Source of the DNA: a virus
IMG/VR virus record: IMGVR_UViG_3300008807_000159
Span: 1-49,654 of that record
Reading direction: 5' to 3' (one strand)
DNA length: 49,654 bases
Notes under the pieces: model-generated
Seen by the model: the letters and a program-made list of their open reading frames with translations, nothing else
Told to the model about the DNA's origin: nothing
The model's database searches: none
Shown here: positions 1-49,654 of the stretch, piece after piece
Position numbering within the stretch: position 1 is the first letter of the stretch
Layout: the number at the start of each line of letters is the position of its first letter
Program-made: the position numbers and the translations under genes

Positions 1-99
1 CCTGATATCCAAGTCGCGATCGTGCTGCCACCAACACCGACCGTAGAAGGATTATACTCCGGAAATCCCGCGACATAGTAGACGCTGTAATTGCTCGTC
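1..99. repeat. Terminal overlap, identical to 49556-49654
   Basis: Exact 99-nt identity read directly. It lies inside a coding region, so it is most simply an assembler circularisation overlap. Confidence 0.95.
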
Positions 100-236
100 G
101 TCGCGGCCTGCGTCCAACTATGACCCGAAATGACCACCTTTTGCGTGACCGCTGAGGGCGCGGAAGGCAGGTTTGATACCTTCGCGCGCCGACGTCCCAT
201 CCTGCGGACATCGCTGATCGAGCCGACCAGGCCCAT
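1..236 (-). CDS. 5-prime part of the SGNH-esterase/LamG-like structural protein (continues at 49555 after circularisation)
   Basis: ATG at 236-234 overlaps the upstream stop (238-240). Translation reads MGLVGS...VVISGHSW...GVGGST and runs in frame (91 codons) into the ORF starting at 49518. Confidence 0.8.
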   Translation of the reverse strand, partial: MGLVGSISDVRRMGRRRAKVSNLPSAPSAVTQKVVISGHSWTQAATTSNYSVYYVAGFPEYNPSTVGVGGSTIATWIS

Positions 237-237
237 G

Positions 238-1167
238 TCAGATTTCCGTCGCCGTGAATTTCTTGCCAGTCGTGGCGCTGATGATGCTCACCGCGCGGTT
301 GGTGCTGACCGAGAAGGCCGACCCGGCGGGGATCTTCCAGCTTCCCGCAGTGTCAACCGCAGCGCTGCCGCCGATTTCGTTGATCCACAGGTCGGCATCG
401 CTGATGTTCTGGACCGTCAGCGATTTGCGGTTGGCGTTGGCGGCGGCAAGTTGCTGCGCCGTGCCGCCGGCGGTGATCGACCCCGAACGATCGGTCCCGG
501 CGGGAAGCGTGGACAGGGCGATCAGCGCGTCCTGCTTCGCTTCCGTCGCCGCGCCCGTAGGCAGGGGGAGCGATGCGGCCGAAACAGGCACTGCCGCCGC
601 GCGAAGTTGCGTATCCGTCAGCGGTCCTGACACTGCGACGGTTGCGGCAATGCTGACCGGCTGGGTTGCCTGAAAGAAGCTGCCGGTGACCGCTACAGAG
701 CCTCCGATCGACACTGGCAAGGCGGAGGCGCGGAGTTGGGTGTCGGTGAGCGGGCCAGTTACCGCAACGCTACCGGAAATGCCGACGGTGCCGGAGACGG
801 GCTGTGTAGCCTGCCAAAAGGTGCCTGTGACTGCAAACGCCTTGCCTCCGGTGATGAATTGGACCGCAGTGGCCTTAGTTGCATCTGCCCCAGCGTTCGC
901 CTGCACGGCGACCTGATTGGCCGCCGATGCATCCCCACCGCCGCCACCGCCGGGCGAAATGTTCTCGATGGCGGAAATCATGGCGTCCTGCTTCGCCTCG
1001 GTCGCAAGGCCGTCTTGCGTCCGCACGGGCATTCGGTCGGTCGGCGTGATGTCCGTGGCCGTTCCATTCCCGCCGAAGACGATCTTCGTCTTGGGAAAAT
1101 GGACGTTGGCGATTTCATCGGTCGCGAGGATGGCGCCAGCGGCGGGCGCGGTGATATTGTCGGACAT
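238..1167 (-). CDS. Fiber/spike-like structural protein with internal tandem repeats
   Basis: 309 aa. A ~37-aa unit is duplicated (F[WF]QATQPVS...GPLTDTQLRA[SA]A[LV]PVS) and flanked by two ATEAKQDA boxes. The C-terminus is beta-rich. Lies in the head-to-tail late operon. Confidence 0.6.
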   Translation of the reverse strand: MSDNITAPAAGAILATDEIANVHFPKTKIVFGGNGTATDITPTDRMPVRTQDGLATEAKQDAMISAIENISPGGGGGGDASAANQVAVQANAGADATKATAVQFITGGKAFAVTGTFWQATQPVSGTVGISGSVAVTGPLTDTQLRASALPVSIGGSVAVTGSFFQATQPVSIAATVAVSGPLTDTQLRAAAVPVSAASLPLPTGAATEAKQDALIALSTLPAGTDRSGSITAGGTAQQLAAANANRKSLTVQNISDADLWINEIGGSAAVDTAGSWKIPAGSAFSVSTNRAVSIISATTGKKFTATEI

Positions 1168-1181
1168 TCTTCACCTCAAAC

Positions 1182-1211
1182 AAAAAGGGCGGGCGTTTCG
1201 ACGGCCCGCCC
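1182..1211 (-). terminator. Rho-independent terminator/attenuator after the capsid genes
   Basis: Perfect 8-bp GC stem GGGCGGGC (1187-1194) / GCCCGCCC (1204-1211) with a 9-nt loop. In minus sense it is followed by TTTTTGTTT. Confidence 0.7.
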
Positions 1212-1237
1212 CAGCGCCCCATGGAAAACAGGTTGGG

Positions 1238-1468
1238 TCAGTCTTTGGCCGGTGCGGCGCCGCCCTTCTTGCCATCGAGATCGTGGTCGAGCGGATCGGC
1301 TGGGTCCTTGGCGGCTTTCGAGCCGTCCTTCGCGAACCATTCCTCGTTCGGCACCTCGTCCTTGGCGAGGTCGACGTCCTCGGTCGTGGCCCCGGCAGGA
1401 ACCATGATCAGGCCATCAACGGTGTAGAGCCCGCGGTCGCCAGTCGAGATATTCTTGAACTTCGGCAT
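1238..1468 (-). CDS. Small acidic hypothetical protein downstream of the major capsid gene
   Basis: 76-aa ORF with high third-position GC, 14 nt after the capsid gene stop. Confidence 0.55.
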   Translation of the reverse strand: MPKFKNISTGDRGLYTVDGLIMVPAGATTEDVDLAKDEVPNEEWFAKDGSKAAKDPADPLDHDLDGKKGGAAPAKD

Positions 1469-1481
1469 GTTTCAGCGCTCC

Positions 1482-2570
1482 TTAGAAGCTGTCGCGGTAA
1501 ACGATGGCCTTGGGCAGGCGCGCCTCGACACCGCCGACGTTCATGATACCTCCGACCTCGTAGGTCATGCTCGACTTCTGGAACGGAGGCAGGAACATGT
1601 GTGCGCCCGGAAGGTGGAACTTGATGACATCGGGGCTGTCCTCGTAAGCGATCATGCGCGTCGAGGTGCTGGTGCCAGCCGTTTCGAGCGCGCGGCTCTT
1701 GATGATTTGCAGACCCTCGCCAGCAACGTTGTTTGCCATCAGGAATCCAAGGATCGTCGAGCCGGTATCGCCCACGCGGGTGGTGGCGATATAGTTGTAA
1801 CGCGAGGTCGGCAGGACCAGCTTATTCGCGATGCTCGTCTCACCGGTTCCCGTTTCAACCGCCGTCAGCGCTTCGTTGATGTCACGCAGGATCAGATCCG
1901 CAGTCTTGGCGGACCAAAGGCGCGAGGGGCCGGTGCCGTCGTTGGCTACCTGTGCTGAGGGCGCAGAGCCGTTGTTGACGAAACCGGTCCAGCCCTTTTC
2001 AGACTCGCCGCGCGGCGTGTTGCCGTTCATGGCGATGCCGTAGATGAAGCGATCGGCAGCCTTCTTGGCTGCGCGAGCCTTATCAGAGGGAAGCGAGCGA
2101 CCTTGCTTCGCCGCGCGCTGCATTTCCTGCGTGTTCCAGTCGTAGCCGATGCCCGCGAGGTGGTACGGCTTGTTGAACTGCGACATGCGAGTGGATGCCA
2201 TCGGCATATCGAATGCGGCGCCGGCGAGATATTCGGCCTGCCCAACATCCTCCTGGCTGTAAACCAGAGTGCCCACGTCCCACATGTCGCCCGATGTGTC
2301 GACGGTCATGAAGCGCGAAATGTCCCAGCTCGGGTTGCGCGTCATGTAGACTTCGGTCTCGATGCGGTAGAGCTGGGGAGTCAGGAAGGCATAACCCACC
2401 TGCGCATCGCTCAAGAACGCATCGACCTTATCCGCGAAGCTCGCTGCCAGGAGGCCATCGCGCGCCGCCCACTGACGGATGATGTTCGCCTTGATGTCGG
2501 CGTCAGCGGCCATGAACGCGACAGGATCAGTGATGCGATTGGCTGCGGCGTCGTAGAAAGCGTGCGTCAT
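1482..2570 (-). CDS. Major capsid protein (HK97-fold, DUF2184-like)
   Basis: 362 aa. Position follows protease/scaffold and decoration genes. Sequence pattern recalled from DUF2184-type capsid proteins; not searched. Confidence 0.75.
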   Translation of the reverse strand: MTHAFYDAAANRITDPVAFMAADADIKANIIRQWAARDGLLAASFADKVDAFLSDAQVGYAFLTPQLYRIETEVYMTRNPSWDISRFMTVDTSGDMWDVGTLVYSQEDVGQAEYLAGAAFDMPMASTRMSQFNKPYHLAGIGYDWNTQEMQRAAKQGRSLPSDKARAAKKAADRFIYGIAMNGNTPRGESEKGWTGFVNNGSAPSAQVANDGTGPSRLWSAKTADLILRDINEALTAVETGTGETSIANKLVLPTSRYNYIATTRVGDTGSTILGFLMANNVAGEGLQIIKSRALETAGTSTSTRMIAYEDSPDVIKFHLPGAHMFLPPFQKSSMTYEVGGIMNVGGVEARLPKAIVYRDSF

Positions 2571-2583
2571 TTATTCAGCCCCC

Positions 2584-3051
2584 TTAGCGGCGCACGATAC
2601 GGCAGAGGCCGTCCGTGACAGTTTCGTCGGCGATCCAGCCGGTTGCGATGTGCGTTGCGTCGGCAGCGGTTGCACCAATGAGGTCGGCCGCACCGCCGCC
2701 CGTGCCGACCGTGATCGGAGCGCCGTCAGCGACCGCGCCTTTCACGTTGACGTAGATCGCGCCGAGCGGAAGAATGCCGACATTGTCGTACTGCTGATAT
2801 TCGTCGGCATCTTGACCGGCGATAAGGGCCTGGCCGTGATGGGCGACGGCCCAGCCGAGGAAGGTTGCGAGCGTACCGACGGTGAGGGTGCAGCCGTGAT
2901 CGCCGGCGCCGCGCCAGACCGGCTGACCGAAGCCGATACCGGCGGCGGTTTCACAGGTGCGCGAAATGACGTTCCGGGTCTCGCCATTGGCGATCATGCC
3001 GGGATAGCCCTTGGCAAGATTGTCCGAATAGGTCGTCTGAAGTTCGGCCAT
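2584..3051 (-). CDS. Putative head decoration/cement protein
   Basis: 155-aa Gly/Ala-rich beta-type ORF between the scaffold and capsid genes. Assignment is mostly positional. Confidence 0.5.
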   Translation of the reverse strand: MAELQTTYSDNLAKGYPGMIANGETRNVISRTCETAAGIGFGQPVWRGAGDHGCTLTVGTLATFLGWAVAHHGQALIAGQDADEYQQYDNVGILPLGAIYVNVKGAVADGAPITVGTGGGAADLIGATAADATHIATGWIADETVTDGLCRIVRR

Positions 3052-3064
3052 CGGTCAGGCTCCC

Positions 3065-3571
3065 TTAGTACTGGCTGGCGCGAACGAGGTCGCGGACGCT
3101 GGCGTTGTCGGTGGTCATGGCTTTCGGCGCATGGATCGGGTCGTGCTTCGGCTCGATCTTGGTGTCGGCGGTCATGGTGGCGAACGAGACCGACACCATA
3201 TCGGGCGTCCAATCCTTCGCCGCATCGCCGAGCTTGGCGGTGACAACCGCCTTCTGGATGTCGGCCTCGCCCATCTCGTCGGTGACGGTGACGCCGAGCG
3301 CCTTTGCCTTCGCGGCGGCATCAGCATAGACCTTGGCGGCATCGCGCAGCTTGGCGGGCGTGATCGCGCTGTCCTTCACCTGCTGTTCGAGCGTGACGAT
3401 CTTGGCGTCCAGCGTTGCTTTCTCGGTCGTCAGGGTGGCGACCTTAGCTTCGGCGGCATCCTTGGCGATGATCGCCTCATCCTTCGTGGCCTGAAGCTTC
3501 GTGACCGCAATCTTCACGGCATCGCCGTCGTCCAGATCGACCTTCAGGCCGTCGAGCATGATGAAATTCAT
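3065..3571 (-). CDS. Possible nested scaffold protein from an in-frame internal start
   Basis: Internal ATG at 3571-3569 (MNFIMLDGLKVDL...) preceded by AAAGGGAAA 6 nt upstream. A copy of the late motif lies 74 nt upstream. Analogous to lambda C/Nu3. Confidence 0.35.
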   Translation of the reverse strand: MNFIMLDGLKVDLDDGDAVKIAVTKLQATKDEAIIAKDAAEAKVATLTTEKATLDAKIVTLEQQVKDSAITPAKLRDAAKVYADAAAKAKALGVTVTDEMGEADIQKAVVTAKLGDAAKDWTPDMVSVSFATMTADTKIEPKHDPIHAPKAMTTDNASVRDLVRASQY

Positions 3572-4192
3572 TGATCGTTTCCCTTTGAGGTGATCGATTA
3601 GGTGGGGGAGTGCATCACAGGCGGCGAACTCGTTACCGCCGTCAGAATTGGGGGATTGGTCACCGATGCGGCATTTCGATCCGGCACGGCCACGGGCGAC
3701 GATCGCGACGTGATTGCCGCGGATGTTGCGCTGGACCGCCTGATAGGCGGTGCCATCGGGCGCGGTGCCATCCTCGAACGCGAGATCGCAGGCATAGCCG
3801 TTGGAGAGTTCGCGCTTGCCGGCTTCGACGTCGGCAACGGCCTGTGCGTCCATGATAGTGAGGTCGAAAGCGAGAAAATCGCCGTCGCGCAGGGCATTCA
3901 TCACGCCGCCGCGAGTGTGGTCACGCCAATTGGCGGCGGTCACCGGCTGGGCGGGGTGGTCGTTTGTGATCGGCTTGGCGATGAAGCTGTGAACCGACGC
4001 CTTGTCGAATACCTCGGATTCGGGTCGATAAACCTTTACGACGTCGTTGGGTTTGAACTTCGTGCCCTGCGGGTCAACCTCGCTGCCGAGGTAGTCATAG
4101 ACGCCGGAACGAGCCGCTTTGGCCCGAACCGCCATGAAGCCATCGCTGGTCTTGCGCGGTGCGCCGAGCGTGAGGGCGTCCTGAAAAAGCAT
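3065..4192 (-). CDS. Prohead protease/scaffold fusion (DUF2213-like N-terminal domain, Ala/Lys-rich coiled-coil C-terminal half)
   Basis: 375 aa. Globular N-terminus of about 185 aa, then a long AKA/coiled-coil segment typical of scaffolds. Lies between the portal/MuF and capsid genes. Confidence 0.7.
   Translation of the reverse strand: MLFQDALTLGAPRKTSDGFMAVRAKAARSGVYDYLGSEVDPQGTKFKPNDVVKVYRPESEVFDKASVHSFIAKPITNDHPAQPVTAANWRDHTRGGVMNALRDGDFLAFDLTIMDAQAVADVEAGKRELSNGYACDLAFEDGTAPDGTAYQAVQRNIRGNHVAIVARGRAGSKCRIGDQSPNSDGGNEFAACDALPHLIDHLKGKRSMNFIMLDGLKVDLDDGDAVKIAVTKLQATKDEAIIAKDAAEAKVATLTTEKATLDAKIVTLEQQVKDSAITPAKLRDAAKVYADAAAKAKALGVTVTDEMGEADIQKAVVTAKLGDAAKDWTPDMVSVSFATMTADTKIEPKHDPIHAPKAMTTDNASVRDLVRASQY
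3632..3645 (-). promoter_or_regulatory. Late motif copy (minus sense CTGACGGCGGTAAC)
   Basis: Lies inside the protease/scaffold gene, 74 nt upstream of the internal ATG at 3571. Confidence 0.5.
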
Positions 4193-4224
4193 GGACGCTG
4201 GGATATTGAGAGGCGGGAGGCGGA

Positions 4225-4238
4225 TTTACCGCCGTCAG
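4225..4238 (-). promoter_or_regulatory. Late motif copy (CTGACGGCGGTAAA)
   Basis: Its first base is 46 nt upstream of the protease/scaffold ATG (4192). An AATAT box lies 32-36 nt downstream. No SD before the ATG. Confidence 0.55.
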
Positions 4239-4239
4239 G

Positions 4240-4512
4240 TTATGGGGAACTCTCCGCCAGCGCGGCGTCGATCATGGCTTGCCAGATGTGCTCAGGTATA
4301 TCTTTTGGATGGTGACATTCTCCATAACCCGCCGTTTGCATCCCCTCGCTCGGCCCCCGGATCGCGGTGAGCACGGCGCGCGCGGCGTCAACATGATCGC
4401 CCCAGTTTTTCGCTTCCCACTCATCCGCGCTGACATAGGGGAATTGCGCCTCTCCGCCGGGAGGGCAGGAGCGACGGGCCAGAGCACGCGCGGCGCGTTC
4501 GAGCGGGGTCAT
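4240..4512 (-). CDS. Hypothetical protein
   Basis: 90-aa ORF whose start overlaps the upstream stop (ATGA type). Confidence 0.55.
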   Translation of the reverse strand: MTPLERAARALARRSCPPGGEAQFPYVSADEWEAKNWGDHVDAARAVLTAIRGPSEGMQTAGYGECHHPKDIPEHIWQAMIDAALAESSP

Positions 4513-4949
4513 GCTGCCTTCTTCCGTGCGATTGCTGCTTGCACCCGATCGTAATGCCTCAGGATGTCGCCAATGCGTTCCGGCCTCAGCCCATATTCCT
4601 TGGCGAGTGCGACGCGCGTTTCGCCAGTGCGAAGGCGAGCAATGATCTCGAGATTACGGCGCTGGCGTTCAGGCTTGTTGCCGAGCCCGGCAAGGCCGTC
4701 TGGCAGCGATGGCACGCCGCGAAGCGAATTGATCCGCTCACGCTCGGCGGGGGCGTATCTGGCTAGATACTCATCGTCCCATGATTTGAGACCGGCATCC
4801 AAAAGAGCGGCGGCAATCTCGTCCGCGGTTTTTCGGCCGCAATTTGGGAATCGCAAAAGCTCCGGTAACCAGCCGGGCCAAGAAGCAATCTCCTCAAGCC
4901 CGCCAGCTTCGTAGATCCGGTTTAATGCTCGGTTTGAAAGGCGGGTCAT
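4509..4949 (-). CDS. DNA-binding regulator: RNAP alpha-CTD-like helix-hairpin-helix plus sigma70 region-4/LuxR-like HTH
   Basis: Start taken at the internal ATG 4949 (MTRLSNRALNRIYEAGG...FPNCGRKTADEIAAALLDAGL). The C-terminus RRNLEIIARLRTGETRVALAKEYGLRPERIGDILR looks like an HTH. The longer ORF to 5069 overlaps the upstream gene. Confidence 0.55.
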   Translation of the reverse strand: MTRLSNRALNRIYEAGGLEEIASWPGWLPELLRFPNCGRKTADEIAAALLDAGLKSWDDEYLARYAPAERERINSLRGVPSLPDGLAGLGNKPERQRRNLEIIARLRTGETRVALAKEYGLRPERIGDILRHYDRVQAAIARKKAA

Positions 4950-5010
4950 GCTGGCACCTGCGTGGTCGCATCGATAATGGCGTGCCAGCAACCGCGGTCG
5001 GACAAGACGG

Positions 5011-5274
5011 TCATTGACGCAATTCCTTAAGCATCCGCTCAAGCTCCTCCACATAAATCTGCATGCCACGCACCTCAGTCACGGCGCCTTCAGGCGACCG
5101 AGTGGCGAAGTTTCCTAGAACCCAGTTCTCATAGACTTTCCAACCATTCGCGTATGCCTTGATCTCGCCCCCATCACTGGTGGCCCTAGTCCCGATTATC
5201 TCCACACCTTTCTGTAAAATTTCTGCCCAGAATTGCGCCGGCACATCAACGTAGTTATCCGTATCATCAGCCAT
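5011..5274 (-). CDS. Hypothetical protein
   Basis: Start taken at ATG 5274 (MADDTDNYV...) with GGAG 8 nt upstream. Locally AT-richer than its neighbours. Confidence 0.5.
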   Translation of the reverse strand: MADDTDNYVDVPAQFWAEILQKGVEIIGTRATSDGGEIKAYANGWKVYENWVLGNFATRSPEGAVTEVRGMQIYVEELERMLKELRQ

Positions 5275-5358
5275 GTCGAACGCTCCATGTTCGGGGTGGT
5301 CAGGGTCGGCGATGTTCCTGCATCGTCGGCCCGAAAGGCTAGCAGAATCCGCCAAAAA

Positions 5359-6192
5359 TCATAGCGAAATCACACTCAACGACCTGCACCCGCAATAAGG
5401 AAGTTGGGCCGGTCGGTCATTTGGCGGGGCGTTAATGGTCTTGCCGTTCACTTTTCCGCCGACCGCTGAAGGGTCGTCCGAATAGACCTTCCCGTCGCGC
5501 GCGATATGCTCCTCACGGCCATGTTTCTTGTGCGACCAGAGCCACTCCCACTCCGACAACCCAGCCTGCCGACGCCGCTCATCCGCCAGCGACGACGTCA
5601 ATTTTCGCAACTGATCGCTCGCACACCGTCGAGCCCGAGCCCGAGACATTCCCGCAACCTCGCGCAACCGCCGCCCAACCTCATCAGCCGGCGTCCGATT
5701 CCTAAGCCCATCGAACACAGCCTGGCTCATCTTCTGCCGCGCCTCATCCGAGACCGAGCGAACCAGCGCGACATTGTTGGCGATGATAGTTTCGAGAGTC
5801 GCGCGCACGTCCGCAGGCCCGAGCATGGTCGAAAGATCGACTTTCGACGCCGACAGCACGGCCGATGTCCATTTCCGCCGATGCCACCGCTCGACGAAAA
5901 GGGTCCAGCGTTCGATGGCGGGTTTCAATGAGAAGAAGATCGCGCCCGATCGGGCCTCTGCCGCAGCAACGTCAGCCTCAAGGTCTGACGGCGCATCAGT
6001 CGTCATCTGGGCGAGCGAACGGGCATATTCCTGGGCAAGCCTGTCGGATGCTTCGACCCACACCTTCACGACCGGCTCATAGGCCGCGCGGTAGAGGTCG
6101 CCTGCATGCATGGCGACTGGCTTGATGTCGCGGATGATGGTGGATTTGCGCAGGCCTTGGCGGCGGGCGAGGGCGGGGAGGGAGAAGCGCAT
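5359..6192 (-). CDS. Head morphogenesis protein (Mu F / SPP1 gp7-like)
   Basis: 277 aa immediately after the portal gene. C-terminal WSHKKHGREEHIARDGKVYS pattern is typical of the MuF family. Confidence 0.7.
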   Translation of the reverse strand: MRFSLPALARRQGLRKSTIIRDIKPVAMHAGDLYRAAYEPVVKVWVEASDRLAQEYARSLAQMTTDAPSDLEADVAAAEARSGAIFFSLKPAIERWTLFVERWHRRKWTSAVLSASKVDLSTMLGPADVRATLETIIANNVALVRSVSDEARQKMSQAVFDGLRNRTPADEVGRRLREVAGMSRARARRCASDQLRKLTSSLADERRRQAGLSEWEWLWSHKKHGREEHIARDGKVYSDDPSAVGGKVNGKTINAPPNDRPAQLPYCGCRSLSVISL

Positions 6193-8114
6193 TAGGCCTC
6201 CTCGATTTTCGACTTCCAGTCCAGATCGAGCGGCTCGAAAATCTCAGGCCCGAAGCGCAACTCGCCCGAGTAGGGCTTGATCTTGTCGAGATCGACGGCG
6301 CCCGCATCATAGGTCAGCGTGACGTGCGGGGTATATTCGTCGTAGTCATGCGAGCCGCCTGCTTGAATCATGTCGTTATGGCGCGAGACCAGCGACCACG
6401 ACGCGAACTGCAGGACGACAGCGCCCTCACCGAAGCGTTCGATCGCGCGCGGACCGCCAGCCTTGACGATCAGTCCGCCGTCAGGTTCGGAGCCCCATGT
6501 CTCGCCCATCTTCATCGGGTCGACGGGCTGGCGTGAATAGAGGACGGTCACATCCATGTCCGACGCTTCGAGCGTCGACGTGAAGCCGTTGGACTTCGCC
6601 CATGCGATGAGCGCCTTTGCCGACGTGGGCTTGAGGTCACGGCGCACATAGAGCGGGCGGGGCGTGGCATCGGCGAAGATGCGGGCGAAGCTGTCGTTGG
6701 CCGCGAGGGGCAGCGGATCGACGTTTTCCTCCTCTTCCTCCTCCGGCATTCCGCCGTAGCGTTCGGCTTCGGGCACCTTGTCGAGCGCCGCGTCGAGGCC
6801 AGGCATCCACCCGTTTTCGACGAGGCCGTTCTGGTATGCCTCGTTGAATGCAACATCGGGGACAGCGCCGGTAAGCTGCACTTTTTCGGCAGCCTCAGTC
6901 CATTTCTTGAAGCGGTCGGTTTCTTCGGCGTCGCTCGGTTCGGAAAGCGGCGCGAACTTCCACCAAATCTCGGGCGGGCGCGAGCCGAGCGCCGAGGGGA
7001 TCAGCGCGGCGTCGATCTTGAGCAGGCATGGACGGGTCTCAAGCTTCTGGCCCTTCATGACCATCTTGTCCCAATTGTCCTGATCGCCCTCGCCGGTTGC
7101 GTTCAGACCCTTGGACGCCGTACCCCAGAAGCGCGTGACCGGGATGTCGGACGCCGCCGACATGGCCTCGGCATAGGCGAGGATCATGCCGGGGATCCCG
7201 GTCCAGTCAACCTGATGGCGGTCGATGGACTCCGCGCCCTTCCCATCGGCATCGCCGTTATCATATACCTTGCCGTTGAAGACCGACGAGCCTTGTTGCA
7301 TCAGGGCGAGGCGCTTCATCAGGTCCGCTTCACCATTCGGCTTGCCGAGCATTTCGAACAGGCGCGAGATGCCGACGTCGACGTTGAGCGCGTCCTTGAT
7401 CATCGCGTTGAACGTCGCCAGCGCCTCGTCGAGATTCTGCGCCGGCTCGATCAGGGTCGGCACTCGGCCCCTGCCCCAGAAGCGGCTTTCCCAGTCGCCC
7501 TTCCAGATCGACGGCAGAGGACGGCCGCGGAAGCATATGACGCGCGAAGGATGGAGGCGGGTTTGTGAGCCGGAGCCGCTCATCTCCCAATATTCGGGCT
7601 CGCCAAACAGGTTGGTCGCCATGTTGTCGTTCCAGTTCTGGCCCGACAGGTGATAGCGCGAGACGACGTTGATGGCGGTAAGGCCGCCCTTGCCGGTGAC
7701 TTTGAGCGGCTGCGAAGGATCGGTGCCCGAGATCAGGATGAGAGCGCCGCCTCCTAGGCCCCGAAGCACCTCGGCCTGCTGAACCTTGGCTTGCAGGTCG
7801 TGCCGCTCTTCTTCGGCCTCGATCAGCTCGATCTGCTCTTTCGTCGCCTGCCAGTCGCGCCACTCGCGCACACGGTCTTCGGCGGGGATGTCGATCGCCT
7901 TCGCCAGTGACCAAGACGCCTCATAGGCCTCCTCGATCTGCGAGGGGGCCATGATCGATGCGATATACTGGCGGCCGAGGCGGGCATCGCCGCGCATTCC
8001 GAGACCGGTGATGACGTTGGCGAGGCCGTCCCGTGCGCGCATCGGCACGACGTTGCCGCCAGCATCCATCACGAAGCCGGGCTTCGGCCGAGGGTTTACG
8101 AGGCGTCCGGACAT
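6192..8114 (-). CDS. Portal protein (DUF1073-type) fused to a C-terminal 2H-phosphoesterase (Acb1/LigT-like) domain
   Basis: 640 aa. The N-terminal ~470 aa are portal-like and follow TerL. The last ~170 aa carry HVTL (His codon 6324-6326) about 75 aa after a DVTV box (Asp codon 6552-6554). Confidence 0.75.
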   Translation of the reverse strand: MSGRLVNPRPKPGFVMDAGGNVVPMRARDGLANVITGLGMRGDARLGRQYIASIMAPSQIEEAYEASWSLAKAIDIPAEDRVREWRDWQATKEQIELIEAEEERHDLQAKVQQAEVLRGLGGGALILISGTDPSQPLKVTGKGGLTAINVVSRYHLSGQNWNDNMATNLFGEPEYWEMSGSGSQTRLHPSRVICFRGRPLPSIWKGDWESRFWGRGRVPTLIEPAQNLDEALATFNAMIKDALNVDVGISRLFEMLGKPNGEADLMKRLALMQQGSSVFNGKVYDNGDADGKGAESIDRHQVDWTGIPGMILAYAEAMSAASDIPVTRFWGTASKGLNATGEGDQDNWDKMVMKGQKLETRPCLLKIDAALIPSALGSRPPEIWWKFAPLSEPSDAEETDRFKKWTEAAEKVQLTGAVPDVAFNEAYQNGLVENGWMPGLDAALDKVPEAERYGGMPEEEEEENVDPLPLAANDSFARIFADATPRPLYVRRDLKPTSAKALIAWAKSNGFTSTLEASDMDVTVLYSRQPVDPMKMGETWGSEPDGGLIVKAGGPRAIERFGEGAVVLQFASWSLVSRHNDMIQAGGSHDYDEYTPHVTLTYDAGAVDLDKIKPYSGELRFGPEIFEPLDLDWKSKIEEA

Positions 8115-8146
8115 GCGCGCGGGTATGTGTTTTGGGGGAGCGTGGA

Positions 8147-8160
8147 TTTACCGCCGTCAG
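8147..8160 (-). promoter_or_regulatory. Late motif copy (CTGACGGCGGTAAA)
   Basis: Overlaps the TerL stop codon. Its first base is 46 nt upstream of the portal ATG (8114). A CATAC box lies 34-38 nt downstream. No SD. Confidence 0.55.
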
Positions 8161-9389
8161 AGGGCGGACGACATGGCAGATTGGTAGTCGTAACGGTCAA
8201 GCTTGATCAGCGGTGAGATGCTGTAGCGGATTGAATCTATCCAGTGGTTGTTGGCGTCGACAAGAACGGCGAGGATATCGCCAGTCAGTCGGTCGACCTT
8301 GTAGCTGTAGAGGCGCATTTCGGTAATCGTGTTGGTGCAGCGCGGATGCACGACAATCTCGCGGAAGGCGCGCAGGAATCGGATGCCGTCGTCGACGCTG
8401 CCCTGCCACTTGTCGGCGCCGATCGCCTTAGGCAGCCCCGATCGCGTCAGGATGCTGATCGAGCCAGGCGAGGCGCTATCCCACCTGCTGACGTGATCGG
8501 CATAGCCCGGAATCTCCTCGGTCACCCTTTGAGCGATGTCGTCAAGCTCGATGCCACGCCCGCCGGCCTCATGGCTGACATAGAGCGTGTCACCGTGAAT
8601 ATAGGTTCGGACAGCCGCAGCGGGATCCTGCGCATATCCGAAGTCACCGCCCTGGTACGGCCCGTCCCAATAATCGGCGGGTTCGAACTCGGCAACGCGC
8701 CATTTGCCGGAGAATACTTGGGCCGCCGAATTGACCAGATAGGCGCCGTCCCAGACATGGGCATAGGTGGCCGGGTCGAGGCGCGCCTGCTCGCGTCGGC
8801 GAAGCTTGTCGAGGCCGGCGGGGAAGAACGGGTTGTCCGACCAGTTCATTTCTACGGTGATGGCGTTGGTCGGCGGATTTTTCCGAAACCGCATGTCCAC
8901 AGGGCTGCCGTCGAGGCGCGGATTCCATAGCGCCCAAAGCTCGGACTTGGGCTGACGAAAGACGGTGGCCTCGAGCGCGAGCCACGACGCCTCGGGAACG
9001 TCCTCGGCTTCTTCGACGATGGTCAGGTCGATCTTGGCGAGCGACTTAATCGTGTTGACGCTATGCCTGAGCCCGCGAAACAGAAACTCGGTCCCGTTGC
9101 GTCCACGCAGATAGTCGACACCGACGTCGTAATGATCTTCGAGCCACGGGTAGGAGGCGATGGCTGCCTTCAATTCGGCGTGGAACGACTCCTTGATGCT
9201 GGCCTGAAACTCGCGGGTGCAGAGGACGCGGATCGGTTCGGCATAGCCCCAGATGGCGGCCATGAGCGCGGCCGAAAAGGATTTACCCGACCCGCGCCCC
9301 CCGTGCATGTTCCGGTATTGCACCGCGCCCCGTTCGAGCGCGAACATTGGGACGAGCTTGGGGGGGAGTTGGATGCGGGCTTCGGTCAC
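8157..9389 (-). CDS. terL: Terminase large subunit (PBSX-like)
   Basis: 410 aa. Walker A GGRGSGKS and Walker B-like LTIVEEAED. Follows the small subunit with an overlapping start. Confidence 0.9.
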   Translation of the reverse strand: MTEARIQLPPKLVPMFALERGAVQYRNMHGGRGSGKSFSAALMAAIWGYAEPIRVLCTREFQASIKESFHAELKAAIASYPWLEDHYDVGVDYLRGRNGTEFLFRGLRHSVNTIKSLAKIDLTIVEEAEDVPEASWLALEATVFRQPKSELWALWNPRLDGSPVDMRFRKNPPTNAITVEMNWSDNPFFPAGLDKLRRREQARLDPATYAHVWDGAYLVNSAAQVFSGKWRVAEFEPADYWDGPYQGGDFGYAQDPAAAVRTYIHGDTLYVSHEAGGRGIELDDIAQRVTEEIPGYADHVSRWDSASPGSISILTRSGLPKAIGADKWQGSVDDGIRFLRAFREIVVHPRCTNTITEMRLYSYKVDRLTGDILAVLVDANNHWIDSIRYSISPLIKLDRYDYQSAMSSAL

Positions 9390-9775
9390 TTCGCCGCTTC
9401 GATGACGATCTTGGTCACTTTCGGCGTCATGCTGCCGTCGGAAGAACGATGGTCCTGTTTGTCGATAATCAGGCCCAGCACCTTGGCCTTACCCATTGTG
9501 GCAGACACCATGGCTGCGGGCGCCTCCATTTCTTTTGCGAAGGCCCGGTCTTCATCAAGCTGGCGAGCGATATCCGCCGCCGTGACGACCGCCTTTTCGG
9601 CGGCGGCATTCTTCAGTTCGGCCACCCGAGCAGCGACCTTACCATTTGATACCAGCCGGGACGCATGGCTTTCATTAGGTTTGAAACCCGCCGCCCTGTA
9701 AGCATCGAGCTGCGATTTTCCCTTCGCGAGTTCCTGCGCGAACTTCTCATGGCGCGAGTTTTTGAGGACGCTCAC
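9386..9775 (-). CDS. terS: Terminase small subunit
   Basis: 129 aa. N-terminal NSRHEKFAQELAKGKSQLDAYRAAGF pattern is typical of P27-type small terminases. Confidence 0.75.
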   Translation of the reverse strand: MSVLKNSRHEKFAQELAKGKSQLDAYRAAGFKPNESHASRLVSNGKVAARVAELKNAAAEKAVVTAADIARQLDEDRAFAKEMEAPAAMVSATMGKAKVLGLIIDKQDHRSSDGSMTPKVTKIVIEAAK

Positions 9776-10158
9776 CGTTCCACCCTCGCCATAGCCGCCC
9801 GGCGAAACTGATCTCGACCAGCAGGGCTAAGCCTGTTCCAACGATCCGCCATCGATGCCAGCGTGATTTCATCCGCCAATTCCGGCGTCAGGGAGAACCA
9901 TTCCCCATGCGTCCGCAGATGAGCCCAGCGGCGATGCCATTCAGTCTCGACTGATGAGCCCCCCGCAACCGACCCGATGAATTCCAGCGAGACGGGCGAC
10001 ATGAGCGCAACCTCGGCAAATCGTCGCCCCGGTTGAAAGCTGGTGCCGATCTTGATCATTCCCACTGACGGTGCGGAAAGGAAATACACGCGGTCGCCGA
10101 TCTCGCGCGCCACGTCCTGATGAACTTCGGTCGCGTTCATGAATTCGACGCTGATCAC
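9772..10158 (-). CDS. T5orf172 / GIY-YIG-like domain protein
   Basis: 128 aa with IKIGTS...RRFAE...EWHRRWAHLRTHGEWF, the T5orf172 signature. Confidence 0.6.
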   Translation of the reverse strand: MISVEFMNATEVHQDVAREIGDRVYFLSAPSVGMIKIGTSFQPGRRFAEVALMSPVSLEFIGSVAGGSSVETEWHRRWAHLRTHGEWFSLTPELADEITLASMADRWNRLSPAGRDQFRRAAMARVER

Positions 10159-10388
10159 CGCATTGCCCTTTCCCGATCCATCTCACGCGCCCGGTCAAGC
10201 AGCGCGAGATTGCCCATTCGATATTCGCGGCCCATGTCGGTGAGCGCATGGCCGCCGCAGATGTGAAACCAGTTGCGCAGGACATCAGTCCGCGAGCCGT
10301 ACATGCGCTCGACCTTGCGCCATCCACCGCGAACGAAGTTCTCGACGAAGTGAGGCGGGGGAGGCTTGGCCTTTCGCTCCATCAGCAT
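10155..10388 (-). CDS. Hypothetical protein
   Basis: 77-aa ORF coupled to both neighbours by overlaps. Confidence 0.5.
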   Translation of the reverse strand: MLMERKAKPPPPHFVENFVRGGWRKVERMYGSRTDVLRNWFHICGGHALTDMGREYRMGNLALLDRAREMDRERAMR

Positions 10389-10993
10389 AGGTCGATGTCC
10401 TCGTAACCGGCCTCGGCCGCCTCAGCGATGGCATCGGCTAGATATTCTCGGACCTCTTTCGTCTCGCCGTTCCAGAGGAACTGCAGCTTCTTCATCGCCT
10501 TGGTTTCACGGTCATCGTGATTGGCGTCGGCGACTTGGAGAAGCCCGAGGTCGATCTTGCGCAGGCGGGCTATGGTGCGGAGTTTGGCGCAGGGGATTTT
10601 CTCCGATGCCGCCTGTTCGAGCAGCGCATCTCCGTCTGCAGGGGGAAGCGCGGCGACCTCGGCGTGATGCGTGAACGAAACATCCTCACGTCGACGTGAG
10701 GTTTCGAAAGATCGCGAGATCGAGCCCAGGTTCTGAAGGCCGCCAAAGCTCAGCCCCCAAATCCCCTCCGCAGCCATCTTCGCCCGCTCACCATAGCGAT
10801 GCTCACCGAACGCCCACCAATCGCCTATCCACCAATTGATGACGCGCTCACGGGCAAAGAGCCGGCGCCCTATCGCCTGCCAGTCTTCGAAGCTGGTTTC
10901 GGCGGGAATGGTGAGGGACAGGCTGCCGTCGTCGAGAGTGACGATGCCAGGATCATTGTCGGCGACGATGGAAAGAGCGGCGGACGAATTCAT
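10382..10993 (-). CDS. Hypothetical protein (Trp-rich WWIGDWWAFGEHRYGER motif)
   Basis: 203-aa ORF with high GC3. No family recognised. Confidence 0.6.
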   Translation of the reverse strand: MNSSAALSIVADNDPGIVTLDDGSLSLTIPAETSFEDWQAIGRRLFARERVINWWIGDWWAFGEHRYGERAKMAAEGIWGLSFGGLQNLGSISRSFETSRRREDVSFTHHAEVAALPPADGDALLEQAASEKIPCAKLRTIARLRKIDLGLLQVADANHDDRETKAMKKLQFLWNGETKEVREYLADAIAEAAEAGYEDIDLC

Positions 10994-11238
10994 AAAACCC
11001 CCTTGGATTGACGGCTGGCGAAAATGGCGTGGACCCCATGCGGCAGGACGGTGATCACCGAGCCATTGCGCATGACTGCTCGGTGACCGGTGGGCAGGAT
11101 CACGGCACAGCGTCCGAAATCGATCGCGGCTTGGAAGGCGCGGGTGGACAGCGCGGATATGACATCGGATTCAGGGAGATCACGGACCCGTTCCCGATAT
11201 CGCATCAGGGCATGATCGGTGATGCGCAGGTCAGGCAT
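10990..11238 (-). CDS. Hypothetical protein
   Basis: 82-aa ORF whose start overlaps the upstream stop (ATGCCTGA). Confidence 0.5.
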   Translation of the reverse strand: MPDLRITDHALMRYRERVRDLPESDVISALSTRAFQAAIDFGRCAVILPTGHRAVMRNGSVITVLPHGVHAIFASRQSKGVL

Positions 11239-11386
11239 GGATCATCGCCCGCTGAGCGAACTCGACGCACTGACGGGCGTAAGTGCGATCGACCTTCCAC
11301 GTCGGGAACAGCCGGCGCAGATCGTCAAGGGTGATCTTGCCCTGTCGGAAGTCGATGAGATCGAGGTGGAGTTTCATGGCGGTCAT
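11231..11386 (-). CDS. Small hypothetical protein (51 aa)
   Basis: Hand-translated as MTAMKLHLDLIDFRQGKITLDDLRRLFPTWKVDRTYARQCVEFAQRAMIHA. Too short for the ORF track. Confidence 0.4.
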   Translation of the reverse strand: MTAMKLHLDLIDFRQGKITLDDLRRLFPTWKVDRTYARQCVEFAQRAMIHA

Positions 11387-11414
11387 GCCATCAACTCCGC
11401 CGAGAAGATCGATG

Positions 11415-11750
11415 TCAGTCGGAGGTGTCGTACTTTCTTAATTCCGCGCGAATTGATGCTACCGCGCTTTTCTCGTCCTCCCAGGCCACATCGAGGCCGC
11501 TGCAATGACCGTTCGGGAACAGGACGAAATCCTTCATCCGTCCGCCCGTGCCCCCGTAGGGGCCGGTCATTGTGATCGGCACGGGCGATCCATTCGACAG
11601 CACTCCCCAAAGCACCACAGGTTCTTTGAACACCGCGTCCGGTTCGACCATGCAGTAATAAATTCCCGGACCGGCAGGATGTGTCGCGTGGATAGTGATA
11701 AAATCCCCATCCTTTGCGTTGCTCAGAATATAGTCGTCGCTCTTGGTCAT
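11415..11750 (-). CDS. Hypothetical protein
   Basis: 111-aa ORF directly downstream of the iteron region. Confidence 0.55.
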   Translation of the reverse strand: MTKSDDYILSNAKDGDFITIHATHPAGPGIYYCMVEPDAVFKEPVVLWGVLSNGSPVPITMTGPYGGTGGRMKDFVLFPNGHCSGLDVAWEDEKSAVASIRAELRKYDTSD

Positions 11751-11968
11751 GTTCCGTCCGTTCCTTCTTTTTCAGCCCTATTAGGATATCTCTCCAGACA
11801 ATCCCTTCTTTAATCTCTTTATAGGTTGGAACAGTAGGAACAAAGGGGTTAAGTTGCTGAAAAAACAATGTTCCAACCCGTTCCGACCGTTCCAACCTCA
11901 AGGGCTTTGGCAACAGGGGGGCGCATCGGGAACCCCGATAAAAACCGAAAGGTCGGAACGGATGGAAC
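11751..11968. repeat. Iteron cluster / candidate replication origin
   Basis: GTTCC-core repeats at 11751, 11760, 11870, 11880 and 11889. Inverted GGAAC-core repeats GGTTGGAAC 11824, GTAGGAAC 11834, GGTCGGAAC 11951 and GATGGAAC 11961. An AT-rich stretch at 11765-11823 lies between them. Confidence 0.55.
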
Positions 11969-11981
11969 GGGGATGGCACAG

Positions 11982-13157
11982 TCACCTCTCCCATATCCAT
12001 CGCGGTTTTTTATTCGCCGACCCGACCCGAGATTTAACGCTGCGAAAGCCGAGTTCTTTCAGGACGTCAGCAACGCGCATCTCCTTTTCCTTGTCGCGGC
12101 GTTCATATTCTATGCCGAGCAATTGAAGGGCGTCATTGCCAGTGATCCGGGCGATCCCGCCTAGCTTCTCTTCGAGGACGAAAATCCAAGGGTCAGTTTG
12201 ATGGCGATCGGCCTGGGCCTCCTCTGCGGCACCCACTTCATCGCCTTCCAGCCACCAGCGCTCCTCAGATAGGTATCGATGATATGCCTCCGCCCAAAGC
12301 TGATCTCGGCGCTGCCTCAGGCCTTCGATATCCACCTTCGTGACGGTGATCGGCCAATAACGCCGGTTGCCGGTATTATCCGTCAAATAGCCGATGCCGC
12401 CGGGATTGATCGTTCCCCAAAATACGATCCTGCGGGGAAGATCCGACAGCGTCCGTCCATAGGGCAATTGGACGCGATCGGTTCGCATCGAGATCAGGCC
12501 CTTAACGGCGCCCGCATGGGACTTTGCGACTGCGACGAATTCAGCCAGTTCGACGCACCACGCACCCATCATCTGCACGGCGAGCTGACGATGATTGTCG
12601 AACCCTGAAACAAACTCGTAGGCGTACTGAGGCGTGAACAGCTCTTGTATGGCCGACGATTTTCGAATGCCTTGCGGGCCTTCCAGCACGACCATCGTAT
12701 CCACTTGGCAACCCGGATTCATGACACGTGCCACCGCGGCGATGAGCGCCTTCGTGCCTACCAGCGATGTAAACTCATCCCTCGGTGCGCCGAGAAGTTC
12801 CTGCATCCATCGATGAAGCCGCTTTGTCCCGTCCCATTGAAGGGACGTCAGATAATCGACGATCGGGTTATAGCTGTTCTCATACGCGACGCGGATGACG
12901 CCGGGGCGGACATCCTTCTCGGGCGGCTGAAATCCTTCGCGCTCTATAATGAGGCGAATGTCGATGAAGTCGTGATCTTCGAGTTTGCGCCCTCGCCATT
13001 CAGGACACTGCGTCTGCTCATTGAACCGGATGTTTTTTCCGAGTTCAGGCAGGTGTCGGAGGTGCACCATCAGGTTTGTAAGGTTCTTCTTCACCCCACG
13101 CTCACCCATATCCAGGTGATGACGCCAAGCGTTCAACTCTACGACGTTGCTCATCAT
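11982..13157 (-). CDS. VapE/VirE-family replication protein (P-loop primase-helicase-like)
   Basis: Start taken at ATG 13157 (MMSNVVELN...), an ATGA overlap with the upstream stop. Walker A LEGPQGIRKSS. The ORF-track N-terminal extension to 13412 overlaps the upstream gene. Confidence 0.75.
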   Translation of the reverse strand: MMSNVVELNAWRHHLDMGERGVKKNLTNLMVHLRHLPELGKNIRFNEQTQCPEWRGRKLEDHDFIDIRLIIEREGFQPPEKDVRPGVIRVAYENSYNPIVDYLTSLQWDGTKRLHRWMQELLGAPRDEFTSLVGTKALIAAVARVMNPGCQVDTMVVLEGPQGIRKSSAIQELFTPQYAYEFVSGFDNHRQLAVQMMGAWCVELAEFVAVAKSHAGAVKGLISMRTDRVQLPYGRTLSDLPRRIVFWGTINPGGIGYLTDNTGNRRYWPITVTKVDIEGLRQRRDQLWAEAYHRYLSEERWWLEGDEVGAAEEAQADRHQTDPWIFVLEEKLGGIARITGNDALQLLGIEYERRDKEKEMRVADVLKELGFRSVKSRVGSANKKPRWIWER

Positions 13158-13921
13158 GCCGCGCTCCTGAAGTTCATTGGGGCGTGCACGCGGGTGTTCG
13201 GCTTGCGCAGGACGCGATTGAGGGATTTGACGTCGATTCCTTCGCCGGCGGTGATGAAGTCCGAGGCGGGCCAATCGATCTTGTCGAGTTTGCCGAGAGC
13301 GAGCGCCGAGGGCGGCAGGCCGATCCATGTCGAGGGGATGTTGGCGATGCGCCGGGCATTTTGCGCGGCTCGTACGAATTCGAGCCTGTGCCGTGCGAAA
13401 TCGCGCGCCCATGCCTTCGCGTCGGCGTGGACGGTGAAACGCTGCGTATTCGCGGGCTCGATAAGCTGGGGCTGCTTATCCTTGTATATCTGGACTGCGC
13501 CGGTTTTCGGGTCGATCAGGACGAGCGTGTCAATCGGCGTAAGGTCGATCGCCATCGGGGAGGGCGCGCGAACCGCGACACCAAGTTTCCAGCCGTCGAG
13601 ATTGACGGGCGTCATTCCGCCGAGTGCGAGGCTGGGCGTTGTTGCCGGATTGAGATCGAGCGCGCGGCACTTCCATGCGTGCGCGGACTCACGGGAATGG
13701 CGTTCGCGGCGCTGACTGGTCCGGAACAGCTTGTCGGCCGTGTCGGGCTGGTGGTCGTCGAGAATATCGTGGATTGTGGCGATGACGATTTGCAGGCGGC
13801 GGACATCCGCCATCGACTTCATGGGCGTAGCGAGCGCACGTTCGATAGGCTCGAAAGCCTGCCGCGTCGCGAGTTCCGCCGCATAGGGGCTGGCCATGAT
13901 GATGTCGCGTCGGCGGGTCAC
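13154..13921 (-). CDS. Hypothetical replication-module protein
   Basis: 255-aa ORF. Its GTG start overlaps the VRR-NUC stop (GTGA). Confidence 0.55.
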   Translation of the reverse strand: MTRRRDIIMASPYAAELATRQAFEPIERALATPMKSMADVRRLQIVIATIHDILDDHQPDTADKLFRTSQRRERHSRESAHAWKCRALDLNPATTPSLALGGMTPVNLDGWKLGVAVRAPSPMAIDLTPIDTLVLIDPKTGAVQIYKDKQPQLIEPANTQRFTVHADAKAWARDFARHRLEFVRAAQNARRIANIPSTWIGLPPSALALGKLDKIDWPASDFITAGEGIDVKSLNRVLRKPNTRVHAPMNFRSAA

Positions 13922-14241
13922 AGCAAGCCCTCCGTTGTGAGGCGGTGACGAACGTCGTCGACGGAGTAAGCCGGGAACGCGATGCCACCTGCACGGATGA
14001 CGGCCTGCGCGAATTTCTGCTGGTCCGGCTTGAGCCTATCCTTCCCGATCTTGGCGTCGATCGCGACGAAGCGCGTCTTTATGCAAGCCGCGATGTCGAG
14101 GCGGCCCTTTTTGCCGACCTTGACCGGGCGACGGTTCTTGTCGAACAGCAGGCCGGGCGTCTCGACATGGATCGACATGCCGCCGATCTCCGAGATGAAG
14201 ATGCGGATTTCCTTCACGAGATCGTCGTGGGCGGCGCTCAT
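13918..14241 (-). CDS. VRR-NUC domain nuclease
   Basis: 107 aa. The segment ...RLDIAACIKTRFVAIDAKIGKDRLKPDQQKF... fits the PD-(D/E)xK VRR-NUC pattern. Confidence 0.7.
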   Translation of the reverse strand: MSAAHDDLVKEIRIFISEIGGMSIHVETPGLLFDKNRRPVKVGKKGRLDIAACIKTRFVAIDAKIGKDRLKPDQQKFAQAVIRAGGIAFPAYSVDDVRHRLTTEGLL

Positions 14242-15353
14242 TGGATCACCGTCACTTTCTCGGCAGCCCGGGTGACGGCGGTGTAGAGCCAGTTTGAACG
14301 GGCATCGCGAAATGCGCCGCTCTCATCGAACACGATGACGTGATCCCACTGGCTGCCCTGCGATTTGTGACAGGTGATGGCCCAGCCGAAGGTGAATTCG
14401 TCGTACTTCTGGCGTTCGCGCCATTCGATTTTATGCTCGGCGCCAACGAAGAATTCCTCGGCGACTTCTACGGTCAGCGGGTCGCGGTCTTCGTCCAGCG
14501 ACGTGACCTCGATAGACAGGCATCCGAACTTGTCGGCAACGCTGTCCGCCATCCACATGCCGCCGTTAAAAATGCTCTTGGCGCGCTTGTTTTTGAGGCA
14601 GATCAGCTTGTCGCCGACGGTCGGGTGGAAATCCTCGGCATCACCAGCCAATTCCTTCAGCGCGCGAATGCGGCGGTTATAGGCGACGCGCGTCCGATTC
14701 ATGCCGCATAGCAACTGGTCGGATGACAGGACAAGTTCGCGCAAATTGTCGTGCCCGATGTCGACGCGCGCGGTGACGAGGCTGTCACCATATGCGCCAG
14801 CCTGAAGGCGATTGCCCTCGCGGATGTCCATGCTCATGCGGATGATCGGGTTTTCTGCCGCCTGGCGATGGACCTCGGTCAGCATGACGTCAGGCGCCGA
14901 ATTGATGAAGAATCCCTCATCCTTGACGGGCGGCAACTGCGCCGGATCGCCGAGAACGAGAATGCGCTTGCCAAAGCTCAGAAGGTCTTTGGCCAGTTCG
15001 CCGCCGACCATCGAAACTTCGTCGACGATAAGGAGGGCGGCATCGCAAAGATCACTCTCGTCGTTTAGCGTGAAGGTCACCTCGCCGGTGCGCTCGTTGA
15101 CCTCGACCTTGTAAATCAGCGAATGGATCGTCGATGCATCGTCGCAGCCCTTTTTCCGAAGGACGAGCGCGGCCTTGCCGGTGAATGTGGCATAGAGGAC
15201 CGAGCCTTTGACGGTTTCGGCGAGTTCCTTGGCGAGCGTCGTCTTTCCCGTCCCGGCATATCCGAACAGCCGGAACACCTGCTTGCCGCGTGGATCGGCC
15301 AGCCATGCCTTGACGTCCGCGATCGCGCGTTCCTGTTGCGGTGACCAGCTCAT
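14238..15353 (-). CDS. SF1 DNA helicase (RecD/Dda/PIF1-like)
   Basis: 371 aa. Walker A GYAGTGKTT and Walker B LLIVDEVSM. C-terminal ITCHKSQGSQWD motif. Confidence 0.85.
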   Translation of the reverse strand: MSWSPQQERAIADVKAWLADPRGKQVFRLFGYAGTGKTTLAKELAETVKGSVLYATFTGKAALVLRKKGCDDASTIHSLIYKVEVNERTGEVTFTLNDESDLCDAALLIVDEVSMVGGELAKDLLSFGKRILVLGDPAQLPPVKDEGFFINSAPDVMLTEVHRQAAENPIIRMSMDIREGNRLQAGAYGDSLVTARVDIGHDNLRELVLSSDQLLCGMNRTRVAYNRRIRALKELAGDAEDFHPTVGDKLICLKNKRAKSIFNGGMWMADSVADKFGCLSIEVTSLDEDRDPLTVEVAEEFFVGAEHKIEWRERQKYDEFTFGWAITCHKSQGSQWDHVIVFDESGAFRDARSNWLYTAVTRAAEKVTVIQ

Positions 15354-16957
15354 GCGGCCATCTCCATGCCGATCTCAGCCAGCACCGACCTTGTCATCAC
15401 CTCAGGATGTTCGCGCTCGATCCACTGGAACACAGACGGCTTCTCGGCGCGGATCCACATCAGTGCCGCAACAGCGCCCTTCGACGCCGCGGGCATCCCT
15501 TCCTTGCGATAGGCTTTCACCTGCATCGGGGTCAGGCCGATCGAGTCCGCGAATTGCTGGGCCTCGATACGGCCCTGAATTACGTGTCGGGCCCAAGCCT
15601 CGGGATGTTTCTGACCCCGAGAGCGTGCGACACGAATAAGGTCTTCGAGCGTTTCCGCCTGTCCCTGCTCGCGCTTCCGGTCCTGCATCTCAGCCCGGCG
15701 CAGCGCCTCGACGTCGATCTCTTTCAGCTCGCCATCGACCTGCTCGATCTCGCGAACCGGCGCGACATAGACGTGACCGCAATTCGGGCACTCTGGCACC
15801 GGACGGAACACGGCAAAGCATTCGGGACAGGTGCGGATCGCGACTTCGGATTTCTCACCGGCCTTCCGCTTTTCGCGATCTTCCAAAGACCATGTGCGAT
15901 CGTCATCTGGAAAGCCATGCCCCTGTCCGTTCAGCTCGCGCGGGAGGCTGTTGCCGGCATGGTCGAGAATGATCGCATAATCTTTGCCCGGCGCGGGACG
16001 AAGCGCGCGACCGACCTGTTGGAGATAGAGCGATAGGGATTTGGTCGGCCGCAGCAGAATGACGGCCTCGATCGCGGGGACATCGAAGCCCTCGCCGAAC
16101 AGCTCGCAGTTCGACAGGACGAGCGTTTCGCCTGTGATGAAACGCTGGATCGCGGCATCGCGGGTCGTCGTGTCCATACTGCCGTCGACATGCTCGGCGG
16201 CGATACCGGCCAATTGGAACTGCTGGACGATATGACGCGAATGCTCAATATTGACGGCAAAAGCTACGGCGCGCTTGCCGGGGCAAAGCTTCTGATAATG
16301 CTTCACGGCATCGCCGACGATCGACGGTTTGTCCATTACGTCGGCCAGTTCATCGCGCTTCAGGTCGCCATGCTGGGTGCCAACCGATGACAGGTCAGGA
16401 ACGTGCGGCGCGAACAGGCGATATTTCGACAGAGCGCCGGCTTCGATTAATTCCTTGACCGTTGGGCCGTTGATCATGTGCCCGAACCAGCGACCGAGCC
16501 CGACGCCATCGAGGCGCCAAGGTGTTGCAGTCAGGCCGATGATTTTCGCGTCGGGGAAAGCGTCGAAAATCTGTTGCCACTGCCCCGCGCCGAGGTGGTG
16601 GCATTCGTCGAAGATGATCAGATCGGGTGCGGGGAGTTTGTCGAGCCGGCGCGCTACGGTCTGGATCGAGCCAATTTGCACCAGCTTGTGCGGGTCGGTC
16701 GAATGTCCGCCCTGGATGATGCCGTGAACGATGCCCATGCTCGCGAAGGTGCGGCTCGTCTGGCCGATAAGTTCGCGGCGATGGGTCAGCCACCAGCAGA
16801 CTTTGCCCTTCTGCGCGGCGCCGTGGATCATGTAGGAGCCCGAGACTGTCTTGCCGCCGCCCGTTGCGAGCTGCAGAAGGATCGCGCGGATACGGTCACG
16901 GAAGCCGTCGCGGGCGCCGTCGAGCAGGGTTTGCTGATAGGGGCGGAGATGGATCAC
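15350..16957 (-). CDS. SF2 DEAD/DEAH-box helicase with C-terminal zinc ribbon
   Basis: GTG start at 16957 overlaps the upstream stop (GTGA). Motifs LATGGGKT, IIFDECHH and CPECFAVFRPVPECPNCGH. Confidence 0.85.
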   Translation of the reverse strand: MIHLRPYQQTLLDGARDGFRDRIRAILLQLATGGGKTVSGSYMIHGAAQKGKVCWWLTHRRELIGQTSRTFASMGIVHGIIQGGHSTDPHKLVQIGSIQTVARRLDKLPAPDLIIFDECHHLGAGQWQQIFDAFPDAKIIGLTATPWRLDGVGLGRWFGHMINGPTVKELIEAGALSKYRLFAPHVPDLSSVGTQHGDLKRDELADVMDKPSIVGDAVKHYQKLCPGKRAVAFAVNIEHSRHIVQQFQLAGIAAEHVDGSMDTTTRDAAIQRFITGETLVLSNCELFGEGFDVPAIEAVILLRPTKSLSLYLQQVGRALRPAPGKDYAIILDHAGNSLPRELNGQGHGFPDDDRTWSLEDREKRKAGEKSEVAIRTCPECFAVFRPVPECPNCGHVYVAPVREIEQVDGELKEIDVEALRRAEMQDRKREQGQAETLEDLIRVARSRGQKHPEAWARHVIQGRIEAQQFADSIGLTPMQVKAYRKEGMPAASKGAVAALMWIRAEKPSVFQWIEREHPEVMTRSVLAEIGMEMAA

Positions 16958-17136
16958 AACCCAAAGGCCCCCGCCAACCGCCGTGTATGCTCGACGGAAA
17001 GATTGTATTGGCGCGCGACCTGCTCGGCAGGCTGACCCGATCGCACGCGGCGGCGGATGTCGGCATTGCGCGAACAGTCGGCGTTCCAGCGTTCGTAGCG
17101 CTGCGAGGTCCGGGCGAAGAGGTCGAGGCGGTTCAT
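16954..17136 (-). CDS. Small HTH protein
   Basis: 60 aa. ADIRRRVRSGQPAEQVARQYNLSVEHTRRL resembles a resolvase/sigma-type HTH. Confidence 0.5.
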   Translation of the reverse strand: MNRLDLFARTSQRYERWNADCSRNADIRRRVRSGQPAEQVARQYNLSVEHTRRLAGAFGL

Positions 17137-17876
17137 GCGGCCGCTCCTTCAAGGAACAAATCACCTTGCCGCTGAGCGTCCTCGATGCGCTGGCAGGCGA
17201 TGTCGAAAAAACGGGCGTCCTGTTCGATACCGATGAACCGGCGCGCCAAAGCTGTGGCTGCTACTCCGGTCGTCCCGCTGCCCATGAATGGGTCTAGGAT
17301 GATCTGTTCGGGCTGCGTAAAATCCCCGATGATTTCGCTCATCAGGCGCCGCGGCTTCTCCGTGGGGTGCTCGCCGTGGCGTTCTGGATTGTTGACGCAG
17401 TGCGTGTAAACGCCTCGCTTTCCGCTGGCATTCCAGTTCGCATGGCCGCTACCGGCCCACGCGCAAACGAACATTTCGGCACCGGACGCCGGGCCTTGAC
17501 CGTTAAACTGCGGCGTCGAATCCGGTTTCACCCAGACGCAGGCGCGCTTGTATTTCAGCGCACTCTCGTTGATCTCGTCAGCCCAGCGGCCAACGCCCTC
17601 TGGCGTGCAAAAAGCGATGAACCAACCTTGGCTCTTTGCGCCCATGTCAACGACCTGCCTGCGGATCGCGTCGATGGGAGCGAAATTCAAGGGGCGTCCG
17701 AGTCTGGTCGACGCGCCCTTGAGGTTTCCCTTGGGCACTGAACCGATCGCCGCCTGTGTGATCGCCTCATACGGCGGGTCGGTAATCAGATGGGCGACAG
17801 GCCCGAGCGTCGGCACGATTTCGAGCGCGTCACCCTGATAGAGCGTAGCGCGGCCTATGGTGACGGGCTGGCTCAT
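17133..17876 (-). CDS. DNA methyltransferase, N6-adenine/N4-cytosine type (beta class)
   Basis: 247 aa. DPPY motif (ITDPPYE) lies N-terminal to the AdoMet motif ILDPFMGSGTT. Confidence 0.85.
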   Translation of the reverse strand: MSQPVTIGRATLYQGDALEIVPTLGPVAHLITDPPYEAITQAAIGSVPKGNLKGASTRLGRPLNFAPIDAIRRQVVDMGAKSQGWFIAFCTPEGVGRWADEINESALKYKRACVWVKPDSTPQFNGQGPASGAEMFVCAWAGSGHANWNASGKRGVYTHCVNNPERHGEHPTEKPRRLMSEIIGDFTQPEQIILDPFMGSGTTGVAATALARRFIGIEQDARFFDIACQRIEDAQRQGDLFLEGAAA

Positions 17877-17989
17877 TCCTCGATCCCCATCCGGCGATCG
17901 GCATCCTTCGCGACGGTAACCGCCGCGAGAATGATCGCGTCGAGCAGCGCGACTGAGGCGAAGAGGATGAGGGTGATGGTGGGGGTCAT
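17873..17989 (-). CDS. 38-aa single-pass membrane peptide
   Basis: MTPTITLILFASVALLDAIILAAVTVAKDADRRMGIEE. ATGA overlaps at both ends. Confidence 0.45.
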   Translation of the reverse strand: MTPTITLILFASVALLDAIILAAVTVAKDADRRMGIEE

Positions 17990-18459
17990 GCTGCCAGCGC
18001 CTCGATCTCGACGATCAGAGCCGCCAAATCGGTCTGCAATTCCTTGAGGTCGGGCAGATAACGCAGCTTCTCGCGATGCGTCTCGACGACACCGCCATCC
18101 GAGCCCGGCGCGCGTGCCTCTGCGATCTTGTAATTGGCGCGCGCGATCAGCGGCAAGATGTCCCCATCGCGGCCGTGGATCGGCATATGATGGCTGCCGT
18201 AAAGCGCCGACACCGGGTTGAGTACGTGCCCGCCGAACACCTTGCCGAGCCGCTGCACATAGACGCTCGAAAGGTCGCACTTCTTATTTGCGGCATTGCT
18301 GACAGTGCCGAGCGAAACGTCGATTGCTTCGCTGATTTCTTGCAGGGTCAGGTCATACTCACGCTGCACATTGGCCAGCGATGCGGCGATCGCGTCTCGA
18401 TAAGCCCTTTGCTCCTCGATTGAATTAACACGCAAGACGTTGAAGGGCTTTGTCGCCAT
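17986..18459 (-). CDS. XRE-type HTH early regulator
   Basis: 157 aa. HTH segment LTLQEISEAIDVSLGTVSNAANKK. Strong SD (GGAGG) 7 nt upstream of the ATG. Confidence 0.65.
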   Translation of the reverse strand: MATKPFNVLRVNSIEEQRAYRDAIAASLANVQREYDLTLQEISEAIDVSLGTVSNAANKKCDLSSVYVQRLGKVFGGHVLNPVSALYGSHHMPIHGRDGDILPLIARANYKIAEARAPGSDGGVVETHREKLRYLPDLKELQTDLAALIVEIEALAA

Positions 18460-18521
18460 TACATGCCTCCATGGACAGGGAAGATTTTGACAGCCGCCGC
18501 AAAAGGCCGAGCGATGAAACC

Positions 18522-18552
18522 GGGGGCCGCGCCAGTGGACGTCGCGGCCCCC
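18522..18552 (-). terminator. GC hairpin between the degenerate cro copy and the early operon (possible terminator/antitermination point)
   Basis: Perfect 10-bp arms GGGGGCCGCG (18522-18531) / CGCGGCCCCC (18543-18552) with an 11-nt loop. No clean U-tract follows. Confidence 0.35.
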
Positions 18553-18652
18553 GCTCCGTGGTGCGACCCAGCCGGAGAACGGATGAATTGCCCCCGCCCG
18601 CTATGGGAGGGACGGACGGGGGCGTTCTCGCCGAGGGGGTGGGCGAGGGGGG

Positions 18653-18880
18653 TCATGCGGCGGCGCTCGAGGGGGTATATTCGCTCGGCGGGTATATGTC
18701 CGGGCGCCACTCGTGCCTCGGGATTCCCGTCACAGCCTCTGCCTTCCGGACAAGCTCGGCGGGAAGTTGCGCGCCCTTCGCAATCCAGTTGGAGATATTT
18801 TGCTGGCTGATCCCGATAGCCTCGCTTGACTCACCGGTCGCCAATGCCAAGGTGCCAAGATGTTGCCGTCCGACAAAATC
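18653..18880 (-). pseudogene. Degenerate second copy of the cro/YdaS-like gene
   Basis: By eye roughly 75-80 percent nt identity to 19262-19440. Encodes ...EAIGISQQNISNWIAKGAQLPAELVRKAEAVTGIPRHEWRPDIYPPSEY. It has no ATG at the equivalent start and lacks 3 codons in the first HTH helix. Its 5-prime end is overlapped by an opposite-strand gene. Confidence 0.55.
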
Positions 18881-19147
18881 GCGCTTGAACGGGAGGTCGT
18901 CACCAACTGCGAAACCATCGGAATTGAGGGTGTCAGGGATAAGTTGGCACAACGAGCCTATTCTGGAATGCGTCGACGGATGGCGGAGGCTTGGCTGGAA
19001 GAGGCGATCGCGGTTCGCGAGCGCGAGATTGATCGCAACATCGCTCGCAGTGGCAACCGGATCACATTTTGGACCGCCGTCAGCGGCAATGTCATTGCTG
19101 TGCTGGCGCTGGCCGTCGCGACCTACGCCGCACTCACAGGGCAGTAG
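18860..19147 (+). CDS. 95-aa tail-anchored membrane protein, opposite strand to the early operon
   Basis: AAGGTG SD 6 nt upstream. Charged helical N-terminus and a C-terminal TM segment ITFWTAVSGNVIAVLALAVATYAAL. Good GC3. The antisense ORF 18653-19201 is not protein-like upstream of the cro homology. Confidence 0.55.
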   Translation: MLPSDKIALEREVVTNCETIGIEGVRDKLAQRAYSGMRRRMAEAWLEEAIAVREREIDRNIARSGNRITFWTAVSGNVIAVLALAVATYAALTGQ

Positions 19148-19148
19148 A

Positions 19149-19265
19149 TCAGTCACGGAGCCGTTCCTTCGTCTGGAAATAGCTGATGAGATTGGCGGCA
19201 AAAGACATGCCGATGCCGAAGGACATGACGATCAGCGCGACAAAGATGACGGGATCGATGCTCAT
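19149..19265 (-). CDS. 38-aa membrane peptide downstream of cro
   Basis: Hand-translated as MSIDPVIFVALIVMSFGIGMSFAANLISYFQTKERLRD. ATGA overlap with the cro stop. Confidence 0.45.
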   Translation of the reverse strand: MSIDPVIFVALIVMSFGIGMSFAANLISYFQTKERLRD

Positions 19266-19504
19266 GCTGCCGCGCTCTGGGTGGGGGCGTATTCGCTCGG
19301 CGGATATATATCCGGACGCCATTCGTGGCGGGGAATGCCAGTCTCGGCCTCCGCCTTGCGAACGAGTTCCGCGGGAAGAGGAGCACCCTTCGCGATCCAG
19401 TTAGAGATATTCTGCTGGCTGGTGCCGATGGCCTCGGCAAGACGGCTCTGCTTGCCGTCAAACTTGGGCAATTCGAGTGCGCGCTGAAGAGGGGTGGTAG
19501 TCAT
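19262..19504 (-). CDS. cro: Cro/YdaS-like HTH repressor
   Basis: Start at ATG 19504 (MTTTPLQRAL...). HTH segment SRLAEAIGTSQQNISNWIAKG. Divergent from the cI-like gene. Confidence 0.75.
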   Translation of the reverse strand: MTTTPLQRALELPKFDGKQSRLAEAIGTSQQNISNWIAKGAPLPAELVRKAEAETGIPRHEWRPDIYPPSEYAPTQSAAA

Positions 19505-19513
19505 GAATGCAAC

Positions 19514-19578
19514 GCTTACAATCCAAGCGTTACAATTACAACCCTTTTGTAGCGGCACTACAATCAATAGTTTTGTAG
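19514..19578. promoter_or_regulatory. OR-like operator/divergent promoter region
   Basis: Half-sites TTGTAG/CTACAA and TTACAA: TTACAAT 19516 and 19530, TTACAAC 19536, inverted repeat TTGTAG-N5-CTACAA 19547-19563, TTGTAG 19573. Confidence 0.6.
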
Positions 19579-19589
19579 CCACCCCGGTT

Positions 19590-20279
19590 ATGCGGATGCC
19601 CGACGATCCCGGCAAGGCCGGACTGTGGACTAAAGCCGAGCGCGACAAGCGCGGCTGGTCGGCGGCCGAACTCGCGAATCGCATCAACGGGCGCGCGAAA
19701 TTTGAGGGTGACGAGGCTACGAGGGTTAGTCAGCAGGTCGTGTCGAAGTGGGAACAAGGCACCACCAAGCGCCCGCCCCCATGGACGCGATATATCACGC
19801 TAGTGCTTGAAGATGGCGATGGCGAAACTTCGCATGATCTCCACCTCCACACCGGCCTTGATGACGCGAGCGTCGACATCCAGCGCTTGCCTACCTTTGT
19901 CGGATTGGGATCGGGCGGCACTGGCGACGACGACCCTGGCAAAGTTTCGTTTTCCCGTGATCTCGTCATGAGGGAGCTGCGGGCGGACCCTGAGGCCCTT
20001 CTTGCGATGGTGGCTGAGGGCAACTCTATGGAGCCGGATTTTCGCGGCGGCGATCAAATTCTTGTCGACACGCGGCGCAAGTCTTTAGCCCAGCCCGGAG
20101 CGTTCTGCATTTGGGATGGCGACGGTCATGTCGTCAAATTCATTGAGAAGGTGCCAGACAGCGAGCCACAACAAATTCGGCTGGTGTCGGCGAACGGAAT
20201 ATATGAGCCCCAGATACGGTTGCTCGAAGACGTCAGCATCATTGGGCGCGTGATTTGGTTTGGGCGTCGTGTGCAGTAG
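19590..20279 (+). CDS. cI: CI-like repressor (HTH plus S24 LexA-type autopeptidase)
   Basis: Start at ATG 19590. C-terminal GNSMEPDF (Ser) and VVKFIEK (Lys) motifs. No SD, so possibly leaderless like lambda cI. Confidence 0.85.
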   Translation: MRMPDDPGKAGLWTKAERDKRGWSAAELANRINGRAKFEGDEATRVSQQVVSKWEQGTTKRPPPWTRYITLVLEDGDGETSHDLHLHTGLDDASVDIQRLPTFVGLGSGGTGDDDPGKVSFSRDLVMRELRADPEALLAMVAEGNSMEPDFRGGDQILVDTRRKSLAQPGAFCIWDGDGHVVKFIEKVPDSEPQQIRLVSANGIYEPQIRLLEDVSIIGRVIWFGRRVQ

Positions 20280-20289
20280 GGGTAAGGGA

Positions 20290-20937
20290 ATGCGGGGGAT
20301 TTTGCTTCTGACTGCACTGCTGGCAGTTCAAGTGTCGGCCAAGGAAAGCAAATCCGAGACCAAGCTGCTCGAGCAGGTGCGGCGCTCGCCCGCGGCGCTC
20401 GAAAATCTTGTAACGATCAAAGGGGATTCCCTCGACCCATCTTATACCGTCACGACGCGGGGAGTTTCGGTGGTTGTCAGCAAGGGTTGGCTGGCGAGCA
20501 CGACATATGAGAACAGCTTCCTACGTGGCTTTATCAGCAAGAAGACCGGAGAAATCACGGTCCAAGTCTATCACTCGGCCACATATGGTGGCAGCGGCTG
20601 GAACTTTTTCAATCGGGCCAGTTACGAAGGCCCGAACGGGCTCGAGGAAGCCAAGGCTGATAAAGTGGGGTCTGACGTTTCTTGTTCGAGTTATGGATGT
20701 ACGCACTATGAGGATGTCGTTTTCGATATCCCTTGGTCTACGATCGAAGCGTTCGCGGCGAAGTATGATCCCGCCAACCCGGTGACAGGACTGAAATACC
20801 GCCTGTTTGGCCAGTCAGGCGTCAACATCGACGAGGCAATTCCGATCAATGAAATCGTGGCGTTTGCGAATGTCATGAAAAAGCTGAGGCAACATGCGCC
20901 TCAGGCGATAGTCCTACCGCCAGCGCAACAGCCCTAG
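20290..20937 (+). CDS. Secreted/periplasmic hypothetical protein (signal peptide)
   Basis: MRGILLLTALLAVQVSA|KES... Starts 10 nt after the cI stop. AT-richer than the phage backbone. Confidence 0.65.
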   Translation: MRGILLLTALLAVQVSAKESKSETKLLEQVRRSPAALENLVTIKGDSLDPSYTVTTRGVSVVVSKGWLASTTYENSFLRGFISKKTGEITVQVYHSATYGGSGWNFFNRASYEGPNGLEEAKADKVGSDVSCSSYGCTHYEDVVFDIPWSTIEAFAAKYDPANPVTGLKYRLFGQSGVNIDEAIPINEIVAFANVMKKLRQHAPQAIVLPPAQQP

Positions 20938-21083
20938 CCCCGCGTCTCCATGCGGCCCACGGAAGTGAGTTCGAAGGGGTTTTTCTGACCAACCTAGCTG
21001 ACATCGACGCTTTTCTGGAGGCTGGCGACAAAAGTCTGCCGGCAGCGCCTAGGTGGATCCCACACAAATCCCGCGAAGGGGAA

Positions 21084-21455
21084 ATGAAGGCGCGGCTTCC
21101 GATCAACATCGGAGGAAGGCTTGCGGGACCAGAAATTGAGATCACGCTGCGAATGTCAGACCCAAACTACATCGTAATCGTCCTTATCACGCCGCTTTGT
21201 ATTGCGCGACTTTGCATTGGCACCGAGCATAGAAATCGCGTCACCGGCGAGACGATTACGCAGCCACACTTCCACCGTTGGGCGGACAATCGGTCCCTGC
21301 CGGCCAGGGTCCGAGCAACGCTACCGTTCGCGTCTCCTTTGCCAATCGACGCCCTGACGCGGGACGCGGCATTCATTTGGTTTTTACACGAAGTTGGGAT
21401 AGAATCGCCGGCCTGGCTTCCAGTGGTTTGGCCATCTCAAGGAGGTATGCTGTGA
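21084..21455 (+). CDS. Hypothetical protein, first gene of a coupled pair
   Basis: 123 aa. GAAGGGGAA lies before the ATG. The stop overlaps the next start (GTGA). No family recognised. Confidence 0.5.
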   Translation: MKARLPINIGGRLAGPEIEITLRMSDPNYIVIVLITPLCIARLCIGTEHRNRVTGETITQPHFHRWADNRSLPARVRATLPFASPLPIDALTRDAAFIWFLHEVGIESPAWLPVVWPSQGGML

Positions 21456-22183
21456 CGCAGTGGGAGGAGATCAAGGCTGCACTATGTGCGGCCCGGCGCT
21501 TCTCGGCAGTGCACGACGGCTTTCGGGTGCTGGCCGATACGATGATGCCGTCTGGAAATCTCATCCACGTCCACATTCAGTTGCGAGACGGTTTGCTTTT
21601 CATGCACGACAATGGCGCGAGTTTTGACGAGCTGGCGCAGCACGGAGCGGAGTGCAAGTCGTCCGTGCAGATCAGGAAGATGCTTGCAGAAACGAATTTC
21701 CGTCTAACGCCTGAAGGGTTCATATTTCGTGACAAAGTGCGTCCCGAGGAGGTTGGAACTGGTGTTGCTCTAGTGGCCGACGCCAGCTTGAGAGCTGCAC
21801 AATTCATGCTTGCGCACGCCAAAGTCAAAGTCGGCAAGGCGCTGGATGTGCGAGTGCGAGACGCATTGCGGCAGCGCTACCCTCAGGGCATGACCAACTT
21901 CAAATTTACCGGGCACGCTCGCCAGCAAACTTTCGATTTCGGATTCGACCACGAAGGCGAGACAATACTCGTCGATGCCGTCAGCCCCGATATTTCGTCA
22001 GTGAACGCTGCGATCGTCAAAAGTCTAGATGCGATCCAGTCTTCGACGGGGCGAGCCCGCCCCATTCTTGTCTTCGACGAGCGAGACAACTGGCCATCTG
22101 ATGCGATGAACCTGTTGGCGATGGCGGGCGGCGAGCGAATGTCGTTCCAGCGGGTCGCCGCAGGAAATCTGCTCGCGGCCTAG
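21452..22183 (+). CDS. DUF1828/DUF1829-like two-domain protein
   Basis: GTG at 21452 with a perfect AAGGAGG (21439-21445) 6 nt upstream. 243 aa. Patterns LIHVHIQLRDGLLFMHDNGASFDEL and FKFTGHARQQTFDFGFDHEGETILVDAV are recalled from DUF1828 and DUF1829; not searched. Confidence 0.6.
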   Translation: MTQWEEIKAALCAARRFSAVHDGFRVLADTMMPSGNLIHVHIQLRDGLLFMHDNGASFDELAQHGAECKSSVQIRKMLAETNFRLTPEGFIFRDKVRPEEVGTGVALVADASLRAAQFMLAHAKVKVGKALDVRVRDALRQRYPQGMTNFKFTGHARQQTFDFGFDHEGETILVDAVSPDISSVNAAIVKSLDAIQSSTGRARPILVFDERDNWPSDAMNLLAMAGGERMSFQRVAAGNLLAA

Positions 22184-22212
22184 CTCGTGTAATCATTTCT
22201 GGACTCAACCAG

Positions 22213-22237
22213 CCCGCTCTCACCCGGCGGGGTTTTT
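22213..22237 (+). terminator. Weak intrinsic terminator closing the cI operon
   Basis: CCCGC (22213-17) / GCGGG (22227-31) stem, then G and TTTTT (22233-37). Confidence 0.45.
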
Positions 22238-22256
22238 CGTGGGCGAGATAAAGTGA

Positions 22257-22319
22257 TTGTAGAGCTACAACCCAAACTACAAATCAGTTGTTGACATAGC
22301 TACAAAGCGATTGTAATCA
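22257..22319 (+). promoter_or_regulatory. OL-like operator plus PL-like promoter
   Basis: TTGTAG-AG-CTACAA 22257-22270 and CTACAA 22277. Consensus -35 TTGACA at 22291-96. CTACAA-N5-TTGTAA 22300-22316 overlaps the -10-like TGTAAT/TAATCA. Confidence 0.6.
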
Positions 22320-22383
22320 ATCTCCATCAGCCCCGAGGTGAGCCGCAAGCGCAGACCCAACGGGCTCCAGATGGAGAACCGCA

Positions 22384-22620
22384 GTGTCCCGACACGATCC
22401 AGCCCTGATTAAATCCTTCGAGGACAACCGCGCAGCCATTGCCCGCGCGACCAATCCGGTCTTCGCCATCCGTCAGGAGAAGCGCGAGGCCATCAAGGCC
22501 GTCGCCGAACGATATGCCGCTGAGGCAAAGGCCGAAGGTCGCCGCCTCGATTACGACGGCTTCGTCCGCGAGACGTCGGCCATCGAGAGCGAGTATCTGG
22601 CTCGGGAGATGGCGCTGTGA
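22384..22620 (+). CDS. Hypothetical protein, first gene of the rightward early operon
   Basis: 78 aa. GTG start with GGAGAA upstream. Confidence 0.55.
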   Translation: MSRHDPALIKSFEDNRAAIARATNPVFAIRQEKREAIKAVAERYAAEAKAEGRRLDYDGFVRETSAIESEYLAREMAL

Positions 22621-22790
22621 GCTTTCCCGTCATCATCACCGCCGCTGAGGAAGTCGAAGCCGACACCGCCCTCGCCGCCCTGTCCAAGCTGCGCGACCAG
22701 CTCGTCCGCCGCGACGCCAATCTTTCCGCCTGCCTGATCGATGACGCGATTGCGACGATCGAGGCGGCTTGCCGGGAGTGCAAACGATGA
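22617..22790 (+). CDS. Small hypothetical protein (57 aa)
   Basis: Hand-translated as VSFPVIITAAEEVEADTALAALSKLRDQLVRRDANLSACLIDDAIATIEAACRECKR. GTGA and ATGA overlaps at its ends. Confidence 0.4.
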   Translation: MSFPVIITAAEEVEADTALAALSKLRDQLVRRDANLSACLIDDAIATIEAACRECKR

Positions 22791-23077
22791 TCTGTCCCAA
22801 GCAAATATGTCAGGAGCATGGTTTCGAGACCGTCGAAATCGCTTGGACGCAGCGCGGCTACTGGCGTGCATTAGCGCACGGCAAGAACGTCGGCGAATTC
22901 GGCTGCAACAATGAGTACGGCGACACGCCCGAAAAGGCCGTCGCTGGCCTCCTCAAAAACATCCGCACCTACCGCGAAGATAAGGCCGCAATCGCGGCTG
23001 GCGACAAGGCCGCCAAGGCAAAGCGGATTCAGGCGATCAAGGCCGAACTCGCGTCGTTGACGGGAGAGGCGGAATGA
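22787..23077 (+). CDS. Hypothetical protein
   Basis: 96 aa from ATG 22787 (MICPKQICQEHGF...). Confidence 0.55.
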   Translation: MICPKQICQEHGFETVEIAWTQRGYWRALAHGKNVGEFGCNNEYGDTPEKAVAGLLKNIRTYREDKAAIAAGDKAAKAKRIQAIKAELASLTGEAE

Positions 23078-23391
23078 CCTCGCTCCCCATCCACGCCGAC
23101 TGGTTCGAGATCGAGTATGAAGGCAAGGACATCGAAGTCCTCGCGCGCTTCACCTTCTCGCCGTTCGTTCCGGCAACCTATTGGCAGCCCGCAGAGGGCG
23201 GAGAAATCGAAATCATCGGCGTCGAGACGATCGGCAAGGTCGATATCATCGACCACCTTTCGGCCGAAACTCTCGAGGATCTGGCCGAACAGATCGAACT
23301 GCACAGCGAACGCTATGAAGATCGCGGGCCCGACCCCGACGACGAGCGCGACCGCATTATCGACGACCGCATGACCGGGGAAGCGGCATGA
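23074..23391 (+). CDS. Acidic hypothetical protein
   Basis: 105-aa ORF with an overlapping start. Confidence 0.55.
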   Translation: MTSLPIHADWFEIEYEGKDIEVLARFTFSPFVPATYWQPAEGGEIEIIGVETIGKVDIIDHLSAETLEDLAEQIELHSERYEDRGPDPDDERDRIIDDRMTGEAA

Positions 23392-23504
23392 ACCGCGCCC
23401 TCGCAATCCTCCGCTCGATCCCGGCGCGCGACTTTCTCGCTGCGTTCGCGATCACCGGCGCCCTCTGGTTCGTCGCAGCTGCGGCATCGGTGGTGCTGCC
23501 GTGA
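23388..23504 (+). CDS. 38-aa membrane peptide
   Basis: MNRALAILRSIPARDFLAAFAITGALWFVAAAASVVLP. ATGA and GTGA overlaps. Confidence 0.4.
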   Translation: MNRALAILRSIPARDFLAAFAITGALWFVAAAASVVLP

Positions 23505-24097
23505 CTGTTGAATGGCGACCTGTCATCGGGTTTCCCGACTACTCGGCCAGTTCGGACGGGCAGATCATGCGGACGGCTCCCGACATGAAGGGACGCCTGA
23601 GCGGGAAGCCCCTGAAGGCGACGCCGGATAGCGATGGCTACTTGCAGGTGAATCTATTCAACCGCGGAACAAGGCGGACGGTAAAAGTTCACACCGCAGT
23701 TTGCGGGGCTTTTCATGGATCAAGGCCGACCGAGGCTCATGAAGTGGCGCACGGCGACGGCGATCAACTGAACAACAGCGCCCGCAATTTGCGTTGGGCG
23801 ACGCGCAAGGAAAACGCTGCTGACCGCGATGATCATGGTCGGACATCGCGGGGCGCATGTCATCCTTCAAAAGTTCGTCCCGGCTATCTGCCGACCGGAG
23901 ACGACCGTTGGACCCGTCGTAATCCGAATTTACGAACTGTCGGCGAGCGGCACGGCAGCGCGAGACTGACAGAAAACGACGTGCGATCAATTCGCATCGA
24001 CAGCCGCAAAAACACTGAAATTGCCGCATCATTTGGCGTCACCTCGACGACGGTCGGGCATATCAAATCAGGCAAAACATGGAGTCATGTCGCATGA
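23501..24097 (+). CDS. HNH homing endonuclease (NUMOD4 plus HNH_3 plus C-terminal HTH)
   Basis: WRPVIGFPDYSASSDGQI (NUMOD4-like). HGDGDQLNNSARNLRWATRKEN (HNH). Confidence 0.8.
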   Translation: MTVEWRPVIGFPDYSASSDGQIMRTAPDMKGRLSGKPLKATPDSDGYLQVNLFNRGTRRTVKVHTAVCGAFHGSRPTEAHEVAHGDGDQLNNSARNLRWATRKENAADRDDHGRTSRGACHPSKVRPGYLPTGDDRWTRRNPNLRTVGERHGSARLTENDVRSIRIDSRKNTEIAASFGVTSTTVGHIKSGKTWSHVA

Positions 24098-24786
24098 CCG
24101 TCACCTTTCACCGAGATCTAATTCAGGGAAGTGACGAATGGCACCAAGCTCGTCTTGGCTTGCTTACCGCCTCTGAATTCAAACTAATTTTGACCCCTAC
24201 CTTAAAGATCGCGAATAGCGAAAAGCTCCGCGCCCACGTCTGGGAACTCGCCGCACAGCGCATCAGCGATTACGTCGAGCCGTCCTTCATCGGCGAAGAC
24301 ATGCTCCGCGGCATGGACGACGAAATCCTCGCCCGCGACCTCTACGCCAAGCATTACGCGCCGGTCGAAGAGGTCGGTTTCGTAACCAACGACAAATGGG
24401 GCTTCACGCTCGGCTGCTCGCCCGATGGGCTGGTCGGCGATGACGGCGGCATCGAGGCCAAGTCGCGCCGCCAGAAATACCAGGTGCAAACGATCGTCGA
24501 GAATTATCGCGCTGGCGGCATCCCCGACGACTTCATCCTGCAGGTTCAGGGCGAGATGCTCGTCTGCGAACGCAAATGGTGGGACTTCATCTCCTACTCC
24601 GGCGGGCTGCACATGGCCGTCATCCGCGTCCACCCGATCCCGGAAATTCAGAACGCGATCGTCGAGGCCGCGGCCGAATTCGAGAAGAACTGCCTCAATG
24701 CGATGGCCGACTATTTCGAGGCCCTGGAGGCGATGCCCAAGCCGATCCCCACCGAACGGAAAATCGAAGAGGAAATGTACGTATGA
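24094..24786 (+). CDS. YqaJ/lambda-Exo-like recombination exonuclease
   Basis: GSDEWHQARLGLLTASEF, CSPDG and IEAK motifs of the PD-(D/E)xK YqaJ family. Confidence 0.8.
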   Translation: MTVTFHRDLIQGSDEWHQARLGLLTASEFKLILTPTLKIANSEKLRAHVWELAAQRISDYVEPSFIGEDMLRGMDDEILARDLYAKHYAPVEEVGFVTNDKWGFTLGCSPDGLVGDDGGIEAKSRRQKYQVQTIVENYRAGGIPDDFILQVQGEMLVCERKWWDFISYSGGLHMAVIRVHPIPEIQNAIVEAAAEFEKNCLNAMADYFEALEAMPKPIPTERKIEEEMYV

Positions 24787-25460
24787 ACGATATGTCGCAA
24801 GTGATTGTCCCGCGCAGCGATCAGATCAATGCGGAGGACTTCATCGCCGGTCCCGCGACCTTCATCATCGAAGGCGTTGCAATCAGCCCCGGCACTGAGC
24901 AGCCCGTCAATATCAAGTTCGTCGGCGAGCCCCGCGTCTGGCGGCCGTGCAAGAGCATGTCGCGCGTTCTCGTCGCGGCGTGGGGCCCGGACGCCAACGC
25001 CTATATCGGCCGCTCGGTCACGCTCTATCGCGACCCCAAGGTGAAATGGGGCGGGCTCGAGGTCGGCGGTATTCGCGTCAGCCATATGTCGCACATCGAG
25101 CGCGACATGGTGATGTCGTTGACGGCCACCAAGGGCAAGCGCGCGCCGCATAAGGTGAGCGTGCTGACGGGGGCGTCGGGCAACGACGCGCCGAAACAGC
25201 AACAACGCCAAACCCCCGAGGAATGGCTCGAGAACTACAAAAGCGCCGTCGCCACCGCACCCGACCTCGACGCCCTCGCCAACGTGCAGCAGAAGGCATC
25301 GAAGGCGCTCGACAAGCTCAAGGTCGATCATCCTCATCTGTACGAGGAGGCCGTCAACGCTGGCAAGAATCGCGCCGACGCGCTCAATCCGACCGAAGGC
25401 CGCGCAACCGAAGACATGGGAGAATCCCACGTCGAAGAGACCGAAGAGGCACCGTTCTGA
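24783..25460 (+). CDS. Putative ssDNA-binding/annealing protein with SSB-type acidic tail
   Basis: 225 aa directly after the exonuclease. The C-terminus ...EDMGESHVEETEEAPF mimics the SSB and T7 gp2.5 acidic tails that end in Phe. Confidence 0.5.
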   Translation: MNDMSQVIVPRSDQINAEDFIAGPATFIIEGVAISPGTEQPVNIKFVGEPRVWRPCKSMSRVLVAAWGPDANAYIGRSVTLYRDPKVKWGGLEVGGIRVSHMSHIERDMVMSLTATKGKRAPHKVSVLTGASGNDAPKQQQRQTPEEWLENYKSAVATAPDLDALANVQQKASKALDKLKVDHPHLYEEAVNAGKNRADALNPTEGRATEDMGESHVEETEEAPF

Positions 25461-25633
25461 TGCCCTTCGCCCTCAGCCTCCATGACCGCCAGCGTTTCGC
25501 CCGAAACAAGCGCGAGCGTTACTGGCGCGACCCGGAATATCGGCTGCTTCGGATCAATGAATGCCGCCAACGCAATGGTCGCCCCGTCGTCTCCAGCCTC
25601 GCTGAAGTCGAAACGCGCGGTCGCCGTACCTGA
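25460..25633 (+). CDS. Small basic hypothetical protein
   Basis: 57 aa. TGATG overlap with the upstream stop. Confidence 0.45.
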   Translation: MPFALSLHDRQRFARNKRERYWRDPEYRLLRINECRQRNGRPVVSSLAEVETRGRRT

Positions 25634-25688
25634 ATTTCAACCCCAAGGGAGACGGGCGCAGCCTAAAAAGCGGCCCGCGGATTTTCCG

Positions 25689-26036
25689 ATGTTCATGCTC
25701 AAATCCACGCATGAGGCCGCGATCAAGCACCTTGTCGAAACCCGCAACAAGGCGCTTACCGATCTTTCCGGCGCGACGTTCAAGGTCGAGTCCCTGGAAT
25801 CCGACCTCAGGGCCGCGAACAAGGACGCAGACGAATGGAAGGGCGCCGCACTCCGCTGCGGCGAAGCGGTGGAGCGCCTCGAAACCGAAATCGCCGCCCT
25901 CAAGCCCGACGCCGAAGCCATGCGCGCCAAGCGAAAGCGCGACCGGGAACAGCAGGCCGCAAAGAAGGAAGGCAAGAAACCCGCTTTGCCGACCGCAACG
26001 AAGGCGAAGGTGACGGCGAAGAAGGGGGCGAAGTGA
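25689..26036 (+). CDS. Coiled-coil protein with Lys-rich tail
   Basis: 115 aa from ATG 25689. The start is uncertain. Confidence 0.45.
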   Translation: MFMLKSTHEAAIKHLVETRNKALTDLSGATFKVESLESDLRAANKDADEWKGAALRCGEAVERLETEIAALKPDAEAMRAKRKRDREQQAAKKEGKKPALPTATKAKVTAKKGAK

Positions 26037-26683
26037 TGCAGACGTTCTCTATGGACGCATTCTGGTCTCGCTACGGCAAGGTCGATTTCACCGCGACCGC
26101 ATTCGCTCAAGCCCTCGCCCGCCTTCCTGACGTATCCGAGGCTGGGCCTTGGGTTGGCGGGGGCAGCGTCCGCCGACTGATCGCGGGCTTACCGCAGGAC
26201 AGCGACTTCGACTTCTTCTTTGCCGACGAAGCGCAGTTCGATGAGTTCGTGGCCGACATGAAGAGCCGCGGCGCGACGGTCGAGAGCGAGAACGACTTCA
26301 ATATCACTTTCTCGCTCCCGAAAGCCAAGGCCAAGCCGACCGGCGATGACGAGCTCAGCGTCGCCGGGCCGGAGTTGAAGGTGCAAGCGATTAGGCTTCG
26401 TTACCATGCGACGCTCGCCGAGACGCTGGACGGATTCGACTTCTCGCTCTGCAAATTCGGATACGATGGCGCAAACCTTGTCTGTGGCGACTATTCGCTA
26501 TTCGACCTCGCCAGCAAGCGTCTCGTTCCCGACCGCATCAGCTTCGGTGCGTCAACGCTCCGACGCATCATCAAATACACCCGGCAGGGATACACGATCT
26601 GCGGCGGCGGGCTGGCGAACATCCTGCAACAGGTGGTCGATGACCCGAGCATCATTCAGTCGGAGGTCGAATATGTCGACTAA
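26036..26683 (+). CDS. Pol-beta-superfamily nucleotidyltransferase
   Basis: 215 aa. GGGS-x12-DFDFFF matches the hG[GS]-x9-13-Dh[DE]h signature. Confidence 0.6.
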   Translation: MQTFSMDAFWSRYGKVDFTATAFAQALARLPDVSEAGPWVGGGSVRRLIAGLPQDSDFDFFFADEAQFDEFVADMKSRGATVESENDFNITFSLPKAKAKPTGDDELSVAGPELKVQAIRLRYHATLAETLDGFDFSLCKFGYDGANLVCGDYSLFDLASKRLVPDRISFGASTLRRIIKYTRQGYTICGGGLANILQQVVDDPSIIQSEVEYVD

Positions 26684-26903
26684 CGCCCCCGGCCACCGCA
26701 CCTCCATCATCGGCACCCCCGCGTTCGTAACGAGCGGTCGGGGAGGATATGCGCCGCACCGTCCGACAGCGCCCGCGATATCGGCACCGCGCGACCGTCA
26801 GCGGGAGGCGATTGCCGAGCGGGATCGGGAGCGTCGTCGCCGGGCTTTGTGGCTGGAATGTGAGCGGGCGCCGCTGAGTGTAATCGAAGGGCTGGCGGCG
26901 TGA
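26673..26903 (+). CDS. Hypothetical protein
   Basis: 76 aa. GGAGG lies 6 nt before ATG 26673. Confidence 0.5.
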   Translation: MSTNAPGHRTSIIGTPAFVTSGRGGYAPHRPTAPAISAPRDRQREAIAERDRERRRRALWLECERAPLSVIEGLAA

Positions 26904-27181
26904 TGACCCCCACCTTCCGCGCCAACGGCAAGCAAATCCTCCGCTGCAAAGGGGACGATACCGAGCACGTAGCCGATGTCGTCTCGAACGCTTGGGCAAG
27001 CCGGATCGCGGCGCTGCTCAACCTCCCGGCGTGGCTCGATGCGCGGGCGGAGAAGATCAGGCCGGTGTCGCGATGGGCCGCTCGCCAATACGAGATCCTG
27101 GCGAGCAGTATCCGGGCACAGCTTCACGAAGAGGACAAAGCTGATGACGCGCCCGGTGAGCGGGACGGGGGGCGGGGATGA
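26900..27181 (+). CDS. Hypothetical protein
   Basis: 93-aa ORF with an overlapping start. Confidence 0.5.
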   Translation: MMTPTFRANGKQILRCKGDDTEHVADVVSNAWASRIAALLNLPAWLDARAEKIRPVSRWAARQYEILASSIRAQLHEEDKADDAPGERDGGRG

Positions 27182-27369
27182 CGGCACCCGCGCGCATCAC
27201 CCAGGCCGACATCGATCGCGCCATGAAGAGCTGCAAGAATGCAGGCTATCTCGGTGCGCGCATTTCACTCGATCTCGCCAAGCAGCGCATTGACATATAT
27301 GTCGGTGAAGCCGTTGAATCTCCGCCCCCGGTGAAGGAAGATGACGGCGGAGGCGACGACTATGGATAG
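27178..27369 (+). CDS. Small protein immediately upstream of the integrase (excisionase candidate by position only)
   Basis: 63 aa, overlaps the int start. No recognisable Xis/AlpA HTH. Confidence 0.4.
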   Translation: MTAPARITQADIDRAMKSCKNAGYLGARISLDLAKQRIDIYVGEAVESPPPVKEDDGGGDDYG

Positions 27370-28432
27370 AGACTGGCCACCCAAGCACGTAACGCCGGTC
27401 AAGGATCGGCATGGCAAAAAGCGCTATCGGTATCGCCGAACCGGCGTGAAGAGCTGCTACATCAACCACGCGCCGCAATCGCCCGAGTTTTGGTCAGAAT
27501 ATGACCATCTCGAACAGCTCGGCGCGTTGCCGGATGCTGAAGGTGTGGTTCGCGCCTTCATCCCCCGCAGCATGGATGATCTCGCCTCCAAGGTGAAGCG
27601 CACGACGTCGTGGAAGCGCATGAAGCCGCAGGGCCAGCGCACCAAGGCCAGCATCATCGAACGACTGCTCGACAAGAAGAATAAAGGCGGCCGCCGCCTC
27701 GGGGAGCGTCCCGTAACCGCTGTCACCGTCGCCATGCTCGACGGGATCCTCGGCAAGATGATGGACACCCCCGGTGCGGCCGACAACTTCCGCAAGGAGA
27801 TGAAGCGGCTGTTCGGCTACGCGGTGAAGCTCGGATGGCGCTCAGACAATCCGGCGTCGATGACCGATCCCATTCCCTCGGGCGCGGGCTGGCATACTTG
27901 GACCGATGACGAAATCCAGAAATATCGCGACCATCACGCGCTTGGGACGATGGCGCGCATGACGTTGGAACTGGCCCTCAATACGGCGGCGCGGGCGTGC
28001 AACCTCAACGACATCGAGCGGACACACATTATCCGCGGCAAACTTCACGTCGCCCATGCAAAGGAGAACGACACGACGATCGTTGCCCTACTCCCAGAGA
28101 CAAAGGCTGCCATCGAAGCATTGCCTGTCGCACCGATACGCTTCCTGATTACCACGGCATTCGGCAAGCCGTTCTCGGACAAGGGCATCAGCAACAAGAT
28201 GCGGCAGTGGTGCGATGAGGCTGGGCTACCGCAGTGCTCGCTTCATGGACTTCGCAAGGCGACCAGCCGGCAGCTAGCCGAGAGCGGCGCGACCGATGCG
28301 CAGGGCCGGGCAGTCACTGGGCACAAGAAAGATGCGACCTTCGCCTACTATGCGAAGATGGCGGATCGCGAGAAGCTGGCCGATCAGGCGCTCACCAATT
28401 TGACCCGAGAAAGGGACACAGATGCAGGTTGA
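27362..28432 (+). CDS. int: Tyrosine integrase
   Basis: Start at ATG 27362. Catalytic pattern R (LNTAARACN), HGLRK, TGHK and FAYYAK (Tyr). Confidence 0.9.
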   Translation: MDRDWPPKHVTPVKDRHGKKRYRYRRTGVKSCYINHAPQSPEFWSEYDHLEQLGALPDAEGVVRAFIPRSMDDLASKVKRTTSWKRMKPQGQRTKASIIERLLDKKNKGGRRLGERPVTAVTVAMLDGILGKMMDTPGAADNFRKEMKRLFGYAVKLGWRSDNPASMTDPIPSGAGWHTWTDDEIQKYRDHHALGTMARMTLELALNTAARACNLNDIERTHIIRGKLHVAHAKENDTTIVALLPETKAAIEALPVAPIRFLITTAFGKPFSDKGISNKMRQWCDEAGLPQCSLHGLRKATSRQLAESGATDAQGRAVTGHKKDATFAYYAKMADREKLADQALTNLTRERDTDAG

Positions 28433-28437
28433 AAATA

Positions 28438-28624
28438 GGTTGGACAAACCGATTTCGGACACCGCAGGAATCCGTGGGGTGATTGCAAAGGTTGGACAGC
28501 GCCAACTCGTTGATTCTTGCTATTTACAACCGTCCGGCCAGGGGCACCAACACCGTTCTCAAGTATCGGTAATTCCTAGACATTCGATAGGTTGGACAAT
28601 CGCTCGGTTCCGAGGGTTGGACAA
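28438..28624 (+). repeat. attP-like region with four direct arm-type repeats GGTTGGACA(A/G)
   Basis: Copies at 28438-47, 28490-99, 28590-99 and 28615-24, all in one orientation, in a non-coding gap right after int. Confidence 0.65.
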
Positions 28625-28768
28625 AGCATCGCATTTTGCCCCCTTTTCGATCGAGAATCGGGGCGTCGCGTGATGCACATCGACCCCGGCGACTTCACCC
28701 CCGAAGCCCTGAAGGCGTTCGCGCACCCCGCCCCCACAGGTGCAGCATGACCACGTCGGGACCGGGAT

Positions 28769-30005
28769 ATGCGGCATGACCTGGCTCTATCTGCCGCCGG
28801 AAGCTACACCGTCAACGCCCTCGCCATCTGCGCTGGCGTCGGAGGCCTCGAACTCGGATTGCAGCTTGCCCACCATCATCGGGGACAGGCTGTGCGCGGC
28901 GTCTGCTACGTGGAGAGGGAAGTCGGAGCAGCCGCAAGCCTGGTCGCGTCGATGGAAGCGGGGTGGTTTCATCCGGCGCCTGTCTGGTCTGACGCTCGAA
29001 CCTTCGACGGCCGACCGTTTCGCGGATGCGTGGATATCGTCACTTCGGGCGACCCGTGCCAAGGCAATTCCGTGGCCGGAAAGCGGCGCGGCGAACTCGA
29101 CGACCGCTGGCTGCTCGATCGCGCCATCGACATCTTCGATCAAAGCGGGGCTCCAACCTTCTTCCGCGAGAACGTGCCGGGGAACGCCGAGGGACAACTC
29201 GCCGTTGCCATCCCGGCATTGGAGCGACTGGGCTGCCGCATTGCGGTCGGAATATTCAGCTCGGCCGAAACCGGAAATACGATGCGGCGGGAGCGACTCT
29301 TCATACTCGCCCGACGGATGGGCAGCGCCGCAAGCACGGGATCACTTCCCGGCGCACACGGAAGAATATATCGCGGCGAAGAAGGCTCAGGGTCACGGAA
29401 TGCGGAATCTCAACGACGAGGCCGCACAGTGGATGGCCCCGAACGTGCCGAACGGTGGTCGATCGACAGCCCATGCGGAGCAACTCGGCAATACGCTTTA
29501 TCACAACGGGAAGAAGGTCCAGATGATGCTGGAAAGCCAAGCGTCGAACTGGTCCAGTCCGAAAGCATCAGACCCGGAGAAAGCGGGACCGAACATGCGG
29601 GGCAGCAAGGGCGACGTCCCGCTGCCGGCGCAGGCGATGCAGTGGCTGGCGCCCTTGGTGGCCGACGCGGGCGAGAAGATCACGCTGGCCAGCCATCAGG
29701 GATCGCTACTGAAGCAGGCCAACGACTTCCTCCCGCCGTCATCCCCGGACCATCCGATAATCGCGGCTGGATCGACGTCCTCGACCGATTCCCCGAATAC
29801 CAACCAGCCCTCAGTGAAGAGGAAGCTCAATCCCATCTTCGTCGAGGCATTGATGCGATGGCCAACCGGATTGAGCGGCTTCGAGCGACTGGAAATGGCG
29901 TCGATCCTGTGGCTGCGGCTTATGCCTTCCTACGTCTCGATGCTCTTCTCGGCGCTGCCGCATGACACTCAAATGGAAATGTTTGCAGAAAGGCTATCAG
30001 CATGA
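28769..30005 (+). pseudogene. C5-cytosine DNA methyltransferase interrupted by a +1 frame change
   Basis: The frame of 28769 carries motifs I (AICAGVGGLELG), IV (GDPCQGNS), VI (FFRENV) and VIII (RRERLFILA). The continuation (WAAPQARD, WMAPNVPNGG, WSSPKASD, WLAPLVAD, RKLNPIFVEALMRWPTG) is in the frame of 28740. The junction is at 29309-29320. Confidence 0.7.
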
Positions 30006-30869
30006 CCACCAATGACCGCACGGGGGTGACGCCCAAGCCACCGGAGGCCACCATGAGCGGTGAGCGGGAGGGGCTGGTCTATCATGGCACGCCGTTAACA
30101 CCACGCGCCGCGCTCAATGCCATCATGCCGGGTCGCGCGGCGTGCGTTTCATTCTTCCGACCTGACGACTTGGAGGCTCTGCTGGCTATCTGCCCGCAGG
30201 TGATGTTTCGACCATGGAGCGTTCAGCTTCTGGATGCAGGCGATGCGCGCCGGTCGGGAATGGGACGAATCCGACCGGCATCTATGGTGGCGAGCTTATT
30301 ACGACTGGCTGGAGCCGATGCTGTTTCAGCCGGGGCGGTGGGCCATCATGCCGGACAGTCCCGCTGCCCCTTCCCAGCTCAACGATGGCCTTCTCAACGA
30401 CTGGCCGTTTGGACATCTGGGCGCGCCTGTTTGGCACATGGATGGGCCGATAGAGAGGCTGGCGAGGCTGTGCGACCGCTTTCCGCGCGTCTGCCTCGGA
30501 TGGATCGGCGATCCGAAGAAAGAGCCCGTCGGCTGCGAGGCATACTTTCGCAAGATGGACGAGGTTTCCCGGCTGATGGGAAACACTTGGCATCCCCTGC
30601 ATATGCTGCGCGGCACTCTCGTTGCGCGAGAATATCCGTTTCTCAGCGTGGACAGCACCAGCCTAGCGCAGAACGGACACCGCTATGACGACGAGGGACC
30701 GGATTGGATCGGGCGCCAGCGGTACGCCTGTAGACTTGAGCAAGGCTATTTCACCGGGAGAGTTCGCAAGCGAGTGCGCCTCAATCGTCTCGCGGCACAG
30801 AGGGCACCGCGCGCACCGGTTGCTCGACCGACTGGTTACAGAGACCCTGTCCAGCTTGGGCTACTCTGA
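30002..30869 (+). pseudogene. TIM-barrel-like protein (possible DpdA/TGT-like DNA transglycosylase) interrupted by a +1 frame change
   Basis: ...ICPQVMF (frame of 30002) continues as DHGAFSFWMQAMRAG... (frame of 30234) if one T of TTT 30206-30208 is removed. The 3-prime end is uncertain. Confidence 0.5.
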
Positions 30870-31020
30870 GGGCATGGCGATCTTCCTGTCCCATGTCAGC
30901 CCGTTTCATGACGAAAGGCCCAACCATGACCGACCTTAAAGCACTGGTAGAGAGAATAGAGGGGGCGCTCGCTCTCTGCGCAGCAAGTCTCCGTGCCCGT
31001 ATCTCGAAAGGAACCCGCCC

Positions 31021-31521
31021 ATGACCACTGAACCAACCAAGGACAACAAGATGAGCGGAACCTATTGTGCGTCGCTGGAAGATATGCAGGCATGGGCGCG
31101 AGGAGTAATCCAGAATCGTGTTCCTGACTTTGTTATCGGGGACAATTATCTTCGTCGCTGGTGGGTCGTCCCGCGCAACGATGGCTGCAACGTCTATCTG
31201 CATGAGATCAACCGGAGCGACGATGACCGGGCGCTACACGATCATCCGTGGGATAATACCAGTCAGCTCCTTCTCGGAGCTTATATCGAGCACACACCTG
31301 AAGGGTCATTTCGTCGCGAAGCTGGGGAGATCGTCAACCGGAAAGCGACCGATGCACACCGGCTTGAGGTAATCCCCGGAGAGGGGGCGGTATCTCTGTT
31401 CATGACCGGCCCGAAGTTGCGGGAATGGGGCTTCCACTGTCCACAGGGATGGCGTCATTGGCGCGATTTTGTCGATTCTCGCGATGCCGGACAGATTGGC
31501 AAGGGCTGCGCCGATGACTGA
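31021..31521 (+). CDS. Hypothetical protein (HDHPW motif, cupin-like)
   Basis: 166-aa ORF. Confidence 0.6.
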   Translation: MTTEPTKDNKMSGTYCASLEDMQAWARGVIQNRVPDFVIGDNYLRRWWVVPRNDGCNVYLHEINRSDDDRALHDHPWDNTSQLLLGAYIEHTPEGSFRREAGEIVNRKATDAHRLEVIPGEGAVSLFMTGPKLREWGFHCPQGWRHWRDFVDSRDAGQIGKGCADD

Positions 31522-31834
31522 ACCAACCAAGGAGATGATCGCGCTGGCGAGGGAGATTGCGGAGGCGCGCGTGCCCGATCGCAGTTTCTCGACACACGCT
31601 ATGGTCTTGGCGATGCGAGAACTTGCCTATGACGCCGCCCTCGCAGCCATACAGGCGGACATGGAAAAGGCGGCAGCATTGGCAGTCGCGTGGCGCGATG
31701 AATGCAAAGCATCAGTTCCAGATGGCGACCGGTCCGAAGCGGCACACAAGGTTCGCGGCGCAGCAATCGAGATGAACGCCTTCTATCGCGCCCTGCTGCG
31801 CGGAGACCACCTCAAGGAGACCCCCGATGTCTGA
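31514..31834 (+). CDS. Hypothetical protein
   Basis: 106 aa from ATG 31514 (MTEPTKEMIAL...). Confidence 0.55.
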   Translation: MTEPTKEMIALAREIAEARVPDRSFSTHAMVLAMRELAYDAALAAIQADMEKAAALAVAWRDECKASVPDGDRSEAAHKVRGAAIEMNAFYRALLRGDHLKETPDV

Positions 31835-32369
31835 CGAAGTGAACGAGGTGACGCAGGCGGATGAACGCAGCCCTGCACAATTCTTCTTCGAGATGGGATT
31901 CGGAGCCTGCTACGCGGAGGCAATGATCCGGGGCGGCGACAAAGTGCCGTTCCCGATCTCAGACGACTTCATGGAACAGCAGTGGATTATCTCGCAGGAG
32001 GCCTATGAGGATCCGAGCGAGCTTGACGCGATGCTTGCCCTCACAGCAGCATCTCAAGCCTCTGCTGGGGAGGGTCTTCGTATCGCGCGCGGGATCGTGG
32101 AGGCCGATCTTGCCGATGCGAAAGAGCATTGCGACGCCGACTGGATCGGGCTTTCGCAGGCTGCGCTCGACGCAATCGACGCCACCCTCACCACCCCTGT
32201 GGAAGCCAGTCAGCCGGTAGGCGATGCGGGGGAGGCAATGTCGAAGCGCACGTTCCTGACTTGTGTGTCAGGCGACGGGCCGCAGCCATACCTGAAAGTC
32301 CACTTCAACAATCTCGCTGATGCCCATGCCGCCCACGATGAGTTGCTCGGCAGGAAGGGGGAAAGCTGA
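31827..32369 (+). CDS. Acidic hypothetical protein
   Basis: 180-aa ORF. Confidence 0.6.
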   Translation: MSDEVNEVTQADERSPAQFFFEMGFGACYAEAMIRGGDKVPFPISDDFMEQQWIISQEAYEDPSELDAMLALTAASQASAGEGLRIARGIVEADLADAKEHCDADWIGLSQAALDAIDATLTTPVEASQPVGDAGEAMSKRTFLTCVSGDGPQPYLKVHFNNLADAHAAHDELLGRKGES

Positions 32370-32533
32370 TGCGCTGGAAAGCGAAAGAGAACGGCTGGAA
32401 GCGCGCCTTCGCATGGCTGCCGGTCAAGATCGGCGACGAATGGATATGGTGGGAGCGCTATGAGCGGCAATTTATGGGCGAGTGCTTTTTCGTCCGCCTG
32501 CCCAACGCCGCCCTCAACGAAGGAGCGGCGTGA
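32369..32533 (+). CDS. Small Trp-rich hypothetical protein (54 aa)
   Basis: Hand-translated as MRWKAKENGWKRAFAWLPVKIGDEWIWWERYERQFMGECFFVRLPNAALNEGAA. TGATG overlaps at both ends. Confidence 0.45.
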   Translation: MRWKAKENGWKRAFAWLPVKIGDEWIWWERYERQFMGECFFVRLPNAALNEGAA

Positions 32534-32691
32534 TGGGGAGCCTCACGCTTTGCCCCTTTTGTGGGGCGTACTCGTCTCGGCAATGCGAACTGATCGAAGA
32601 CGCAGGCTGCTGCCCTTGGGAAGAGGCGGAGGATGAAGGTCTGCGTCTCGCCGACGAACTTTCCGACGAGGGAGCGGAACGCCATGGCTGA
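32533..32691 (+). CDS. Small Cys-rich hypothetical protein (52 aa)
   Basis: MGSLTLCPFCGAYSSRQCELIEDAGCCPWEE... Confidence 0.45.
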   Translation: MGSLTLCPFCGAYSSRQCELIEDAGCCPWEEAEDEGLRLADELSDEGAERHG

Positions 32692-33067
32692 CCTGATCGA
32701 ACAAGGTGCAGCCGCCGCGCCGGTCCCGGATACGATGGAAGGCCTTCGCTCCCAAAATCGCGCGTATCGGACGCTGTGCGCCTCGCTGGAAGCGCAGATG
32801 GCGATCCTGACCGAGAAGGGGCGCGAGTATCAGGAAGCCGTGTCCACGCTCGACAGCGAGCGTCAGGCCAACGCGATACTGACCGACGAGATCACCGCCC
32901 TCCGCGCGAGGGTGGCGGAGTTGGAGGAGGAAAACGATCGGCTCACCAAGACTGTCGGGTCCGGTATTCTCGGCGAGTTACTGAATGACGAAGAAACCGA
33001 CGAGTTCGTCAACTTCATCAAGTTCCTGCGCGGCCAATCTAAGGAGGCAGGCAGTGGGAAGATCTAA
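32684..33067 (+). CDS. Coiled-coil hypothetical protein
   Basis: 127 aa from ATG 32684. Confidence 0.55.
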   Translation: MADLIEQGAAAAPVPDTMEGLRSQNRAYRTLCASLEAQMAILTEKGREYQEAVSTLDSERQANAILTDEITALRARVAELEEENDRLTKTVGSGILGELLNDEETDEFVNFIKFLRGQSKEAGSGKI

Positions 33068-33326
33068 CTTCACGCTGCATCGCGCCAACGAGTGCGAGCA
33101 TGTCGAGGATCACACCGCCTGTCCTGACGGTTATGGGGAGTGAGGAGAGGGCAACCGCCTCGTCGCACTCGCACGCGCCGGCCAGTCGCTTCCTTGGGGC
33201 AGGTCAGATCAGGCGCTCCTCGAAAAGCGCCTGGTCCGAAAATACAGCGGGTCATTCGGAGAGGAATACGCCGATCTGACGGGGCGGGGGATGGCCGAGG
33301 CGCAGAGGATATTGCGCAAGGGGTAA
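33054..33326 (+). pseudogene. Small gene with an in-frame TGA (nonsense mutation or readthrough)
   Basis: AAGGAGG (33041-47) lies 6 nt before GTG 33054. After 29 codons comes TGA (33141-43), then 60 more protein-like codons with no start of their own, ending at TAA 33324-26. Confidence 0.4.
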
Positions 33327-33344
33327 GTGGCCCGAACAACGAAA

Positions 33345-33372
33345 AAGGGCGCCGGATCGCTCCGACGCCCTT
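33345..33372. terminator. Bidirectional terminator between the convergent plus-strand operon and the lysis genes
   Basis: AAGGGCG (33345-51) / CGCCCTT (33366-72), with inner CGGA/TCCG pairing. The minus sense is followed by TTTTTCGTTG. Confidence 0.6.
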
Positions 33373-33403
33373 CATCACCCCCCGGTGAGGTTGAAATGAC
33401 CGG

Positions 33404-33718
33404 TCAACAGGCCGACGTGGCGGCCGCCAGCGTGTCGGAATAGGTGACGCGGCGCAGTCCCTGCGCGGCGACCGTTTCGGCCTTCTGCTTCAACGACAGC
33501 GCGTCCCACGCCGTTGCGTCGATGCGGTCGCGCAGCGGCGTGACGGGCTCGGGACGGTCGGCGGCGCATTTCTGGATGACGGGGACCGAAACCGTCGCGA
33601 CGCGGTCCCTGACGACGGTCGGCGTCGAGGTGCATCCGGCGAGCAGCGCGGACAAGAGGATGATGACGATGACGGGGTCCGGCCTGCGATCACCTTCGGC
33701 CACTGGCGGATGCGGCAT
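33404..33718 (-). CDS. Outer-membrane spanin lipoprotein (o-spanin)
   Basis: 104 aa. Lipobox LLSALLAG|C. Starts 1 nt inside the i-spanin stop (TGATG), giving the separated spanin architecture. Confidence 0.65.
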   Translation of the reverse strand: MPHPPVAEGDRRPDPVIVIILLSALLAGCTSTPTVVRDRVATVSVPVIQKCAADRPEPVTPLRDRIDATAWDALSLKQKAETVAAQGLRRVTYSDTLAAATSAC

Positions 33719-34191
33719 CAGAACTGCTCCTCATAAAGCTGGTTGAGCGCTGCGTCCGCCGCGCGGATCTGCGCCCAGCAATCGGCACGGTCGCCGGGGT
33801 CGAGCGCGTCGTTGTCGAGCCGGGCAATCGCCGCGTCGCGCTTCGCATTGGCCGCCGCGATCTTCTTGACCAGCGCGGCATTCTCGGCGCGCAGGCGGTC
33901 GGTATCGCGCCCCATCGCGTCGATCATCGCGCTCTGCGTCTCGGCCGCGCCCTTCCATTCGGTCAGCGAGGCGTCGATCGCATCGATCTGTTTCGGCACG
34001 TCGCGCCATTGCAGCTTGGGATTGTCGGCCGCCTCGCGCACCGCGACCAGCACAGCCGCGGCTTCGTTGCTCAGCGCGTTGAACTTGCCGCGCCAATGGT
34101 CGCGGAGATAATCGAGCCGCAACGCCCATGCGAGCAGCAGGACGATAGCCAGCCCGACGGCGGCGCGGATATAGGTGCCTAGGCCGGTCAC
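33718..34191 (-). CDS. Inner-membrane spanin (i-spanin, Rz-like)
   Basis: GTG 34191 overlaps the upstream stop. N-terminal TM YIRAAVGLAIVLLLAWAL followed by a coiled coil. Only the last 157 codons of the 352-aa track ORF. Confidence 0.65.
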   Translation of the reverse strand: MTGLGTYIRAAVGLAIVLLLAWALRLDYLRDHWRGKFNALSNEAAAVLVAVREAADNPKLQWRDVPKQIDAIDASLTEWKGAAETQSAMIDAMGRDTDRLRAENAALVKKIAAANAKRDAAIARLDNDALDPGDRADCWAQIRAADAALNQLYEEQF

Positions 34192-34400
34192 TGATCGGGC
34201 ATCCCGTCGAGCATGTGGCGGACCATCGCCTCGGCCTGCGTCGCGTCGAGCAGGTTGGTTCCCACCGGCCAGTGACGGGATCGCATCGGTTCTTCGGCGA
34301 AGGGCGGCGTGAAGCTGATCCCGTTGTCGGGGCGGAACGGGTCCGGCAGCTTCCACGACAGGAAGCGCTGCACCATGTGCTTGATTTGGTCGTCGGTCAT
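34188..34400 (-). CDS. Hypothetical protein inside the lysis cassette
   Basis: 70 aa from ATG 34400 (MTDDQIKHMVQRFLSW...). TGATG overlap with the endolysin stop. Confidence 0.5.
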   Translation of the reverse strand: MTDDQIKHMVQRFLSWKLPDPFRPDNGISFTPPFAEEPMRSRHWPVGTNLLDATQAEAMVRHMLDGMPDQ

Positions 34401-34918
34401 CACCGCAGCCCCGACAGGCAGATCGCGATCTCGTCGCGGCGGCGGTTGGCGAGGCCCTTGATCTCGCGCCCGCCGGCGAAGCGCCACGACCAGAAGGCGT
34501 TGCAGCCGCCGCGCCAGTCGCCCGCGTTGAAGCGTCGCGCGGCCGTCGACCGGCAAAAGCCCGCCGTGCCGATGTTGTAGGACAGACTGACCGACGCGGC
34601 GAGCTGCGCCTCGCGGCCCGGCGCGCGCAGCCCCGGCACGCATTTGACGATCGGCGCGGCATGGTCGGCAATCTGGCGATAGAGACGGTCGGTGCATTCG
34701 GCGTCGCTGACGCGCTTGCCCATCGTGACGTCGCGCGTGTCGCCATAGCAGACCGTGGGAACGCGCACGATGTCAAGATAGGGGTCGTTGCGCTTCCCCT
34801 CCCATTTCGCGATCAGCGGCGCGGAAATCGCCAGCGCGGCGGCGCCGATGACGGCGACGGCCTTATTGCGCCCCGACTTCGGCGCCTCCATCGGCTCGAT
34901 GCGATTATTTTGCGGCAT
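34400..34918 (-). CDS. SAR endolysin (GH24 T4-type lysozyme)
   Basis: Catalytic E-x8-D-x5-T reads WE-GKRNDPYL-D-IVRVP-T. The N-terminus KAVAVIGAAALAISAPLIA is a weakly hydrophobic signal-anchor-release type segment. Confidence 0.85.
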   Translation of the reverse strand: MPQNNRIEPMEAPKSGRNKAVAVIGAAALAISAPLIAKWEGKRNDPYLDIVRVPTVCYGDTRDVTMGKRVSDAECTDRLYRQIADHAAPIVKCVPGLRAPGREAQLAASVSLSYNIGTAGFCRSTAARRFNAGDWRGGCNAFWSWRFAGGREIKGLANRRRDEIAICLSGLR

Positions 34919-35153
34919 TGCGCACCTCGTCGAGCTTCTTTTGCTTGATCTGCGCGACCAGCACCGGGGCGATGAAGGTCAGCGCGAAGGTCGCGCCGAC
35001 CGCGAAGCTGCGCCAGCTGGCGGGCAGGAAGGGGATGAAACCCAGCAGCATCCCAGATTTCGCTGTGATCACGGCCCATAGCGCGGCATTCAAACCGGCG
35101 AGCCACGTCGACCAGCGCCTCCACCACAGGCGGGCATCTTCAATCAGTTTCAT
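34905..35153 (-). CDS. Holin-like membrane protein
   Basis: 82 aa from ATG 35153. Two or three hydrophobic segments and a basic C-terminus. ATGA overlap upstream. Confidence 0.6.
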   Translation of the reverse strand: MKLIEDARLWWRRWSTWLAGLNAALWAVITAKSGMLLGFIPFLPASWRSFAVGATFALTFIAPVLVAQIKQKKLDEVRNAAK

Positions 35154-35509
35154 CGTCCAGTCCTTTCGCGGTGATAGGATTCGAGGGCGGCGACGCGGGC
35201 CTTGAGCTCGTCGACCTGCTTTCCGGTCGTGTCCTGTTGCTGGCGCTCGTCGATGCGCGTCACGGTCAACTGAAGGTCGTTGAGTGTCTTTACGCCCCAA
35301 GCCGCTGCACCGGAAATGCCCATCGTCAGCACGGCGCTGGTGATGATGGCAGCCCATTTGAGCGGCGCGGGAATATCGGCTTTCGGAGCAGGGGGAGCGA
35401 AGTGAGGATATTGCGACACAAATTCTCTGATGGCTTGATGGGCGGCGGCAAGGCCGACTTGATCCGCGATCGCGCGGACCTGCTCCGAATTGCCGAGACC
35501 GTCAGGCAT
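35150..35509 (-). CDS. Single-TM lysis-associated protein (holin/antiholin candidate)
   Basis: 119 aa. TM segment WAAIITSAVLTMGISGAAAW followed by a coiled coil. Confidence 0.5.
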   Translation of the reverse strand: MPDGLGNSEQVRAIADQVGLAAAHQAIREFVSQYPHFAPPAPKADIPAPLKWAAIITSAVLTMGISGAAAWGVKTLNDLQLTVTRIDERQQQDTTGKQVDELKARVAALESYHRERTGR

Positions 35510-35538
35510 CGCCAGGTTCTCCCTTCGCTCCGCCTACG

Positions 35539-35688
35539 TCAGGGGCAGGGATCGCCGTTCGGCTGCGGGCCGGGGCCGCAGGGGACTTCGGTCGCCGGCC
35601 CGGTGGGCTGCGGGGCAGGGGGATTGGGCGTGCAGGCCCACAGGACAGCGCCGCACGCGAAAGCGAGCGCGAAATCACGCATTTTCAT
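35539..35688 (-). CDS. 49-aa proline-rich lipoprotein
   Basis: Hand-translated as MKMRDFALAFACGAVLWA|CTPNPPAPQPTGPATEVPCGPGPQPNGDPCP. AAGGAG SD upstream. Too short for the ORF track. Confidence 0.5.
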   Translation of the reverse strand: MKMRDFALAFACGAVLWACTPNPPAPQPTGPATEVPCGPGPQPNGDPCP

Positions 35689-35712
35689 CGGTCTTCTCCT
35701 TCGGTGGTAAAG

Positions 35713-36915
35713 TCAGGGAGTTGCAAGGGTAGCGATCCGCTCTTCCAGAGCCGCTAGGCGCGTTTCCTGCGCGGTGATCTGGCGGCGCTGATAGGCGGCC
35801 TCGATCGCCTCGCATTCCGAGTAGCGGAGCATCCACGCATCGCCCGCCGGCCTCCCTAGTTGAGCGGCGCGAACTATCTCACCCTGTTCGTCCCGCATCT
35901 CCTCGATGTCGGGTTCCTCTGCCCATTCCTGATGAACGACCAGTCCGACGTCGATCGCGTCGATGTCGTGCGCGGCAAGTGCTTCGAAGACCTGCTGCGC
36001 GACAAGGCCGATATGGGAGCTGCCATCGCTGACGAGGCGGTAACGCACCCATTCGACATCGGCCCACGCATCGAGCAAGGCGTCCCCGATCGGCTCGATG
36101 TCGGTCTTGGCGCGGCGATCCGACGTGATTGTTGGGCTGACAGCGAAATAGCTATTATTCCATGGGCGCCCTCCGGCGCCAAAATCCTGCCCCGTCCCTC
36201 CCGGCTCGACTGCTCCCGATGATTGGATGCGGAGGCGATCGGCCGCAGCGTTGGCGTCCCAGATGGACAAAGCCGAGGCCGAGCTCACTCCGATGCAAAA
36301 TTTCCGGTTTCCGGTCGTTCCGTCCAACGTCAGGCAGGGCAGGCCACCCGTGATCTGCAACTGCCTGTTATAACCCGCATTGTTCGACGGTGACGTCGTG
36401 CCAAGGCCGAAATTTCCGGCGTTGTCGAAACGCGCCCGCTGGACCGTGTCGACAATGATATTGAGGTTGCCGCCCCACCCCGGCGATCGGCCACAGGAAA
36501 GGTTAACCTCACCCGTCGATCCTTTCGCGAGCAGAGACATTTCCTGGTTGGCGCCGTTCATGACCTGAATGCCACCGAACAGGTTTGAGGCGTCGGGAGC
36601 GACGGTCAAGACAGCCGTCACGCCTGGTCCGCCCGTCAAGGTGACGTTCCCCGACCCGTCGACCTTCGGCATCACGAAGACCGGCGTTGCGTTGCCATTC
36701 ACATGGAAGCTGTAGTTTCCGCCGGTGAAGACTGCGAAATATTGGCCCGCTGACGTCGCGGCATTTCCTGCGGCGTAGCTGGCGTAATAGCGGCCCTGCG
36801 CGACGGCGGTTGCGATGCCGGCCATCTGGGTTGCGGCGGCAGCAGCCTGCTGCGCCACGACAACCAGCGGCCCGACTTTTCGGGCACCAGCTTCGGTGAT
36901 GATGGCGATCGTCAT
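35713..36915 (-). CDS. Tail fiber with C-terminal S74 intramolecular-chaperone autoproteolytic domain
   Basis: 400 aa. ...TSDRRAKTDIEPI...HIGLVAQQV... signature followed by a terminal coiled coil. Confidence 0.75.
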   Translation of the reverse strand: MTIAIITEAGARKVGPLVVVAQQAAAAATQMAGIATAVAQGRYYASYAAGNAATSAGQYFAVFTGGNYSFHVNGNATPVFVMPKVDGSGNVTLTGGPGVTAVLTVAPDASNLFGGIQVMNGANQEMSLLAKGSTGEVNLSCGRSPGWGGNLNIIVDTVQRARFDNAGNFGLGTTSPSNNAGYNRQLQITGGLPCLTLDGTTGNRKFCIGVSSASALSIWDANAAADRLRIQSSGAVEPGGTGQDFGAGGRPWNNSYFAVSPTITSDRRAKTDIEPIGDALLDAWADVEWVRYRLVSDGSSHIGLVAQQVFEALAAHDIDAIDVGLVVHQEWAEEPDIEEMRDEQGEIVRAAQLGRPAGDAWMLRYSECEAIEAAYQRRQITAQETRLAALEERIATLATP

Positions 36916-37322
36916 ATGGTCACACCCGGCTTGATGATGAATTTCCCTCCAAACTGGACACGCTTGGTCCCGCCGCTCGGCGTAGTGTGGAGGTCATAGA
37001 ACAGTTCGACGGGCTCGTCGTAGGGCGTGCCGAGAGACAGGGCCTCGAGCGTCGCTTCGTCGATGCAGATGCGGATTTTGGACGCGGGCGCAGAGATCAG
37101 TTCATTGCCGTCCTGATATTGATAGGCCGCGTCATAGGTGACGCTGACGCCTTGCGTAGGCGGCGACGCATTCCCGAGCGAAACAAGCGCAGTTCCGGTG
37201 TCTCCGCGATGCGCTCGAATATGCATAAGAAAAGTCGCGCCGGTCAGATTTTCGCCGATCACAACAACGTCGTCGTCGAAAGGGACGCGCTTGAACGCAG
37301 GGATGTCGAGTTCTGCCGCCAT
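36912..37322 (-). CDS. Hypothetical tail protein
   Basis: 136-aa ORF between the host-specificity and fiber genes. Confidence 0.55.
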   Translation of the reverse strand: MAAELDIPAFKRVPFDDDVVVIGENLTGATFLMHIRAHRGDTGTALVSLGNASPPTQGVSVTYDAAYQYQDGNELISAPASKIRICIDEATLEALSLGTPYDEPVELFYDLHTTPSGGTKRVQFGGKFIIKPGVTI

Positions 37323-37352
37323 GGCAGGACACTATGTCTGCACCGCCAATGC

Positions 37353-37366
37353 GTTACCGCCGTTAG
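37353..37366 (-). promoter_or_regulatory. Late motif copy (variant CTAACGGCGGTAAC)
   Basis: Its first base is 44 nt upstream of ATG 37322. A CATAG box lies 31-35 nt downstream. No SD. Confidence 0.5.
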
Positions 37367-37390
37367 GCGCGACAAGGAGTGCCTATCCCC

Positions 37391-39787
37391 TTAGGATTTC
37401 GAACTGGTCGCGCCGCCGCTCGTCGGCGTCAGGGTGCCGGTGCCGCTGGTCAGCTTGCCAACGAGGCGAACGGGATAGGTGGCGGCCGCAAGGCCGGTCT
37501 TGGTGAACTCAGCGACCATGTCGCCTTCGACATATTCGACCGGAGACGTTAGTTTCTGTGCAGTGCCGCCCTGCTTTTCGGTGTAGGCACCGCTGTTCAT
37601 GTCGTTCCAGATGCCGCCCGCGAAATATTGCCCCTTGCACGTCATGGTCAGCGCGGAGGGCGACCCGTTGCGATAATAGAAATTCGTCGTCAGCTTCAGC
37701 GTCTGCCCGCTGCCGATCGCGACATCCATCACCGGATCGCCGCCATCGAGGCCCGACATCGCAGCGTAGCTGGTCGAGTTGATCGCCGCGAGCGAGCTGT
37801 CGGTGCCGCCCGACGTGCCGTTGTTGACCGGCGCCGCGTCGTCCTCGGTCACGACCTGCGTGATGTAGGTCCCGACCGCGACTCCCCCGACCGATACCGA
37901 AAGCTGGATCGTGCCGGCGCTCGTCACCGTGTTGGCGATCGTGATCGTGCCCTTGTCCGCGCTGCCGTTCGTATTGTTGACCGATACCTTGCTTGCGAGC
38001 CCGCCGGTTCCGGCCACGGAATAGGAAACGCTGTTGTCGGTACGCTTGTCGGCCCCGCCCTTCGTCACCGACGGGACCAGATCGACCGGCAGTTGATCCG
38101 GCTTCACCGCGCCCGCCGCGGTGCGATAGATTTTGAACGTCGCAGGCGGTACGACGATCACCTGCGCGGCAGCGGTCACGTCGGCATTGTCGTCGGGCTT
38201 CGTCCCGTCATCGTCAACGATCTCAGACCAATCGGCCGAGGCGCCAGCGTCACCGATGCCCTGATAGATCGGGTTCTTCATGAAGTCATAGACGGTCGGA
38301 TCGGCGGGCACGACCGCAGGGCTTTCATCTTCGTCCCATGCGTAGATGTCCTCGTTCTCTTCGCGGAGTATCACCGGGCAGGTTCCGTCGACGCGATGCT
38401 CCATCTCGGCGACGCGGAAGAGCTTGTTGACCCATCCGAGCGCCGAAACCGTTTGCGTGACCACGCTATTCTTTTGAACCCTCCACCCACGTGATCCCCA
38501 CACAGTCTGGAATTCACCGCCATATTGCTGACGCTGAAGGCGCTGCTTCGCTAACCTCTGGGCCTGCGAAGGCGACTGGACGAGCGCCAAGTCAAAGCTG
38601 TCGATCCTGTCGATGCCATCAGGGCTGTCCATCTCGACCTGCGGATAGTCGACCATCTGGTACAGCGAGGCGTCTCTTGGATCGGTGTAGCTTCCACGGA
38701 CGATATTGAAGCCATCGACAAGCGAAGGTGTCTGCTTCCAGCGATAGGCCTCGATCATATCGTCATCATCGAATGCAGCGACGGGATCTGCGAGATCGTT
38801 GTGGAACACCGTCAGCCGCAGCTTTCCGCCAACGTCGTCGAGATCGGCATTCATGGCCGCCTTGAAGTTGTCTATTATGGAAGTCGGACTGTCGCCTTCG
38901 CTGAACACGCCATCGGATCGATACCGCGGCTCGGTCCCGCCGGCGGCCAGATTGACCGCTTCGTCGCACAGGTTCGCTGCGATCGCGTAGCTTTCAAGAT
39001 CAATGCGCGCCGGCGGAATGCCGCGCCCAACACTGAGCTTGCCTGCTATTCTCCATCCGAGCATGTACCAAAGCTTCTGCAATGCCGGATTGCGGCTCGC
39101 GCTGTCGTTCCACGCCCACGTGGACTGGTCGTCGGCGCGGTGCGATCCTGACCCGCCCGGAACCGTGCTATCGAGGCGCGGATCGTAAATGAACGCGCCC
39201 TTGCCGCGAATCGTGATGCGCGTGGAGATCCCCTGCGCAAACGGACTATCGGTCTTTTTGCTGTTGCCAGTCAGCTTATAGCGAAGGTGGACATAGGCGA
39301 GACCGGTAAAGCGGCGCGTCGCGCCCATGCGCGCCGATATGTTGATAGCGTTGCCCGCAGACCCTTCGAGGATGGGGGTGACGGTCAGATATCCGACATA
39401 CTCGCCTTGCACGCCACCGCTGACGGTCCACGCCTTCTTGTCGTCGAACCATATCTCCTCGATCGCCTGCACCTTGTGCGCGGCCACCACGATGAAGCGG
39501 TGGAGATAGGTCTGGCTGTCGGTATATTCCTGATCTCGGATATCGGTCGCCATAGCGGTTCGGCCGAACACCATCTTGCGCGGGGTACGCGGATCGATGC
39601 TGGCATTGAGGCGATCGATGGATTCGGGGCTGACTTGAGGCGCTTTCGGGCGCTTGGCGAGCGCTGACGCCCCCATTGAGATGCCCGGCTGCACCAGAGC
39701 GAGCGACAAGCCCCCTGTGGCGGGAGCGAAGATCACGCCCGCTGCTGCAAGAGCGAACCCGGCGACCGCTTTGACTAGCTTACCCAA
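37391..39787 (-). CDS. Host-specificity / central tail-tip protein (lambda J / GTA g15-like)
   Basis: 798 aa, the largest tail-tip ORF after the hub genes. N-terminal ...RFIVVAAHKVQAIEEIWFDDK... pattern. Confidence 0.7.
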   Translation of the reverse strand: MGKLVKAVAGFALAAAGVIFAPATGGLSLALVQPGISMGASALAKRPKAPQVSPESIDRLNASIDPRTPRKMVFGRTAMATDIRDQEYTDSQTYLHRFIVVAAHKVQAIEEIWFDDKKAWTVSGGVQGEYVGYLTVTPILEGSAGNAINISARMGATRRFTGLAYVHLRYKLTGNSKKTDSPFAQGISTRITIRGKGAFIYDPRLDSTVPGGSGSHRADDQSTWAWNDSASRNPALQKLWYMLGWRIAGKLSVGRGIPPARIDLESYAIAANLCDEAVNLAAGGTEPRYRSDGVFSEGDSPTSIIDNFKAAMNADLDDVGGKLRLTVFHNDLADPVAAFDDDDMIEAYRWKQTPSLVDGFNIVRGSYTDPRDASLYQMVDYPQVEMDSPDGIDRIDSFDLALVQSPSQAQRLAKQRLQRQQYGGEFQTVWGSRGWRVQKNSVVTQTVSALGWVNKLFRVAEMEHRVDGTCPVILREENEDIYAWDEDESPAVVPADPTVYDFMKNPIYQGIGDAGASADWSEIVDDDGTKPDDNADVTAAAQVIVVPPATFKIYRTAAGAVKPDQLPVDLVPSVTKGGADKRTDNSVSYSVAGTGGLASKVSVNNTNGSADKGTITIANTVTSAGTIQLSVSVGGVAVGTYITQVVTEDDAAPVNNGTSGGTDSSLAAINSTSYAAMSGLDGGDPVMDVAIGSGQTLKLTTNFYYRNGSPSALTMTCKGQYFAGGIWNDMNSGAYTEKQGGTAQKLTSPVEYVEGDMVAEFTKTGLAAATYPVRLVGKLTSGTGTLTPTSGGATSSKS

Positions 39788-40187
39788 CGCGCCAACCCTT
39801 CACCCATTCGCCGCGCTGAATGCGGACAAGCCCTTCGCGTTCGCCCTCCTGCCCGACGAACAGCGCGTATCCGCCCATCGAAACTCCCACACTGTTTCCA
39901 TTCCAGACGCCATCGCCGCGCTGGATGAAACCCGGTGGGATGACGTCGAAAAGGCCGTCGAGCGTGGTCTCTAGATCGCCCGCGCCAAACTTCTTCAATG
40001 CCTTGGCAGCGCCCAATTCGGTCGAATATTTGCCACGGAACGGTTCACCGGGATCAAAGCCGGTCATGGCCTTGCACGCGCCCGCGAAATAGAGGCCGCA
40101 GTCGTGGCTTCCCCAAGTCATGGGCATGTCGCGCACCGAAGCGATGTAGGCTGAAAGATCGGCCTCCCATGTCGAGAAGCGCGTCAT
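39780..40187 (-). CDS. NlpC/P60-like tail protein (lambda K / GTA g14-like)
   Basis: 135 aa. WGSHDCGLYFAGA carries the candidate Cys. The assignment is partly positional. Confidence 0.5.
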   Translation of the reverse strand: MTRFSTWEADLSAYIASVRDMPMTWGSHDCGLYFAGACKAMTGFDPGEPFRGKYSTELGAAKALKKFGAGDLETTLDGLFDVIPPGFIQRGDGVWNGNSVGVSMGGYALFVGQEGEREGLVRIQRGEWVKGWRVG

Positions 40188-40834
40188 AGCATTGCGTTCA
40201 TGCGATCTGGCTTCGACCGTATGCCCCCGCCGGTGATCGGTGTAGGCGTATTTCCCACCACGCCGCTGACGCCGTTGGCGATAGCGATTGCCGCCTTTGC
40301 CGACATGTCGCCACTGTCGAACCGCGACTGATCGAGATAGGACCTGTTCGACGCCTGGCTGAATGCTGCAAGGTAGGTCTGGATTGTAACGGTGATGATC
40401 TGCTCAGCGCCATCGCCGCCAATATCGAGCGAGGTCATGTAGCCGGTATAATAGGGTTGATATCCGCCTTGCTGCGCATTCGTAGCGTCTCGGATCACCC
40501 TCCATAAGCGAGCGACACGCCCTTGCCAGTTGGCAGGGTCGCCGACCAGCGCGAGAGTGCCGGCATCGATGACGGGCAGGCCGGACAATTTGGCCGTAAC
40601 GGAATCGGATCCACCTTGCCCGACACGGATCGACGCAATGTCGACAAAGGCGCCGCTGATACCCGAAAACAGCGCGTCATCGAGGTCGGTGTCGCCAGTC
40701 CCGAAAGGTGTAATATCCGCGCCGCTCGTGTTCGCGCGCACGGGGTCGGTGTCGATATCGAGATACGCGAAAAAGACCGGCTTGATGACGGGCAGGTCGA
40801 GCGCTGCAATCGCGGTGGCGTCGGGAAGGCTCAC
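40184..40834 (-). CDS. Tail tip/hub protein (L-like, GTA g13-like)
   Basis: 216 aa. Positional assignment within the tail-tip block. Confidence 0.45.
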   Translation of the reverse strand: MSLPDATAIAALDLPVIKPVFFAYLDIDTDPVRANTSGADITPFGTGDTDLDDALFSGISGAFVDIASIRVGQGGSDSVTAKLSGLPVIDAGTLALVGDPANWQGRVARLWRVIRDATNAQQGGYQPYYTGYMTSLDIGGDGAEQIITVTIQTYLAAFSQASNRSYLDQSRFDSGDMSAKAAIAIANGVSGVVGNTPTPITGGGIRSKPDRMNAML

Positions 40835-41433
40835 AGGGCTTCAACCAACTCGAAGCTCGTCGCAGACACTGCGTTGTCCCAAATCATGCTGCTGTTGCCG
40901 CTCGCGCTTCTGACCGGGATATAGGGATAAGCCGTTTCTACTATGACGTTGTTCGCTGGAACCTCTCCCAGCGCGAAGTTCAACTGTGCCGTCGCCTCGC
41001 CAGAGCCGTTCGTGATGAGGTCGGCCGTCAGCATAGCCGTTCGCGCATGCCCGGAAGGAAGCGGCACGGTGATAAAGCTTCCTGAGCGCAGGATTCGCGT
41101 CGATGGCTCCATTCCGTCGAGCGGTAGCGTGTAACCGGCATCGGATGCCGCGTTTACGAGCGGCATGGCTCCTACATGGCGCTGGCAGGCGATGGGCAGA
41201 TGGAAGACATTCTGACGCCCCCTGAGACCGAAGATGAAAGCCCGCCACGGACGCTCATCATCTTCAGTCGCCATAGGCTCGATTGCGGCTTTCGCGGTCC
41301 AGTATTCGGCGCCGGGGAGGCCGACGACCTGCGAACGACTGGACCAAATCGATCTGTTCAACTGATCGGGGACGACGGCATCGATGCTGAGGATGATCAG
41401 CGCGTCGCGATCGGGAATTTCCAGCACAGCCAT
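40831..41433 (-). CDS. Distal tail protein (M/Dit-like, GTA g12-like)
   Basis: 200 aa directly after the tape measure gene. Confidence 0.45.
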   Translation of the reverse strand: MAVLEIPDRDALIILSIDAVVPDQLNRSIWSSRSQVVGLPGAEYWTAKAAIEPMATEDDERPWRAFIFGLRGRQNVFHLPIACQRHVGAMPLVNAASDAGYTLPLDGMEPSTRILRSGSFITVPLPSGHARTAMLTADLITNGSGEATAQLNFALGEVPANNVIVETAYPYIPVRSASGNSSMIWDNAVSATSFELVEAL

Positions 41434-41467
41434 GGCGCCGAAACGCTATGGTTGAAGGTCTCCAGCG

Positions 41468-41481
41468 ATTACCGCCGTCAG
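41468..41481 (-). promoter_or_regulatory. Late motif copy (CTGACGGCGGTAAT)
   Basis: Starts 1 nt after the tape-measure stop. Its first base is 48 nt upstream of ATG 41433. A CATAG box lies 32-36 nt downstream. No SD. Confidence 0.55.
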
Positions 41482-41482
41482 A

Positions 41483-44167
41483 TCAGAGGCGCGGAGTCGA
41501 GATTTGATGTAAGGCCTTTTGGGCGCCCAGGTCGCTGACCTCTCCTGCGGTTGCGCGCACGACCTCAACCGCGACACCGACTGCTCGCTGATCTATGCGG
41601 GCATCGATATCGCCGGAGAGCGCAAGGCGAACGGTTGTAATACCGCCACCTTGCCCCGCTGGCTGCATAGCGCGCTGGTTGATCTGGCCGAGGGGGATCA
41701 CTGTTCCCCCCTGCGAGCCCATGCGCAGATACTCAGCGCCGCCGCGCTGCTCGTTGACGCGCACGGTCTGGCCCGGAGCGACATAGCCGCCCGAGGCACG
41801 GCCGAAGATCGAAGAGAAGAAACCCCCGCCGCCTGAACCTCCACCGAAGGAGGCTCCAAGCGCATTCACGATCGTCTGCTGAATCGCGATACGGATCAGG
41901 TCGGCGATGATCGATTTCGCGACATTCTTGAAAACGTCGCCCAGCGACTTCGAATTGACGATCGCGTCGGTAAGTCCATCGTTGAGCCTCTGAAGACCGT
42001 CGACAGCGATACCTTCATAAAGCTCGTTGAGCTCGGCTGCATCCTTCTTCGCTCTGTCGAAATATTGCTCAAGCGGGCCAGCAGTGTCGCGGCGGGCGGC
42101 CTCTTTTGTTCTGCCTTGCGCCGCACGCAATGCCGCCTGCTCGATGGCTGCACGGTCTCGGACCGCTTTGCTGAGGTCCTCATTGTTCTTGATGCGCTCA
42201 AGGGCTGCATCTCGCTCGCGATATTCGAGGTCGATGATCTCATATGCCAACTCGCGCCGCTCGGTCTGCGACTTGGCGAGGTCGTACTGCTGGCGAAGTG
42301 CGTCGGATTGAGCACGGAAGTTGGCTTCTGCAAGATCGGCTGCCTCTTCCTCCTGCTGGATGCGAAGTTCGCGGGCGATCCGCGCTCGCTCGATCTCGGC
42401 CAGATTATCGAGCGCGTCCTTGACGCGCTCCTTTTGCGCGGCGTTGTAATCCTTATCGGCCTTCAAGCTTTCGAGCGCAGCTACACGCGCCAACTCGACA
42501 CTGCGCAGTTCAAGTTCGGCCCGCTCGTCGGCACTCGTAGCCATCTGCTGGCGCGAGGAAAGGGTTTGTTGCGCGAGGCTGGAGAGTTCCTGATTGAAGC
42601 GGGCTTCGATTTCGGAGGCCGATGGGCCAGACGATCTTCCGCCGGACTTCTTGGTGGGCTTTCCGCCAGAGGCGCCGCCAGACGCCGTAATCGGCGGCGC
42701 TGCCATGGCCGTTTCGAGATCGCGCAGATTTTTGTACGCAATTCGCTCATTGTCCTCCGCGGCTTTTCGATCACGTCGCGCGGCGTCGATCGCGAAGTTC
42801 GTGCCGCCTTGCGCACCCTTCCCGCCATTCGCGCTGGACTCCGCGTCCGAGACGGCTTTTCGAGCTGCGGTTGATTCCCGCCCGGCCTTGATCACATCCG
42901 CGATAAGAAGCTTCCGCTGCGCCTCTGCCAGCGCGAGCGCTTCGACCCGCGCTTTACCGTATGACGATGCGAGACGGTCGATCATCGATCGCGTGGCATC
43001 AGCCGCCTTCGTCACCTGATCGTTGGTCTGACGAAGATTTGCGGAAACGCCGGCCAGTTTGTCGACCTCTTGGGACGCAAGAGCGAGCCCGATGATCAGC
43101 GCGGTTATCGCGATGCCGACAGGGCCTCCCAGCGCGCCAAGGAGGGCGGCGCCAGCACTGCGCGCCGCCAACGCCGTCCCTGCGAGCGAGGTCGTGGCGA
43201 TCGACGCATAGGCAGCGATGTTCCGCAGCGCCACACCGCCGGCAAGCGCGCCCGCGGCGAAGCGCCCGAATGCCGCTACGCCAATAATGGCAAGCAGCGG
43301 AATGATCGTCTCAAGATTGTCGGCAAGAAGCTGCATTGCACCGGCAATCGCCTGCGTTGCCCCAGAAACTTGGGCGGATTGTCCGATATATACGGTGAGG
43401 CGCGACGTCAGCGCCTCGAAGGCGCCGGCGACCGTGAGCGTGGCTTTCGACGCCTGCGTTTCGAGCTGCTGCGAGCCATTCAGGATGGACTGATAGAATT
43501 CCTGCGACGAGACCTTGCCGTCGATGACGGCGGCTCGAAGTTTTGCAACAGAGCCGCCATATTTTTCCGATGCTGCCGCCGCCTGCAAGAGCGGACGAAG
43601 CCCGCCCTCGTTGATCTGGTTAAACTCTTCTGCCCGAACCGTCCCGGACGCCAGAGCTTGCGTGAGGCCGAGGATTGCCCCGGACGCCTGCTGGCTGGAT
43701 GTGCCGGTAATCAGGAGTGCCTGCGACGTCGCCTCGGTGAGCGACAGAAGCTGCTCTTGCGAGGCGCCGAGATCCTTTCCCGCTTGGGTCGCCTTGCCAA
43801 ACAGATCCGCGAGCGATTCAATGCCGACACCATACCTGGTCGACAAGTCGAGCAGCCGCGACTGAACCTGCTCCAGACTGGCGCCTTCCAGTCCGGCAAC
43901 CTTCAAATTATTCTGCAGCCGCGTGAATCCGTCGATCAGGCCGACGAGTTCGCGTCCGGTAAAATAGGTGCCTAGCGTTCCCGCGATCCCCCGCAGACTG
44001 CCCGAGATCGCACCGCTCGATCGCTTCATCTGAGCCTCAAGGCGCTGGACCGCCTTTTCCTGACGCCCGAGCTGGCGATCCGTGTCGGTCGCCTGCTTGC
44101 GAAGATCGGCTTGGTACTTGAGCAGGTCCGCGCGAAGTTCGAGGATGACGGGATCGATTTCAGCCAT
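41483..44167 (-). CDS. Tape measure protein
   Basis: 894 aa. Long coiled coils plus a central Gly/Ala-rich hydrophobic block. Follows the frameshifted chaperone pair. Confidence 0.9.
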   Translation of the reverse strand: MAEIDPVILELRADLLKYQADLRKQATDTDRQLGRQEKAVQRLEAQMKRSSGAISGSLRGIAGTLGTYFTGRELVGLIDGFTRLQNNLKVAGLEGASLEQVQSRLLDLSTRYGVGIESLADLFGKATQAGKDLGASQEQLLSLTEATSQALLITGTSSQQASGAILGLTQALASGTVRAEEFNQINEGGLRPLLQAAAASEKYGGSVAKLRAAVIDGKVSSQEFYQSILNGSQQLETQASKATLTVAGAFEALTSRLTVYIGQSAQVSGATQAIAGAMQLLADNLETIIPLLAIIGVAAFGRFAAGALAGGVALRNIAAYASIATTSLAGTALAARSAGAALLGALGGPVGIAITALIIGLALASQEVDKLAGVSANLRQTNDQVTKAADATRSMIDRLASSYGKARVEALALAEAQRKLLIADVIKAGRESTAARKAVSDAESSANGGKGAQGGTNFAIDAARRDRKAAEDNERIAYKNLRDLETAMAAPPITASGGASGGKPTKKSGGRSSGPSASEIEARFNQELSSLAQQTLSSRQQMATSADERAELELRSVELARVAALESLKADKDYNAAQKERVKDALDNLAEIERARIARELRIQQEEEAADLAEANFRAQSDALRQQYDLAKSQTERRELAYEIIDLEYRERDAALERIKNNEDLSKAVRDRAAIEQAALRAAQGRTKEAARRDTAGPLEQYFDRAKKDAAELNELYEGIAVDGLQRLNDGLTDAIVNSKSLGDVFKNVAKSIIADLIRIAIQQTIVNALGASFGGGSGGGGFFSSIFGRASGGYVAPGQTVRVNEQRGGAEYLRMGSQGGTVIPLGQINQRAMQPAGQGGGITTVRLALSGDIDARIDQRAVGVAVEVVRATAGEVSDLGAQKALHQISTPRL

Positions 44168-44825
44168 CAGCGTGCGCCTTTCTGGTTCTCGGATTCAAAC
44201 AGGCGCTGCATCTGCGCACGGAATGCAGGCGATGCAGGCTGACGGTTCGGGGCTTTTGGATCGTGCGCGTCGTTGTGGGCTTCGAGCGCTTCGATATATC
44301 CACTCAGAGAAGTGTCGCGCCAGTCAAGACCAAGCTGCCCGCAATTCGAAATCAGGACGCCCTTGTTGAAGGCTTCTGGCTTTTGTCCGGCTTTGGTTGC
44401 GCCTTTTTTTTTACGTCGATGCCGACAATGGCGGCGTGAAGGACGCGATAGGCGAGGGCCATGACCTCGGATACGGGCCGCGCCGGATAACCGTAGAGGT
44501 CAACCAATTCTTTAGCTCGATGCGGGCCGACCTGAATCTCGGAACAGTCCACCATGCCAGCGTTCCCGCCGATCAGACCAAGGCGCAGTACCTCGTTGCA
44601 CTCATTGGGAAGCGCCGCGCCGCCACCGATCCAGAGGACCGACCCTTCGCCGTCCGCGCCCATGCCGTCGCTGATCTGGTCGAAAAGAGTCAGGATACTT
44701 TTTGGGTGTAGACGACCTTCGTTATCGAGCAAGCCGCAGCGCTTCTGCAACTCGATGACTTGGGGCAGCGGGAGCCAGAACGTGTACTCGCCATCACCAA
44801 ACGCAAAGGAGACCTTGGTTTCCAC
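44167..44825 (-). CDS. Tail assembly chaperone -1 frameshift product (GT-like)
   Basis: Hand-translated -1 frame after the A9 run: ...VKKKGATKAGQKPEAFNKGVLISNCGQLGLDWRDTSLSGYIEALEAHND...ENQKGAR. The stop TGA 44167-69 overlaps the tape-measure ATG. Confidence 0.7.
44352..44825 (-). CDS. Tail assembly chaperone (G-like, GTA g10-like)
   Basis: 157 aa, ends shortly after an A9 run. Confidence 0.75.
   Translation of the reverse strand: METKVSFAFGDGEYTFWLPLPQVIELQKRCGLLDNEGRLHPKSILTLFDQISDGMGADGEGSVLWIGGGAALPNECNEVLRLGLIGGNAGMVDCSEIQVGPHRAKELVDLYGYPARPVSEVMALAYRVLHAAIVGIDVKKKAQPKPDKSQKPSTRAS
44404..44412 (-). other. Slippery A9 run for programmed -1 ribosomal frameshift
   Basis: Nine T on the plus strand. 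Frame 0 reads GTA AAA AAA AAG GCG. Confidence 0.7.
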
Positions 44826-44831
44826 GTTCGA

Positions 44832-45344
44832 TCACGCCGCCACGGTGCGCCCGACGATGACAATGTCATAGGTCACCGACGTGCCGGCGCCCGAGTTCGC
44901 AATGTTGAGCAGATCGCCCGTCGCTGCGGTGACGGCCCAGCCCGACTGCGAGACGAACAGCGCATATTCGCCTGGCTTGATCGCAACACCATCGCCGGTC
45001 GCGAGAAACGGGCCAGTGAATCCATTCGAAGCAGGACGCGTGACCTGCACGCTGTTCGTGTTACCCGCCGCTGCGGCGATATAGATCGCAACAATCTCGG
45101 CCGCGACGATCGACGCCCCGAAAGCATCCGACAACGCCCCCGATAGGTCGATATTCTCATTCGCGGAAAGCGCTACCGTGCGCGTGTCCGAGAAGAGGAT
45201 ATTCGCCTTGTTGGTCGCGTCGGTCCCGGCGATGAGCGACAGCGCCTTGCTGACTGCGACCCGCGACTTCGCCGAGCCAAGATCGCCAACGGCGGTGTCG
45301 GTCAGGTCGATGGAAAGGGAGATATTGCCGCGAACACCAGCCAT
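44832..45344 (-). CDS. Beta-rich structural protein between the tail tube and chaperone genes
   Basis: 170-aa ORF. No family recognised. Confidence 0.55.
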   Translation of the reverse strand: MAGVRGNISLSIDLTDTAVGDLGSAKSRVAVSKALSLIAGTDATNKANILFSDTRTVALSANENIDLSGALSDAFGASIVAAEIVAIYIAAAAGNTNSVQVTRPASNGFTGPFLATGDGVAIKPGEYALFVSQSGWAVTAATGDLLNIANSGAGTSVTYDIVIVGRTVAA

Positions 45345-45356
45345 GTCATGCTCTCC

Positions 45357-45797
45357 TTAAGCCGCGGTCCAGACGATCTCGTCCTCGCCCGCAAGCGTGA
45401 TCTCGTTGGTTCCTTCGCTGTCGCCCATGTTGATGTTGGCGGCCGTCATGACAGCCGGCCCTTCATAGGTGCCGATGATCTCGCCAGCGTCGGTTCCGTC
45501 GCGCTTGCCGAAGTCGAACTGGTAATTCTTGCGGATACCGAGCGCGCCGTTGAAGGTGCCGAACTCGTCGGTATTGACGACGCCGGAGCCCGTCGCATCC
45601 CACTGGCGCCCGGTGACCTTTACCTTGCGGGTCGGGACCGAGCCAGGCTTTGCACAGTCACGGCGGAAGCGATCGGACGTGTTGACCGTCTGGTTGATGG
45701 TGGCGTTTTCGATCCCGCAGATCGTGGTGAAAACTTCAGGCTCAGCACCATTGCCAACTTTGACGATGATGAAATCAGCCTCGTTGGGATAGCTCAT
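45357..45797 (-). CDS. Major tail (tube) protein, TP901-1/GTA g9-like
   Basis: 146 aa. GGAG SD. Position is upstream of the chaperone pair. Confidence 0.7.
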   Translation of the reverse strand: MSYPNEADFIIVKVGNGAEPEVFTTICGIENATINQTVNTSDRFRRDCAKPGSVPTRKVKVTGRQWDATGSGVVNTDEFGTFNGALGIRKNYQFDFGKRDGTDAGEIIGTYEGPAVMTAANINMGDSEGTNEITLAGEDEIVWTAA

Positions 45798-45842
45798 GCT
45801 CGTCTCCGCAGCGAAAATCTGCGGCGACGCTATGGCTATTGG

Positions 45843-46085
45843 TCAGGCGCTATTACCGCCGTCAGACTGAGGACCGAGGCGCAGTCGTGGAATGAGGACA
45901 ATATTGTCGCGGCGTTCGTCGTCGCGGTCGACGCTGGCCTCGATCAGCGCAGAGCGGGCGCGATGCGCGGCCTCATCCTCGCCATCGTCCTCAAGGCGAC
46001 GCGCGATTTGCTCGACGTCGGATACGTCGAAAATGCCCTTGCGGATTTGCTGAATGAGGATTTCTGTCGCCAGAGGGTCGGCCAT
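45843..46085 (-). CDS. Acidic hypothetical protein
   Basis: 80-aa ORF with high GC3. Its last codons (SDGGN) are the late motif. Confidence 0.5.
   Translation of the reverse strand: MADPLATEILIQQIRKGIFDVSDVEQIARRLEDDGEDEAAHRARSALIEASVDRDDERRDNIVLIPRLRLGPQSDGGNSA
45852..45865 (-). promoter_or_regulatory. Late motif copy (CTGACGGCGGTAAT)
   Basis: Its first base is 68 nt upstream of the major tail ATG. A CATAG box lies 32-36 nt downstream. A small hairpin (45806-45824) and a GGAG SD lie in the leader. Confidence 0.5.
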
Positions 46086-46097
46086 CGGGCCGCTATA

Positions 46098-46532
46098 TCA
46101 CGCAATCGCTTTGATTACAGCGATATTGAGCTGGCCGAACCAGTGCCAGTCGTCCGGCGCCGCGTCCTTGAGGATTCGCACATCGGAGAAGAACAGCTTG
46201 CAGCGGCTGTTGTCCTCCAGGCCGATTTCGTTCGGCGCGAATACGGTCTCGATCTGGACTCCGATCGCCTTGATATACTGACGGCCATTCATGGACCCGT
46301 CGGCCTTGGGCCCGCAGAATGCATGGACGTCGAAACTGCCATCTGCGCCGCGCGTGCAAGCCATCCGGGTCGGCAAGGCGCGGGGATCGGTGATGGTGAT
46401 GACTGGATAGGATTTCGTGCCAGCGGGGTCGATGTGATCCCTTTCGACGAGGGCAAGCAAGCCGGCATGGTTCTTGGCGCGGATCAGCAGCGAGCGCTGC
46501 GCCTGGTCGAGGAGGCCGGTGAGGGTGATCAT
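46098..46532 (-). CDS. Tail completion / neck protein (DUF3168-like)
   Basis: 144 aa from ATG 46532 (MITLTGLLDQ...). The track ORF extends to GTG 46679, but an alternative 47-aa ORF fills that gap. Confidence 0.55.
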   Translation of the reverse strand: MITLTGLLDQAQRSLLIRAKNHAGLLALVERDHIDPAGTKSYPVITITDPRALPTRMACTRGADGSFDVHAFCGPKADGSMNGRQYIKAIGVQIETVFAPNEIGLEDNSRCKLFFSDVRILKDAAPDDWHWFGQLNIAVIKAIA

Positions 46533-46672
46533 TTGGATTTCCGCGCGCGCGGTTGCCCGAGAACCCCCGCCTGTCGAGCATGATCGAGCGCCTCGGCGGG
46601 ACACTCCATGCCCTTGGGGAAGCTGACGGTCTTCATCGGCGTGCGCCATGTCCAGGGCTTTGCGAATTTCAT
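46529..46672 (-). CDS. Small hypothetical protein (47 aa)
   Basis: MKFAKPWTWRTPMKTVSFPKGMECPAEALDHARQAGVLGQPRARKSK. TGATG and ATGA overlaps with its neighbours. Confidence 0.35.
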   Translation of the reverse strand: MKFAKPWTWRTPMKTVSFPKGMECPAEALDHARQAGVLGQPRARKSK

Positions 46673-47193
46673 CAGTCACTCCTGCGGCTTGCGCGGACCT
46701 GCTTTTTGACGGCTTTGGTCACAAGCTCAGTGACTTTCGCGCGCTTCTCATCGCGCGCTGGGCGCATGAATGGGCGCGCAGCCGTGGTCGAATCGCCAAA
46801 TTCGACCTTGACCGGTCCATGCTTTGCTTTGTTCGGACCATATGGCGTCGTTTTTCCCGCGAAGCTCCGGCTGGTCGTCCCAGCTTCACGCGATGAGCCT
46901 TCCTCCAAGGCAGCGGAATATGGCGCCTTGCTTGTAACCCGGACAAGGAGCTTACCGGCCCGCGTCGTCTCGATGTTCCCTGCCAGCACGCCGGTATCGT
47001 TCTTAGGCGGCTCACCCGGCTTGCTCGGGACGTGATTTTTACCTGAGACCGCCCCGCGCGTGATCGATAGTTGGGCTTCGGTCTGAATGAGTTCCCCGCC
47101 GTGAAAAAGCGCCCGTTCAACGGCGTCGATCATCGCGGGCGAGGCGAGGGCGCGCAAACGGCGAACGTGGGCTCGGGCGCCCTTAAGCGGCAC
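46672..47193 (-). CDS. HK97 gp10-family head-tail connector protein
   Basis: GTG 47193 start. SKPGEPPKNDTGVLAGNI...YSAALEEG...ARPFMRPA pattern. Confidence 0.65.
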   Translation of the reverse strand: MPLKGARAHVRRLRALASPAMIDAVERALFHGGELIQTEAQLSITRGAVSGKNHVPSKPGEPPKNDTGVLAGNIETTRAGKLLVRVTSKAPYSAALEEGSSREAGTTSRSFAGKTTPYGPNKAKHGPVKVEFGDSTTAARPFMRPARDEKRAKVTELVTKAVKKQVRASRRSD

Positions 47194-47542
47194 GGCCTCG
47201 ACACTCCCACCCGAAAGCTGCCGGATCGCGATCAACTGAGCGCAGTGAATATTTCCCCGCATGAGGCCCAGCCAGTATCTCGACCTTCGCCTCCGTCGTC
47301 AGAGCATCCAGTCCGGTAATGATCAGCCTGACATCGCGCTCCTGAAAATCCGCATCGGCGCGCATCCGCTCGGTGCAGACGTCGCGCTGAACCATGCAGT
47401 CCGCGCGAACCTCCGAGCCCGCCACCACAATATCGCCGCCGTCATCGGTCTCTGCGTCAGTCATGGTGATGGCGACACCAGCGTGAAACGGCCCATCCAT
47501 CATGTCCGAGAAAGCAGTCGCCATGCCGTGAAAATCAAACAT
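47183..47542 (-). CDS. Head-tail adaptor / head closure protein
   Basis: 119-aa ORF in the connector block. Confidence 0.6.
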   Translation of the reverse strand: MFDFHGMATAFSDMMDGPFHAGVAITMTDAETDDGGDIVVAGSEVRADCMVQRDVCTERMRADADFQERDVRLIITGLDALTTEAKVEILAGPHAGKYSLRSVDRDPAAFGWECRGRAA

Positions 47543-47951
47543 AGTCCGACGTCCGAACCAACCGGATGCCGCCGAAGAGACGCTGACACATGGCGAGATA
47601 TTGGCGGCCGTAAATGGTGCTGTCGTAACCGGTGGCGGATGCGGCCTTGTCGGACATCGTGACGCTGAAGGTGCCTGATTTGAACGATGTCACGCCAGCG
47701 GGGGCTGTGCCTTGGCCGAGGCCTTGCGATGCGAGTTCATGAGCCGCCAGCGTGACAAGGGCGATATCGTGATCGGGGTTTGGCCAATTCGATCCGACCA
47801 GCCGCTCGGAATCGGTGATCCAATACTCAACCGCGGCGTCTGGGACTGCGATAAACGCTGGAAAGCGGGCGCGAAAAACAGCGAGCAAGCCCGTCGGCTC
47901 AGGTTCGCCACCATCATTGAGTAGCATCGTCGACAGATATAGGCCCAGCAT
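47535..47951 (-). CDS. Head-tail connector (DUF4054-like)
   Basis: Start taken at ATG 47951 with GAGAGGA upstream; ATG 47927 is an alternative. FRARFPAFIAVPDAAVEYWI pattern. Confidence 0.55.
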   Translation of the reverse strand: MLGLYLSTMLLNDGGEPEPTGLLAVFRARFPAFIAVPDAAVEYWITDSERLVGSNWPNPDHDIALVTLAAHELASQGLGQGTAPAGVTSFKSGTFSVTMSDKAASATGYDSTIYGRQYLAMCQRLFGGIRLVRTSDYV

Positions 47952-47974
47952 GAGGCTTTGTCCTCTCAGCGCTC

Positions 47975-48082
47975 CTAGCAGTTTACCGCCGTCATAATCG
48001 CCGTCCCTAGTGCCACGACAATGCAGCATCCGATCAGGAAGTGCTCGACCCCCCAGCGATCCCGCGACCGGCGACGGGTCAC
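47975..48082 (-). CDS. 35-aa membrane peptide
   Basis: GTG 48082 overlaps the SGNH-gene stop (GTGA). Translation (GTG read as M): MTRRRSRDRWGVEHFLIGCCIVVALGTAIMTAVNC. Confidence 0.35.
   Translation of the reverse strand: MTRRRSRDRWGVEHFLIGCCIVVALGTAIMTAVNC
47982..47995 (-). promoter_or_regulatory. Late motif copy (variant ATGACGGCGGTAAA)
   Basis: Its first base is 44 nt upstream of ATG 47951. Confidence 0.45.
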
Positions 48083-49654
48083 GGCAGGCTCATCCCGTAC
48101 TTCGCGTTGAAATACGCATGGGCCGATGCGAGCTGTCCGGCGCTGAGCGGGTTGCACATGACAGCTTCGGCAAACAGGCCCTTGGTTTCCGCCGTGCCGC
48201 CGTTCGTCGCGAACATGATCGCGGACACCGCCTGCCCGCCGAAGCCAGTATAAGGACCGGCGCCGCTGTTCCCTTGCAACACCCCGTCGATATACAAGTA
48301 CATGCGGTCATTATCGACCGCCCTGATCCGCACGAGATGCGGGGTGGCAGCCGTGGGGGCCGTCGCGCTCAAGCCGACAACCGTTCCCACGCCGACGGCG
48401 TTCATGCGGTACAAGCCCGGCGCTGCGGCAGCATTGTTCCCGACAAAAATGCGCGGATCGCCGTCGGCATAGTCGGCGAGCGCGAACAGATAGGTGGTGC
48501 TTGCATCCCATCCGGTGCCGCCGTCATGATATCCGAGCCACAGAAAGTCGAAGCTGTCGGGGTAAGCCACTCCGCCATTATTGAACTGGGCCGACGTGTC
48601 GCCCCACAGCTTCATCGTCCCGTCGAACTTCGCGGTCTTTCGGCCGTTGACTAGATAGGATGCATTGCCGCGATCGGGTTCGTTGTTGCCGCCCCATGAC
48701 CACAGGTCATGCGTACCGGCTTTGTCGCGGAGGCGCTGGAGCTTATGTTCGTTCTGACTTGCAGACCGATCCGTGGCGTCCCACCAGCCAAGCTGCGCCG
48801 ACGGGTTGAACGGCGTCGCCCCGGTGACCGAAATGTTCCAACCATAGGACGTGTCACCCATGGTGAAGGTGAAGGCGGATGTCCCGCTGGCCGGGGCATT
48901 GGCGACAAGCTGCATCGTGTCGCCGTTCGCAAAGACCGTGGGCGCCGACGTCGCCGAGCCGCCGTTCTTCTTGACCTGCAAACCTGCGCCGGGGGTCAGC
49001 GTCTGTGTTTCGGTGGACGCCATGCCGGCGACAGTGAAGACCGAGCTGGTCAGGCCCGTTGCGCTCGGCGTCTGGCCCTCAAGGTCTACCAGCTTGAAAA
49101 AGACGCTGTTGTAATGCCCCAGCGTCCAGTTGATCGCGGCGTTCACAACGGGCTGGGTAAAGCGAAGCGTGCCGCCCCACGTCACATGCAGCGCGTCCGC
49201 GTTATAATAGTTCGTGTCGTTCGCCGCCGCTTCGGTATCGAGGCCGGGAACAGCAAAAAGATCGATGATCTCGTCGTATAGGATGCCCTTCTGCGCGCGG
49301 ATGCCAGTGGCGACGTCGGCAGCCCACGTGTTGAACCCGGCATACGCGCTTCGGCCTCCCGTCATTGCGGCGGTGCCCATCGCGGCAGGGGTACACACGA
49401 TGATCTTCGTGTTCGGCAAGGCGGCCTTGATCGGCGCGATGGCGGCCCAGAACGCCGTCAGGGCATTCGCGGCAACGGGATAGGTCGGATAATCGTTCGT
49501 GAACAGGTGAACGACCACGACGCCGGGAGCGGCCGAGATGATCGACGCCCGCTGGCCTGATATCCAAGTCGCGATCGTGCTGCCACCAACACCGACCGTA
49601 GAAGGATTATACTCCGGAAATCCCGCGACATAGTAGACGCTGTAATTGCTCGTC
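48079..49654 (-). CDS. SGNH/GDSL esterase fused to a LamG/concanavalin-like lectin domain (3-prime part; the 5-prime part is at 236-1)
   Basis: With the wrapped N-terminus the protein is about 570 aa. SGNH blocks: ISGHSW, GVGGST, FTNDY, DALH. C-terminal ...MYLYIDGVLQGNSG... jelly-roll pattern. Confidence 0.75.
   Translation of the reverse strand, partial: TSNYSVYYVAGFPEYNPSTVGVGGSTIATWISGQRASIISAAPGVVVVHLFTNDYPTYPVAANALTAFWAAIAPIKAALPNTKIIVCTPAAMGTAAMTGGRSAYAGFNTWAADVATGIRAQKGILYDEIIDLFAVPGLDTEAAANDTNYYNADALHVTWGGTLRFTQPVVNAAINWTLGHYNSVFFKLVDLEGQTPSATGLTSSVFTVAGMASTETQTLTPGAGLQVKKNGGSATSAPTVFANGDTMQLVANAPASGTSAFTFTMGDTSYGWNISVTGATPFNPSAQLGWWDATDRSASQNEHKLQRLRDKAGTHDLWSWGGNNEPDRGNASYLVNGRKTAKFDGTMKLWGDTSAQFNNGGVAYPDSFDFLWLGYHDGGTGWDASTTYLFALADYADGDPRIFVGNNAAAAPGLYRMNAVGVGTVVGLSATAPTAATPHLVRIRAVDNDRMYLYIDGVLQGNSGAGPYTGFGGQAVSAIMFATNGGTAETKGLFAEAVMCNPLSAGQLASAHAYFNAKYGMSLP
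49556..49654. repeat. Terminal overlap, identical to 1-99
   Basis: Exact identity read directly. Confidence 0.95.

Follow-up and report, generated by a model that had tools for sequence, protein, structure and literature searches.

Genome context and distribution of the motif

The window, that is the whole stretch of 49,654 nucleotides analysed here, is the complete circular 49.5-kb genome of a temperate siphophage of Sphingomonadales (Sphingomonas-type) whose head module is Mu-like. Its immunity repressor is a CI/LexA-like S24 protein. The minus-strand late region ends at a strong intrinsic-terminator-like hairpin (33344–33373, minus strand) with 13 pairs and a T-run. Terminators ahead of the internal motif sites described below are not found in the window and the late region is not enriched in them. 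Read-through transcription could thus suffice for the internal genes, which counts against reading these sites as promoters. Rfam covariance models run against the whole window gave zero matches at the gathering threshold.

The exact sequence CTGACGGCGGTAA is present five times (first bases 8160, 4238, 41481, 45865 and 3645), and two further copies carry one mismatch to it (37366, beginning CTAACGG, and 47995, beginning ATGACGG). All seven lie on the minus strand, which is that of the genes, at the first bases given in the preliminary description. When up to two mismatches are allowed the window has 11 matches for 1.36 expected, a number that none of 100 shuffles reaches. The 9-mer core CGGCGGTAA occurs seven times on the minus strand and never on the plus strand (0.30 expected per strand in the window). 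A position-weight scan of the gene strand retrieves the seven sites only, where random sequence gives about 0.4 per strand, and the antisense strand yields one weak match. No copy is found in the early, immunity and plus-strand gene region (9.4–33 kb), near the CI-like repressor gene (19494–20279), or ahead of TerS or TerL.

All sites are given below on the minus strand; leader lengths assume a transcription start 41 nt past the first core base, as predicted. The putative late promoter of the portal gene (8112–8160; position-weight score 30.4) combines the 13-mer at 8148–8160, within which the TerL stop codon TGA falls, a −10-like CATACC at 8122–8127 and an ATG at 8114, for a predicted leader of about 1 nt. 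The same arrangement precedes the portal gene in L001, L003, L006, L007, L010, L013, L015, L018 and L020. The candidate late promoter of the protease/scaffold gene (4190–4238; score 31.5) has its 13-mer at 4226–4238, TATCCC at 4200–4205 and an ATG at 4192, again with a predicted leader of about 1 nt, and is kept in L002, L003, L004, L008, L010, L012–L015, L018 and L020. Inside the protease ORF, a further predicted promoter (3569–3645; 13-mer 3633–3645, CACTCC 3607–3612) would start transcription near 3600 and serve an in-frame internal start for the scaffold domain (ATG 3571, Shine-Dalgarno (SD) sequence AAGGGA).

The head-tail connector-like gene (phrog_302) has a weaker predicted promoter (47949–47995; score 14.5) with the 13-mer variant at 47983–47995, GACAAA at the −10 position (47957–47962), an ATG at 47951 and a GAGAGGA run 12–18 nt ahead of it; L002 carries a homologous site (ATGA CGGCGGTAA) ahead of its connector-like gene. 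For the major tail protein (45795–45865; score 28.6), the 13-mer at 45853–45865 and TAGCGT at 45827–45832 predict a start near 45820 and a 23-nt leader with GGAG before the ATG at 45797, and the major tail gene of L003, L010, L014, L015 and L016 is also preceded by leadered, SD-bearing copies. The predicted promoter between the tape measure and distal tail protein genes (41431–41481; score 29.8; 13-mer 41469–41481, TAGCGT 41443–41448, ATG 41433) would give a leader of about 3 nt. The last one, ahead of the 136-aa gene found before that of the tail fibre (37320–37366; score 16.0; 13-mer 37354–37366, ATG 37322), has its TAGTGT at 37329–37334, one nt closer, and a predicted leader of 0 nt. In L020 a core-variant site lies 41 nt ahead of the CDS at 20880, downstream of a 2.2-kb tail gene (18599–20836).

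A −10-like box and two classes of start codon

The second box that had been reported behind the motif is real, though a −10-like hexamer at core +29 to +34 describes it more exactly. In the window the hexamers read TAGCGT (twice), TATCCC, CATACC, CACTCC and GACAAA, together with the TAGTGT that is shifted by 1. Of 43 distinct sites taken from the window and from the first related loci, 35 have A at core +30; in a larger set of class 1 (defined below) the figure is 91 of 107, +29 is T or C, and the −7-equivalent position is C or T. This TA stands 20 nt after the TAA of the core, across a spacer that is C-rich and otherwise unconserved. The box is very degenerate: TA alone is conserved, and copies 47995 and 3645 have poor hexamers.

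The region upstream is not that of a canonical sigma70 promoter (TTGACA-N17-TATAAT). A scan for this consensus misses all seven sites; the hexamer at 17 nt before TA would read TAAnnn, and (C/T)TGACG lies 27 nt from the −10. An ECF-like geometry had also been suggested. It does not hold: 20 nt separate TAA from the −10 TA, and −35 elements with AAC and −10 elements with CGT are both missing; with respect to the ECF sigma promoter type (GGAAC-N16/17-CGT), GGTAAC is found in only ~40% of sites and nothing is conserved 16–17 nt after TAA. To our knowledge the upstream element matches no sigma consensus. Given a −35 region that departs from the canonical one and a weak −10, host RNA polymerase would be expected to depend on a factor that binds the upstream element.

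Every spacing reported between the first motif base and the start codon was reproduced: 46 nt (portal), 46 (protease/scaffold), 48 (distal tail), 44 (136-aa gene), 44 (connector), 68 (major tail) and 74 (internal scaffold start). The accompanying observation that the four boxed genes at 44–48 nt have no SD, while the two distant starts do (GGAG, AAGGGA), is equally correct. Across the sites collected, distances are bimodal, with starts at core +41/42 or at about +60–70 behind GGAG. Class 1 starts (n = 109) peak at +41/42, are ATG in 86% of cases, follow a pyrimidine in 83% and have an SD-like motif in 17%; class 2 starts (n = 69) are ATG (55%) or GTG (36%), and 71% have an SD-like motif. Class-1 sites place TA 11–12 nt before the ATG, and the five short-distance sites of the window all use ATG. 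Class-1 sites thus agree with the traits expected of leaderless genes: AUG, no SD and a −10 about 6–8 nt upstream.

Independently annotated genomes agree with these positions. Starts lie at core +41/42/44 in the Sphingomonas koreensis prophage L018 (portal 12601, protease 17085) and in phage Ssp-JY40 (1241, 3237, 6310 and 20880); three of the four Ssp-JY40 genes have the weakest SD energies among the plus-strand CDSs scored. Both L018 sites are directly downstream of opposite-strand genes, so that transcription must restart there.

This last feature bears on whether the copies could be protein-binding sites without promoter function, such as stoperator-like repressor roadblocks or loading sites of an antiterminator. 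The asymmetric 13-bp motif, its single orientation relative to transcription and its location in short intergenic gaps beside stop codons would suit such sites, and recall the stoperators of cluster A mycobacteriophages. Roadblocks give, however, no reason for fixed distances to TA and to the start codon, nor would they account for the restart in L018 or for the lack of copies in the early and immunity region and beside the repressor gene, and we regard this explanation as quite improbable.

Conservation in related phages and a motif switch

The motif is common to more than 100 related phage contigs. In relatives with 41–75% portal identity, exact cores number 45 in sense and 2 in antisense and stand ahead of the same genes. 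A scan of IMG/VR found at least 119 stretches of DNA; among the matches listed, 38 loci have two or more exact cores, mostly co-oriented. The preliminary description had allowed that conservation might reflect a shared SDGGN coding requirement; chance or GC-rich codons are related explanations. Three copies (3645, 45865 and, in its long-ORF reading, 47995) can indeed be read in frame as GAC GGC GGT AAx. Against this, the remaining four are intergenic or lie in different frames, the enrichment exceeds 20-fold and the strand bias is complete. At the protease-internal copy, an alignment of 33 proteases shows the inserted D-G-G-N codons in four members, those of the window, L012, L068 and L105. 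They are an insertion that most homologous proteases (29 of 33) lack, which shows that selection acts on the DNA and not on the protein. The coding explanation thus fails, and we assign a repeat driven by chance or coding a negligible probability.

A sister clade (L011, L140–L142) is without CGGCGGKAA. Its members carry instead GAACCTACAGC-N17-TAAnTT-N7-ATG ahead of TerS, portal and protease genes and inside the protease gene, the internal site being at the position equivalent to that of the window's internal copy. Before later genes the sister-clade element comes with SD leaders. Motif type co-varies with the subtype of a small protein encoded upstream of the terminase genes (10155–10388 in the window; see below), in 11 loci of the CGGCGG type (window, L001–L004, L008, L013, L015, L018, L019 and L020) versus four of the other; the independent count of the former is 10, as the gene of L018 and that of L019 are the same one in two copies. 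The switch follows neither the replication module nor the capsid phylogeny. As the co-variation rests on two clades, shared descent could be part of its cause. In one locus, L009, a CGGCGGGAA site lies close to the portal gene, yet the 10 kb upstream encode no homologue of the small protein.

These comparisons bear on two further explanations. The motif might act at the RNA level on a long polycistronic late transcript, where it could direct processing, serve ribosomes as a standby or enhancer site, or bind a protein, the last of these enabling SD-less starts 41 nt downstream. A single transcript is conceivable given the lack of terminators before the internal sites, GGCGG is one base from the SD core GGAGG, and folding is slightly more stable than that of shuffles (mean z −1.25). 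But no Rfam family matches, and no position-specific complementary segment is present (CCGCC occurs in 21 of 107 sites versus 15 expected, with no preferred position). Downstream, TA alone is conserved, and it stands about as far from the start codon as a −10 would. The split between SD and start-codon classes suits leaderless versus leadered transcripts, and in the sister clade the same place is taken by another motif, whose TAAnTT box is clear. An RNA-level role is, on balance, unlikely.

Alternatively, the promoters may be read by an alternative sigma factor or activator of the Sphingomonadales host, with no phage factor. In its favour, the core does not vary among phages with proteins of 41–47% identity and with different replication modules, the L009 site has no candidate gene nearby, and the window ORFs scanned have no sigma, Mor/C or Ogr domain. 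A host factor fits poorly, however, with the use of an unrelated upstream element within the same structural family, as in L142, whose capsid protein is 78% identical to that of the window, and with a switch that tracks the phage gene subtype. We see a low probability for it.

Comparison with known systems

The occurrence of repeated promoters inside one late region had been called an unusual control scheme; it is less unusual than that, because several late promoters within the morphogenetic region are known in P2, Mu and T4. The late promoters controlled by P2 Ogr or Mu C are spread across morphogenetic genes, combine a poor −35 with a −10 that is usable, and depend on a small activator made earlier by the phage; Mu has one ahead of its protease/scaffold gene I. 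The predicted set described here shares the multiplicity, the site before protease/scaffold, a poor −35 ahead of a −10-like box and the presumed need for an activator. It differs in that Ogr and C sites are dyad-symmetric and centred at about −55 and −43.5, respectively, while the element here is asymmetric, spans 9–13 bp at −45 to −33 and is predicted to yield leaderless transcripts. A dyad-symmetric activator site at −43.5 or −55 was rejected, the conserved block (core −4 to +8) having no conserved partner half-site, and so was the Mor/C or Ogr promoter type, the ORFs scanned encoding no such activator domain. In T4 middle promoters (MotA/AsiA sigma appropriation) a MotA box centred at −30 replaces the −35 and a sigma70-type −10 is kept. 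A phage box in place of the −35, a −10 or −10-like element behind it and many copies per genome are common to both systems; unlike in T4, the centre of the element is near −38 and 20 nt separate the element from the −10, the phage is temperate, and no MotA or AsiA homologue is detectable.

Stoperators of cluster A mycobacteriophages are also found in early regions and bind the immunity repressor, and the start-associated sequences of cluster K lie 3–8 nt before the start and include the SD. Like these, the motif is a short asymmetric repeat of one orientation, intergenic beside start or stop codons and conserved cluster-wide. It differs in that it occurs at late genes only, that 41 nt separate it from the start and that a −10-like TA accompanies it; the lack of copies at 9.4–33 kb speaks against the stoperator type. 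Late control of the lambda Q type, in which one late promoter has a Q-binding element and terminators downstream are read through, was discarded in view of seven dispersed sites, a late region not enriched in terminators and no Q-like domain in the ORFs scanned.

Thermus phage promoters are not known to have a −35 and use an extended −10. Their resemblance to the present sites lies in a −10 found 6–8 nt before the ATG, no SD and late structural mRNAs that are (here by prediction) leaderless; the highly conserved extra upstream element and the host phylum set the present sites apart. Leaderless middle and late transcripts of Thermus phage phiYS40 are known from Sevostyanova 2007, as cited in PMC4842269, a source that also mentions an extended −10 motif for leaderless genes, and expression with the ‘−10 adjacent to ORF’ is described in Deinococcus-Thermus (PMC12340547). 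In the gene transfer agents of alphaproteobacteria, GafA/GafYZ is a dedicated small activator that works with sigma70 at a degenerate −35 (PMC11150451). The present phage offers a parallel: a phage-derived alphaproteobacterial structural cluster, a degenerate −35 and a candidate small activator. CcGTA uses one promoter with processive antitermination, GafY binding far upstream with IHF (PMC11150451), unlike the seven internal promoters predicted here, for which there is no evidence of antitermination.

Candidate specificity factors

A phage regulator had been proposed at 4509–4949. This ORF is not conserved in motif-bearing relatives and cannot, therefore, be the general factor; sequence comparison points to two better candidates, both on the minus strand. 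The first (10155–10388), singled out by subtype co-variation, is an uncharacterised 77-aa four-helix protein. Its gene closes the early/middle set and lies two genes upstream of TerS, and homologues are found just upstream of the terminase genes in 15 of the 15 loci compared. The AF2 model is confident (pLDDT 90.8), yet searches of Pfam, PDB and Foldseek returned no relative and no detectable similarity to DNA-binding or RNAP-binding proteins. The second candidate (10382–10993), a 203-aa all-helical protein whose stop codon overlaps the start of the 77-aa gene, is present in 7 of 9 CGGCGG-type loci and in none of four GAACC-type loci, being absent from the motif-keeping L015 and L018. It has weak Foldseek matches to ParB/Noc DNA-binding domains, and some homologues are fusions of its N-terminal domain to MT-A70 methyltransferases; a role as a DNA-binding partner is conceivable. 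Pfam detects no Mor/C or Ogr/Delta domain in 41 window ORFs, including all larger ones between Cro and TerS; tail-module ORFs and some head ORFs were scanned with PHROGs rather than Pfam.

Proposed mechanism and implications

From the anatomy, conservation and co-variation of these sequences we infer promoter activity, the transcription start, and the identity and mode of action of a factor. The seven copies are probably activator-dependent late promoters of a temperate Sphingomonadales siphophage that yield leaderless mRNAs, the factor probably being phage-encoded. The original proposal of phage-specific bipartite promoters with transcription starting at or just before the ATG gains support from a conserved motif in gene orientation, a fixed TA, bimodal starts, SDs in the distant class and independent start annotations. 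In each promoter an upstream element, (y)TGA-CGGCGG(T/G)AA, would lie at about −45 to −33, in the location of a −35 that it does not resemble, followed by a C-rich 20-nt spacer and a minimal −10 (TA at −12/−11, roughly TAnnnY). The start predicted from this layout coincides approximately with the A of the ATG of the portal, protease, connector, distal-tail and 136-aa genes, so that their mRNAs would be leaderless or have 1–3-nt leaders without SD. For the major tail and internal scaffold starts, both with an SD, it is predicted 23–29 nt upstream of the ATG. PMC4842269 refers to leaderless mRNAs documented in an alphaproteobacterium and in phage phiYS40. The best candidate for the factor is the 10155–10388 product, possibly in concert with the 203-aa protein encoded next to it. 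Once expressed from the early/replication operon, it would turn on the seven transcription units of the 26-kb morphogenesis region that ends at the 33344–33373 terminator, acting by class-II-like activation or by sigma appropriation.

Multiple late promoters, as in P2, Mu and T4, are a known kind of late control; what is new are the motif, the geometry and the candidate factor. We propose, tentatively, that the family of 55–180-aa proteins encoded upstream of the terminase may form a new class of small phage promoter-specificity factor, which would redirect host RNA polymerase to a −35-replacing element and drive leaderless late mRNAs. If so, factor subtypes would recognise unrelated elements, CGGCGG(T/G)AA versus GAACCTACAGC, and mosaic phages of Sphingomonadales would exchange factor and promoter sets as cassettes, the outcome being pairs that are naturally orthogonal.

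Genome organization of the phage

The window is a whole JGI contig of 49,654 nt that encodes a temperate phage. Its first 99 nt (1–99) are identical to its last 99 nt (49556–49654), which indicates a circular (or terminally redundant) assembly of ~49,555 bp, so that the head module continues into the tail module across the contig junction. A CI-like S24 repressor (19494–20279) and the integrase and recombination genes are encoded by the plus strand. The minus strand codes for two Cro/YdaS-like HTH proteins, helicases, a methylase and a VapE-like primase, and for TerS (9386–9775), TerL (8157–9389), a Mu-type portal (6192–8114), MuF (5359–6192), the protease/scaffold (3065–4192) and the major capsid protein (1482–2570). 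Beyond the contig junction come the connector genes and, also on the minus strand, the genes of the major tail protein (45357–45797), tape measure (41483–44167) and distal tail protein (40831–41433), with the fibre genes. The order of the capsid gene and then gene 47535–47951 is confirmed by synteny in relatives, and a strong terminator-like hairpin (33344–33373) marks the end of the late region. A megablast search with 12 kb detected no close cultured relative among 50,697 phage records; relatives were then retrieved through protein searches and are located in Sphingomonas, Porphyrobacter and Sphingopyxis genomes.

Several regions outside the late gene core have features of their own. Ten GGAAC/GTTCC pentamers are found within ~215 nt at 11750–11990 (0.6 expected per 300 nt). 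They form pairs or triplets spaced by ~9–10 nt that surround an AT-rich stretch immediately 3' of the VapE-like primase/helicase gene. By its sequence this cluster looks like an iteron-type replication origin. The adjoining minus-strand YdaS/Cro-like HTH genes 18653–19201 and 19262–19687 share a 154-nt repeat with 81% identity (18671–18824 and 19283–19436) and are an early regulator duplicated in tandem. A GIY-YIG-like gene (T5orf172/MUG113; 9772–10158, minus strand) sits between TerS and the gene of a 77-aa protein, at the place of the putative TerS promoter of phage Ssp-JY40 and of L011-type phages (see below). This gene and the HNH/NUMOD4 endonuclease gene at 23501–24097 (plus strand) look like homing-endonuclease insertions. 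The minus-strand ORFs 238–1167 (309 aa) and 48079–49518 (479 aa), between the capsid and connector genes, have no assigned function and may be inserted cargo; the equivalent region of the related loci L015 and L003 holds little or nothing.

A conserved element precedes late genes

The preliminary description proposed that seven copies of a short minus-strand motif are phage-specific promoters yielding transcripts with short or absent leaders, a reading that holds on comparative grounds. All copies were found again at their coordinates (first bases at 8160, 4238, 41481, 37366, 47995, 45865 and 3645), and re-measurement gave exactly the same distances to the next start codon: 46 nt for the portal and the protease/scaffold, 48 for the distal tail protein, 44 for a 136-aa tail protein and for the connector, 68 for the major tail protein and 74 for the internal start of the protease/scaffold gene. 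The 9-base core of the motif, CGGCGGTAA, is present seven times on the minus strand and never on the plus strand (0.3 expected per strand), while matches to the motif with up to two mismatches number 11 in the window versus 1.36 expected. A position-weight scan of the gene strand recovers precisely the seven sites. The Rfam search of the window returned no family.

The 17 loci found via the portal protein, whose identity among compared loci is 41–75%, hold 45 exact cores oriented with the genes and two antisense. They precede the same genes, coding the portal, the protease, a post-capsid protein and the major tail protein. A pattern scan of IMG/VR with a 14-base version of the motif extends the group to well over 100 contigs, which join one cultured phage and prophages of Sphingomonas and its relatives. 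The four bases preceding the core differ by clade (CTGA, CTAG, CAAG, CTTG, ATTG) and some phages have a G at core position 7, giving CGGCGGGAA. Distinct sites (43, then 107) were aligned ungapped from the core. Counted from the first core base, conservation elsewhere is confined to T, G and A at positions −3 to −1, T/C at +29 and A at +30 (91/107); the 20-nt spacer is C-rich and otherwise unconserved. If the TA at +29/+30 is taken as −12/−11, transcription is predicted to start at about +41. A GGCGG/downstream CCGCC hairpin, in RNA or DNA, is apparent by eye in several copies and shows no significant or positional enrichment.

The three bases preceding the core, at 8157–8160 and in related sites, are most often TGA, TAA or TAG. 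The TGA of the copy at 8160 doubles as the TerL stop codon. Such overlap of stop codon and putative promoter element means that the intergenic gaps consist of little beyond the promoter.

Start codons and leaders

Core-to-start distances, taken to the first start codon of a long ORF, are bimodal. Class 1 starts (109 sites) peak sharply at +41/42; 86% are ATG, a pyrimidine precedes the start in 83% and an SD-like motif is found in 17%. Class 2 starts (69 sites) are farther downstream, mostly at +59–70 in the initial 43-site set; 55% are ATG and 36% GTG, and 71% have an SD-like motif 5–16 nt before the start. This sequence pattern is the one expected if class 1 mRNAs were leaderless and class 2 mRNAs carried leaders of 20–30 nt. 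Five window sites are of class 1, with predicted leaders of 0–3 nt. The other two are of class 2: that of the major tail protein has a predicted 23-nt leader with GGAG, and that of the internal scaffold start one of 29 nt with AAGGGA.

Independent gene calls in the S. koreensis prophage L018 (OZ344918) place the portal start at core +41 and the protease start at core +42, both sites being directly 3' of opposite-strand genes. Four annotated CDSs of Ssp-JY40 begin at core +41, +41, +42 and +44, and at three of these SD pairing is energetically weaker than at the rest of the scored plus-strand CDSs. An opposite-strand site of this phage (14114) is followed only by a 6-codon ORF and was left out of the counts. 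The portal and protease amino termini are conserved from the first methionine onward. Placing the starts at core +41/42 settles which start codons are the true ones in the portal, protease and other genes, and corrects automatic calls, as for the protease of phage L011.

Ssp-JY40 (L020, PP438430.1, “Synechococcus phage Ssp-JY40”) is a cultured “cyanophage” with 63% G+C. Its genome organization, both candidate regulator genes (see below) and its CGGCGGGAA motif variant are typical of the Sphingomonadales phages compared here. Its recorded host may deserve a second look.

A copy of the element inside the protease gene

Motif conservation could also reflect a shared SDGGN coding requirement, as the preliminary description had considered. 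This explanation fails on the protease copy. Of the window copies, four lie between genes or in other reading frames. The protease segment holding the internal copy reads ECRIxD-A-FAxCDA in most of 33 aligned proteins, and extra residues are found there only in those of the window, L012, L068 and L105: D-G-G-N or D-G-G-K, plus QSPNS in the window. The extra codons spell GACGGCGGTAA. Their presence in only 4 of the 33 proteases, spelling the motif, argues that the protein was lengthened to carry a DNA element. The internal element lies ~590 nt 3' of the protease promoter element and 70 nt (core to ATG) before an in-frame internal start. The coding sequence thus appears extended by a few codons to house a promoter for a nested scaffold gene, which would raise scaffold output over protease output.

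A second element in the sister clade

Phage L011 has no core. Its gene strand carries GAACCTACAG(C/G) four times, versus 0.04 expected: 40 nt before TerS (2766), 41 nt before the portal (4714), 41 nt before the true protease start (MFFADRLTLD; 7467) and another 633 nt on, inside the protease gene (8100). Three further phages, L140–L142, were retrieved via L011-type small proteins (described in the next section). They have no CGGCGGKAA and display GAACCTACAGC-N17-TAAnTT-N7-ATG before the portal and TerS, with SD-leadered copies before later genes. Their sites are at 10504, 12191, 15813 and 16386 in L140, 17911 in L141, and 8874, 11116, 13824 and 17161 in L142. A copy also adjoins the protease gene in L140 and L142, and L140 has another 573 nt on, inside that gene. 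The GAACC-type and CGGCGG-type systems share their geometry and gene positions and differ in the upstream element; the −10 is clearer in the former. This combination strongly supports both the promoter reading and a specificity factor varying from phage to phage.

Candidate factors

ECF, sigma70, sigma54, Mor/C, Ogr and Q readings were rejected on geometry and because the window ORFs scanned yielded no sigma, Mor/C, Ogr or Q domain. The geometry that the preliminary description considered closer to ECF/alternative sigma than to sigma70, from the ~18–20 nt between GGTAA and CATAG, is thus not ECF-like. The minus-strand ORF 4509–4949, between MuF and the protease, had been put forward as the phage regulator. 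It has no Pfam or PHROG match and no homologue in related loci, and was discarded as a general factor. A 25-aa stretch has local similarity to the second helix-hairpin-helix of the E. coli RpoA alpha-CTD. Since it is not found in related loci, it may be a moron touching transcription. To the eye, its carboxyl terminus resembles a sigma-region-4 or LuxR-type HTH.

Two genes 5' of TerS are conserved, coding a 203-aa (10382–10993) and a 77-aa protein (10155–10388). The 203-aa protein shows weak Foldseek matches to ParB/Noc DNA-binding domains and is present in seven of nine CGGCGG-type and none of four GAACC-type loci. It was rejected as sole factor, being absent from L015 and L018 which retain four and two perfect sites, respectively. 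Among the homologues examined (P0063, P0088, P0090, P0097 and others) its amino terminus domain (NWWIGDWW...YGERA...SFETSRRR) is conserved, and its fusion in some of them to MT-A70 N6-adenine methyltransferase domains suggests a DNA-targeting module.

The 77-aa small protein has homologues in all 15 loci compared (11 CGGCGG-type, four GAACC-type), encoded between the replication and terminase genes. Its long L011-type form (157–226 aa) accompanies GAACCTACAGC and the other subfamilies accompany CGGCGGKAA; the carboxyl terminus extensions of the long forms have no homology to the 203-aa protein. The motif type is not tied to the replication module, VapE or AAA_25 being found with either motif, or to capsid phylogeny, the capsid protein of the GAACC-type L142 being 78% identical to that of the window. 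An all-against-all search of the upstream region identified no other gene family that tracks motif type. A partial exception is locus L009, which has a portal site and no small-protein homologue within 10 kb. The AF2 model of the 77-aa protein is confident (pLDDT 90.8) and has four helices, with no usable match in Foldseek (PDB, BFVD) and PDB sequence searches. Because of its presence in all 15 loci and of a subtype that tracks the motif as no other upstream family does, it is rated the best candidate factor, with a likelihood that we place slightly short of even.

Proposed mechanism and significance

Early transcription from the Cro side would traverse the replication genes, enter those of the 203-aa and 77-aa proteins and, in this phage, would probably go on into TerS and TerL, both of which are without a site of their own. 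The factor would then bind the element at about −45 to −33 and recruit the host holoenzyme to promoters with only a minimal −10. This would fire seven units, one each for portal-MuF, protease-capsid, connectors, major tail-chaperones-tape measure, distal tail-tip and fibre-lysis, and a scaffold unit starting within the protease gene. A leadered, SD-bearing transcript for the major tail protein fits a very abundant protein.

In function the closest systems are P2 and Mu, with their several activator-dependent late promoters, and −35-replacing boxes such as the MotA sites of T4. The predicted leaderless output recalls that of Thermus phage phiYS40. The window system belongs to none of these families on the features tested. 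Literature searches found no account of the motif, or of late promoters, leaderless or not, in Sphingomonas phages. The kind of system is already known; what is new is the element and its geometry, the insertion in the coding sequence and the candidate factor that co-varies with the motif.

If confirmed, the system would provide orthogonal expression parts for Sphingomonads, organisms of bioremediation and biopolymer production. It offers a concrete model, drawn from sequence comparison, for a large and unstudied group of alphaproteobacterial temperate phages, in which seven late units, five of them leaderless, are predicted. The family of the 77-aa protein, with subtypes that vary together with the promoter element, would if confirmed be a new type of late-gene activator.

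Follow-up and report, generated by a model that had tools for sequence, protein, structure and literature searches.

A rare phage protein predicted to join an RNA polymerase alpha-CTD-like domain to a sigma region 4-like helix-turn-helix, encoded between MuF and protease genes

The known strategies that phages use against host transcription mostly involve modification or binding of RNA polymerase (RNAP) subunits—the T4 proteins Alt and ModA ADP-ribosylate R265 of the alpha subunit, and AsiA binds region 4 of the sigma factor. We know of no characterised case of a phage-encoded, free copy of the alpha C-terminal domain (alpha-CTD) joined to a sigma region 4-like helix-turn-helix (HTH). Here we describe a gene for which this domain combination is predicted, in a phage that is temperate and belongs to one lineage of alphaproteobacterial-type phages. 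The gene (the target gene below) was analysed within a window of 49,654 nucleotides, the whole stretch of DNA taken from IMG/VR virus record IMGVR_UViG_3300008807_000159. The features to which we refer are listed below by their positions in the window.

3065-4192, protease/scaffold gene
4226..4238, minus strand, nearest copy of the late motif, outside the cassette and 33 nt upstream of the protease ATG
4240..4512, minus strand, 90-aa ORF whose start overlaps the target stop by 4 nt
4509..4949, minus strand, target gene for the 146-aa alpha-CTD-like and HTH protein P0001 (ORF and translation)
4539..4667, minus strand, predicted sigma region 4/KorA-type HTH, residues 95-137 (AF2 and profile matches)
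4668..4784, minus strand, linker, residues 56-94, with conserved WDD, ER and GLG patches (alignment columns)
4785..4943, minus strand, predicted alpha-CTD-like (HhH)2 domain, residues 3-55 (hhalign, AF2 and Foldseek)
5011..5274, minus strand, orf87, an AT-richer 87-aa ORF (GC 0.52, GC3 0.57)
5270..5305, minus strand, conserved 36-nt leader CCCTGACCACCCCGAACATGGAGCGTTCGACATGGC (four-phage comparison)
5303..5332, minus strand, GC-rich hairpin just upstream of the leader (RNAalifold)
5333..5362, minus strand, possible sigma-70-type promoter overlapping the MuF stop codon (invariant columns)
5359-6192, MuF gene
16954..17136, minus strand, 60-aa HTH-only paralog in the early operon (HMM of the C-terminal half, E 6e-7)

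The 146-aa product quoted in the original prediction is encoded exactly by the minus-strand ORF at 4509-4949, which starts with ATG and has AGGTG 6 nt upstream. Between this ORF and its 55%-identical homolog in the related contig L001, the differences per codon position number 54/31/100 and 49 codons differ synonymously; this concentration of divergence at the third codon position marks the target, at the level of sequence, as a genuine coding gene. Its GC3 is 0.61 versus 0.72-0.81 in core head genes. The AT-richer stretch that had been claimed around it is confirmed, with a GC content of 0.52-0.55 over about 4950-5400 versus about 0.62 in the surroundings, and the AT-rich part of the slot is mainly orf87. 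The count of two genes between the MuF-like and protease/scaffold genes needs correction; there are three ORFs (orf87, the target, and the 90-aa ORF).

The N-terminal half of the target was originally called alpha-CTD-like, and both profile comparison and structure prediction agree with that call. Aligned to the alpha-CTD with hhalign, the N-terminal half of the family gives a probability of 96.8% and an E-value of 2.5e-10 over 51 columns, corresponding to E. coli alpha 261-313, and the best matches of the family profile among PDB sequences are six distinct alpha-CTD sequences (E 0.12-1.4). As a single sequence, the target reaches 14.0 bits against Pfam PF03118, below the 23.8-bit threshold. 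An AF2 model of the N-terminal domain only, from an alignment that also included alpha-CTD-type segments, has a pLDDT of 86.6 and places helices at residues 6-15, 18-22, 27-32, and 39-51; its top Foldseek match is the alpha-CTD 9dvt_A (probability 0.97, TM 0.60-0.64, rmsd 2.0 A, 53 columns), followed by more alpha-CTDs and by RAD51 N-domains. The Foldseek E-values, all at or above 0.3 because the domain is small, span 0.3-3 and are not significant taken alone. These alignments and models indicate that the N-terminal half is homologous to the alpha-CTD of RNAP and adopts its helix-hairpin-helix fold.

The comparison with RpoA also brings out what is particular to the phage protein. The predicted four-helix (HhH)2 fold is common to both, and the target keeps the LS-R...LL--PN-G-K--EI...GL pattern; in 4/4 family members R7, G38, and K40 are unchanged and residue 41 is either T or S, matching the alpha-CTD DNA contacts R265, G296, K298, and S299. 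Within the '265 determinant' (R265, N268, C269, G296, K298, S299), the equivalents of N268 and C269 vary in the family. Unlike the alpha-CTD of RpoA, the target domain is free-standing, without the alpha N-terminal domain—the dimerisation/assembly domain (PF01193/PF01000) is absent from the 146-aa product—and is instead joined to an HTH; it has a basic residue in place of E261, and an invariant, family-specific SWPxWL insertion replaces the 287-determinant loop.

The C-terminal half, earlier read as sigma region 4-like, is predicted to be a helix-turn-helix of the sigma region 4/KorA type. Its AF2 pLDDT is 90-94 across residues 100-130, and its profile matches PDB sequences of ArdK/KorA at E 1.2e-4 and of region 4 of SigA (5e-4), RpoS (1.5e-3), and RpoH (3e-3). 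Like sigma-70 region 4.2 and KorA/ArdK, it would form a three-helix HTH, and it carries the pattern RN--I---(R/K)-GE-----A-E-G(L/I)----R---I. Both this pattern and the alpha-CTD-like one go well beyond a chance resemblance. There are also weak matches to the PHROG 'late transcriptional activator' families (phrog_836, E 0.008; phrog_532, E 0.026) and to Pfam CENP-B_N and HTH_28; none of Pfam Sigma70_r4, GerE, and Mor matched the target at E up to 1. In the full-length two-domain model (pLDDT 64) the linker of about 40 residues has low pLDDT, and a Foldseek search with that model returned nothing significant, only HTH-type proteins at E >1.

The resemblance to sigma-70 factors is confined to this HTH of ~45 residues, which resembles region 4.2; the target is without region 2 or 3. 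Because region 2 is absent, the target is not a sigma factor, which counts against the earlier sigma-like reading. The target also differs from the phage Mor/C late activators (PF08765), having no Mor/C N-terminal dimerisation domain; no Mor or C chains are among the PDB sequence matches of the C-terminal half at E up to 1, and Pfam Mor weakly matches two remote homologs. The HTH occurs a second time in the window as the 60-aa paralog, which lies between methylase and helicase genes, connected by ATGA/GTGA overlaps and preceded by a GGAG ribosome-binding site.

The target family is extremely rare, with 5 clusters among 5.8 billion. No target homologs were found in IMG/VR and GTDB genomes, and the isolated phages of INPHARED yielded no homolog by tblastn and DNA searches, only an insignificant HTH match. 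The domain combination was said not to be that of a described phage late regulator; this is borne out by INPHARED and by a literature search for alpha-CTD-like phage proteins, or for a described phage regulator with alpha-CTD and HTH, in which nothing relevant was found. A profile search of 1.8 billion proteins does retrieve proteins with both an alpha-CTD and an HTH, at E 1e-8 to 4e-4. These remote homologs score above the Pfam cut-offs of RNA_pol_A_CTD and Sigma70_r4, with the domains in either order; P0026, P0103, P0114, and P0139 have the HTH first, the reverse of the target, whereas P0104 and P0098 have the target's order. They share the two domains with the target and the small ones are 131-175 aa long; however, most have the reversed order, they do not align beyond the domains, and no phage head module is known to encode one. 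Each is a singleton of metagenomic or MAG origin; they are unnamed, called 'hypothetical protein', or named after RNAP alpha or the C-terminal domain of alpha, and are all uncharacterised. One of them, P0104, combines the alpha-CTD and Sigma70_r4 domains with homing-endonuclease-associated repeats. Stand-alone alpha-CTD-like proteins also occur in related phage contexts: L003 has a 76-aa ORF above the Pfam threshold between TerS and TerL, and L017 has a 117-aa protein in its early region. The family of the target is uncharacterised, a new variant assembled from known domains.

Seven other metagenomic contigs (L001-L007) carry a homolog of the target at the equivalent position. Full-length versions are found in the slot of L001, L002, and L007, the last interrupted by an in-frame stop codon, and L003-L006 keep the HTH half only; L008-L014 have no target homolog in the partial loci covered (33 kb of the 40.6-kb L008 contig, IMGVR_UViG_2731957634_000001, were checked, and 5-13 kb for L009-L012). 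The interval from MuF to protease ranges from 59 to 3464 nt across relatives, with differing cargo—an HNH_3 endonuclease in L008, an IS1595 transposase adjoining the target gene in L002, DUF2513, and small ORFs. In L003-L006 the HTH half follows an unannotated 269-aa ORF with an overlap of 4 nt; that of L003 had been taken by eye for an HNH endonuclease, a candidate we dropped as Pfam gave no match.

The 90-aa ORF has a homolog in the 84-aa ORF located after the target homolog of L001 (BLASTP 1e-13) and is conserved beside the target in L001 and L007; by tblastn, copies are also present in the slot of L002 and L008, and L012 too carries a homolog. Since L008 has no target, the 90-aa ORF occurs without it as well. 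No homologs of orf87 were found at any related locus. It is missing from the closest relative, L007 (protease 96% identical), and is therefore a window-specific insertion; the slot is 328 nt longer in the window than in L007. In the window, orf87 is now placed behind the conserved leader and start codon of the cassette, between the leader and the target.

The leader of the cassette holds a 17-bp palindrome, CGAAC-N7-GTTCG, around a GGAG ribosome-binding site and the start codon. The window, L002, and L007 share the leader without a difference and L001 has one mismatch, whereas the proteins share only 55-58% identity. It occurs only with the full-length gene and is absent from other loci, including L003-L006; together with ATGGCTGATGA it stands directly before the regulator in L001, L002, and L007, and before orf87 in the window. 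We rejected the idea that the leader is a repeated operator—its 5' 17-mer has no second copy in the window, and near-matches to the palindrome are at chance level. An Rfam search over 3000-9900 matched no family. The adjacent hairpin has 9 pairs, 3 of them with compensatory changes, in an RNAalifold analysis of 4 sequences only; a single-sequence fold was also made. Further upstream, the four-way alignment shows a conserved TGA core, then about 16 nt, then TAGnnT, and a sigma-70-type promoter of the cassette is possible from these sequences; a scan with the E. coli consensus did not flag it. In the 61-nt spacer that precedes the target ATG, a sigma-54-like TGGCAC was considered and discarded, as its downstream element does not, by eye, fit TTGC.

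The explanation that we prefer, and to which we give roughly an even chance, is that an insertion hot spot between MuF and protease carries the target as an accessory ('moron'-type) gene, whose product would be a bipartite DNA-binding factor that probably regulates its own expression. As expected of such genes, its presence in a syntenic module is variable, its composition is atypical, and it has control signals of its own, of which the promoter is inferred. The protein is predicted to consist of two DNA-binding-type modules, the alpha-CTD-like (HhH)2 domain and the HTH, joined by the linker. In characterised proteins, the alpha-CTD contact residues touch the DNA minor groove and backbone, and a sigma region 4/KorA-type HTH reads a major-groove site; by analogy, the HTH half of the target would provide sequence-specific anchoring, and the alpha-CTD-like half would bind adjacent DNA or make a protein contact through its SWPxWL surface. 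The most likely target in cis would be the cassette's own control region, that is, the 36-nt leader with its palindrome over the ribosome-binding site and start codon; were the protein to bind there, the cassette would be self-regulated. The leader could alternatively have a pure RNA role, through a hairpin that contains the ribosome-binding site, or serve as the binding site of another factor. Beyond the leader, the protein would act, if anywhere, on host promoters or, in a modulatory way, on some of the phage promoters. The presence in L003-L006 of the HTH half alone, without the leader, shows that the two halves and the leader are separable.

A host-directed role is compatible with this accessory-factor explanation, as the two are not mutually exclusive. 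The protein might act as a decoy or occluder, occupying the UP-element/-35 region of host promoters or titrating a host partner of the alpha-CTD, and so alter host transcription, whether in the lysogen or in the course of infection. The retained DNA-contact residues of the alpha-CTD would suit this role, and the charge-reversed 261 determinant and the invariant SWPxWL in place of the 287 loop suggest a new partner surface; the stand-alone alpha-CTD-like ORFs of L003 and L017 show the domain recurring in related phage contexts, and the cassette may, like many morons, own a sigma-70-type promoter, but that promoter call is weak. On balance we consider a host-directed decoy rather unlikely.

The role first proposed for the target was as partner of the repeated late motif CTGACGGCGGTAA, either activator or sigma-like appropriator. 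Worked out in molecular terms, the HTH would bind the motif (about -46 to -34 of the late promoters), the alpha-CTD-like half would touch RNAP or nearby DNA, and late transcription would be driven as a result. For the late motif there are 11 matches with up to 2 mismatches versus 1.4 expected, most sites are without a Shine-Dalgarno sequence, and NATA(G/C/T)C follows about 18-22 nt downstream, with an ATG usually about 6-11 nt further. The motif occupies the usual place of sigma region 4 and the proximal alpha-CTD, ahead of a -10-like element and an ATG, and a fusion of alpha-CTD and sigma region 4 would be geometrically suited to this region; the motif is also present at every target-bearing locus, and the weak PHROG matches of the HTH point the same way. 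However, the distribution of the gene speaks against such a role. L008-L012 retain exact copies of the motif at the corresponding promoter-like positions, and in the parts of them covered neither half of the protein has a detectable homolog, so that across related phages the motif is not consistently accompanied by the target. Among the relatives that do carry the gene, L003-L006 keep just its HTH half, and a stop codon interrupts it in L007. The target gene also lies within the motif-driven late operon, in its insertion hot spot and downstream of the motif promoters—within the very operon that would need its activation—and the residues at the positions of the sigma-70 base contacts R588/Q589 vary within the family (GD, TQ, SD, TE) while the motif is invariant.

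Other candidate regulators are present as well. Besides the 60-aa HTH paralog of the early operon, there are an LmbU-family-like 203-aa protein at 10382-10993 and, just ahead of the packaging module, a conserved 77-aa ORF. The 203-aa protein was rejected as a universal late regulator; it is missing from the motif-bearing L010. We regard the late activator or appropriator reading as quite improbable. Because related phages keep the late motif without the target, the target appears to be an optional DNA-binding accessory and not the late-gene switch; judged from these comparisons it is not an obligate partner of CTGACGGCGGTAA, whose recognition would be defined by something other than the target, although the protein may have a modulatory role at late promoters.

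About as doubtful is the reading of the target as a single-chain mimic of the alpha-CTD/sigma region 4 pair, which, once docked on the UP-element/-35 DNA of a host or phage promoter, would either obstruct RNAP or stand in for the contacts of that pair. Finally, we find it very unlikely that the gene is a mobile-element module—a DNA-binding remnant or targeting subunit, for example of a homing endonuclease, without a role in transcription—for which one could cite the HNH_3 endonuclease (L008) and IS1595 transposase (L002) of the slot, the 269-aa ORF ahead of the HTH half in L003-L006, the repeats of P0104, and a T5orf172/MUG113 gene at 9772-10158 in the window, but against which stand the absence of a nuclease domain in or beside the gene in the window, L001, and L007, the lack of a Pfam match for the 269-aa ORF of L003, and purifying selection together with a strongly conserved leader of its own, unlike a decaying remnant.

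For the annotation of these phages, the name 'late activator' is unwarranted for the target gene, and the reader of the late motif is to be sought elsewhere. Judging by the alpha-CTD-like ORFs of L003 and L017, phages may use this domain more widely than has been noticed. If the mimic reading were true, the protein would represent a new class of phage transcription appropriator, fused from copies of two RNAP promoter-recognition modules. More generally, if the target binds promoter DNA or a partner of RNAP, it would add a new type of tool to those that phages direct at transcription, and would offer a compact bipartite DNA-binding scaffold.

The 146-aa protein is best read as an accessory bipartite DNA-binding factor, probably one that regulates its own cassette through an invariant leader; from the sequence comparisons we give this reading about an even chance. 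Every gene in the head and packaging part of the window lies on the minus strand, with the gene for this protein in the slot, the MuF-to-protease interval:

9386-9775, minus strand, TerS
8157-9389, minus strand, TerL
6192-8114, minus strand, portal with C-terminal Acb1 domain
5359-6192, minus strand, MuF
5011-5274, minus strand, orf87
4509-4949, minus strand, the 146-aa protein
4240-4512, minus strand, 90-aa ORF
3065-4192, minus strand, DUF2213 protease/scaffold gene

Cement protein and major capsid protein genes (minus strand) follow the protease/scaffold gene. The original observation on the 146-aa gene is confirmed, with corrections: the quoted sequence is the exact product of the ORF, and the AT-richer stretch is present (GC 0.52-0.55 over about 4950-5400, chiefly orf87, GC 0.52), but where two genes had been claimed between MuF and protease we count three ORFs (orf87, the 146-aa gene and the 90-aa ORF). 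The ATG is at 4949, with AGGTG 6 nt upstream, and GC3 is 0.61 versus 0.72-0.81 in the core head genes. Differences from a 55%-identical homolog fall 54/31/100 at codon positions 1/2/3, as in a real coding gene, which this is.

Two neighbors merit mention. The Acb1 (anti-CBASS 2H-phosphodiesterase) domain occupies portal residues of about 487-635 (Pfam PF23474, E 1.1e-41) and may represent an anti-defence nuclease built into a virion structural protein; the fusion is called in related head modules wherever the portal is complete, including three of the loci compared with the window (L002 1335-3209, L003 6401-8251, L005 318-1217). A T5orf172/MUG113 (GIY-YIG-like) gene (9772-10158, minus) heads the packaging module; it overlaps the TerS start and is a probable mobile nuclease gene.

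The N-terminal half matches Pfam RNA_pol_A_CTD weakly as a single sequence (E 0.04), and a two-sequence profile against the PDB ranks alpha-CTDs first at E about 0.1. HMMER, run exhaustively against 1.8 billion representatives, retrieved 171 proteins, and the N-half matches among them pass Pfam RNA_pol_A_CTD (e.g., P0019, P0113, P0026, P0114, P0139). With hhalign, the four family N-halves match an alpha-CTD alignment at a probability of 96.8% (E 2.5e-10), and residues 3-55 pair with E. coli alpha 261-313. The B. subtilis core of that alignment, which also has an E. coli row, matches the one from the PDB profile search. An AF2 model of this half, from a 19-row alignment that included alpha-CTD-type segments, has pLDDT 86.6, and its top Foldseek match in the PDB is the alpha-CTD 9dvt_A (probability 0.97, TM 0.60-0.64, rmsd 2.0 A), followed by more alpha-CTDs and the related RAD51 N-domain; the E-values of 0.3-3 are those expected for a 55-residue helical domain.

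For the C-terminal half, AF2 gives pLDDT 90-94 at residues 100-130 with just two sequences, and a 29-row profile against the PDB finds ArdK/KorA (1e-4) and region 4 of SigA, RpoS and RpoH (5e-4 to 3e-3). The fold call is thus sound, and the predicted alpha-CTD-like and sigma region-4-like halves are supported. PHROG 'late transcriptional activator' families match the HTH only (E about 0.01), and none of Pfam Mor, GerE and Sigma70_r4 matches the protein itself; it is not a sigma factor or a Mor/C family member. A 60-aa HTH-only paralog of this half lies in an early operon (16954-17136, minus), between an N6/N4 DNA methylase and a SNF2/ResIII helicase, via ATGA and GTGA start/stop overlaps; the helicase start is probably GTG 16957, not 17164. 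Many metagenomic or bacterial proteins are built from the RN-EI-(R/K)R--AGE HTH unit in 4-11 tandem copies (P0003, 629 aa; P0004, 433 aa, encoded on a 3.6-Mb contig; P0005; P0007; P0009-P0015).

The cassette leader, CCCTGACCACCCCGAACATGGAGCGTTCGACATGGC, is a 36-nt element whose last bases are the start codon. The window, L002 and L007 share it without a difference and L001 has one mismatch; the proteins are only 55-58% identical. It holds a CGAAC-N7-GTTCG palindrome or hairpin around a GGAG ribosome-binding site, and ahead of it lies a GC-rich hairpin with compensatory changes in 3/9 pairs, from four sequences only. Upstream of that hairpin, conserved alignment columns (a TGA core, about 16 nt and TAGnnT) make up a possible sigma-70-type promoter, one that a consensus scan left unflagged. 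We found no second copy of the leader in the window and no Rfam match to it. The 146-aa protein would bind this leader and so regulate its own cassette, with further targets besides. The leader stands directly ahead of the homologous gene (starting MAD-) in L001, L002 and L007, and ahead of orf87 (starting MADD-) in the window, so orf87 has been inserted just after the original start codon; the 146-aa gene now begins at a new ATG, 61 nt past the orf87 stop.

In the numbering and residue roles of established alpha-CTD genetics and structures, R7, G38, K40 and T41 correspond to R265, G296, K298 and S299 in the hhalign alignment; the first three do not vary within the family, and position 41 takes T or S. 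The E261 position holds R or K, and the loop of the 287 determinant is taken up by an invariant SWPxWL insertion. That the protein is aimed at the host, as a promoter occluder or alpha-CTD decoy, is an unlikely reading, and one compatible with the best reading.

The original prediction took the protein to be a plausible late activator, a partner of the late motif CTGACGGCGGTAA, a model we consider improbable. The motif is strongly over-represented in the window (11 matches with <=2 mismatches vs 1.4 expected), on the coding strand and 31-35 nt upstream of ATGs (e.g., of portal, protease and tail genes), apart from a few sites further off:

8148-8160, 4226-4238, 3633-3645, 47983-47995, 45853-45865, 41469-41481 and 37354-37366, minus strand, late motif sites

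Across 34 distinct sites (<=1 mismatch) in the window and related loci (L001-L016), the usual layout is the motif, NATA(G/C/T)C about 18-22 nt downstream and an ATG about 6-11 nt further, mostly without a Shine-Dalgarno sequence. The layout suggests a promoter from which late mRNAs would start leaderless or nearly so, the motif then lying at about -46 to -34. The exact motif occurs in phages with only 40-60% identical proteins. Exact copies stand at matching positions in L008 (6 over 21 kb) and in L009-L012, none of which has the 146-aa gene; this argues that the protein is not the motif's reader, and the proposed partnership is not supported. In HMM searches of all six-frame ORFs, neither half has a homolog in L008-L014, or in L015 and L016, with which the L008 contig is covered to 33/40.6 kb. 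The motif would instead be read by a host factor or by a different protein of the phage. Candidate readers are a 77-aa ORF (10155-10388), a 203-aa protein (10382-10993) and the early HTH paralog, none of them universal among the partial loci. The first two adjoin on the minus strand just upstream of the T5orf172 and packaging genes and have homologs in L003 and L013, the 77-aa ORF also weakly in L010 and L012; the NCBIfam model for LmbU-family transcriptional regulators picks up the 203-aa protein (E 5.9e-28, 97.9 bits, below the cut-off of 125).

The motif copy at 3633-3645 lies inside the protease/scaffold gene and is conserved (L002 8053, L007 1553, L009 4311, L010 10513, L012 8001). About 60 nt downstream, in the window, L002, L007, L009 and L010, is an in-frame ATG (MNF...) with an AGGGA/AGAGGA-type ribosome-binding site, which suggests that a nested scaffold product is expressed on its own. 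A 2-mismatch copy (19071-19083) lies in the lysogeny switch (18653-20279), where a CI-like S24-peptidase repressor (19494-20279, plus) is divergent from a YdaS/HTH_3 Cro-like ORF (about 18653-19201, minus); the element is therefore a prophage or temperate phage.

Members of the family are very rare, with five clusters among 5.8 billion and none found in IMG/VR, GTDB genomes or INPHARED, and all homologs occupy the same slot of related head modules. Full-length genes occur in L001 and L002, the L002 copy having been shortened by the gene caller. In the closest relative, L007 (protease 96% identical), an in-frame stop at codon 73 (468-470) falls exactly between the two domains, and the copy could be a pseudogene, a split gene or an assembly error; L003-L006 have only an 81-aa HTH half, behind an unannotated 269-aa ORF. 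Slot length is hypervariable, running from 59 nt (L013) to 3464 nt (L002), and the cargo includes DUF2513 (L001), an IS1595 transposase (L002), an HNH_3 endonuclease (L008) and small ORFs. That the protein is a DNA-binding module tied to some mobile element is quite improbable. Related phage contexts also hold stand-alone alpha-CTD-like products: a 76-aa ORF between TerS and TerL in L003 (about 4796-5023, plus), whose 28.3 bits exceed the threshold of Pfam RNA_pol_A_CTD, and a 117-aa protein in an early region of L017 (5677-6030), adjoining a GapR-like gene. The alpha-CTD plus Sigma70_r4 combination exists in databases in both domain orders, only as unnamed metagenomic singletons; the 146-aa protein is a new variant made up of known domains.

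Follow-up and report, generated by a model that had tools for sequence, protein, structure and literature searches.

The window analysed here is a stretch of 49,654 nucleotides of viral DNA (IMG/VR record IMGVR_UViG_3300008807_000159) whose ends join through a 99-nt self-overlap. The features described below all lie on its minus strand. The gene at positions 6192..8114 encodes a portal–Acb1 fusion protein of 640 aa, recognized from the list of open reading frames and from Pfam matches to Phage_portal_3 and Acb1. Immediately upstream is the gene for the large terminase (8157..9389; Pfam Terminase_3 and Terminase_3C) and immediately downstream is that for a Mu F-like minor head protein (5359..6192; Pfam Phage_Mu_F), the start of which overlaps the stop of the portal gene. 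The portal domain proper (aa 59-411, positions 6882..7940) matches PF06381 (Phage_portal_3/DUF1073) with 276 bits and E=4.1e-82, and both this match and the flanking terminase and MuF-like genes mark the product as a portal protein. The PHROG 146 portal profile spans aa 25-621, while TIGR01555 (HI1409 family, hypothetical equivalog) matches partially at 123.2 bits, below its curated NCBIfam cut-off of 196.25. The portal domain is followed by C-terminal portal helices and an acidic low-complexity linker with MPEEEEEENVDP (aa 412-486, positions 6657..6881), as read from the sequence, and then by an Acb1-type 2H phosphodiesterase domain (aa 487-635, positions 6210..6656).

The initial annotation had proposed that the portal open reading frame ends in a 2H phosphoesterase domain, and Pfam, phmmer and Foldseek agree on this. 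The Pfam profile PF23474 (Acb1) matches the C-terminal ~160 aa of the fusion with 142.4 bits and E=1.1e-41 over profile positions 2-143 of 144 (gathering cut-off 27 bits), a similarity far beyond chance. A phmmer search matched the domain to Acb1 (PDB 7t26) at E=1.3e-8. An AlphaFold2 (AF2) model of the domain fragment has a pLDDT of 87.5 and a pTM of 0.80, with a pLDDT of ~60 over its first 20 residues. The best Foldseek matches of this model are the Acb1 structures 7t26 and 7t27 (E=1e-9, target-normalised TM 0.75), followed by a 2H phosphodiesterase of phage BCSR5 (9q2y) and then LigT. The model and its Foldseek matches agree with the 2H fold, which is defined by two pseudo-symmetric lobes around a cleft with a central beta-sheet. 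A primary label of LigT or RNA repair was considered and rejected, as the PF13563 match (E=0.18) falls below the cut-off and Acb1 ranks first in sequence and in structure comparisons alike. In the Pfam and PHROG scans, matches of the portal were confined to portal, head-protein, 2H/RNA-ligase and unnamed families, none of which is described as a sponge (Acb2, Tad1/2 or Acb4).

Enzymes of the 2H superfamily carry two H-x-T/S motifs. Hobbs et al. (2022) defined the catalytic tetrad of Acb1 as H44/T46/H113/T115, described the single H44A Acb1 as catalytically inactive and identified Y12 of the Erwinia phage FBB1 Acb1 as a base-stacking residue. The second motif of the window domain (H597-V-T599, positions 6318..6326) is intact; it lies in the segment TPHVTLTYD, and His597 is encoded by CAC at 6324-6326. 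The first motif (positions 6546..6554) departs from H-x-T, reading D521-V-T523 (GAT GTG ACC) within the segment SDMDVTVLYS, with the Asp521 codon at 6552-6554. These readings agree exactly, in residue and coordinates, with the DVTV motif and the canonical second motif noted in the initial annotation, which had put the two about 75 aa apart; the spacing from Asp521 to His597 is 76 residues. That annotation had also suggested an alignment to locate the first catalytic His, and phmmer alignments place Asp521 opposite this residue in both the portal of phage Pam3 ('elHVTiaYS', 8hds) and FBB1 Acb1 ('klHTTivYS', 7t26), with His597 opposite the second catalytic His in each. The first-motif position has no other intact HxT/S: the family profile, like the two PDB alignments, puts D521 there. 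Among columns conserved to 85% or more, the window departs from the consensus only at H521 and at the semi-conserved N498S. Y489 falls opposite FBB1 Y12, this being the one FBB1 contact residue that was mapped individually.

The homology surveys covered 136 sequences at first and then 280. They addressed the occurrence of His versus Asp at the first motif, as had been proposed, and the column was found to be His in 273 of 277 homologues, with Asp in the window contig only (0 of the 276 other 2H family members found). The related loci read at this site, 37 in all and drawn from Logan, IMG/VR and metagenomes, each have a His codon, CAC or CAT. A degenerate-codon scan for DMDVT[VI]LYS gave no matches in viral_contigs and six in genome_contigs, none of which fits the Acb1 profile; two of the six read DMDVTVLYS, in an unrelated protein. 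In exact look-ups the window product matched no second contig, whether taken as 625 aa or as 640 aa. Asp521 is a singleton allele. Sporadic loss of one catalytic His, to Asn or Arg, is seen in five other members of the family.

A close relative of the window retains the His. The sister phage P0301, found on six Logan contigs, has a portal product identical at 632 of 641 positions and the codon CAC at the first motif. The differences from the sister locus (L001) fall nearly all within codons 408-528, and comparison of the two delimits a divergent, recombinant patch at positions 6530..6893 that contains the D521 codon and in which the linker segment also falls. The dS relative to the sister phage is 0.007 in codons 1-407 and 0.57 in codons 408-458. 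GAT differs from the CAC of the sister at two nucleotide positions, and the nearest relative of the patch (L025) has CAT, from which GAT is a single nucleotide away if CAT was ancestral. Since GAT is two changes from CAC and lies in a recombinant patch, comparison with the sister does not fix the immediate ancestor of the allele. The dN/dS of the Acb1 domain relative to the sister is 0.25, a value that comes from only about eight changes and cannot separate maintained from relaxed constraint.

The fusion itself is not rare. Iyer, Burroughs, Anand, de Souza and Aravind described portal–2H and MuF–2H fusions in 2017 in their study of polyvalent proteins (PMC5512222) and predicted that such 2H domains degrade nucleotides from nucleotide-activated defence systems. 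The portal plus Acb1 architecture is the dominant one in this subfamily, occurring in 99 of the best 150 of about 2,000 family representatives, and 36 cultured-phage records carry it over at least 80% of the query. Neither the architecture nor the Acb1 domain is new; both are common and annotated by Pfam and NCBI, and the counter-defence reading dates from 2017. The Acb1 domain is absent from related portals, 480-510 aa long, and is thus dispensable for portal function. The literature searched contained the 2017 computational description only and no experimental study of a portal-fused Acb1, and the full-text search returned no study on where or when a portal-tethered Acb1 acts.

The window protein is likely an ordinary member of the portal–Acb1 group in which a recent, lineage-specific H521D substitution has most probably abolished or crippled cleavage and left portal function unaffected. 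The DUF1073/Phage_portal_3 portal holds a C-terminal Acb1-family 2H phosphodiesterase through the acidic linker. The HxT/HxT tetrad of canonical members cuts CBASS-type cyclic di- and trinucleotide signals by metal-independent acid-base catalysis, with a 2',3'-cyclic phosphate intermediate. Conversion of the first catalytic His to Asp by a recent point mutation in this lineage, with the remaining domain untouched, would leave little or no cleavage activity, and the portal role would stay intact. By analogy with H44A Acb1, H521D probably inactivates the domain. General knowledge of portal topology suggests that the Acb1 domain faces the capsid interior. Against the reading, some activity may persist, since Asp differs from Ala and a carboxylate can serve as a general base in some RNases. 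The comparison with the sister also counts against it, as it fixes neither the ancestral codon nor the level of constraint.

The initial annotation had offered three meanings for the Asp: altered chemistry, a binding-only sponge-like domain, or decay. Of these, only decay, as a recent loss of function, fits the comparative data. Neither a conserved alternative chemistry nor a variant dedicated to sponging is supported, because Asp occurs in no other sequence examined and both the sister phage and 273 of the 277 homologues have His at the site. H521D may have arisen by drift or by escape from a guard system, or may be a consensus error.

The substitution could have been selected if an active, broad-spectrum Acb1 triggers a Panoptes-type host guard system. 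Systems of this type sense the depletion of a decoy cyclic nucleotide, and a missense change would disable the enzyme and spare the portal. Phages evade type II Panoptes by single-nucleotide mutations in acb1, and in the natural relative Bas43 acb1 is disrupted. The single-His losses in five other family members are also consistent with selected inactivation, for which an excess of sporadic substitutions in the His columns could be a signal. However, deviants number 6 of 554 cells in the two His columns versus 31 of 4604 in 17 other near-invariant columns, a difference that is not significant (Fisher p=0.28). Deletion of acb1 from T4 has no effect on type I Panoptes, and the existence of Acb1-less portals means that truncation was equally available as a route to inactivation. 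Adaptive inactivation is considered unlikely.

The Asp codon might instead have come from an error in the assembly or consensus, or represent a minority variant in a population whose true residue is His. The allele is on one contig only, as are the 625-aa and 640-aa products, and a single nucleotide would separate GAT from an ancestral CAT, the codon of the nearest patch relative. Against this, the surrounding open reading frame is clean and has no other anomaly, the contig closes by its terminal overlap, and consensus errors are rare compared with true strain-level variation. Genuine alleles with sporadic loss of a catalytic His also exist in other family members, and an artefact appears quite improbable.

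It is very improbable that the domain has become a sponge, with a pocket that still binds cyclic oligonucleotides so that many late-made portal copies sequester the signal without cleaving it. The near-invariant noncatalytic residues are all kept, including the Tyr aligned with the base-stacking Y12 of FBB1 Acb1, and the fold is predicted with confidence; however, a very recent mutation predicts an intact pocket equally well. The Asp is a singleton and no clade conserves it, so nothing points to a sponge state having been selected. An Asp carboxylate beside the scissile phosphate would be expected to disfavour binding, and the Pfam and PHROG scans matched the protein to no family described as a sponge.

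RNases of other folds use carboxylate/His pairs for the same 2'-OH transesterification, as with the Glu/His dyad of RNase T1 and barnase. An altered but active chemistry, in which Asp and His would take over from the His/His pair, the carboxylate serving as general base and perhaps shifting pH optimum or specificity, would be in line with this and with the intact T523 and second HxT, but it is highly doubtful given that none of the 276 other family members found has Asp at the site, that Asp, shorter than His, would not be expected to hold the geometry, and that the single H44A Acb1 is described as inactive.

With recent loss of cleavage as the preferred reading, the observation is of little significance as it stands: such fusions are common, annotated and were interpreted in 2017, and the Asp is a one-off allele. 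The D521 contig and its 99%-identical, His-bearing sister nevertheless form a natural allele pair that could be used to probe whether Acb1 is turned off in nature, as it is in laboratory escapers of Panoptes. It seems improbable that H521D acts as a natural 'off switch' favoured in wild phages whose active portal-borne Acb1 would set off a Panoptes-like guard of the host; if it were so, the window and its sister would be a natural on/off pair for the trade-off between anti-defence and guard outside the laboratory. A portal-tethered Acb1 might be packaged inside the capsid, be cleaved and ejected, or be active only as a newly made late protein. Its delivery with or near the DNA, as the initial annotation had suggested, is conceivable. 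Cultured relatives that could be used to locate its action include Pam3, phiPSA1 and the Rhizobium RHEph phages.

Among known systems, Escherichia coli LigT and bacterial 2',5'-RNA ligase-type 2H enzymes belong to the same fold class as the window domain and follow the same HxT/S logic (Foldseek E ~1e-5), and PHROG 755 keeps the legacy label 'RNA ligase'. The LigT type differs in its marginal sequence match and in its substrate class. Acb1 (T4 gp57B and its Erwinia phage FBB1 counterpart; PF23474, 7T26/7T27) shares both its Pfam family and the 2H fold with the window domain, which keeps the second HxT, the first-motif Thr and, apparently, the near-invariant pocket residues of Acb1. Identity to FBB1 Acb1 is only ~25%. 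Unlike standalone Acb1, the window domain forms the C-terminal end of a portal protein and has Asp in place of the first catalytic His; it is also part of a head gene and thus probably expressed late.

Full-length homologues of the portal plus Acb1 protein include Pam3 gp3 (8HDS) and proteins of cultured Synechococcus, Pseudomonas (phiPSA1) and Rhizobium (RHEph04-like) phages, and the cultured relatives are 33-48% identical to the window portal. The first motif has His in the relatives read at that site, a set separate from the 36 cultured-phage matches. Pam3 gp3 matches the window at E=3e-29 across the Acb1 part; this part of gp3 yields no fold hit to the deposited cryo-EM model, from which it appears to be missing, and the Pam3 paper is silent on it. 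The window and Pam3 also share a Pam3/E217-type cement protein, the major capsid protein and DUF2213. The fusions described by Iyer and coworkers (PMC5512222) place the 2H domain on the portal in a terminase-portal-MuF head module, as in the window. Those fusions are canonical two-His domains, whereas the window copy carries H521D.

The gene at 6192..8114 on the minus strand encodes a 640-aa protein in which a Phage_portal_3 domain (PF06381, aa 59-411, E=4e-82) is followed by an Acb1 domain (PF23474, aa 487-635) that scores 142 bits against a Pfam gathering score of 27. The PHROGs family phrog_146 ('portal protein') matches aa 25-621, indicating that the C-terminal domain is already part of that family profile, and the C-terminal 150 aa match phrog_755, whose 'RNA ligase' label is a legacy one. 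A phmmer search of PDB sequences with the C-terminal 180 aa returned two matches, the cyanophage Pam3 portal (8hds, E=3e-29) and Erwinia phage FBB1 Acb1 (7t26/7t27, E=1.3e-8). The AlphaFold2 model of the domain, built with 29 homologues (pLDDT 87.5, pTM 0.80), has Acb1 7t26/7t27 as its top Foldseek matches in the PDB (E=1e-9), followed by the 2H phosphodiesterase of Burkholderia phage BCSR5 and then by Escherichia coli LigT and other 2H enzymes. Pfam, phmmer and Foldseek thus agree with the initial annotation, which had assigned the end of the portal ORF to the Acb1-like 2H phosphoesterases.

The same annotation proposed that the first catalytic His of this domain is replaced by Asp, and this is borne out. 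In both phmmer alignments the His of HxT motif 1 ('elHVTiaYS' in 8hds and 'klHTTivYS' in 7t26) pairs with D521 (GAT, 6552-6554; SDMDVTVLYS), and that of motif 2 with H597 (CAC, 6324-6326; TPHVTLTYD). No other intact HxT aligns at motif 1, the fold is 2H, and the coordinates proposed for both motifs were exact. Hobbs et al. describe both the H44A/H113A double mutant and the single H44A mutant of Acb1 as 'catalytically inactive' enzymes; H521D would be expected, by analogy, to abolish cleavage or to reduce it strongly. Among columns conserved at 85% or more, the domain deviates at H521 and at one other, where it has Ser in place of Asn (column 87% conserved); its sequence is otherwise free of apparent decay.

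In an alignment of all retrieved homologues to the domain profile, 273 of 277 sequences have His at the first motif. The four others have Asp (the window only), Asn (one sequence) or Arg (two), and the second catalytic His is lost in two sequences, once to Asn and once to Arg. Every such exception is an isolated sequence whose residue is one nucleotide from a His codon. The five other members with a single catalytic His substituted by Asn or Arg make up about 2% of those surveyed; four are full-length, portal-sized proteins (P0095, P0148, P0194 and P0214) and the fifth, P0013, is 224 aa. The codon is CAC or CAT in 37 of 37 related loci from Logan, IMG/VR and metagenomes. A degenerate-codon scan for DMDVT[VI]LYS found no match in the viral collection and, in the genome collection, only loci without an Acb1-profile match. 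One other protein, P0301 from a sister phage, shares the 90% cluster with the fusion protein; it occurs on six Logan contigs, is identical at 632 of 641 positions and reads SDMHVTVLYS with the His codon CAC. Judged from these sequences, Asp-for-His is a singleton, and since P0301 carries His, it arose within approximately 1% protein divergence.

Comparison with the sister locus, L001, bears on the origin of the GAT codon. Codons 1-407 differ by two synonymous and no amino-acid-changing substitutions (dS 0.007), whereas dS rises to 0.57 in codons 408-458, which places a sharp recombination breakpoint near 6893, inside the portal gene. In the Acb1 domain dS is 0.05 and dN/dS 0.25. The C-terminal crown, the linker and the first part of the Acb1 domain seem to have been exchanged as a module (compare L001:10001-11926), and the D521 codon is at the edge of this putative imported patch (6530-6893). 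Two of the three codon positions differ between GAT and the sister's CAC, making the miscalling of one base in a CAC codon mildly less likely. L025, the nearest relative of the patch (80% identity), however, has CAT, one step from GAT; a direct ancestor of the GAT allele was not found among the related loci fetched.

The most probable reading of H521D is thus a recent, inactivating point mutation, its cause being uncertain. Binding without cleavage, in which the domain acts as a sponge, is compatible with the retained pocket, but a very recent mutation would leave the same pocket intact. It is improbable that the wild allele is a selected inactivation allowing escape from a guard of the Panoptes type, a host system that senses depletion of decoy cyclic nucleotides. 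Panoptes systems restrict phages carrying Acb1, escapers have single-nucleotide acb1 mutations, and acb1 is disrupted in Bas43, a natural phage (PMC13577387); however, deletion of acb1 in T4 left type I Panoptes unaffected (PMC12657218). Sporadic deviants at the two catalytic columns (6/554 cells) are not in significant excess over those at 17 other near-invariant columns (31/4604; Fisher p=0.28). Furthermore, close relatives have portals of 480-510 aa (62-69% identical) with no Acb1 domain at all, so truncation would have been an equally available route to inactivation. Altered chemistry by an Asp/His catalytic pair is conceivable, as RNase T1 and barnase use Glu/His dyads, but is without precedent among the surveyed 2H sequences. 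The Asp is conserved in no clade and hence gives no sign of selection for a sponge or for altered chemistry.

The fusion resides on a circularly closed contig, as bases 1-99 are repeated identically and directly at 49556-49654, and this is presumably a complete phage genome of approximately 49.56 kb. The genome is 61.3% GC and has no tRNA genes. Its head module resembles those of Pam3 and E217 (small terminase, large terminase, portal–Acb1, MuF, DUF2213, cement protein and major capsid protein), and the tail genes include a tape measure protein. Replication and lysogeny genes lie at 11982-17876 (minus strand) and 27341-28432 (plus strand) and include those for a VapE-like protein, an SF1 helicase (AAA_30/UvrD_C_2), a ResIII/Helicase_C helicase, an N6/N4 DNA methylase and a tyrosine integrase, the last indicating a temperate phage. 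Prophages of Sphingomonas, Sphingobium and Novosphingobium carry full-length homologues of the fusion, which suggests a sphingomonad host. The small terminase gene is immediately preceded by a 128-aa MUG113/T5orf172 ORF (9772-10158, minus strand) with a weak PHROG homing endonuclease match. Between the MuF and DUF2213 genes, the window (4241-5383) and L001 (12735-14447) carry non-homologous cassettes in head modules otherwise 94-96% identical. The former holds three small ORFs of unassigned function (114, 186 and 90 aa), one with a weak late-activator-like match, and the latter ORFs of 83 and 370 aa plus an HTH_17 ORF; the site is possibly a hot spot for morons or accessory genes.

The portal–2H fusion itself is a known and common architecture, such fusions being already reported by Iyer et al. 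(PMC5512222). Most of the best 120 full-protein matches listed carry PF06381 and PF23474, and several NCBI records among the matches are titled 'anti-CBASS protein Acb1 family protein / phage portal protein'. An exhaustive search of representatives found 2,063 clusters at 50% identity that match the Acb1 domain (E≤1e-3); among the nearest 150 representatives, a portal domain can be recognised N-terminal to Acb1 in 99, of which 27 bear further C-terminal extensions. Coverage of the fusion reaches 80% or more in 36 GenBank records of cultured phages, among them Synechococcus phages, Pseudomonas phiPSA1-like and Rhizobium RHEph04-like phages. In the cultured Synechococcus phage Yong-M3-232 (OM868076.1, 182-2141; protein P0004), where the tblastn match is in two pieces, portal and Acb1 are annotated as adjacent ORFs, a 'portal protein' and a 183-aa 'hypothetical protein', so the module occurs both split and fused. 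Portal-borne Acb1 domains may be packaged in tethered form, may be ejected after cleavage, or may act only when newly made late in infection. The deposited sequence of the Pam3 portal, gp3 (8hds), contains a canonical Acb1 domain at residues ~458-619 (E=3e-29) that goes unmentioned in the published structure description. Although 8hds is the closest PDB relative by sequence, it is absent from the listed structural matches of the domain model, and the Pam3 Acb1 domain therefore appears to be flexible or unmodelled in the cryo-EM map of the virion.

Follow-up and report, generated by a model that had tools for sequence, protein, structure and literature searches.

Two adjacent genes, A and B (20985-22183), situated in a temperate sphingomonad phage behind its repressor gene, form a discrete module that moves between phages together with its own terminator. 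They were analysed in a window of 49,654 nucleotides, i.e. the whole stretch of phage DNA studied. Judged by sequence similarity, the pair is best read as a divergent member, or distant relative, of the candidate defence system PDC-M24, and with a probability of about one half it is a nuclease-based anti-phage defence pair that would be expressed in the lysogen. Superinfection-exclusion and abortive-infection systems have classically been found among the genes that directly follow a prophage repressor, and stk of phage 933W is a further example of a moron behind cI.

The immunity region and the mobile block

The gene order in the window is cro, OR, cI, three open reading frames (ORFs) on the plus strand, a hairpin terminator, OL/PL and an operon extending from exo to int. 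The cro-like HTH gene (19262-19504, minus strand), recognised by its ORF and translation, is divergent from cI and is the first gene of the rightward, minus-strand operon. A second HTH ORF at 18653-19201 is paralogous to it, and both are linked by a 154-nt direct repeat with 81% identity. The operators were located by a census of half-sites (TTGTAR/YTACAA), of which 0.05 are expected per 100 nt. Six half-sites are clustered in OR (19516-19578), and five surround a perfect -35 hexamer, TTGACA, in OL/PL (22257-22316), which is directed into the early-left operon on the plus strand. OR and OL were defined in this way because 11 of the 25 half-sites present in the 49.6 kb fall in these two clusters. 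The promoter scan yielded a promoter-like site within OR (19535-19564, plus strand), which is the candidate PRM.

The repressor gene (19590-20279, plus strand) encodes a cI-type protein of 229 aa with an HTH and an S24 autopeptidase domain. It matched Peptidase_S24 of Pfam with E=5.5e-12, HTH_3 and HTH_31 weakly, and phrog_4 (transcriptional repressor) with E=3.5e-25. The ORF is already open from GTG 19494, and ATG 19590 is the most likely start. The next ORF begins at ATG 20290, 10 nt past the cI stop codon, and the terminator scan detected no terminator-like site on the plus strand in between. The cI/moron transcription unit is closed by an intrinsic-terminator-like hairpin (22213-22240, plus strand) with a 6-bp stem, a 7-nt loop and a GTTTTT tail, the hairpin and its T-run spanning 22213-22231; it is a weak match, and such sites are no commoner in this region than in shuffled sequence. 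The early-left operon follows on the plus strand, with orf78 at 22384, a YqaJ exonuclease gene at 24079-24786 and the integrase gene at 27341-28432. An earlier note on this DNA had described a lambda-like topology with the cassette in the position of rexAB, starting 10 nt after cI without an intervening terminator and ending at a weak one. This description was borne out by the order of genes, operators and terminator. The drop in GC content reported there was also found, but its size had been overstated (48-53% against 63%). The GC content of 20290-22237 was 56.5%, as against 61.3% on average in the window (sd 2.0 at this stretch length), which places it among the lowest 2.6% of all positions; its 60-nt lines had a median of 57%. 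The dip is therefore real but mild.

The borders of the module were obtained by comparing the window with contigs L006 and L009. A block of 1,320 bp (20923-22241, plus strand), comprising an upstream leader, A, B and the terminator hairpin, was 99.9% identical in both contigs. The flanks are unrelated, with a differing cI and a differing upstream gene, and the block is exchanged as a unit. The identity stops 15 nt before the stop codon of the first of the three ORFs, here called gene1. Consensus scans of the window and of prophage L001 revealed no promoter specific to the A-B block. With its defined ends this 1.3-kb block is a ready-made construct for cloning.

Properties of A and B

Gene A (20985-21455, plus strand), delimited by homologue alignments and start-codon comparison, encodes a small, beta-rich protein with similarity to DUF6978 and PDC-M24A. 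The earlier note had assumed 123 aa from ATG 21084. The protein is probably 156 aa long, starting from CTG 20985, because its homologues all have 152-170 aa and start about 32 codons further upstream than ATG 21084, the window has a conserved open frame upstream of this codon, and no start other than CTG 20985 is available. A Shine-Dalgarno sequence (GAAGGGG, 20973-20979) precedes CTG 20985. A naturally short A, as in homologues of 130-133 aa, was rejected for locus L026; the frame upstream keeps the N-terminal extension, and the start chosen by the gene caller is therefore too late.

Residues of A are numbered according to the 155-aa translation from 20988. H81, H94 and H96 were invariant in the homologue alignment and form a probable metal site, in agreement with the histidine metal site described for DUF6978. 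The match of A to Pfam DUF6978 reached 17.7-18.2 bits (E=0.003-0.005), below the gathering threshold of 29.6 bits, and spans the region of the histidine motif only; other A homologues gave no match. PDC-M24A of PADLOC was matched weakly (E=0.027 for the 123-aa form and 0.015 for the 155-aa form), and five further A homologues showed no match to it at E<0.1. The AF2 model of A had a pLDDT of 90.2 and a pTM of 0.86. A Foldseek search of the PDB with this model gave nothing significant (best E=0.4), the A-family profile matched no PDB sequence, and the only match in BFVD was an uncharacterised siphovirus protein (TM 0.62).

Some other assignments for A were considered and discarded. The cysteines of a possible Cys/His zinc site (C71 and C76) are lost in distant homologues, in which just the three histidines are kept. 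A transmembrane helix at residues 62-80 was rejected, as this segment models as a buried beta-hairpin and its residues give way to charged ones in distant homologues. For the H-x-N...H-x-H motif, an HNH-type reading was supported neither by the spacing nor by any fold match.

Gene B (21452-22183, plus strand) encodes a two-domain protein of 243 aa with a DUF1828-like N-domain and a DUF1829-like C-domain of restriction-endonuclease-like fold. Its start codon GTG 21452 overlaps the TGA of A (GTGA) and is preceded by AAGGAGG at 21439-21445. The B homologues share the same start residue, and the GTGA overlap described earlier, by which B is translationally coupled to A, was confirmed. A profile search with the B family retrieved 403 representatives. 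Window B itself gave no direct Pfam match to DUF1828 or DUF1829 at E<0.1, whereas DUF1829 was matched by 9 and DUF1828 by 7 of 52 B-family members. Two relatives, P0054 and P0070, are close to the Pfam cutoff of 22.2 bits (22.3 and 23.5 bits, respectively), and P0070 is named 'DUF1829 domain-containing protein' at NCBI. The earlier designation as DUF1828/DUF1829-like consequently holds at the superfamily level, because it is seen through the relatives found with the B profile and not in window B. The best direct match of B in Pfam, NCBIfam and PHROGs was phrog_1960, a family of unknown function (E=1.8e-4, below threshold).

The AF2 model of B had a pLDDT of 90.6. In the C-domain of this model beta147-153, beta158-167, beta170-176, alpha181-195 and beta202-208 belong to the alpha-beta-beta-beta-alpha-beta core of PD-(D/E)xK nucleases. 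The best Foldseek match in the PDB was 1y88/AF1548 (E=2.3e-4, prob 1.00), and further matches were NucS/EndoMS (2vld/5gke) and the Can2, Cdn1 and Card1-type nucleases. The scores were modest (E 2e-4 to 1e-2, TM about 0.3) and apply to the domain level only. When PDB sequences were searched with the B-family profile, only chance matches were obtained (E about 0.7). According to the conservation table D53 and D193 are invariant, and D/E162, D/E175 and D209 are nearly so; D/E162 is present on beta2 in 47 of 52 members and D/E175 on beta3 in 50 of 52. B shares the C-domain core and the acidic residues on beta2 and beta3 with the nucleases matched by Foldseek, but the catalytic lysine is not conserved, and its N-domain is not a CARF domain and does not clearly form a NucS-like barrel. 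The motif reads D-x-V177, and K190 is confined to the sphingomonad clade. It is uncertain whether B is active as a nuclease, because the whole family lacks the lysine of the (D/E)xK motif and Q occupies position 175 in some sphingomonad members. No solved relative explains the function of either protein, A having none at all, and biochemistry would therefore add new information.

Conservation of the pair and comparison with known systems

According to the earlier note, a check set beforehand was whether the pair occurs as conserved neighbours beside repressors elsewhere, and its outcome was positive. In every locus with upstream sequence A was found directly upstream of B with an overlap of 1-4 nt, except for L025, in which a B relative is present without A. 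The pairing persists to about 27% identity (Bradyrhizobium), and B relatives with 26-30% identity still follow A homologues. By hhalign the upstream genes were identified as A homologues at 97.6% for L021, 93% for L020 (Bradyrhizobium), 98% for L024 and 99.5% for L026. Across the loci, A and B diverge from their window copies in parallel.

Of 20 independent loci, 15 had a repressor gene (HTH-S24 or HTH alone) on the same strand, no more than two genes upstream of the pair. In most of these 15 loci it abuts the pair directly, and in six (L017, L018, L029, L031, L034 and L039) cI directly abuts A. The remaining loci include an inverted copy within the immunity region of the Caenibius phage, where the pair begins next to repeats of the PL region that resemble operators, and a copy located beside the integrase at one end of a prophage, away from any repressor. 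A tblastn search of 50,697 GenBank phages with B and the distant P0070 revealed no relatives in deposited phages. The plasmid collection gave a single match, the Caenibius 'plasmid p1', which represents prophage L001 after excision.

In five loci (L004, L017, L018, L019 and L039) a HIRAN-domain gene directly follows B. This gene could indicate a role in the processing of DNA ends or replication forks instead of immunity.

In PADLOC, A matched solely PDC-M24A and B solely PDC-M24B, and the order of the two genes agrees with that of the candidate system. Window B matched the PDC-M24B profiles PDLC04540 and PDLC04539 with E=1.5e-4 and E=0.006, respectively. Among the 52 B-family members 26 matched PDLC04540 and 18 PDLC04539 at E<=1e-3 (best 1.1e-10), and none matched any other PADLOC family. 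PDC-M24 corresponds to cassette CAS_00098 (FAM_00129>>FAM_00065); it was defined on cassettes located inside BREX, DISARM or type I RM loci and belongs to the 145 PDC systems which the authors list as untested candidates (Payne et al., bioRxiv 10.1101/2024.01.29.577857). PDC-M24 and A-B both consist of two adjacent genes, A>>B, on the same strand, and the profiles of 151 and about 255 aa compare well with the 156 and 243 aa found here. They differ in location, A-B being situated in phage immunity regions instead of BREX, DISARM or type I RM loci. Because the window matches are weak (B 1.5e-4, A 0.015-0.027), A-B would represent a divergent alphaproteobacterial branch of PDC-M24. The window copy might escape PADLOC's own calling. 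The statement of the earlier note that the products have no known function was too strong, since the family is already listed as a defence candidate.

So far PDC-M24 rested solely on 'guilt by embedding' in restriction/BREX loci. Here, one gene pair was found repeatedly behind repressors, in phages whose repressors are barely related. With these two independent genomic-context signals the candidate family is a well-justified target for validation.

Like rexA-rexB of lambda, A-B consists of two genes located downstream of cI on the same strand, before OL/PL and closed by a terminator. There is, however, no similarity in sequence or fold. Pfam, PHROGs and PADLOC gave no match of A or B to Rex proteins, and both A and B are soluble in the AF2 models, while RexB is a polytopic membrane channel. 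In A-B the predicted effector has the fold of a nuclease. The comparison with rexAB/sieB-type systems made earlier therefore applies to the position but not to the proteins, which are unlike RexA/RexB or SieB and have no membrane features. The DUF1829 domain family would be shared, at the domain level only, by B and DS-6B/HipAD (DUF3037 + DUF1829), which belongs to a validated two-protein defence system from DefensePredictor (PMC13092281). DS-6B/HipAD differs in having a HipA-like kinase partner, for which there is no equivalent here, and DS-6B contains DUF3037 and not DUF1828.

Proposed function, alternatives and the slot of gene1

If A-B is a defence pair, the lysogen would produce it. Transcription from PRM could read through into A-B, which would thus be co-transcribed with cI, as no terminator lies ahead of position 22213; alternatively, the pair could have its own promoter. 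A and B would form a complex with B as a metal-dependent nuclease effector and A as the sensor, regulator or cofactor subunit. This complex would counter superinfecting phages by cutting their DNA or by abortive infection. By its position A-B would correspond functionally to lambda rexAB, although made up of unrelated soluble proteins. A broader proposal is put forward only tentatively: A-B may constitute a widespread new class of repressor-linked prophage immunity, in which a His-metal protein, its fold having no solved relative, controls or joins a lysine-less restriction-fold nuclease, and which moves as a closed cassette, terminator included, from one cI operon to another among unrelated temperate phages in Alphaproteobacteria and beyond, sometimes together with a HIRAN protein reading DNA 3' ends. 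In that case A-B would be the soluble, nuclease-based equivalent of RexAB, and its way of sensing would be new.

It appears unlikely that A-B serves the phage's own biology instead, for example in modulation of the repressor or of induction, in processing of DNA ends or forks in the lysogenic state or in early development, or in counter-defence. Although the pair is strictly linked to repressor genes across very different phages, it is missing from most related phages and is swapped between phages differing in cI and early genes. This cassette exchange and patchy presence indicate the behaviour of a moron and not of a core regulatory gene. The pair of the Caenibius phage begins beside the PL repeats, but another copy is located away from any repressor at a prophage end. 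The HIRAN domain, which binds 3' ends and forks, is encoded by a gene coupled to B in five loci, yet the only library families matched by the pair itself are defence candidates.

The probability is somewhat lower still for a toxin-antitoxin-like addiction module that stabilises the prophage, with B as a toxic nuclease, A as its neutraliser and any anti-phage effect being secondary. The two genes are tightly coupled and the smaller one comes first, but A has no DNA-binding domain, does not resemble known antitoxins and has no PDB relative. With its 156 aa, pTM of 0.86 and invariant histidines it is more enzyme- or sensor-like than a labile antitoxin. The pair travels as a self-contained block and is present on mobile elements, including the prophage end beside the integrase, and DUF1829-bearing DS-6B was proposed to be part of a TA-like defence pair (PMC13092281). 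A B relative without A, as in L025, would nevertheless be unexpected for an unneutralised toxin.

Gene1 (20290-20937, plus strand) encodes an orphan protein of 215 aa. Its N-terminus, MRGILLLTALLAVQVSA|KE, is a typical Sec signal, which confirmed the signal-peptide protein predicted in the earlier note, and its GC3 of 0.64 is coding-like. No family match above threshold was obtained in Pfam, NCBIfam, PHROGs or PADLOC, the best one being at chance level, and scans of phage, IMG/VR/viral and JGI metagenome sequences revealed no relatives. In the cluster look-up the sequence occurred solely on its own source contig. It is highly improbable that 20290-22237 is one co-acquired rexAB/sieB-type cassette with a secreted protein working together with the pair: although the three genes lie on one strand between cI and the terminator, have no terminator among them and are all below the window in GC content, gene1 is found beside A-B in no other locus, the contigs with 99.9% identical A-B carry a different upstream gene, and in the six loci mentioned cI is followed immediately by A. 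The grouping of all three genes into a single cassette was therefore abandoned; gene1 is unrelated to the pair and swapped elsewhere, and the block edge at 20923 lies inside its end. The interval between cI and OL/PL holds two independent morons.

At the same position, related phages carry other lipoproteins, transmembrane proteins or signal-peptide proteins. As judged from these sequences, gene1 is an independent moron in a hypervariable slot for envelope proteins outside the A-B module, and its position suggests that it may act at the cell envelope. This variable slot provides a separate lead to receptor-masking or entry-blocking proteins of sphingomonad phages.

Genome and immunity region

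The 99 nt at the start of the window (1-99) proved identical to the 99 nt at its end (49556-49654). The window is therefore the circularly closed, complete genome of a temperate phage of about 49,555 bp and not a prophage flanked by host DNA. The genes studied had relatives in Sphingomonadales (Caenibius, Sphingobium, Pelagerythrobacter, Novosphingobium and Sphingomonas).

All elements of the lambda-like layout claimed earlier were found. A cro-like HTH gene (ORF 19262-19504, minus strand) is followed on the plus strand by the S24/HTH repressor gene cI, most likely running from ATG 19590 to 20279 (Pfam Peptidase_S24, 5.5e-12; phrog_4, 3.5e-25), three ORFs and a hairpin with a T-run detected by a terminator-type scan (22213-22231). 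Beyond these, family searches identified a plus-strand operon leading from a YqaJ exonuclease gene (24079-24786) to an integrase gene at its end (27341-28432). The three ORFs are gene1 (20290-20937), A (20985-21455), which encodes a small histidine-rich protein, and B (21452-22183), which encodes a protein of 243 aa. As had been stated, the cI stop and ATG 20290 are 10 nt apart and no terminator intervenes; the single terminator-like site on the plus strand before 22213 lies within B itself. Of the 25 copies of the hexamer TTGTAR/YTACAA in the 49.6 kb, 11 fall in two clusters at 19516-19578 and 22257-22316, the second of which contains a perfect TTGACA. These clusters bracket the cI unit and identify OR and OL/PL. 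The GC dip described in the earlier note exists, but the content of 20290-22237 is 56.5% and not 48-53%, and the window averages 61.3% (sd 2.0, stretches of equal length). This segment and one other have the lowest GC in the genome.

The cro-like gene has a tandem HTH paralogue at 18653-19201 (minus strand). The C-terminal halves of the two products are nearly identical (...QQNISNWIAKGA.LPAELVRKAEA.TGIPRHEWRPDIYPPSEY...), and their DNA forms a 154-nt direct repeat with 81% identity and copies 612 nt apart. Directly 5' of the YqaJ gene, and overlapping it, is a homing-endonuclease-type gene with NUMOD4 and HNH_3 domains (23501-24097, plus strand). In the closely related contigs L007 and L008 an HNH gene lies 3' of the YqaJ gene instead, and this difference in position suggests a mobile endonuclease.

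A and B as a mobile pair linked to repressors

The earlier note had treated gene1, A and B as a single three-gene cassette. The comparative data contradict this reading: gene1 occurred beside A-B in no second case among the 39 fetched loci, and a nearly identical A-B block was preceded by another gene. Two loci, L006 and L009, contained a 1,320-bp block 99.9% identical to window positions 20923-22241, beginning 15 nt before the gene1 stop and ending just beyond the terminator. The flanks of this block were unrelated; in L006 the genes upstream of it encode a lipoprotein and an S24 repressor other than that of the window. A block of this identity between unrelated flanks shows that A-B with its terminator is a self-contained cassette moving between phages.

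A was located directly 5' of B, with an overlap of 1-4 nt, in every locus having upstream sequence except L025. B starts at GTG 21452 within a GTGA overlap and behind AAGGAGG, so that both claimed signals of translational coupling were seen, and its homologues begin at the same residue. Identity to the window copies of A and B dropped in parallel, from 73%/84% (L010) to 38%/45% (L018). A B profile built from 30 sequences was searched against 1.84 billion cluster representatives (E<=1e-3) and retrieved 403 of them, nearly all 245-255 aa in length. Even where B relatives had only 26-30% identity, the upstream neighbour was still an A homologue according to hhalign (L021, 97.6%, E=4e-12; L020 from Bradyrhizobium sp. 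USDA 4504, 93%; L024, 98%; L026, 99.5%). In 20 non-redundant loci the sequence upstream of A extended over at least 700 bp; 15 of them had a same-strand repressor-type gene (HTH-S24 or HTH alone) no more than two genes upstream, and these repressors shared a mutual identity of only 25-65% or could not be aligned. Judged by these comparisons, the pairing of A with B is old and obligate, and it is linked to repressors.

Two exceptions were found in Caenibius and Bradyrhizobium. In the phage of Caenibius sp. WL the pair is inverted, yet it lies within the immunity region, with the PL operators on one side and a thermonuclease-repressor operon on the other. The strain carries the phage both as a chromosomal prophage (L001, CP081844.1) and as the 38-kb circular 'plasmid p1' (L027, NZ_CP081845.1), which is probably an excised phage genome because its gene order matches that of the prophage. 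The RefSeq record of L027 leaves A unannotated, with a gap from the feature at locus position 5335 to that at 6004. The Bradyrhizobium copy of the pair adjoins the integrase at the end of its prophage.

A HIRAN-domain gene was present a few bases 3' of B in five loci (L004:8734-9141, L017:8677-9129, L018:8720-9106, L019:830-1222 and L039:6744-7139) and absent from the window; the module may thus have an optional third member. Both the HIRAN linkage and the strict association with repressors could also fit a role of A-B in lysogeny or DNA transactions of the phage itself, a possible alternative to defence. A toxin-antitoxin or addiction role is likewise conceivable.

Predicted products and relation to catalogued candidates

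The predicted structure of B (pLDDT 90.6) has two domains, the C-terminal one with the strand-helix order of a PD-(D/E)xK core. The best PDB matches of this domain were AF1548 (E=2.3e-4), NucS/EndoMS and the nuclease domains of Can2, Cdn1 and Card1-like proteins. In 52 diverse members D53 and D193 were invariant and D/E162 (beta2), D/E175 (beta3) and D209 nearly so, while the beta3 motif was D-x-V with no conserved lysine. As fold and acidic residues are kept but the lysine of the motif is not, a metal-dependent nuclease is plausible but not established. PDC-M24B, a profile of the PADLOC candidate defence system PDC-M24, matched 26 of the 52 members (best E=1e-10) and was the only PADLOC family to do so. 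Pfam DUF1829 and DUF1828 matched 9 and 7 of them, respectively, about at threshold, and the Bradyrhizobium member is named 'DUF1829 domain-containing protein' by NCBI. Although window B itself had no direct match to either Pfam family, the earlier DUF1828/DUF1829-like guess was thus right at the superfamily level.

Protein A, described before as 123 aa, probably comprises 156 aa. All homologues have 152-170 aa and start about 32 codons earlier than the short form, and the upstream frame in the window is open, with the conserved N-terminus encoded in it. Where the homologues have their ATG/GTG/TTG start, the window has ACC, directly preceded by CTG 20985 (the two codons span 20985-20990). This CTG, the sole candidate start, lies five bases past a GAAGGGG Shine-Dalgarno sequence; four related contigs share this arrangement. 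In L007 (95% identical overall) the noncoding upstream DNA has diverged but the N-terminal coding stretch is unchanged, which argues that it is translated. The recorded gene call on the 99.9%-identical L006 contig is the 123-aa form.

The model of A (pLDDT 90.2, pTM 0.86) is mainly beta. No relative was found in the PDB by fold or by sequence, and BFVD gave one match, an uncharacterised siphovirus protein (TM 0.62). H81, H94 and H96 (motif H-x-H-x-W-x-x-N-R; numbering of the 155-aa translation from 20988) were invariant to the most distant homologues, whereas the two cysteines were not conserved. Over this histidine region window A matched PDC-M24A weakly (E=0.015-0.027) and Pfam DUF6978 below its cutoff (17.7-18.2 against 29.6 bits). 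The conserved histidines of DUF6978 form a putative metal site according to a recent preprint. Taken alone, these profile matches would be negligible; they gain some weight because the only PADLOC match of A is the partner of the only PADLOC family of B, in the same gene order.

The observation holds up and is of reasonable interest, though less novel than first thought, since defence morons 3' of cI have long been an accepted paradigm and this family had already been catalogued as a candidate. In the best-supported reading, A-B is a moron of the repressor operon that would be expressed in the lysogen as a two-protein, nuclease-fold defence candidate. Its position is analogous to that of rexAB, but its proteins are unrelated to rexAB and soluble. 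The pair is, in this reading, a divergent member of PDC-M24. PDC-M24 is cassette CAS_00098 (FAM_00129>>FAM_00065), with 153 occurrences (Payne et al., bioRxiv 10.1101/2024.01.29.577857). It is among 145 'phage defence candidates' chosen on the grounds that cassettes of this kind sit within BREX, DISARM or type I RM loci, and described by the authors as untested (10.1101/2024.01.29.577857). No mention of PDC-M24 by name was found in the literature searched. DUF1829 was recently counted among domains newly implicated in defence via DS-6B (HipAD) (PMC13092281); in that protein DUF1829 is joined to DUF3037 and the partner is a HipA-like kinase, an architecture unlike that of A-B. The present analysis contributes a strong repressor linkage of broad phylogenetic range, the boundaries of the module, a corrected gene model for A and a fold assignment for B, and it shows that A lacks a structural precedent.

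Gene1 and other genes of the phage

Gene1 has the signal peptide attributed to it, with a clear Sec-type N-terminus (MRGILLLTALLAVQVSA|KE), and searches of deposited phages, IMG/VR and JGI metagenomes detected no relatives. Between cI and A there is a slot that held a different envelope-type protein in each phage: lipoproteins in L004 (7024-7506, lipobox LLSAC) and L006 (260-790, lipobox LLYGC), and a multi-TM protein with a signal-peptide DUF2846-like protein in L010 (9111-9972). In L017, L018, L029, L031, L034 and L039 the slot was empty and cI abutted A. The slot is hypervariable, and the proteins encoded in it, gene1 included, are candidates for envelope-level superinfection exclusion. From its position and signal peptide, gene1 may be an envelope-acting exclusion protein and is a separate lead.

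The product of the portal gene (6192-8114, minus strand; Phage_portal_3, 4e-82) has an Acb1 anti-CBASS domain in its C-terminal part (residues 487-635, E=1e-41). It appears to be a portal-Acb1 fusion which, if true, would carry a counter-defence nuclease in the virion. The phage may also encode two DNA methyltransferases: a DPPY motif typical of N6/N4 methyltransferases was read from the translation of the rightward-operon ORF 17133-17876 (minus strand), and a C5-cytosine methylase gene (28769-29965, plus strand) is located directly beyond the integrase gene.

Follow-up and report, generated by a model that had tools for sequence, protein, structure and literature searches.

A DpdA-like phage gene with a conserved +1 frame break: a probable programmed frameshift

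The DNA analysed here, a window of 49,654 bp, is a complete phage genome with direct terminal repeats, and the phage is a temperate sphingomonad phage. Next to a methyltransferase gene that is itself out of frame, it carries a DpdA-like gene whose conserved sequence passes from one reading frame into another. An earlier note on this DNA had raised a sequencing error, or decay of the DNA-modification arm of the phage, as possible grounds for the break. Is the DpdA-like frame interrupted by error, by damage or by design? From the comparison of the locus with its relatives, the best reading is that the interruption would be by design and not damage, and that it would represent a rare natural bacterial programmed +1 frameshift.

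Reading frames and the encoded enzyme

The features of the locus are collected in Table 1. Frame A reads to ..QVMF, where it reaches the slip codon. One option for its start is ATG 30002, which overlaps the stop of the upstream methyltransferase frame as ATGA; the start is more likely ATG 30053, which lies 5 nt after a GGAGG at 30043-30047. Frame B has a TGA at 30202-30204 and then reads C F D H G A F and onward to its own stop. Because this TGA is two codons upstream of the site, the shift is confined to the slip-site codons. Dropping one base at TTT-C gives a single protein, ..VMF-DHGAF.., just as the earlier note had written it. The conserved fold ends near 30740 in frame B, and the basic tail beyond that point is poorly conserved and overlaps ORF C. 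The 3-prime end had been called ambiguous and placed at 30939. The third-frame ORF behind that ambiguity is real and conserved, but it belongs to a separate overlapping gene, so that 30939 is the end of that gene and not of the +1 frame.

Table 1. Features of the DpdA-like locus, with positions in the window
Feature	Positions	Strand	Description
Frame A	30002..30208	+	N-terminal part of the DpdA-like protein (beta1-beta3); open from ATG 30002
GGAGG	30172..30176	+	candidate element conserved at the nucleotide level, exactly 34 nt upstream of slip codon TTT
Slip site ATG TTT CGA C	30203..30212	+	invariant in 54 distinct class I loci, neighbouring codons variable; UUU 30206-30208, UUC 30207-30209, 0-frame CGA 30209-30211, +1 GAC 30210-30212 (predicted catalytic Asp)
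0-frame read-on	30209..30688	+	159 sense codons, non-conserved sequence; stop TGA 30686-30688
Frame B (+1)	30210..30869	+	remaining DpdA-like enzyme (219 codons, ending at TGA 30867-30869); residues of the predicted active site encoded at 30210-12 (Asp), 30354-56 (Asp), 30435-37 (His), 30600-02 (His) and 30651-53 (nucleophile Asp)
ORF C	30685..30939	+	84 aa, third frame; ATG overlaps the 0-frame stop as ATGA (30685-30688)

Profile and structure searches bear out the TGT/DpdA-like fold that had been suspected. PHROG 887 ('queuine tRNA-ribosyltransferase') matches the DpdA-like protein with an E value of 1.2e-20, and hhalign aligned the family profile with the DpdA of phage 9g at 97.8% probability (E 9e-13). 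In this alignment D48, D95, H123, G144, H178 and D195 fall on active-site motifs of 9g DpdA, and D48, D95, D195 and H123 are invariant or nearly so in 59 diverse members; the roles of the active-site residues were taken from DpdA (PMC10164549). The likeness to DpdA-type motifs that had been noticed from the letters is found again, with LDSGGF-like, HGFG-like and S-x-DS-like motifs present. The structure of P0077, an intact homologue that shares 65% identity with the protein of the window, was modelled with AF2; the model has a pLDDT of 95.9 and eight strands alternating with helices (E4-8, 24-28, 44-48, 89-92, 121-123, 141-144, 177-179 and 193-196). These strands coincide with eight hydrophobic blocks previously picked out in the translation. 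The best three matches of the model among 48,161 PDB representatives were Cap10 (9ntn, Z 13.8), ArcTGT (1iq8, 13.6) and DpdA (7ui4, 13.4), TGT-family Z-scores that lie within 1 unit of the roughly 13 scored by generic TIM barrels. Foldseek against the PDB returned weak generic TIM-barrel matches (E > 1e-3), among which Cap10 alone stood out (TM-score 0.57). Two family profiles, used as HMMs to search the PDB sequences, produced noise only. There was no match to Pfam, including PF01702 (TGT), or NCBIfam at E up to 1 for both halves, the 0-frame ORF and intact homologues.

Compared with the known enzymes, the family is a minimal form. Intact members are about 230 aa long and end about 35 residues past the nucleophile Asp, and therefore lack the zinc-binding C-terminal subdomain. 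The hhalign match to 9g DpdA ends at residue 238 of 317, and the cysteine cluster of the zinc site is absent from the family alignment. Sequence comparison and modelling thus support a minimal, zinc-domain-less TIM-barrel enzyme of the TGT/DpdA superfamily. Its most likely activity is that of a DNA guanine transglycosylase that would insert a host-made 7-deazaguanine (preQ0 or a relative) into phage DNA. The absence of preQ0 synthesis genes and a dependence on host precursors had both been proposed earlier, and both hold up: no match to QueC or QueD/PTPS was found in the whole phage genome, and four genomes that carry class I copies (defined below) each encode QueC.

DpdA1 of Enterobacteria phage 9g and the bacterial DpdA (PDB 7UI4, PMC10164549) share with this family the TIM barrel and the order of residues: an acid/base Asp in D-x-G-x-F after beta3, a base-binding Asp, His, a Gly-rich loop and a nucleophile Asp in S-x-DS. 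The singleton DpdA groups (Hutinet et al. 2019, PMC6884629) are likewise without preQ0 synthesis genes. The family described here differs in its small size, in the missing zinc subdomain and Pfam TGT match, and in that about half of its sampled members need a +1 frameshift.

Conservation of the frame break among relatives

The identical ATG TTT CGA C junction, which we call class I, was found in 69 of 153 related loci, with flanking codons that vary synonymously; a single-protein search of genome contigs yielded only 4 loci. The N-part and C-part motifs were both found in 133 loci; joining them requires a +1 shift at the N junction in 67, of which 65 have ATG TTT CGA C/T. The ATG, TTT and CGA codons are 100% conserved in the 54 distinct class I loci. 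Two further classes break elsewhere in the gene. Class II comprises 15 loci (11 distinct) with a +1 shift at CCN TTT C.. directly before the nucleophile motif, and class III comprises 4 loci with a +1 shift at CCC TTT CTA T. All frame changes in the family, as seen by tblastn, go from f to f+1, and TTT followed by C is common to every junction of the three classes. Altogether, about half of the sampled DpdA-like family requires a +1 frameshift. Among cultured phages, the closest relatives by protein sequence reach no more than 43% identity and have no shift, and a search for a close DNA-level relative there found none. The family tree, built by a quick method only, is weakly resolved regarding the number of class I origins. 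Proteins starting with M-L-D-N-G were considered as extra frameshift cases and dropped; the one locus checked, L156 (P0177), has a miscalled start, and its N part is in frame.

Homopolymer errors do occur, and an error in a short T run, with the true gene in one frame, was among the earlier proposals. Isolate genomes (Sphingobium arseniciresistens, and Sphingopyxis fribergensis and others in which the gene was called from an internal Met) have the extra base as well, as do MAGs, IMG/VR records and metagenome contigs of many projects, and the T run is only three long. With the same codon broken in 69 loci, the probability of a sequencing or assembly error is negligible.

Both halves of the gene are under selection. 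With the exception of one copy, frame A has no stop between its start codon and the site, and frame B has none from there to the end of the fold. All class I loci keep YHGTP..VMF in frame A, and dN/dS in the N part is 0.17. Downstream of GAC, variation among the 54 distinct class I loci sits on frame-B third positions. Purifying selection thus acts on both reading frames, up to and from the junction, across diverged homologues. If a single ancestral 1-nt insertion had inactivated the gene and the copies were decaying prophage remnants, the interrupted frame would be accounted for, as would the out-of-frame methyltransferase beside it; in one relative, L051 (= L102), a 350-bp insertion has genuinely broken the gene. 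However, at least 54 distinct class I copies, which are 52-81% identical as proteins, are free of any second disruption, the slip codons do not vary although synonymous sites are saturated, the 0 frame is kept open non-randomly, and the window itself is a complete phage genome with terminal repeats. Together with the low dN/dS, these observations make a pseudogene, and with it the decaying modification arm suggested before, highly improbable.

Entry to frame B also appears to depend on frame A. At least 20 loci carry a frame-B stop two codons ahead of the Asp codon, with no frame-B start between the two, which leaves frame A as the only way into frame B. Split C5 methyltransferases exist, M.AquI for example, and by the same principle the frame A fragment could assemble with a C-terminal part started at the internal Met 30234, where gene callers do start the +1 ORF. 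The eight codons between the slip site and Met 30234 encode the predicted catalytic Asp motif, are conserved in frame B with third-position variation and have no frame-B start before them. The shift sites of classes II and III fall in other parts of the barrel, and there are no starts near them. A split enzyme of two subunits is therefore quite unlikely, and a shift from frame A into frame B accounts better for the junction.

The slip site, the unshifted frame and ORF C

The codons at the slip site would fit slow decoding in two of the three classes. In this phage Phe is encoded by TTT in 17% of cases, Arg by CGA in 10% and Leu by CTA in 3.8%, and there is no other in-frame TTT-CGA among 5,899 sampled codons. 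The class I CGA and the class III CTA are thus low-usage 0-frame codons, in line with a possibly slow A site. The 0-frame codon of class II is CGC, CGT, CAC, CCG, CAA or CAT; because CGC, CGU, CAC and CCG are common codons, the 'hungry codon' part of the model leaves class II uncovered.

Upstream of the site, every one of the 54 distinct class I loci has GGAGG at -34, retained across V, L, M, K, T and A codons that share a final G. Among 39 intact homologues, no more than 9 have GGAGG anywhere within 60 nt. Another candidate, an SD-like stretch immediately ahead of the slip codon (in the window, AGGTGATG), is not conserved across loci. RNAalifold, applied to the 54 class I sites, gave no credible conserved RNA structure; its prediction was a GGAGG:UUUC helix with three G-U pairs at -1.8 kcal/mol.

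Since TTT C is common to all shift sites, the frame could in principle be changed by transcriptional slippage on TTT or by a special tRNA that decodes UUUC as a quadruplet. Polymerase slippage is known from runs much longer than three T (PMC5009743), and the phage genome has no tRNA gene. Moreover, TTT C occurs in frame elsewhere in frame B, for example at 30321-30324 and 30546-30549, and frame conservation is kept there. Such non-ribosomal or unconventional recoding is very unlikely, and we favor slippage of the ribosome at the conserved codons.

Ribosomes that do not shift would continue in the 0 frame, and this frame is unusually open. Its median open length is 155 codons in class I, compared to 30 in intact homologues (shuffle P about 0.005). 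In the window it is stop-free where 4.4 stops were expected (synonymous-shuffle P = 0.003). No extra synonymous constraint was found over the 0-frame read-on. As it has no family match either, the 0-frame extension probably does not encode a functional protein.

The end of the 0 frame is tied to ORF C. Where the ORF C start is displaced, the 0-frame stop is displaced with it: this stop lies at 154 codons in most loci and at 176-208 codons in L003, L006, L008, L009, L010, L014 and L083. The start/stop overlap opens an ORF of at least 40 aa in 45 of 55 distinct class I loci (a further 5 are cut by contig ends), compared to 14 of 40 controls. For the Tyr codon that gives rise to the ATGA, 50 of 61 shifted loci use TAT, compared to 14 of 48 others. 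ORF C has a conserved domain of about 50 aa containing His, Asp and Cys, with no match in Pfam, PHROG or NCBIfam. Enzyme frame B reads past the ORF C start and overlaps ORF C by about 180 nt.

A proposed programmed frameshift and its relation to known systems

We think it likely that the minimal DpdA-like enzyme is made by a programmed +1 shift at a UUU_CGN-type site, and that this shift apportions ribosomes to either the enzyme or the coupled ORF C. The full enzyme would be made only when ribosomes shift at AUG_UUU_CGA_C. With tRNA-Phe on UUU in the P site and a presumably poorly decoded CGA in the A site, tRNA-Phe would re-pair with UUC, and GAC, the codon of the predicted catalytic Asp, would become the next codon. 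Ribosomes that fail to shift would read about 159 codons more, in a frame that selection keeps free of stops, and would end at ATGA, where they could restart on the third-frame ORF C. The slip site would thereby divide the ribosome flow between the enzyme and ORF C, in proportions set by the efficiency of the shift.

One bacterial case is the programmed +1 frameshift of prfB (RF2), at CUU_UGA_C with an upstream Shine-Dalgarno sequence 3 nt away. The mechanism that we propose here would resemble it in combining a bacterial +1 P-site slip to better or equal pairing, a presumably slow A site and an SD-like element upstream. The A-site codon is a stop in prfB and a sense codon here, and no autoregulatory logic is evident here. 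The distance between the SD-like element and the slip codon is 29 nt here, against 3 nt in prfB, and GGAGG at -34 is too distant for the known Shine-Dalgarno effect of prfB. To our knowledge, few natural programmed +1 frameshifts exist in bacteria and phages: prfB and a handful of others.

The link to ORF C likewise has a familiar form. In many phage operons, as here, the stop of the upstream reading frame overlaps the ATG of the next gene as ATGA, and intact homologues of the DpdA-like gene overlap the next ATG with their own stop. The class I arrangement departs from this usual coupling in that ribosomes would be delivered by the unshifted, apparently meaningless frame, whereas the enzyme frame overlaps ORF C.

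The closest parallels to the slip itself are the UUU_CGN and UUU_Y systems. UUU_Ynn is +1-prone in bacteria, the influenza A PA-X cassette is UCC_UUU_CGU (PMC5009743) and the plant amalgavirus +1 motif is UUU_CGN (PMC5052127). Together with YopN-TyeA of Yersinia (PMC5009743, PMC5052127), these systems would share with the present site the movement of P-site tRNA-Phe from UUU to UUC before CGN, and in them the functional protein is the trans-frame product, as we propose here. The present case differs in its setting, a DNA phage of alphaproteobacteria, and in its position in a catalytic core, one codon before the catalytic Asp. It also differs in having GGAGG 34 nt upstream, a long selected 0-frame read-on and at least three separate sites in one family.

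A more elaborate possibility is that the slip site is a sensor as well as a divider of fixed ratio, with the shift efficiency, and hence the amount of enzyme, answering to the Q/preQ0 status of the host and the distal GGAGG acting as a new long-range stimulator. The +1 codon, Asp GAC in class I or Tyr UAU in class III, would in both cases be read by a queuosine-modified tRNA in competition with the poorly read 0-frame codon (CGA or CUA). We regard this extension as unlikely. If true, it would establish feedback between precursor supply and DNA modification.

With or without such feedback, the same UUU_CGA site in at least 69 loci, and two further UUU_C sites within the same gene family, would provide a compact system for studying how UUU_C sites become efficient in bacteria and how one slip site sets the ratio of two products. 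GGAGG is strictly conserved at an unprecedented distance from the slip site. There are also consequences for annotation, as hundreds of database entries of the family are truncated at an internal Met or missing. Finally, this minimal DpdA-like family without the zinc domain is widespread in temperate alphaproteobacterial phages, and its enzymes would rely on the host for their precursors.

Frame break in the DpdA-like gene and its relatives

We confirmed the observation, made in an earlier note, of a frame-broken gene beside the methyltransferase. Its 0 frame (frame A) has two possible starts, ATG 30002 and the more plausible ATG 30053, 5 nt behind GGAGG 30043-30047, and encodes a sensible protein as far as ..QVMF, with the TTT at 30206-30208. 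The +1 frame (frame B) continues as C F D H G A F after a TGA at 30202-30204; the two halves fuse by a one-base skip at TTT-C, exactly as that note had joined them. The conserved fold of frame B stops near 30740 (..A-C-R-L-E, the final helix of the model). A weakly conserved, basic tail of 42 codons follows, to 30866, and its last residues are fixed only because they overlap a conserved motif of ORF C, the third-frame gene. Frame B also contains an in-frame TTT CGC (A-Y-F-R-K) at 30546-30551, a dicodon like those of class II (see table), where a +1 slip would terminate after approximately 9 codons.

Using the +1-frame part as query, we found 327 homologues. Annotation of many of the closest (Sphingopyxis, Sphingobium) begins only at an internal Met, and more distant homologues (about 232 aa) have the N-terminal part in frame. 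Genomes, IMG/VR and metagenomes supplied 153 related loci, and we located both the N-part and C-part motifs in 133. A +1 shift at the N junction was needed in 67 of the 133, and 65 of these 67 have the invariant junction ATG TTT CGA C/T; loci with the slip site ATG TTT CGA C are called class I. Among 54 distinct class I sequences, ATG, TTT and CGA were each 100% conserved. The codon preceding ATG varies (GTG, GTC, ATC, ATT, ATA, CTC), as do the codons past GAC, and unshifted homologues have ATG TAC/TAT/TTC/CTC GAC at the equivalent position. With intact proteins as tblastn queries, all frame changes in the family were from f to f+1. Sequencing error is excluded because the same break occurs in isolate assemblies, MAGs and viromes, and we reject the suggestion of a broken or mis-sequenced gene in favour of a conserved, predicted programmed +1 frameshift. 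A decaying prophage remnant is likewise ruled out: the window is a complete phage genome of 49,654 bp with direct terminal repeats (CheckV 100% complete).

Features of the window and shift sites in related loci
Feature	Position in window	Loci	Description
Phage integrase	27341-28432		neighbour of DpdA-like region
C5 methyltransferase	28769-30005		neighbour of DpdA-like region
GGAGG	30172-30176	54/54 distinct class I loci	exactly 34 nt upstream of TTT
Frame B coding	GAC 30210 to TGA 30867-30869		219 codons
0-frame stop	TGA 30686-30688		within T-ATGA-C; its ATG opens ORF C
ORF C	30685-30939		third-frame gene
Small ORF	30893-31024		directly precedes cupin-like gene
Cupin-like gene	31021-31521		neighbour, early-gene block; PHROG 4786 'cysteine dioxygenase', E 1e-54
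Class II shift		15 loci, 11 distinct	+1 at CCN TTT C.., just before S-x-DS nucleophile motif
Class III shift		4 loci	+1 at CCC TTT CTA T, between helix 3 and strand 4
L031 = L105 shift		one contig in two collections	CCC TTT T GTC

Common to all shift sites is TTT followed by a pyrimidine; in class II the 0-frame codon is CGT, CGC, CAC, CAT, CAA or CCG. A quick tree of weak resolution placed class III as a single group to one side of a branch; class II fell among unresolved basal lineages and could be a single group too, and class I was scattered over several clades with intact genes interleaved, so this state was either repeatedly gained or long held with occasional reversion. A distant homologue, P0151 (L155:1900-1990), has a frame change of -1 (or +2) near TCG GAG GCT GGG. 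The change falls after the G-S-T strand and before the W-x-R-M-D-E helix, about where the homologues P0147 and P0162 terminate; it is found on a single contig and may be either an error or recoding.

Selection at the slip site and the nature of the shift

Frame A was open from start codon to slip site in all class I loci, and the N part had a median dN/dS of 0.17 (dS about 1.3). Frame B was open from the slip site across the entire fold, with the sole exception of L051/L102, which carry a 350-bp insertion. Just past the site, over the D-x-G-A-F-S-x-W codons, the variable positions are frame-B third positions. At least 20 loci, including the window, have a frame-B stop 2 codons ahead of the Asp codon and no start between, and therefore independent initiation cannot reach the catalytic Asp motif. 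Judged from this arrangement, frame B is enterable only from frame A, which pins the shift to the AUG/UUU codons. A two-piece enzyme with a start at ATG 30234 is excluded, since it would miss the same motif.

The DpdA-like copy in L051/L102 is truly disrupted. The insertion (L051:395-760, L102:3425-3790) has an 8-bp direct repeat (ATATCCAT) on either side and resembles a small mobile element. It lies at Y-P-F / S-x-DS, exactly the class II slip position.

Phenylalanine tRNA pairs with UUU by G-U wobble and with UUC by G-C. In the window phage, TTT accounts for 17% of Phe codons, CGA for 10% of Arg and CTA for 3.8% of Leu, and CGA follows none of 33 in-frame TTT codons (5,899 codons sampled). 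No tRNA genes were found in this phage. For transcriptional slippage, the run of three T is too short. UUU_Ynn is unusually prone to +1 shifting in bacteria, and the influenza A PA-X cassette is UCC_UUU_CGU (PMC5009743); for plant amalgaviruses, the +1 motif proposed is UUU_CGN (PMC5052127). Based on the short run, the lack of phage tRNA genes, the known shiftiness of such sequences and the rarity of the codons, we read the slip site as a putative programmed +1 ribosomal frameshift of the UUU_CGN type. A slow codon as part of the mechanism would suit classes I and III but does not account for class II. No publication connecting DpdA-like genes with programmed frameshifting was found.

The upstream GGAGG is under nucleotide-level selection. 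The codon ahead of GAG specifies V, L, M, K, T or A and always ends in G, with Val encoded by GTG in 37/37 class I cases; among 39 intact homologues, a GGAGG within 60 nt is present in just 9. In prfB the spacing is 3 nt, far shorter than here. At most sites of classes II and III there are candidate G-rich, SD-like runs 18-31 nt upstream. No convincing conserved RNA structure was found at class I sites.

Predicted enzyme and its gene neighbourhood

The DpdA-like protein matched no Pfam or NCBIfam model. It matched PHROG 887 'queuine tRNA-ribosyltransferase' (E 1.2e-20), and an exhaustive profile search recovered 452 representative clusters (E ≤1e-3). In an alignment of 59 diverse full-length members, D95, H123, H178 and D195 were invariant and D48 nearly so. 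The AF2 model of an intact homologue, P0077, is an eight-stranded TIM barrel (pLDDT 95.9), the strands of which are the eight hydrophobic blocks listed in the earlier note. Compared with all representatives, the top structural matches were Cap10 (Z 13.8), which is a TGT-like enzyme from a CBASS system, archaeosine TGT (13.6) and DpdA, which inserts preQ0 into DNA (13.4); bacterial TGT scored 12.8 and ordinary TIM barrels also reached approximately 13. By hhalign, the family matched phage 9g DpdA with 97.8% probability (E 9e-13), aligning column by column over D-x-G-A-F, the base-binding Asp, His, the Gly-rich loop, H-G-F-G and S-x-DS. This profile-to-sequence match is the decisive link for the predicted homology. 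In bacterial DpdA, the corresponding residues are Asp95 (the general acid/base), Asp130, His181 and Asp256 (the nucleophile) (PMC10164549). The family C-terminus extends only ~35 residues past the nucleophile with no Cys cluster, and thus the zinc subdomain is absent. The proposed DpdA/TGT identity stands as to superfamily membership, on PHROG 887, hhalign and fold, but one defining feature, the zinc site, is missing. The protein is a supported, predicted member of the DpdA/TGT superfamily.

The family resembles the 'singleton' phage DpdAs, whose precursors come from the host (PMC6884629). As the earlier note had stated of preQ0 synthesis genes, neither QueC nor QueD was found in the window phage genome; QueC is encoded in 4/4 genomes carrying class I copies. 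The cupin-like neighbour matched no Pfam or NCBIfam model.

The upstream methyltransferase also has a +1 frame change, located after motif VIII and ahead of the W-x-x-P repeats. Two other diverged loci of 55-65% identity share this layout (N-frame f, C-frame f+1), L044:2929-3940 (contig = L119) and L050:3290-4382 (contig = L135). There is no TTT C at the junction, where the window reads GCC CGA C GGA. Instead of decay, the change may reflect another recoding event or an enzyme of two subunits. The stop of its C-terminal frame overlaps ATG 30002 as ATGA (30002-30005), and ATGA overlaps chain three consecutive reading frames: methyltransferase, DpdA-like 0 frame and ORF C.

The open 0 frame and ORF C

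Past the slip site, the median open length of the class I 0 frame is 155 codons, compared with 30 (range 1-116) for the equivalent frame of intact homologues. When frame B was shuffled among synonymous codons, the probability of matching the observed open length had a median of 0.0045 (52 distinct loci) and was 0.003 for the window, where 4.4 stops were expected. Synonymous divergence in class I was not below that of intact homologues, which indicates that openness of the 0 frame is selected, and not its peptide.

The third frame previously noted as protein-like is ORF C, and its ATG overlaps the 0-frame stop. In 45 of 55 distinct class I loci (5 more are cut by contig ends), this stop overlaps a start codon opening an ORF of at least 40 aa, compared with 14 of 40 control frames of intact homologues. 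Overlap types were ATGA (39), GTGA (3), TTGA (3) and ATGnTGA (2), not all opening an ORF of that length. Where the downstream gene starts elsewhere (L003, L006, L008, L009, L010, L014, L083), the 0-frame stop shifts along with it, to 176-208 codons. The Tyr codon that creates ATGA is TAT in 50/61 shifted loci versus 14/48 others. In intact homologues, the gene's own stop overlaps the next ATG.

ORF C is of two main kinds. That of the window is a domain of ~50 aa in which His, Asp and Cys residues are invariant. The other, in about half of class I loci (L040:5470-5817, L014:5593-5895, L024:3976-4365 and 24 others), is a QueD/PTPS-like T-fold just under the Pfam PTPS threshold (E 3e-4 to 1e-3). 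It recalls DpdL, a QueD-like proposed CDG decarboxylase in phages with DpdA3 (PMC10516641). At L042:5467-6078 (contig = L120), the ORF C domain forms a fusion with a domain like nucleoside 2-deoxyribosyltransferase (PF05014, E 2e-9); an identical gene is on a separate short contig, L121, and similar sequences follow the DpdA-like gene in L070 and L071.

In the simplest reading, unshifted ribosomes would run to the ATGA and restart on ORF C, and shifted ribosomes would make the enzyme, reading past the ORF C start.
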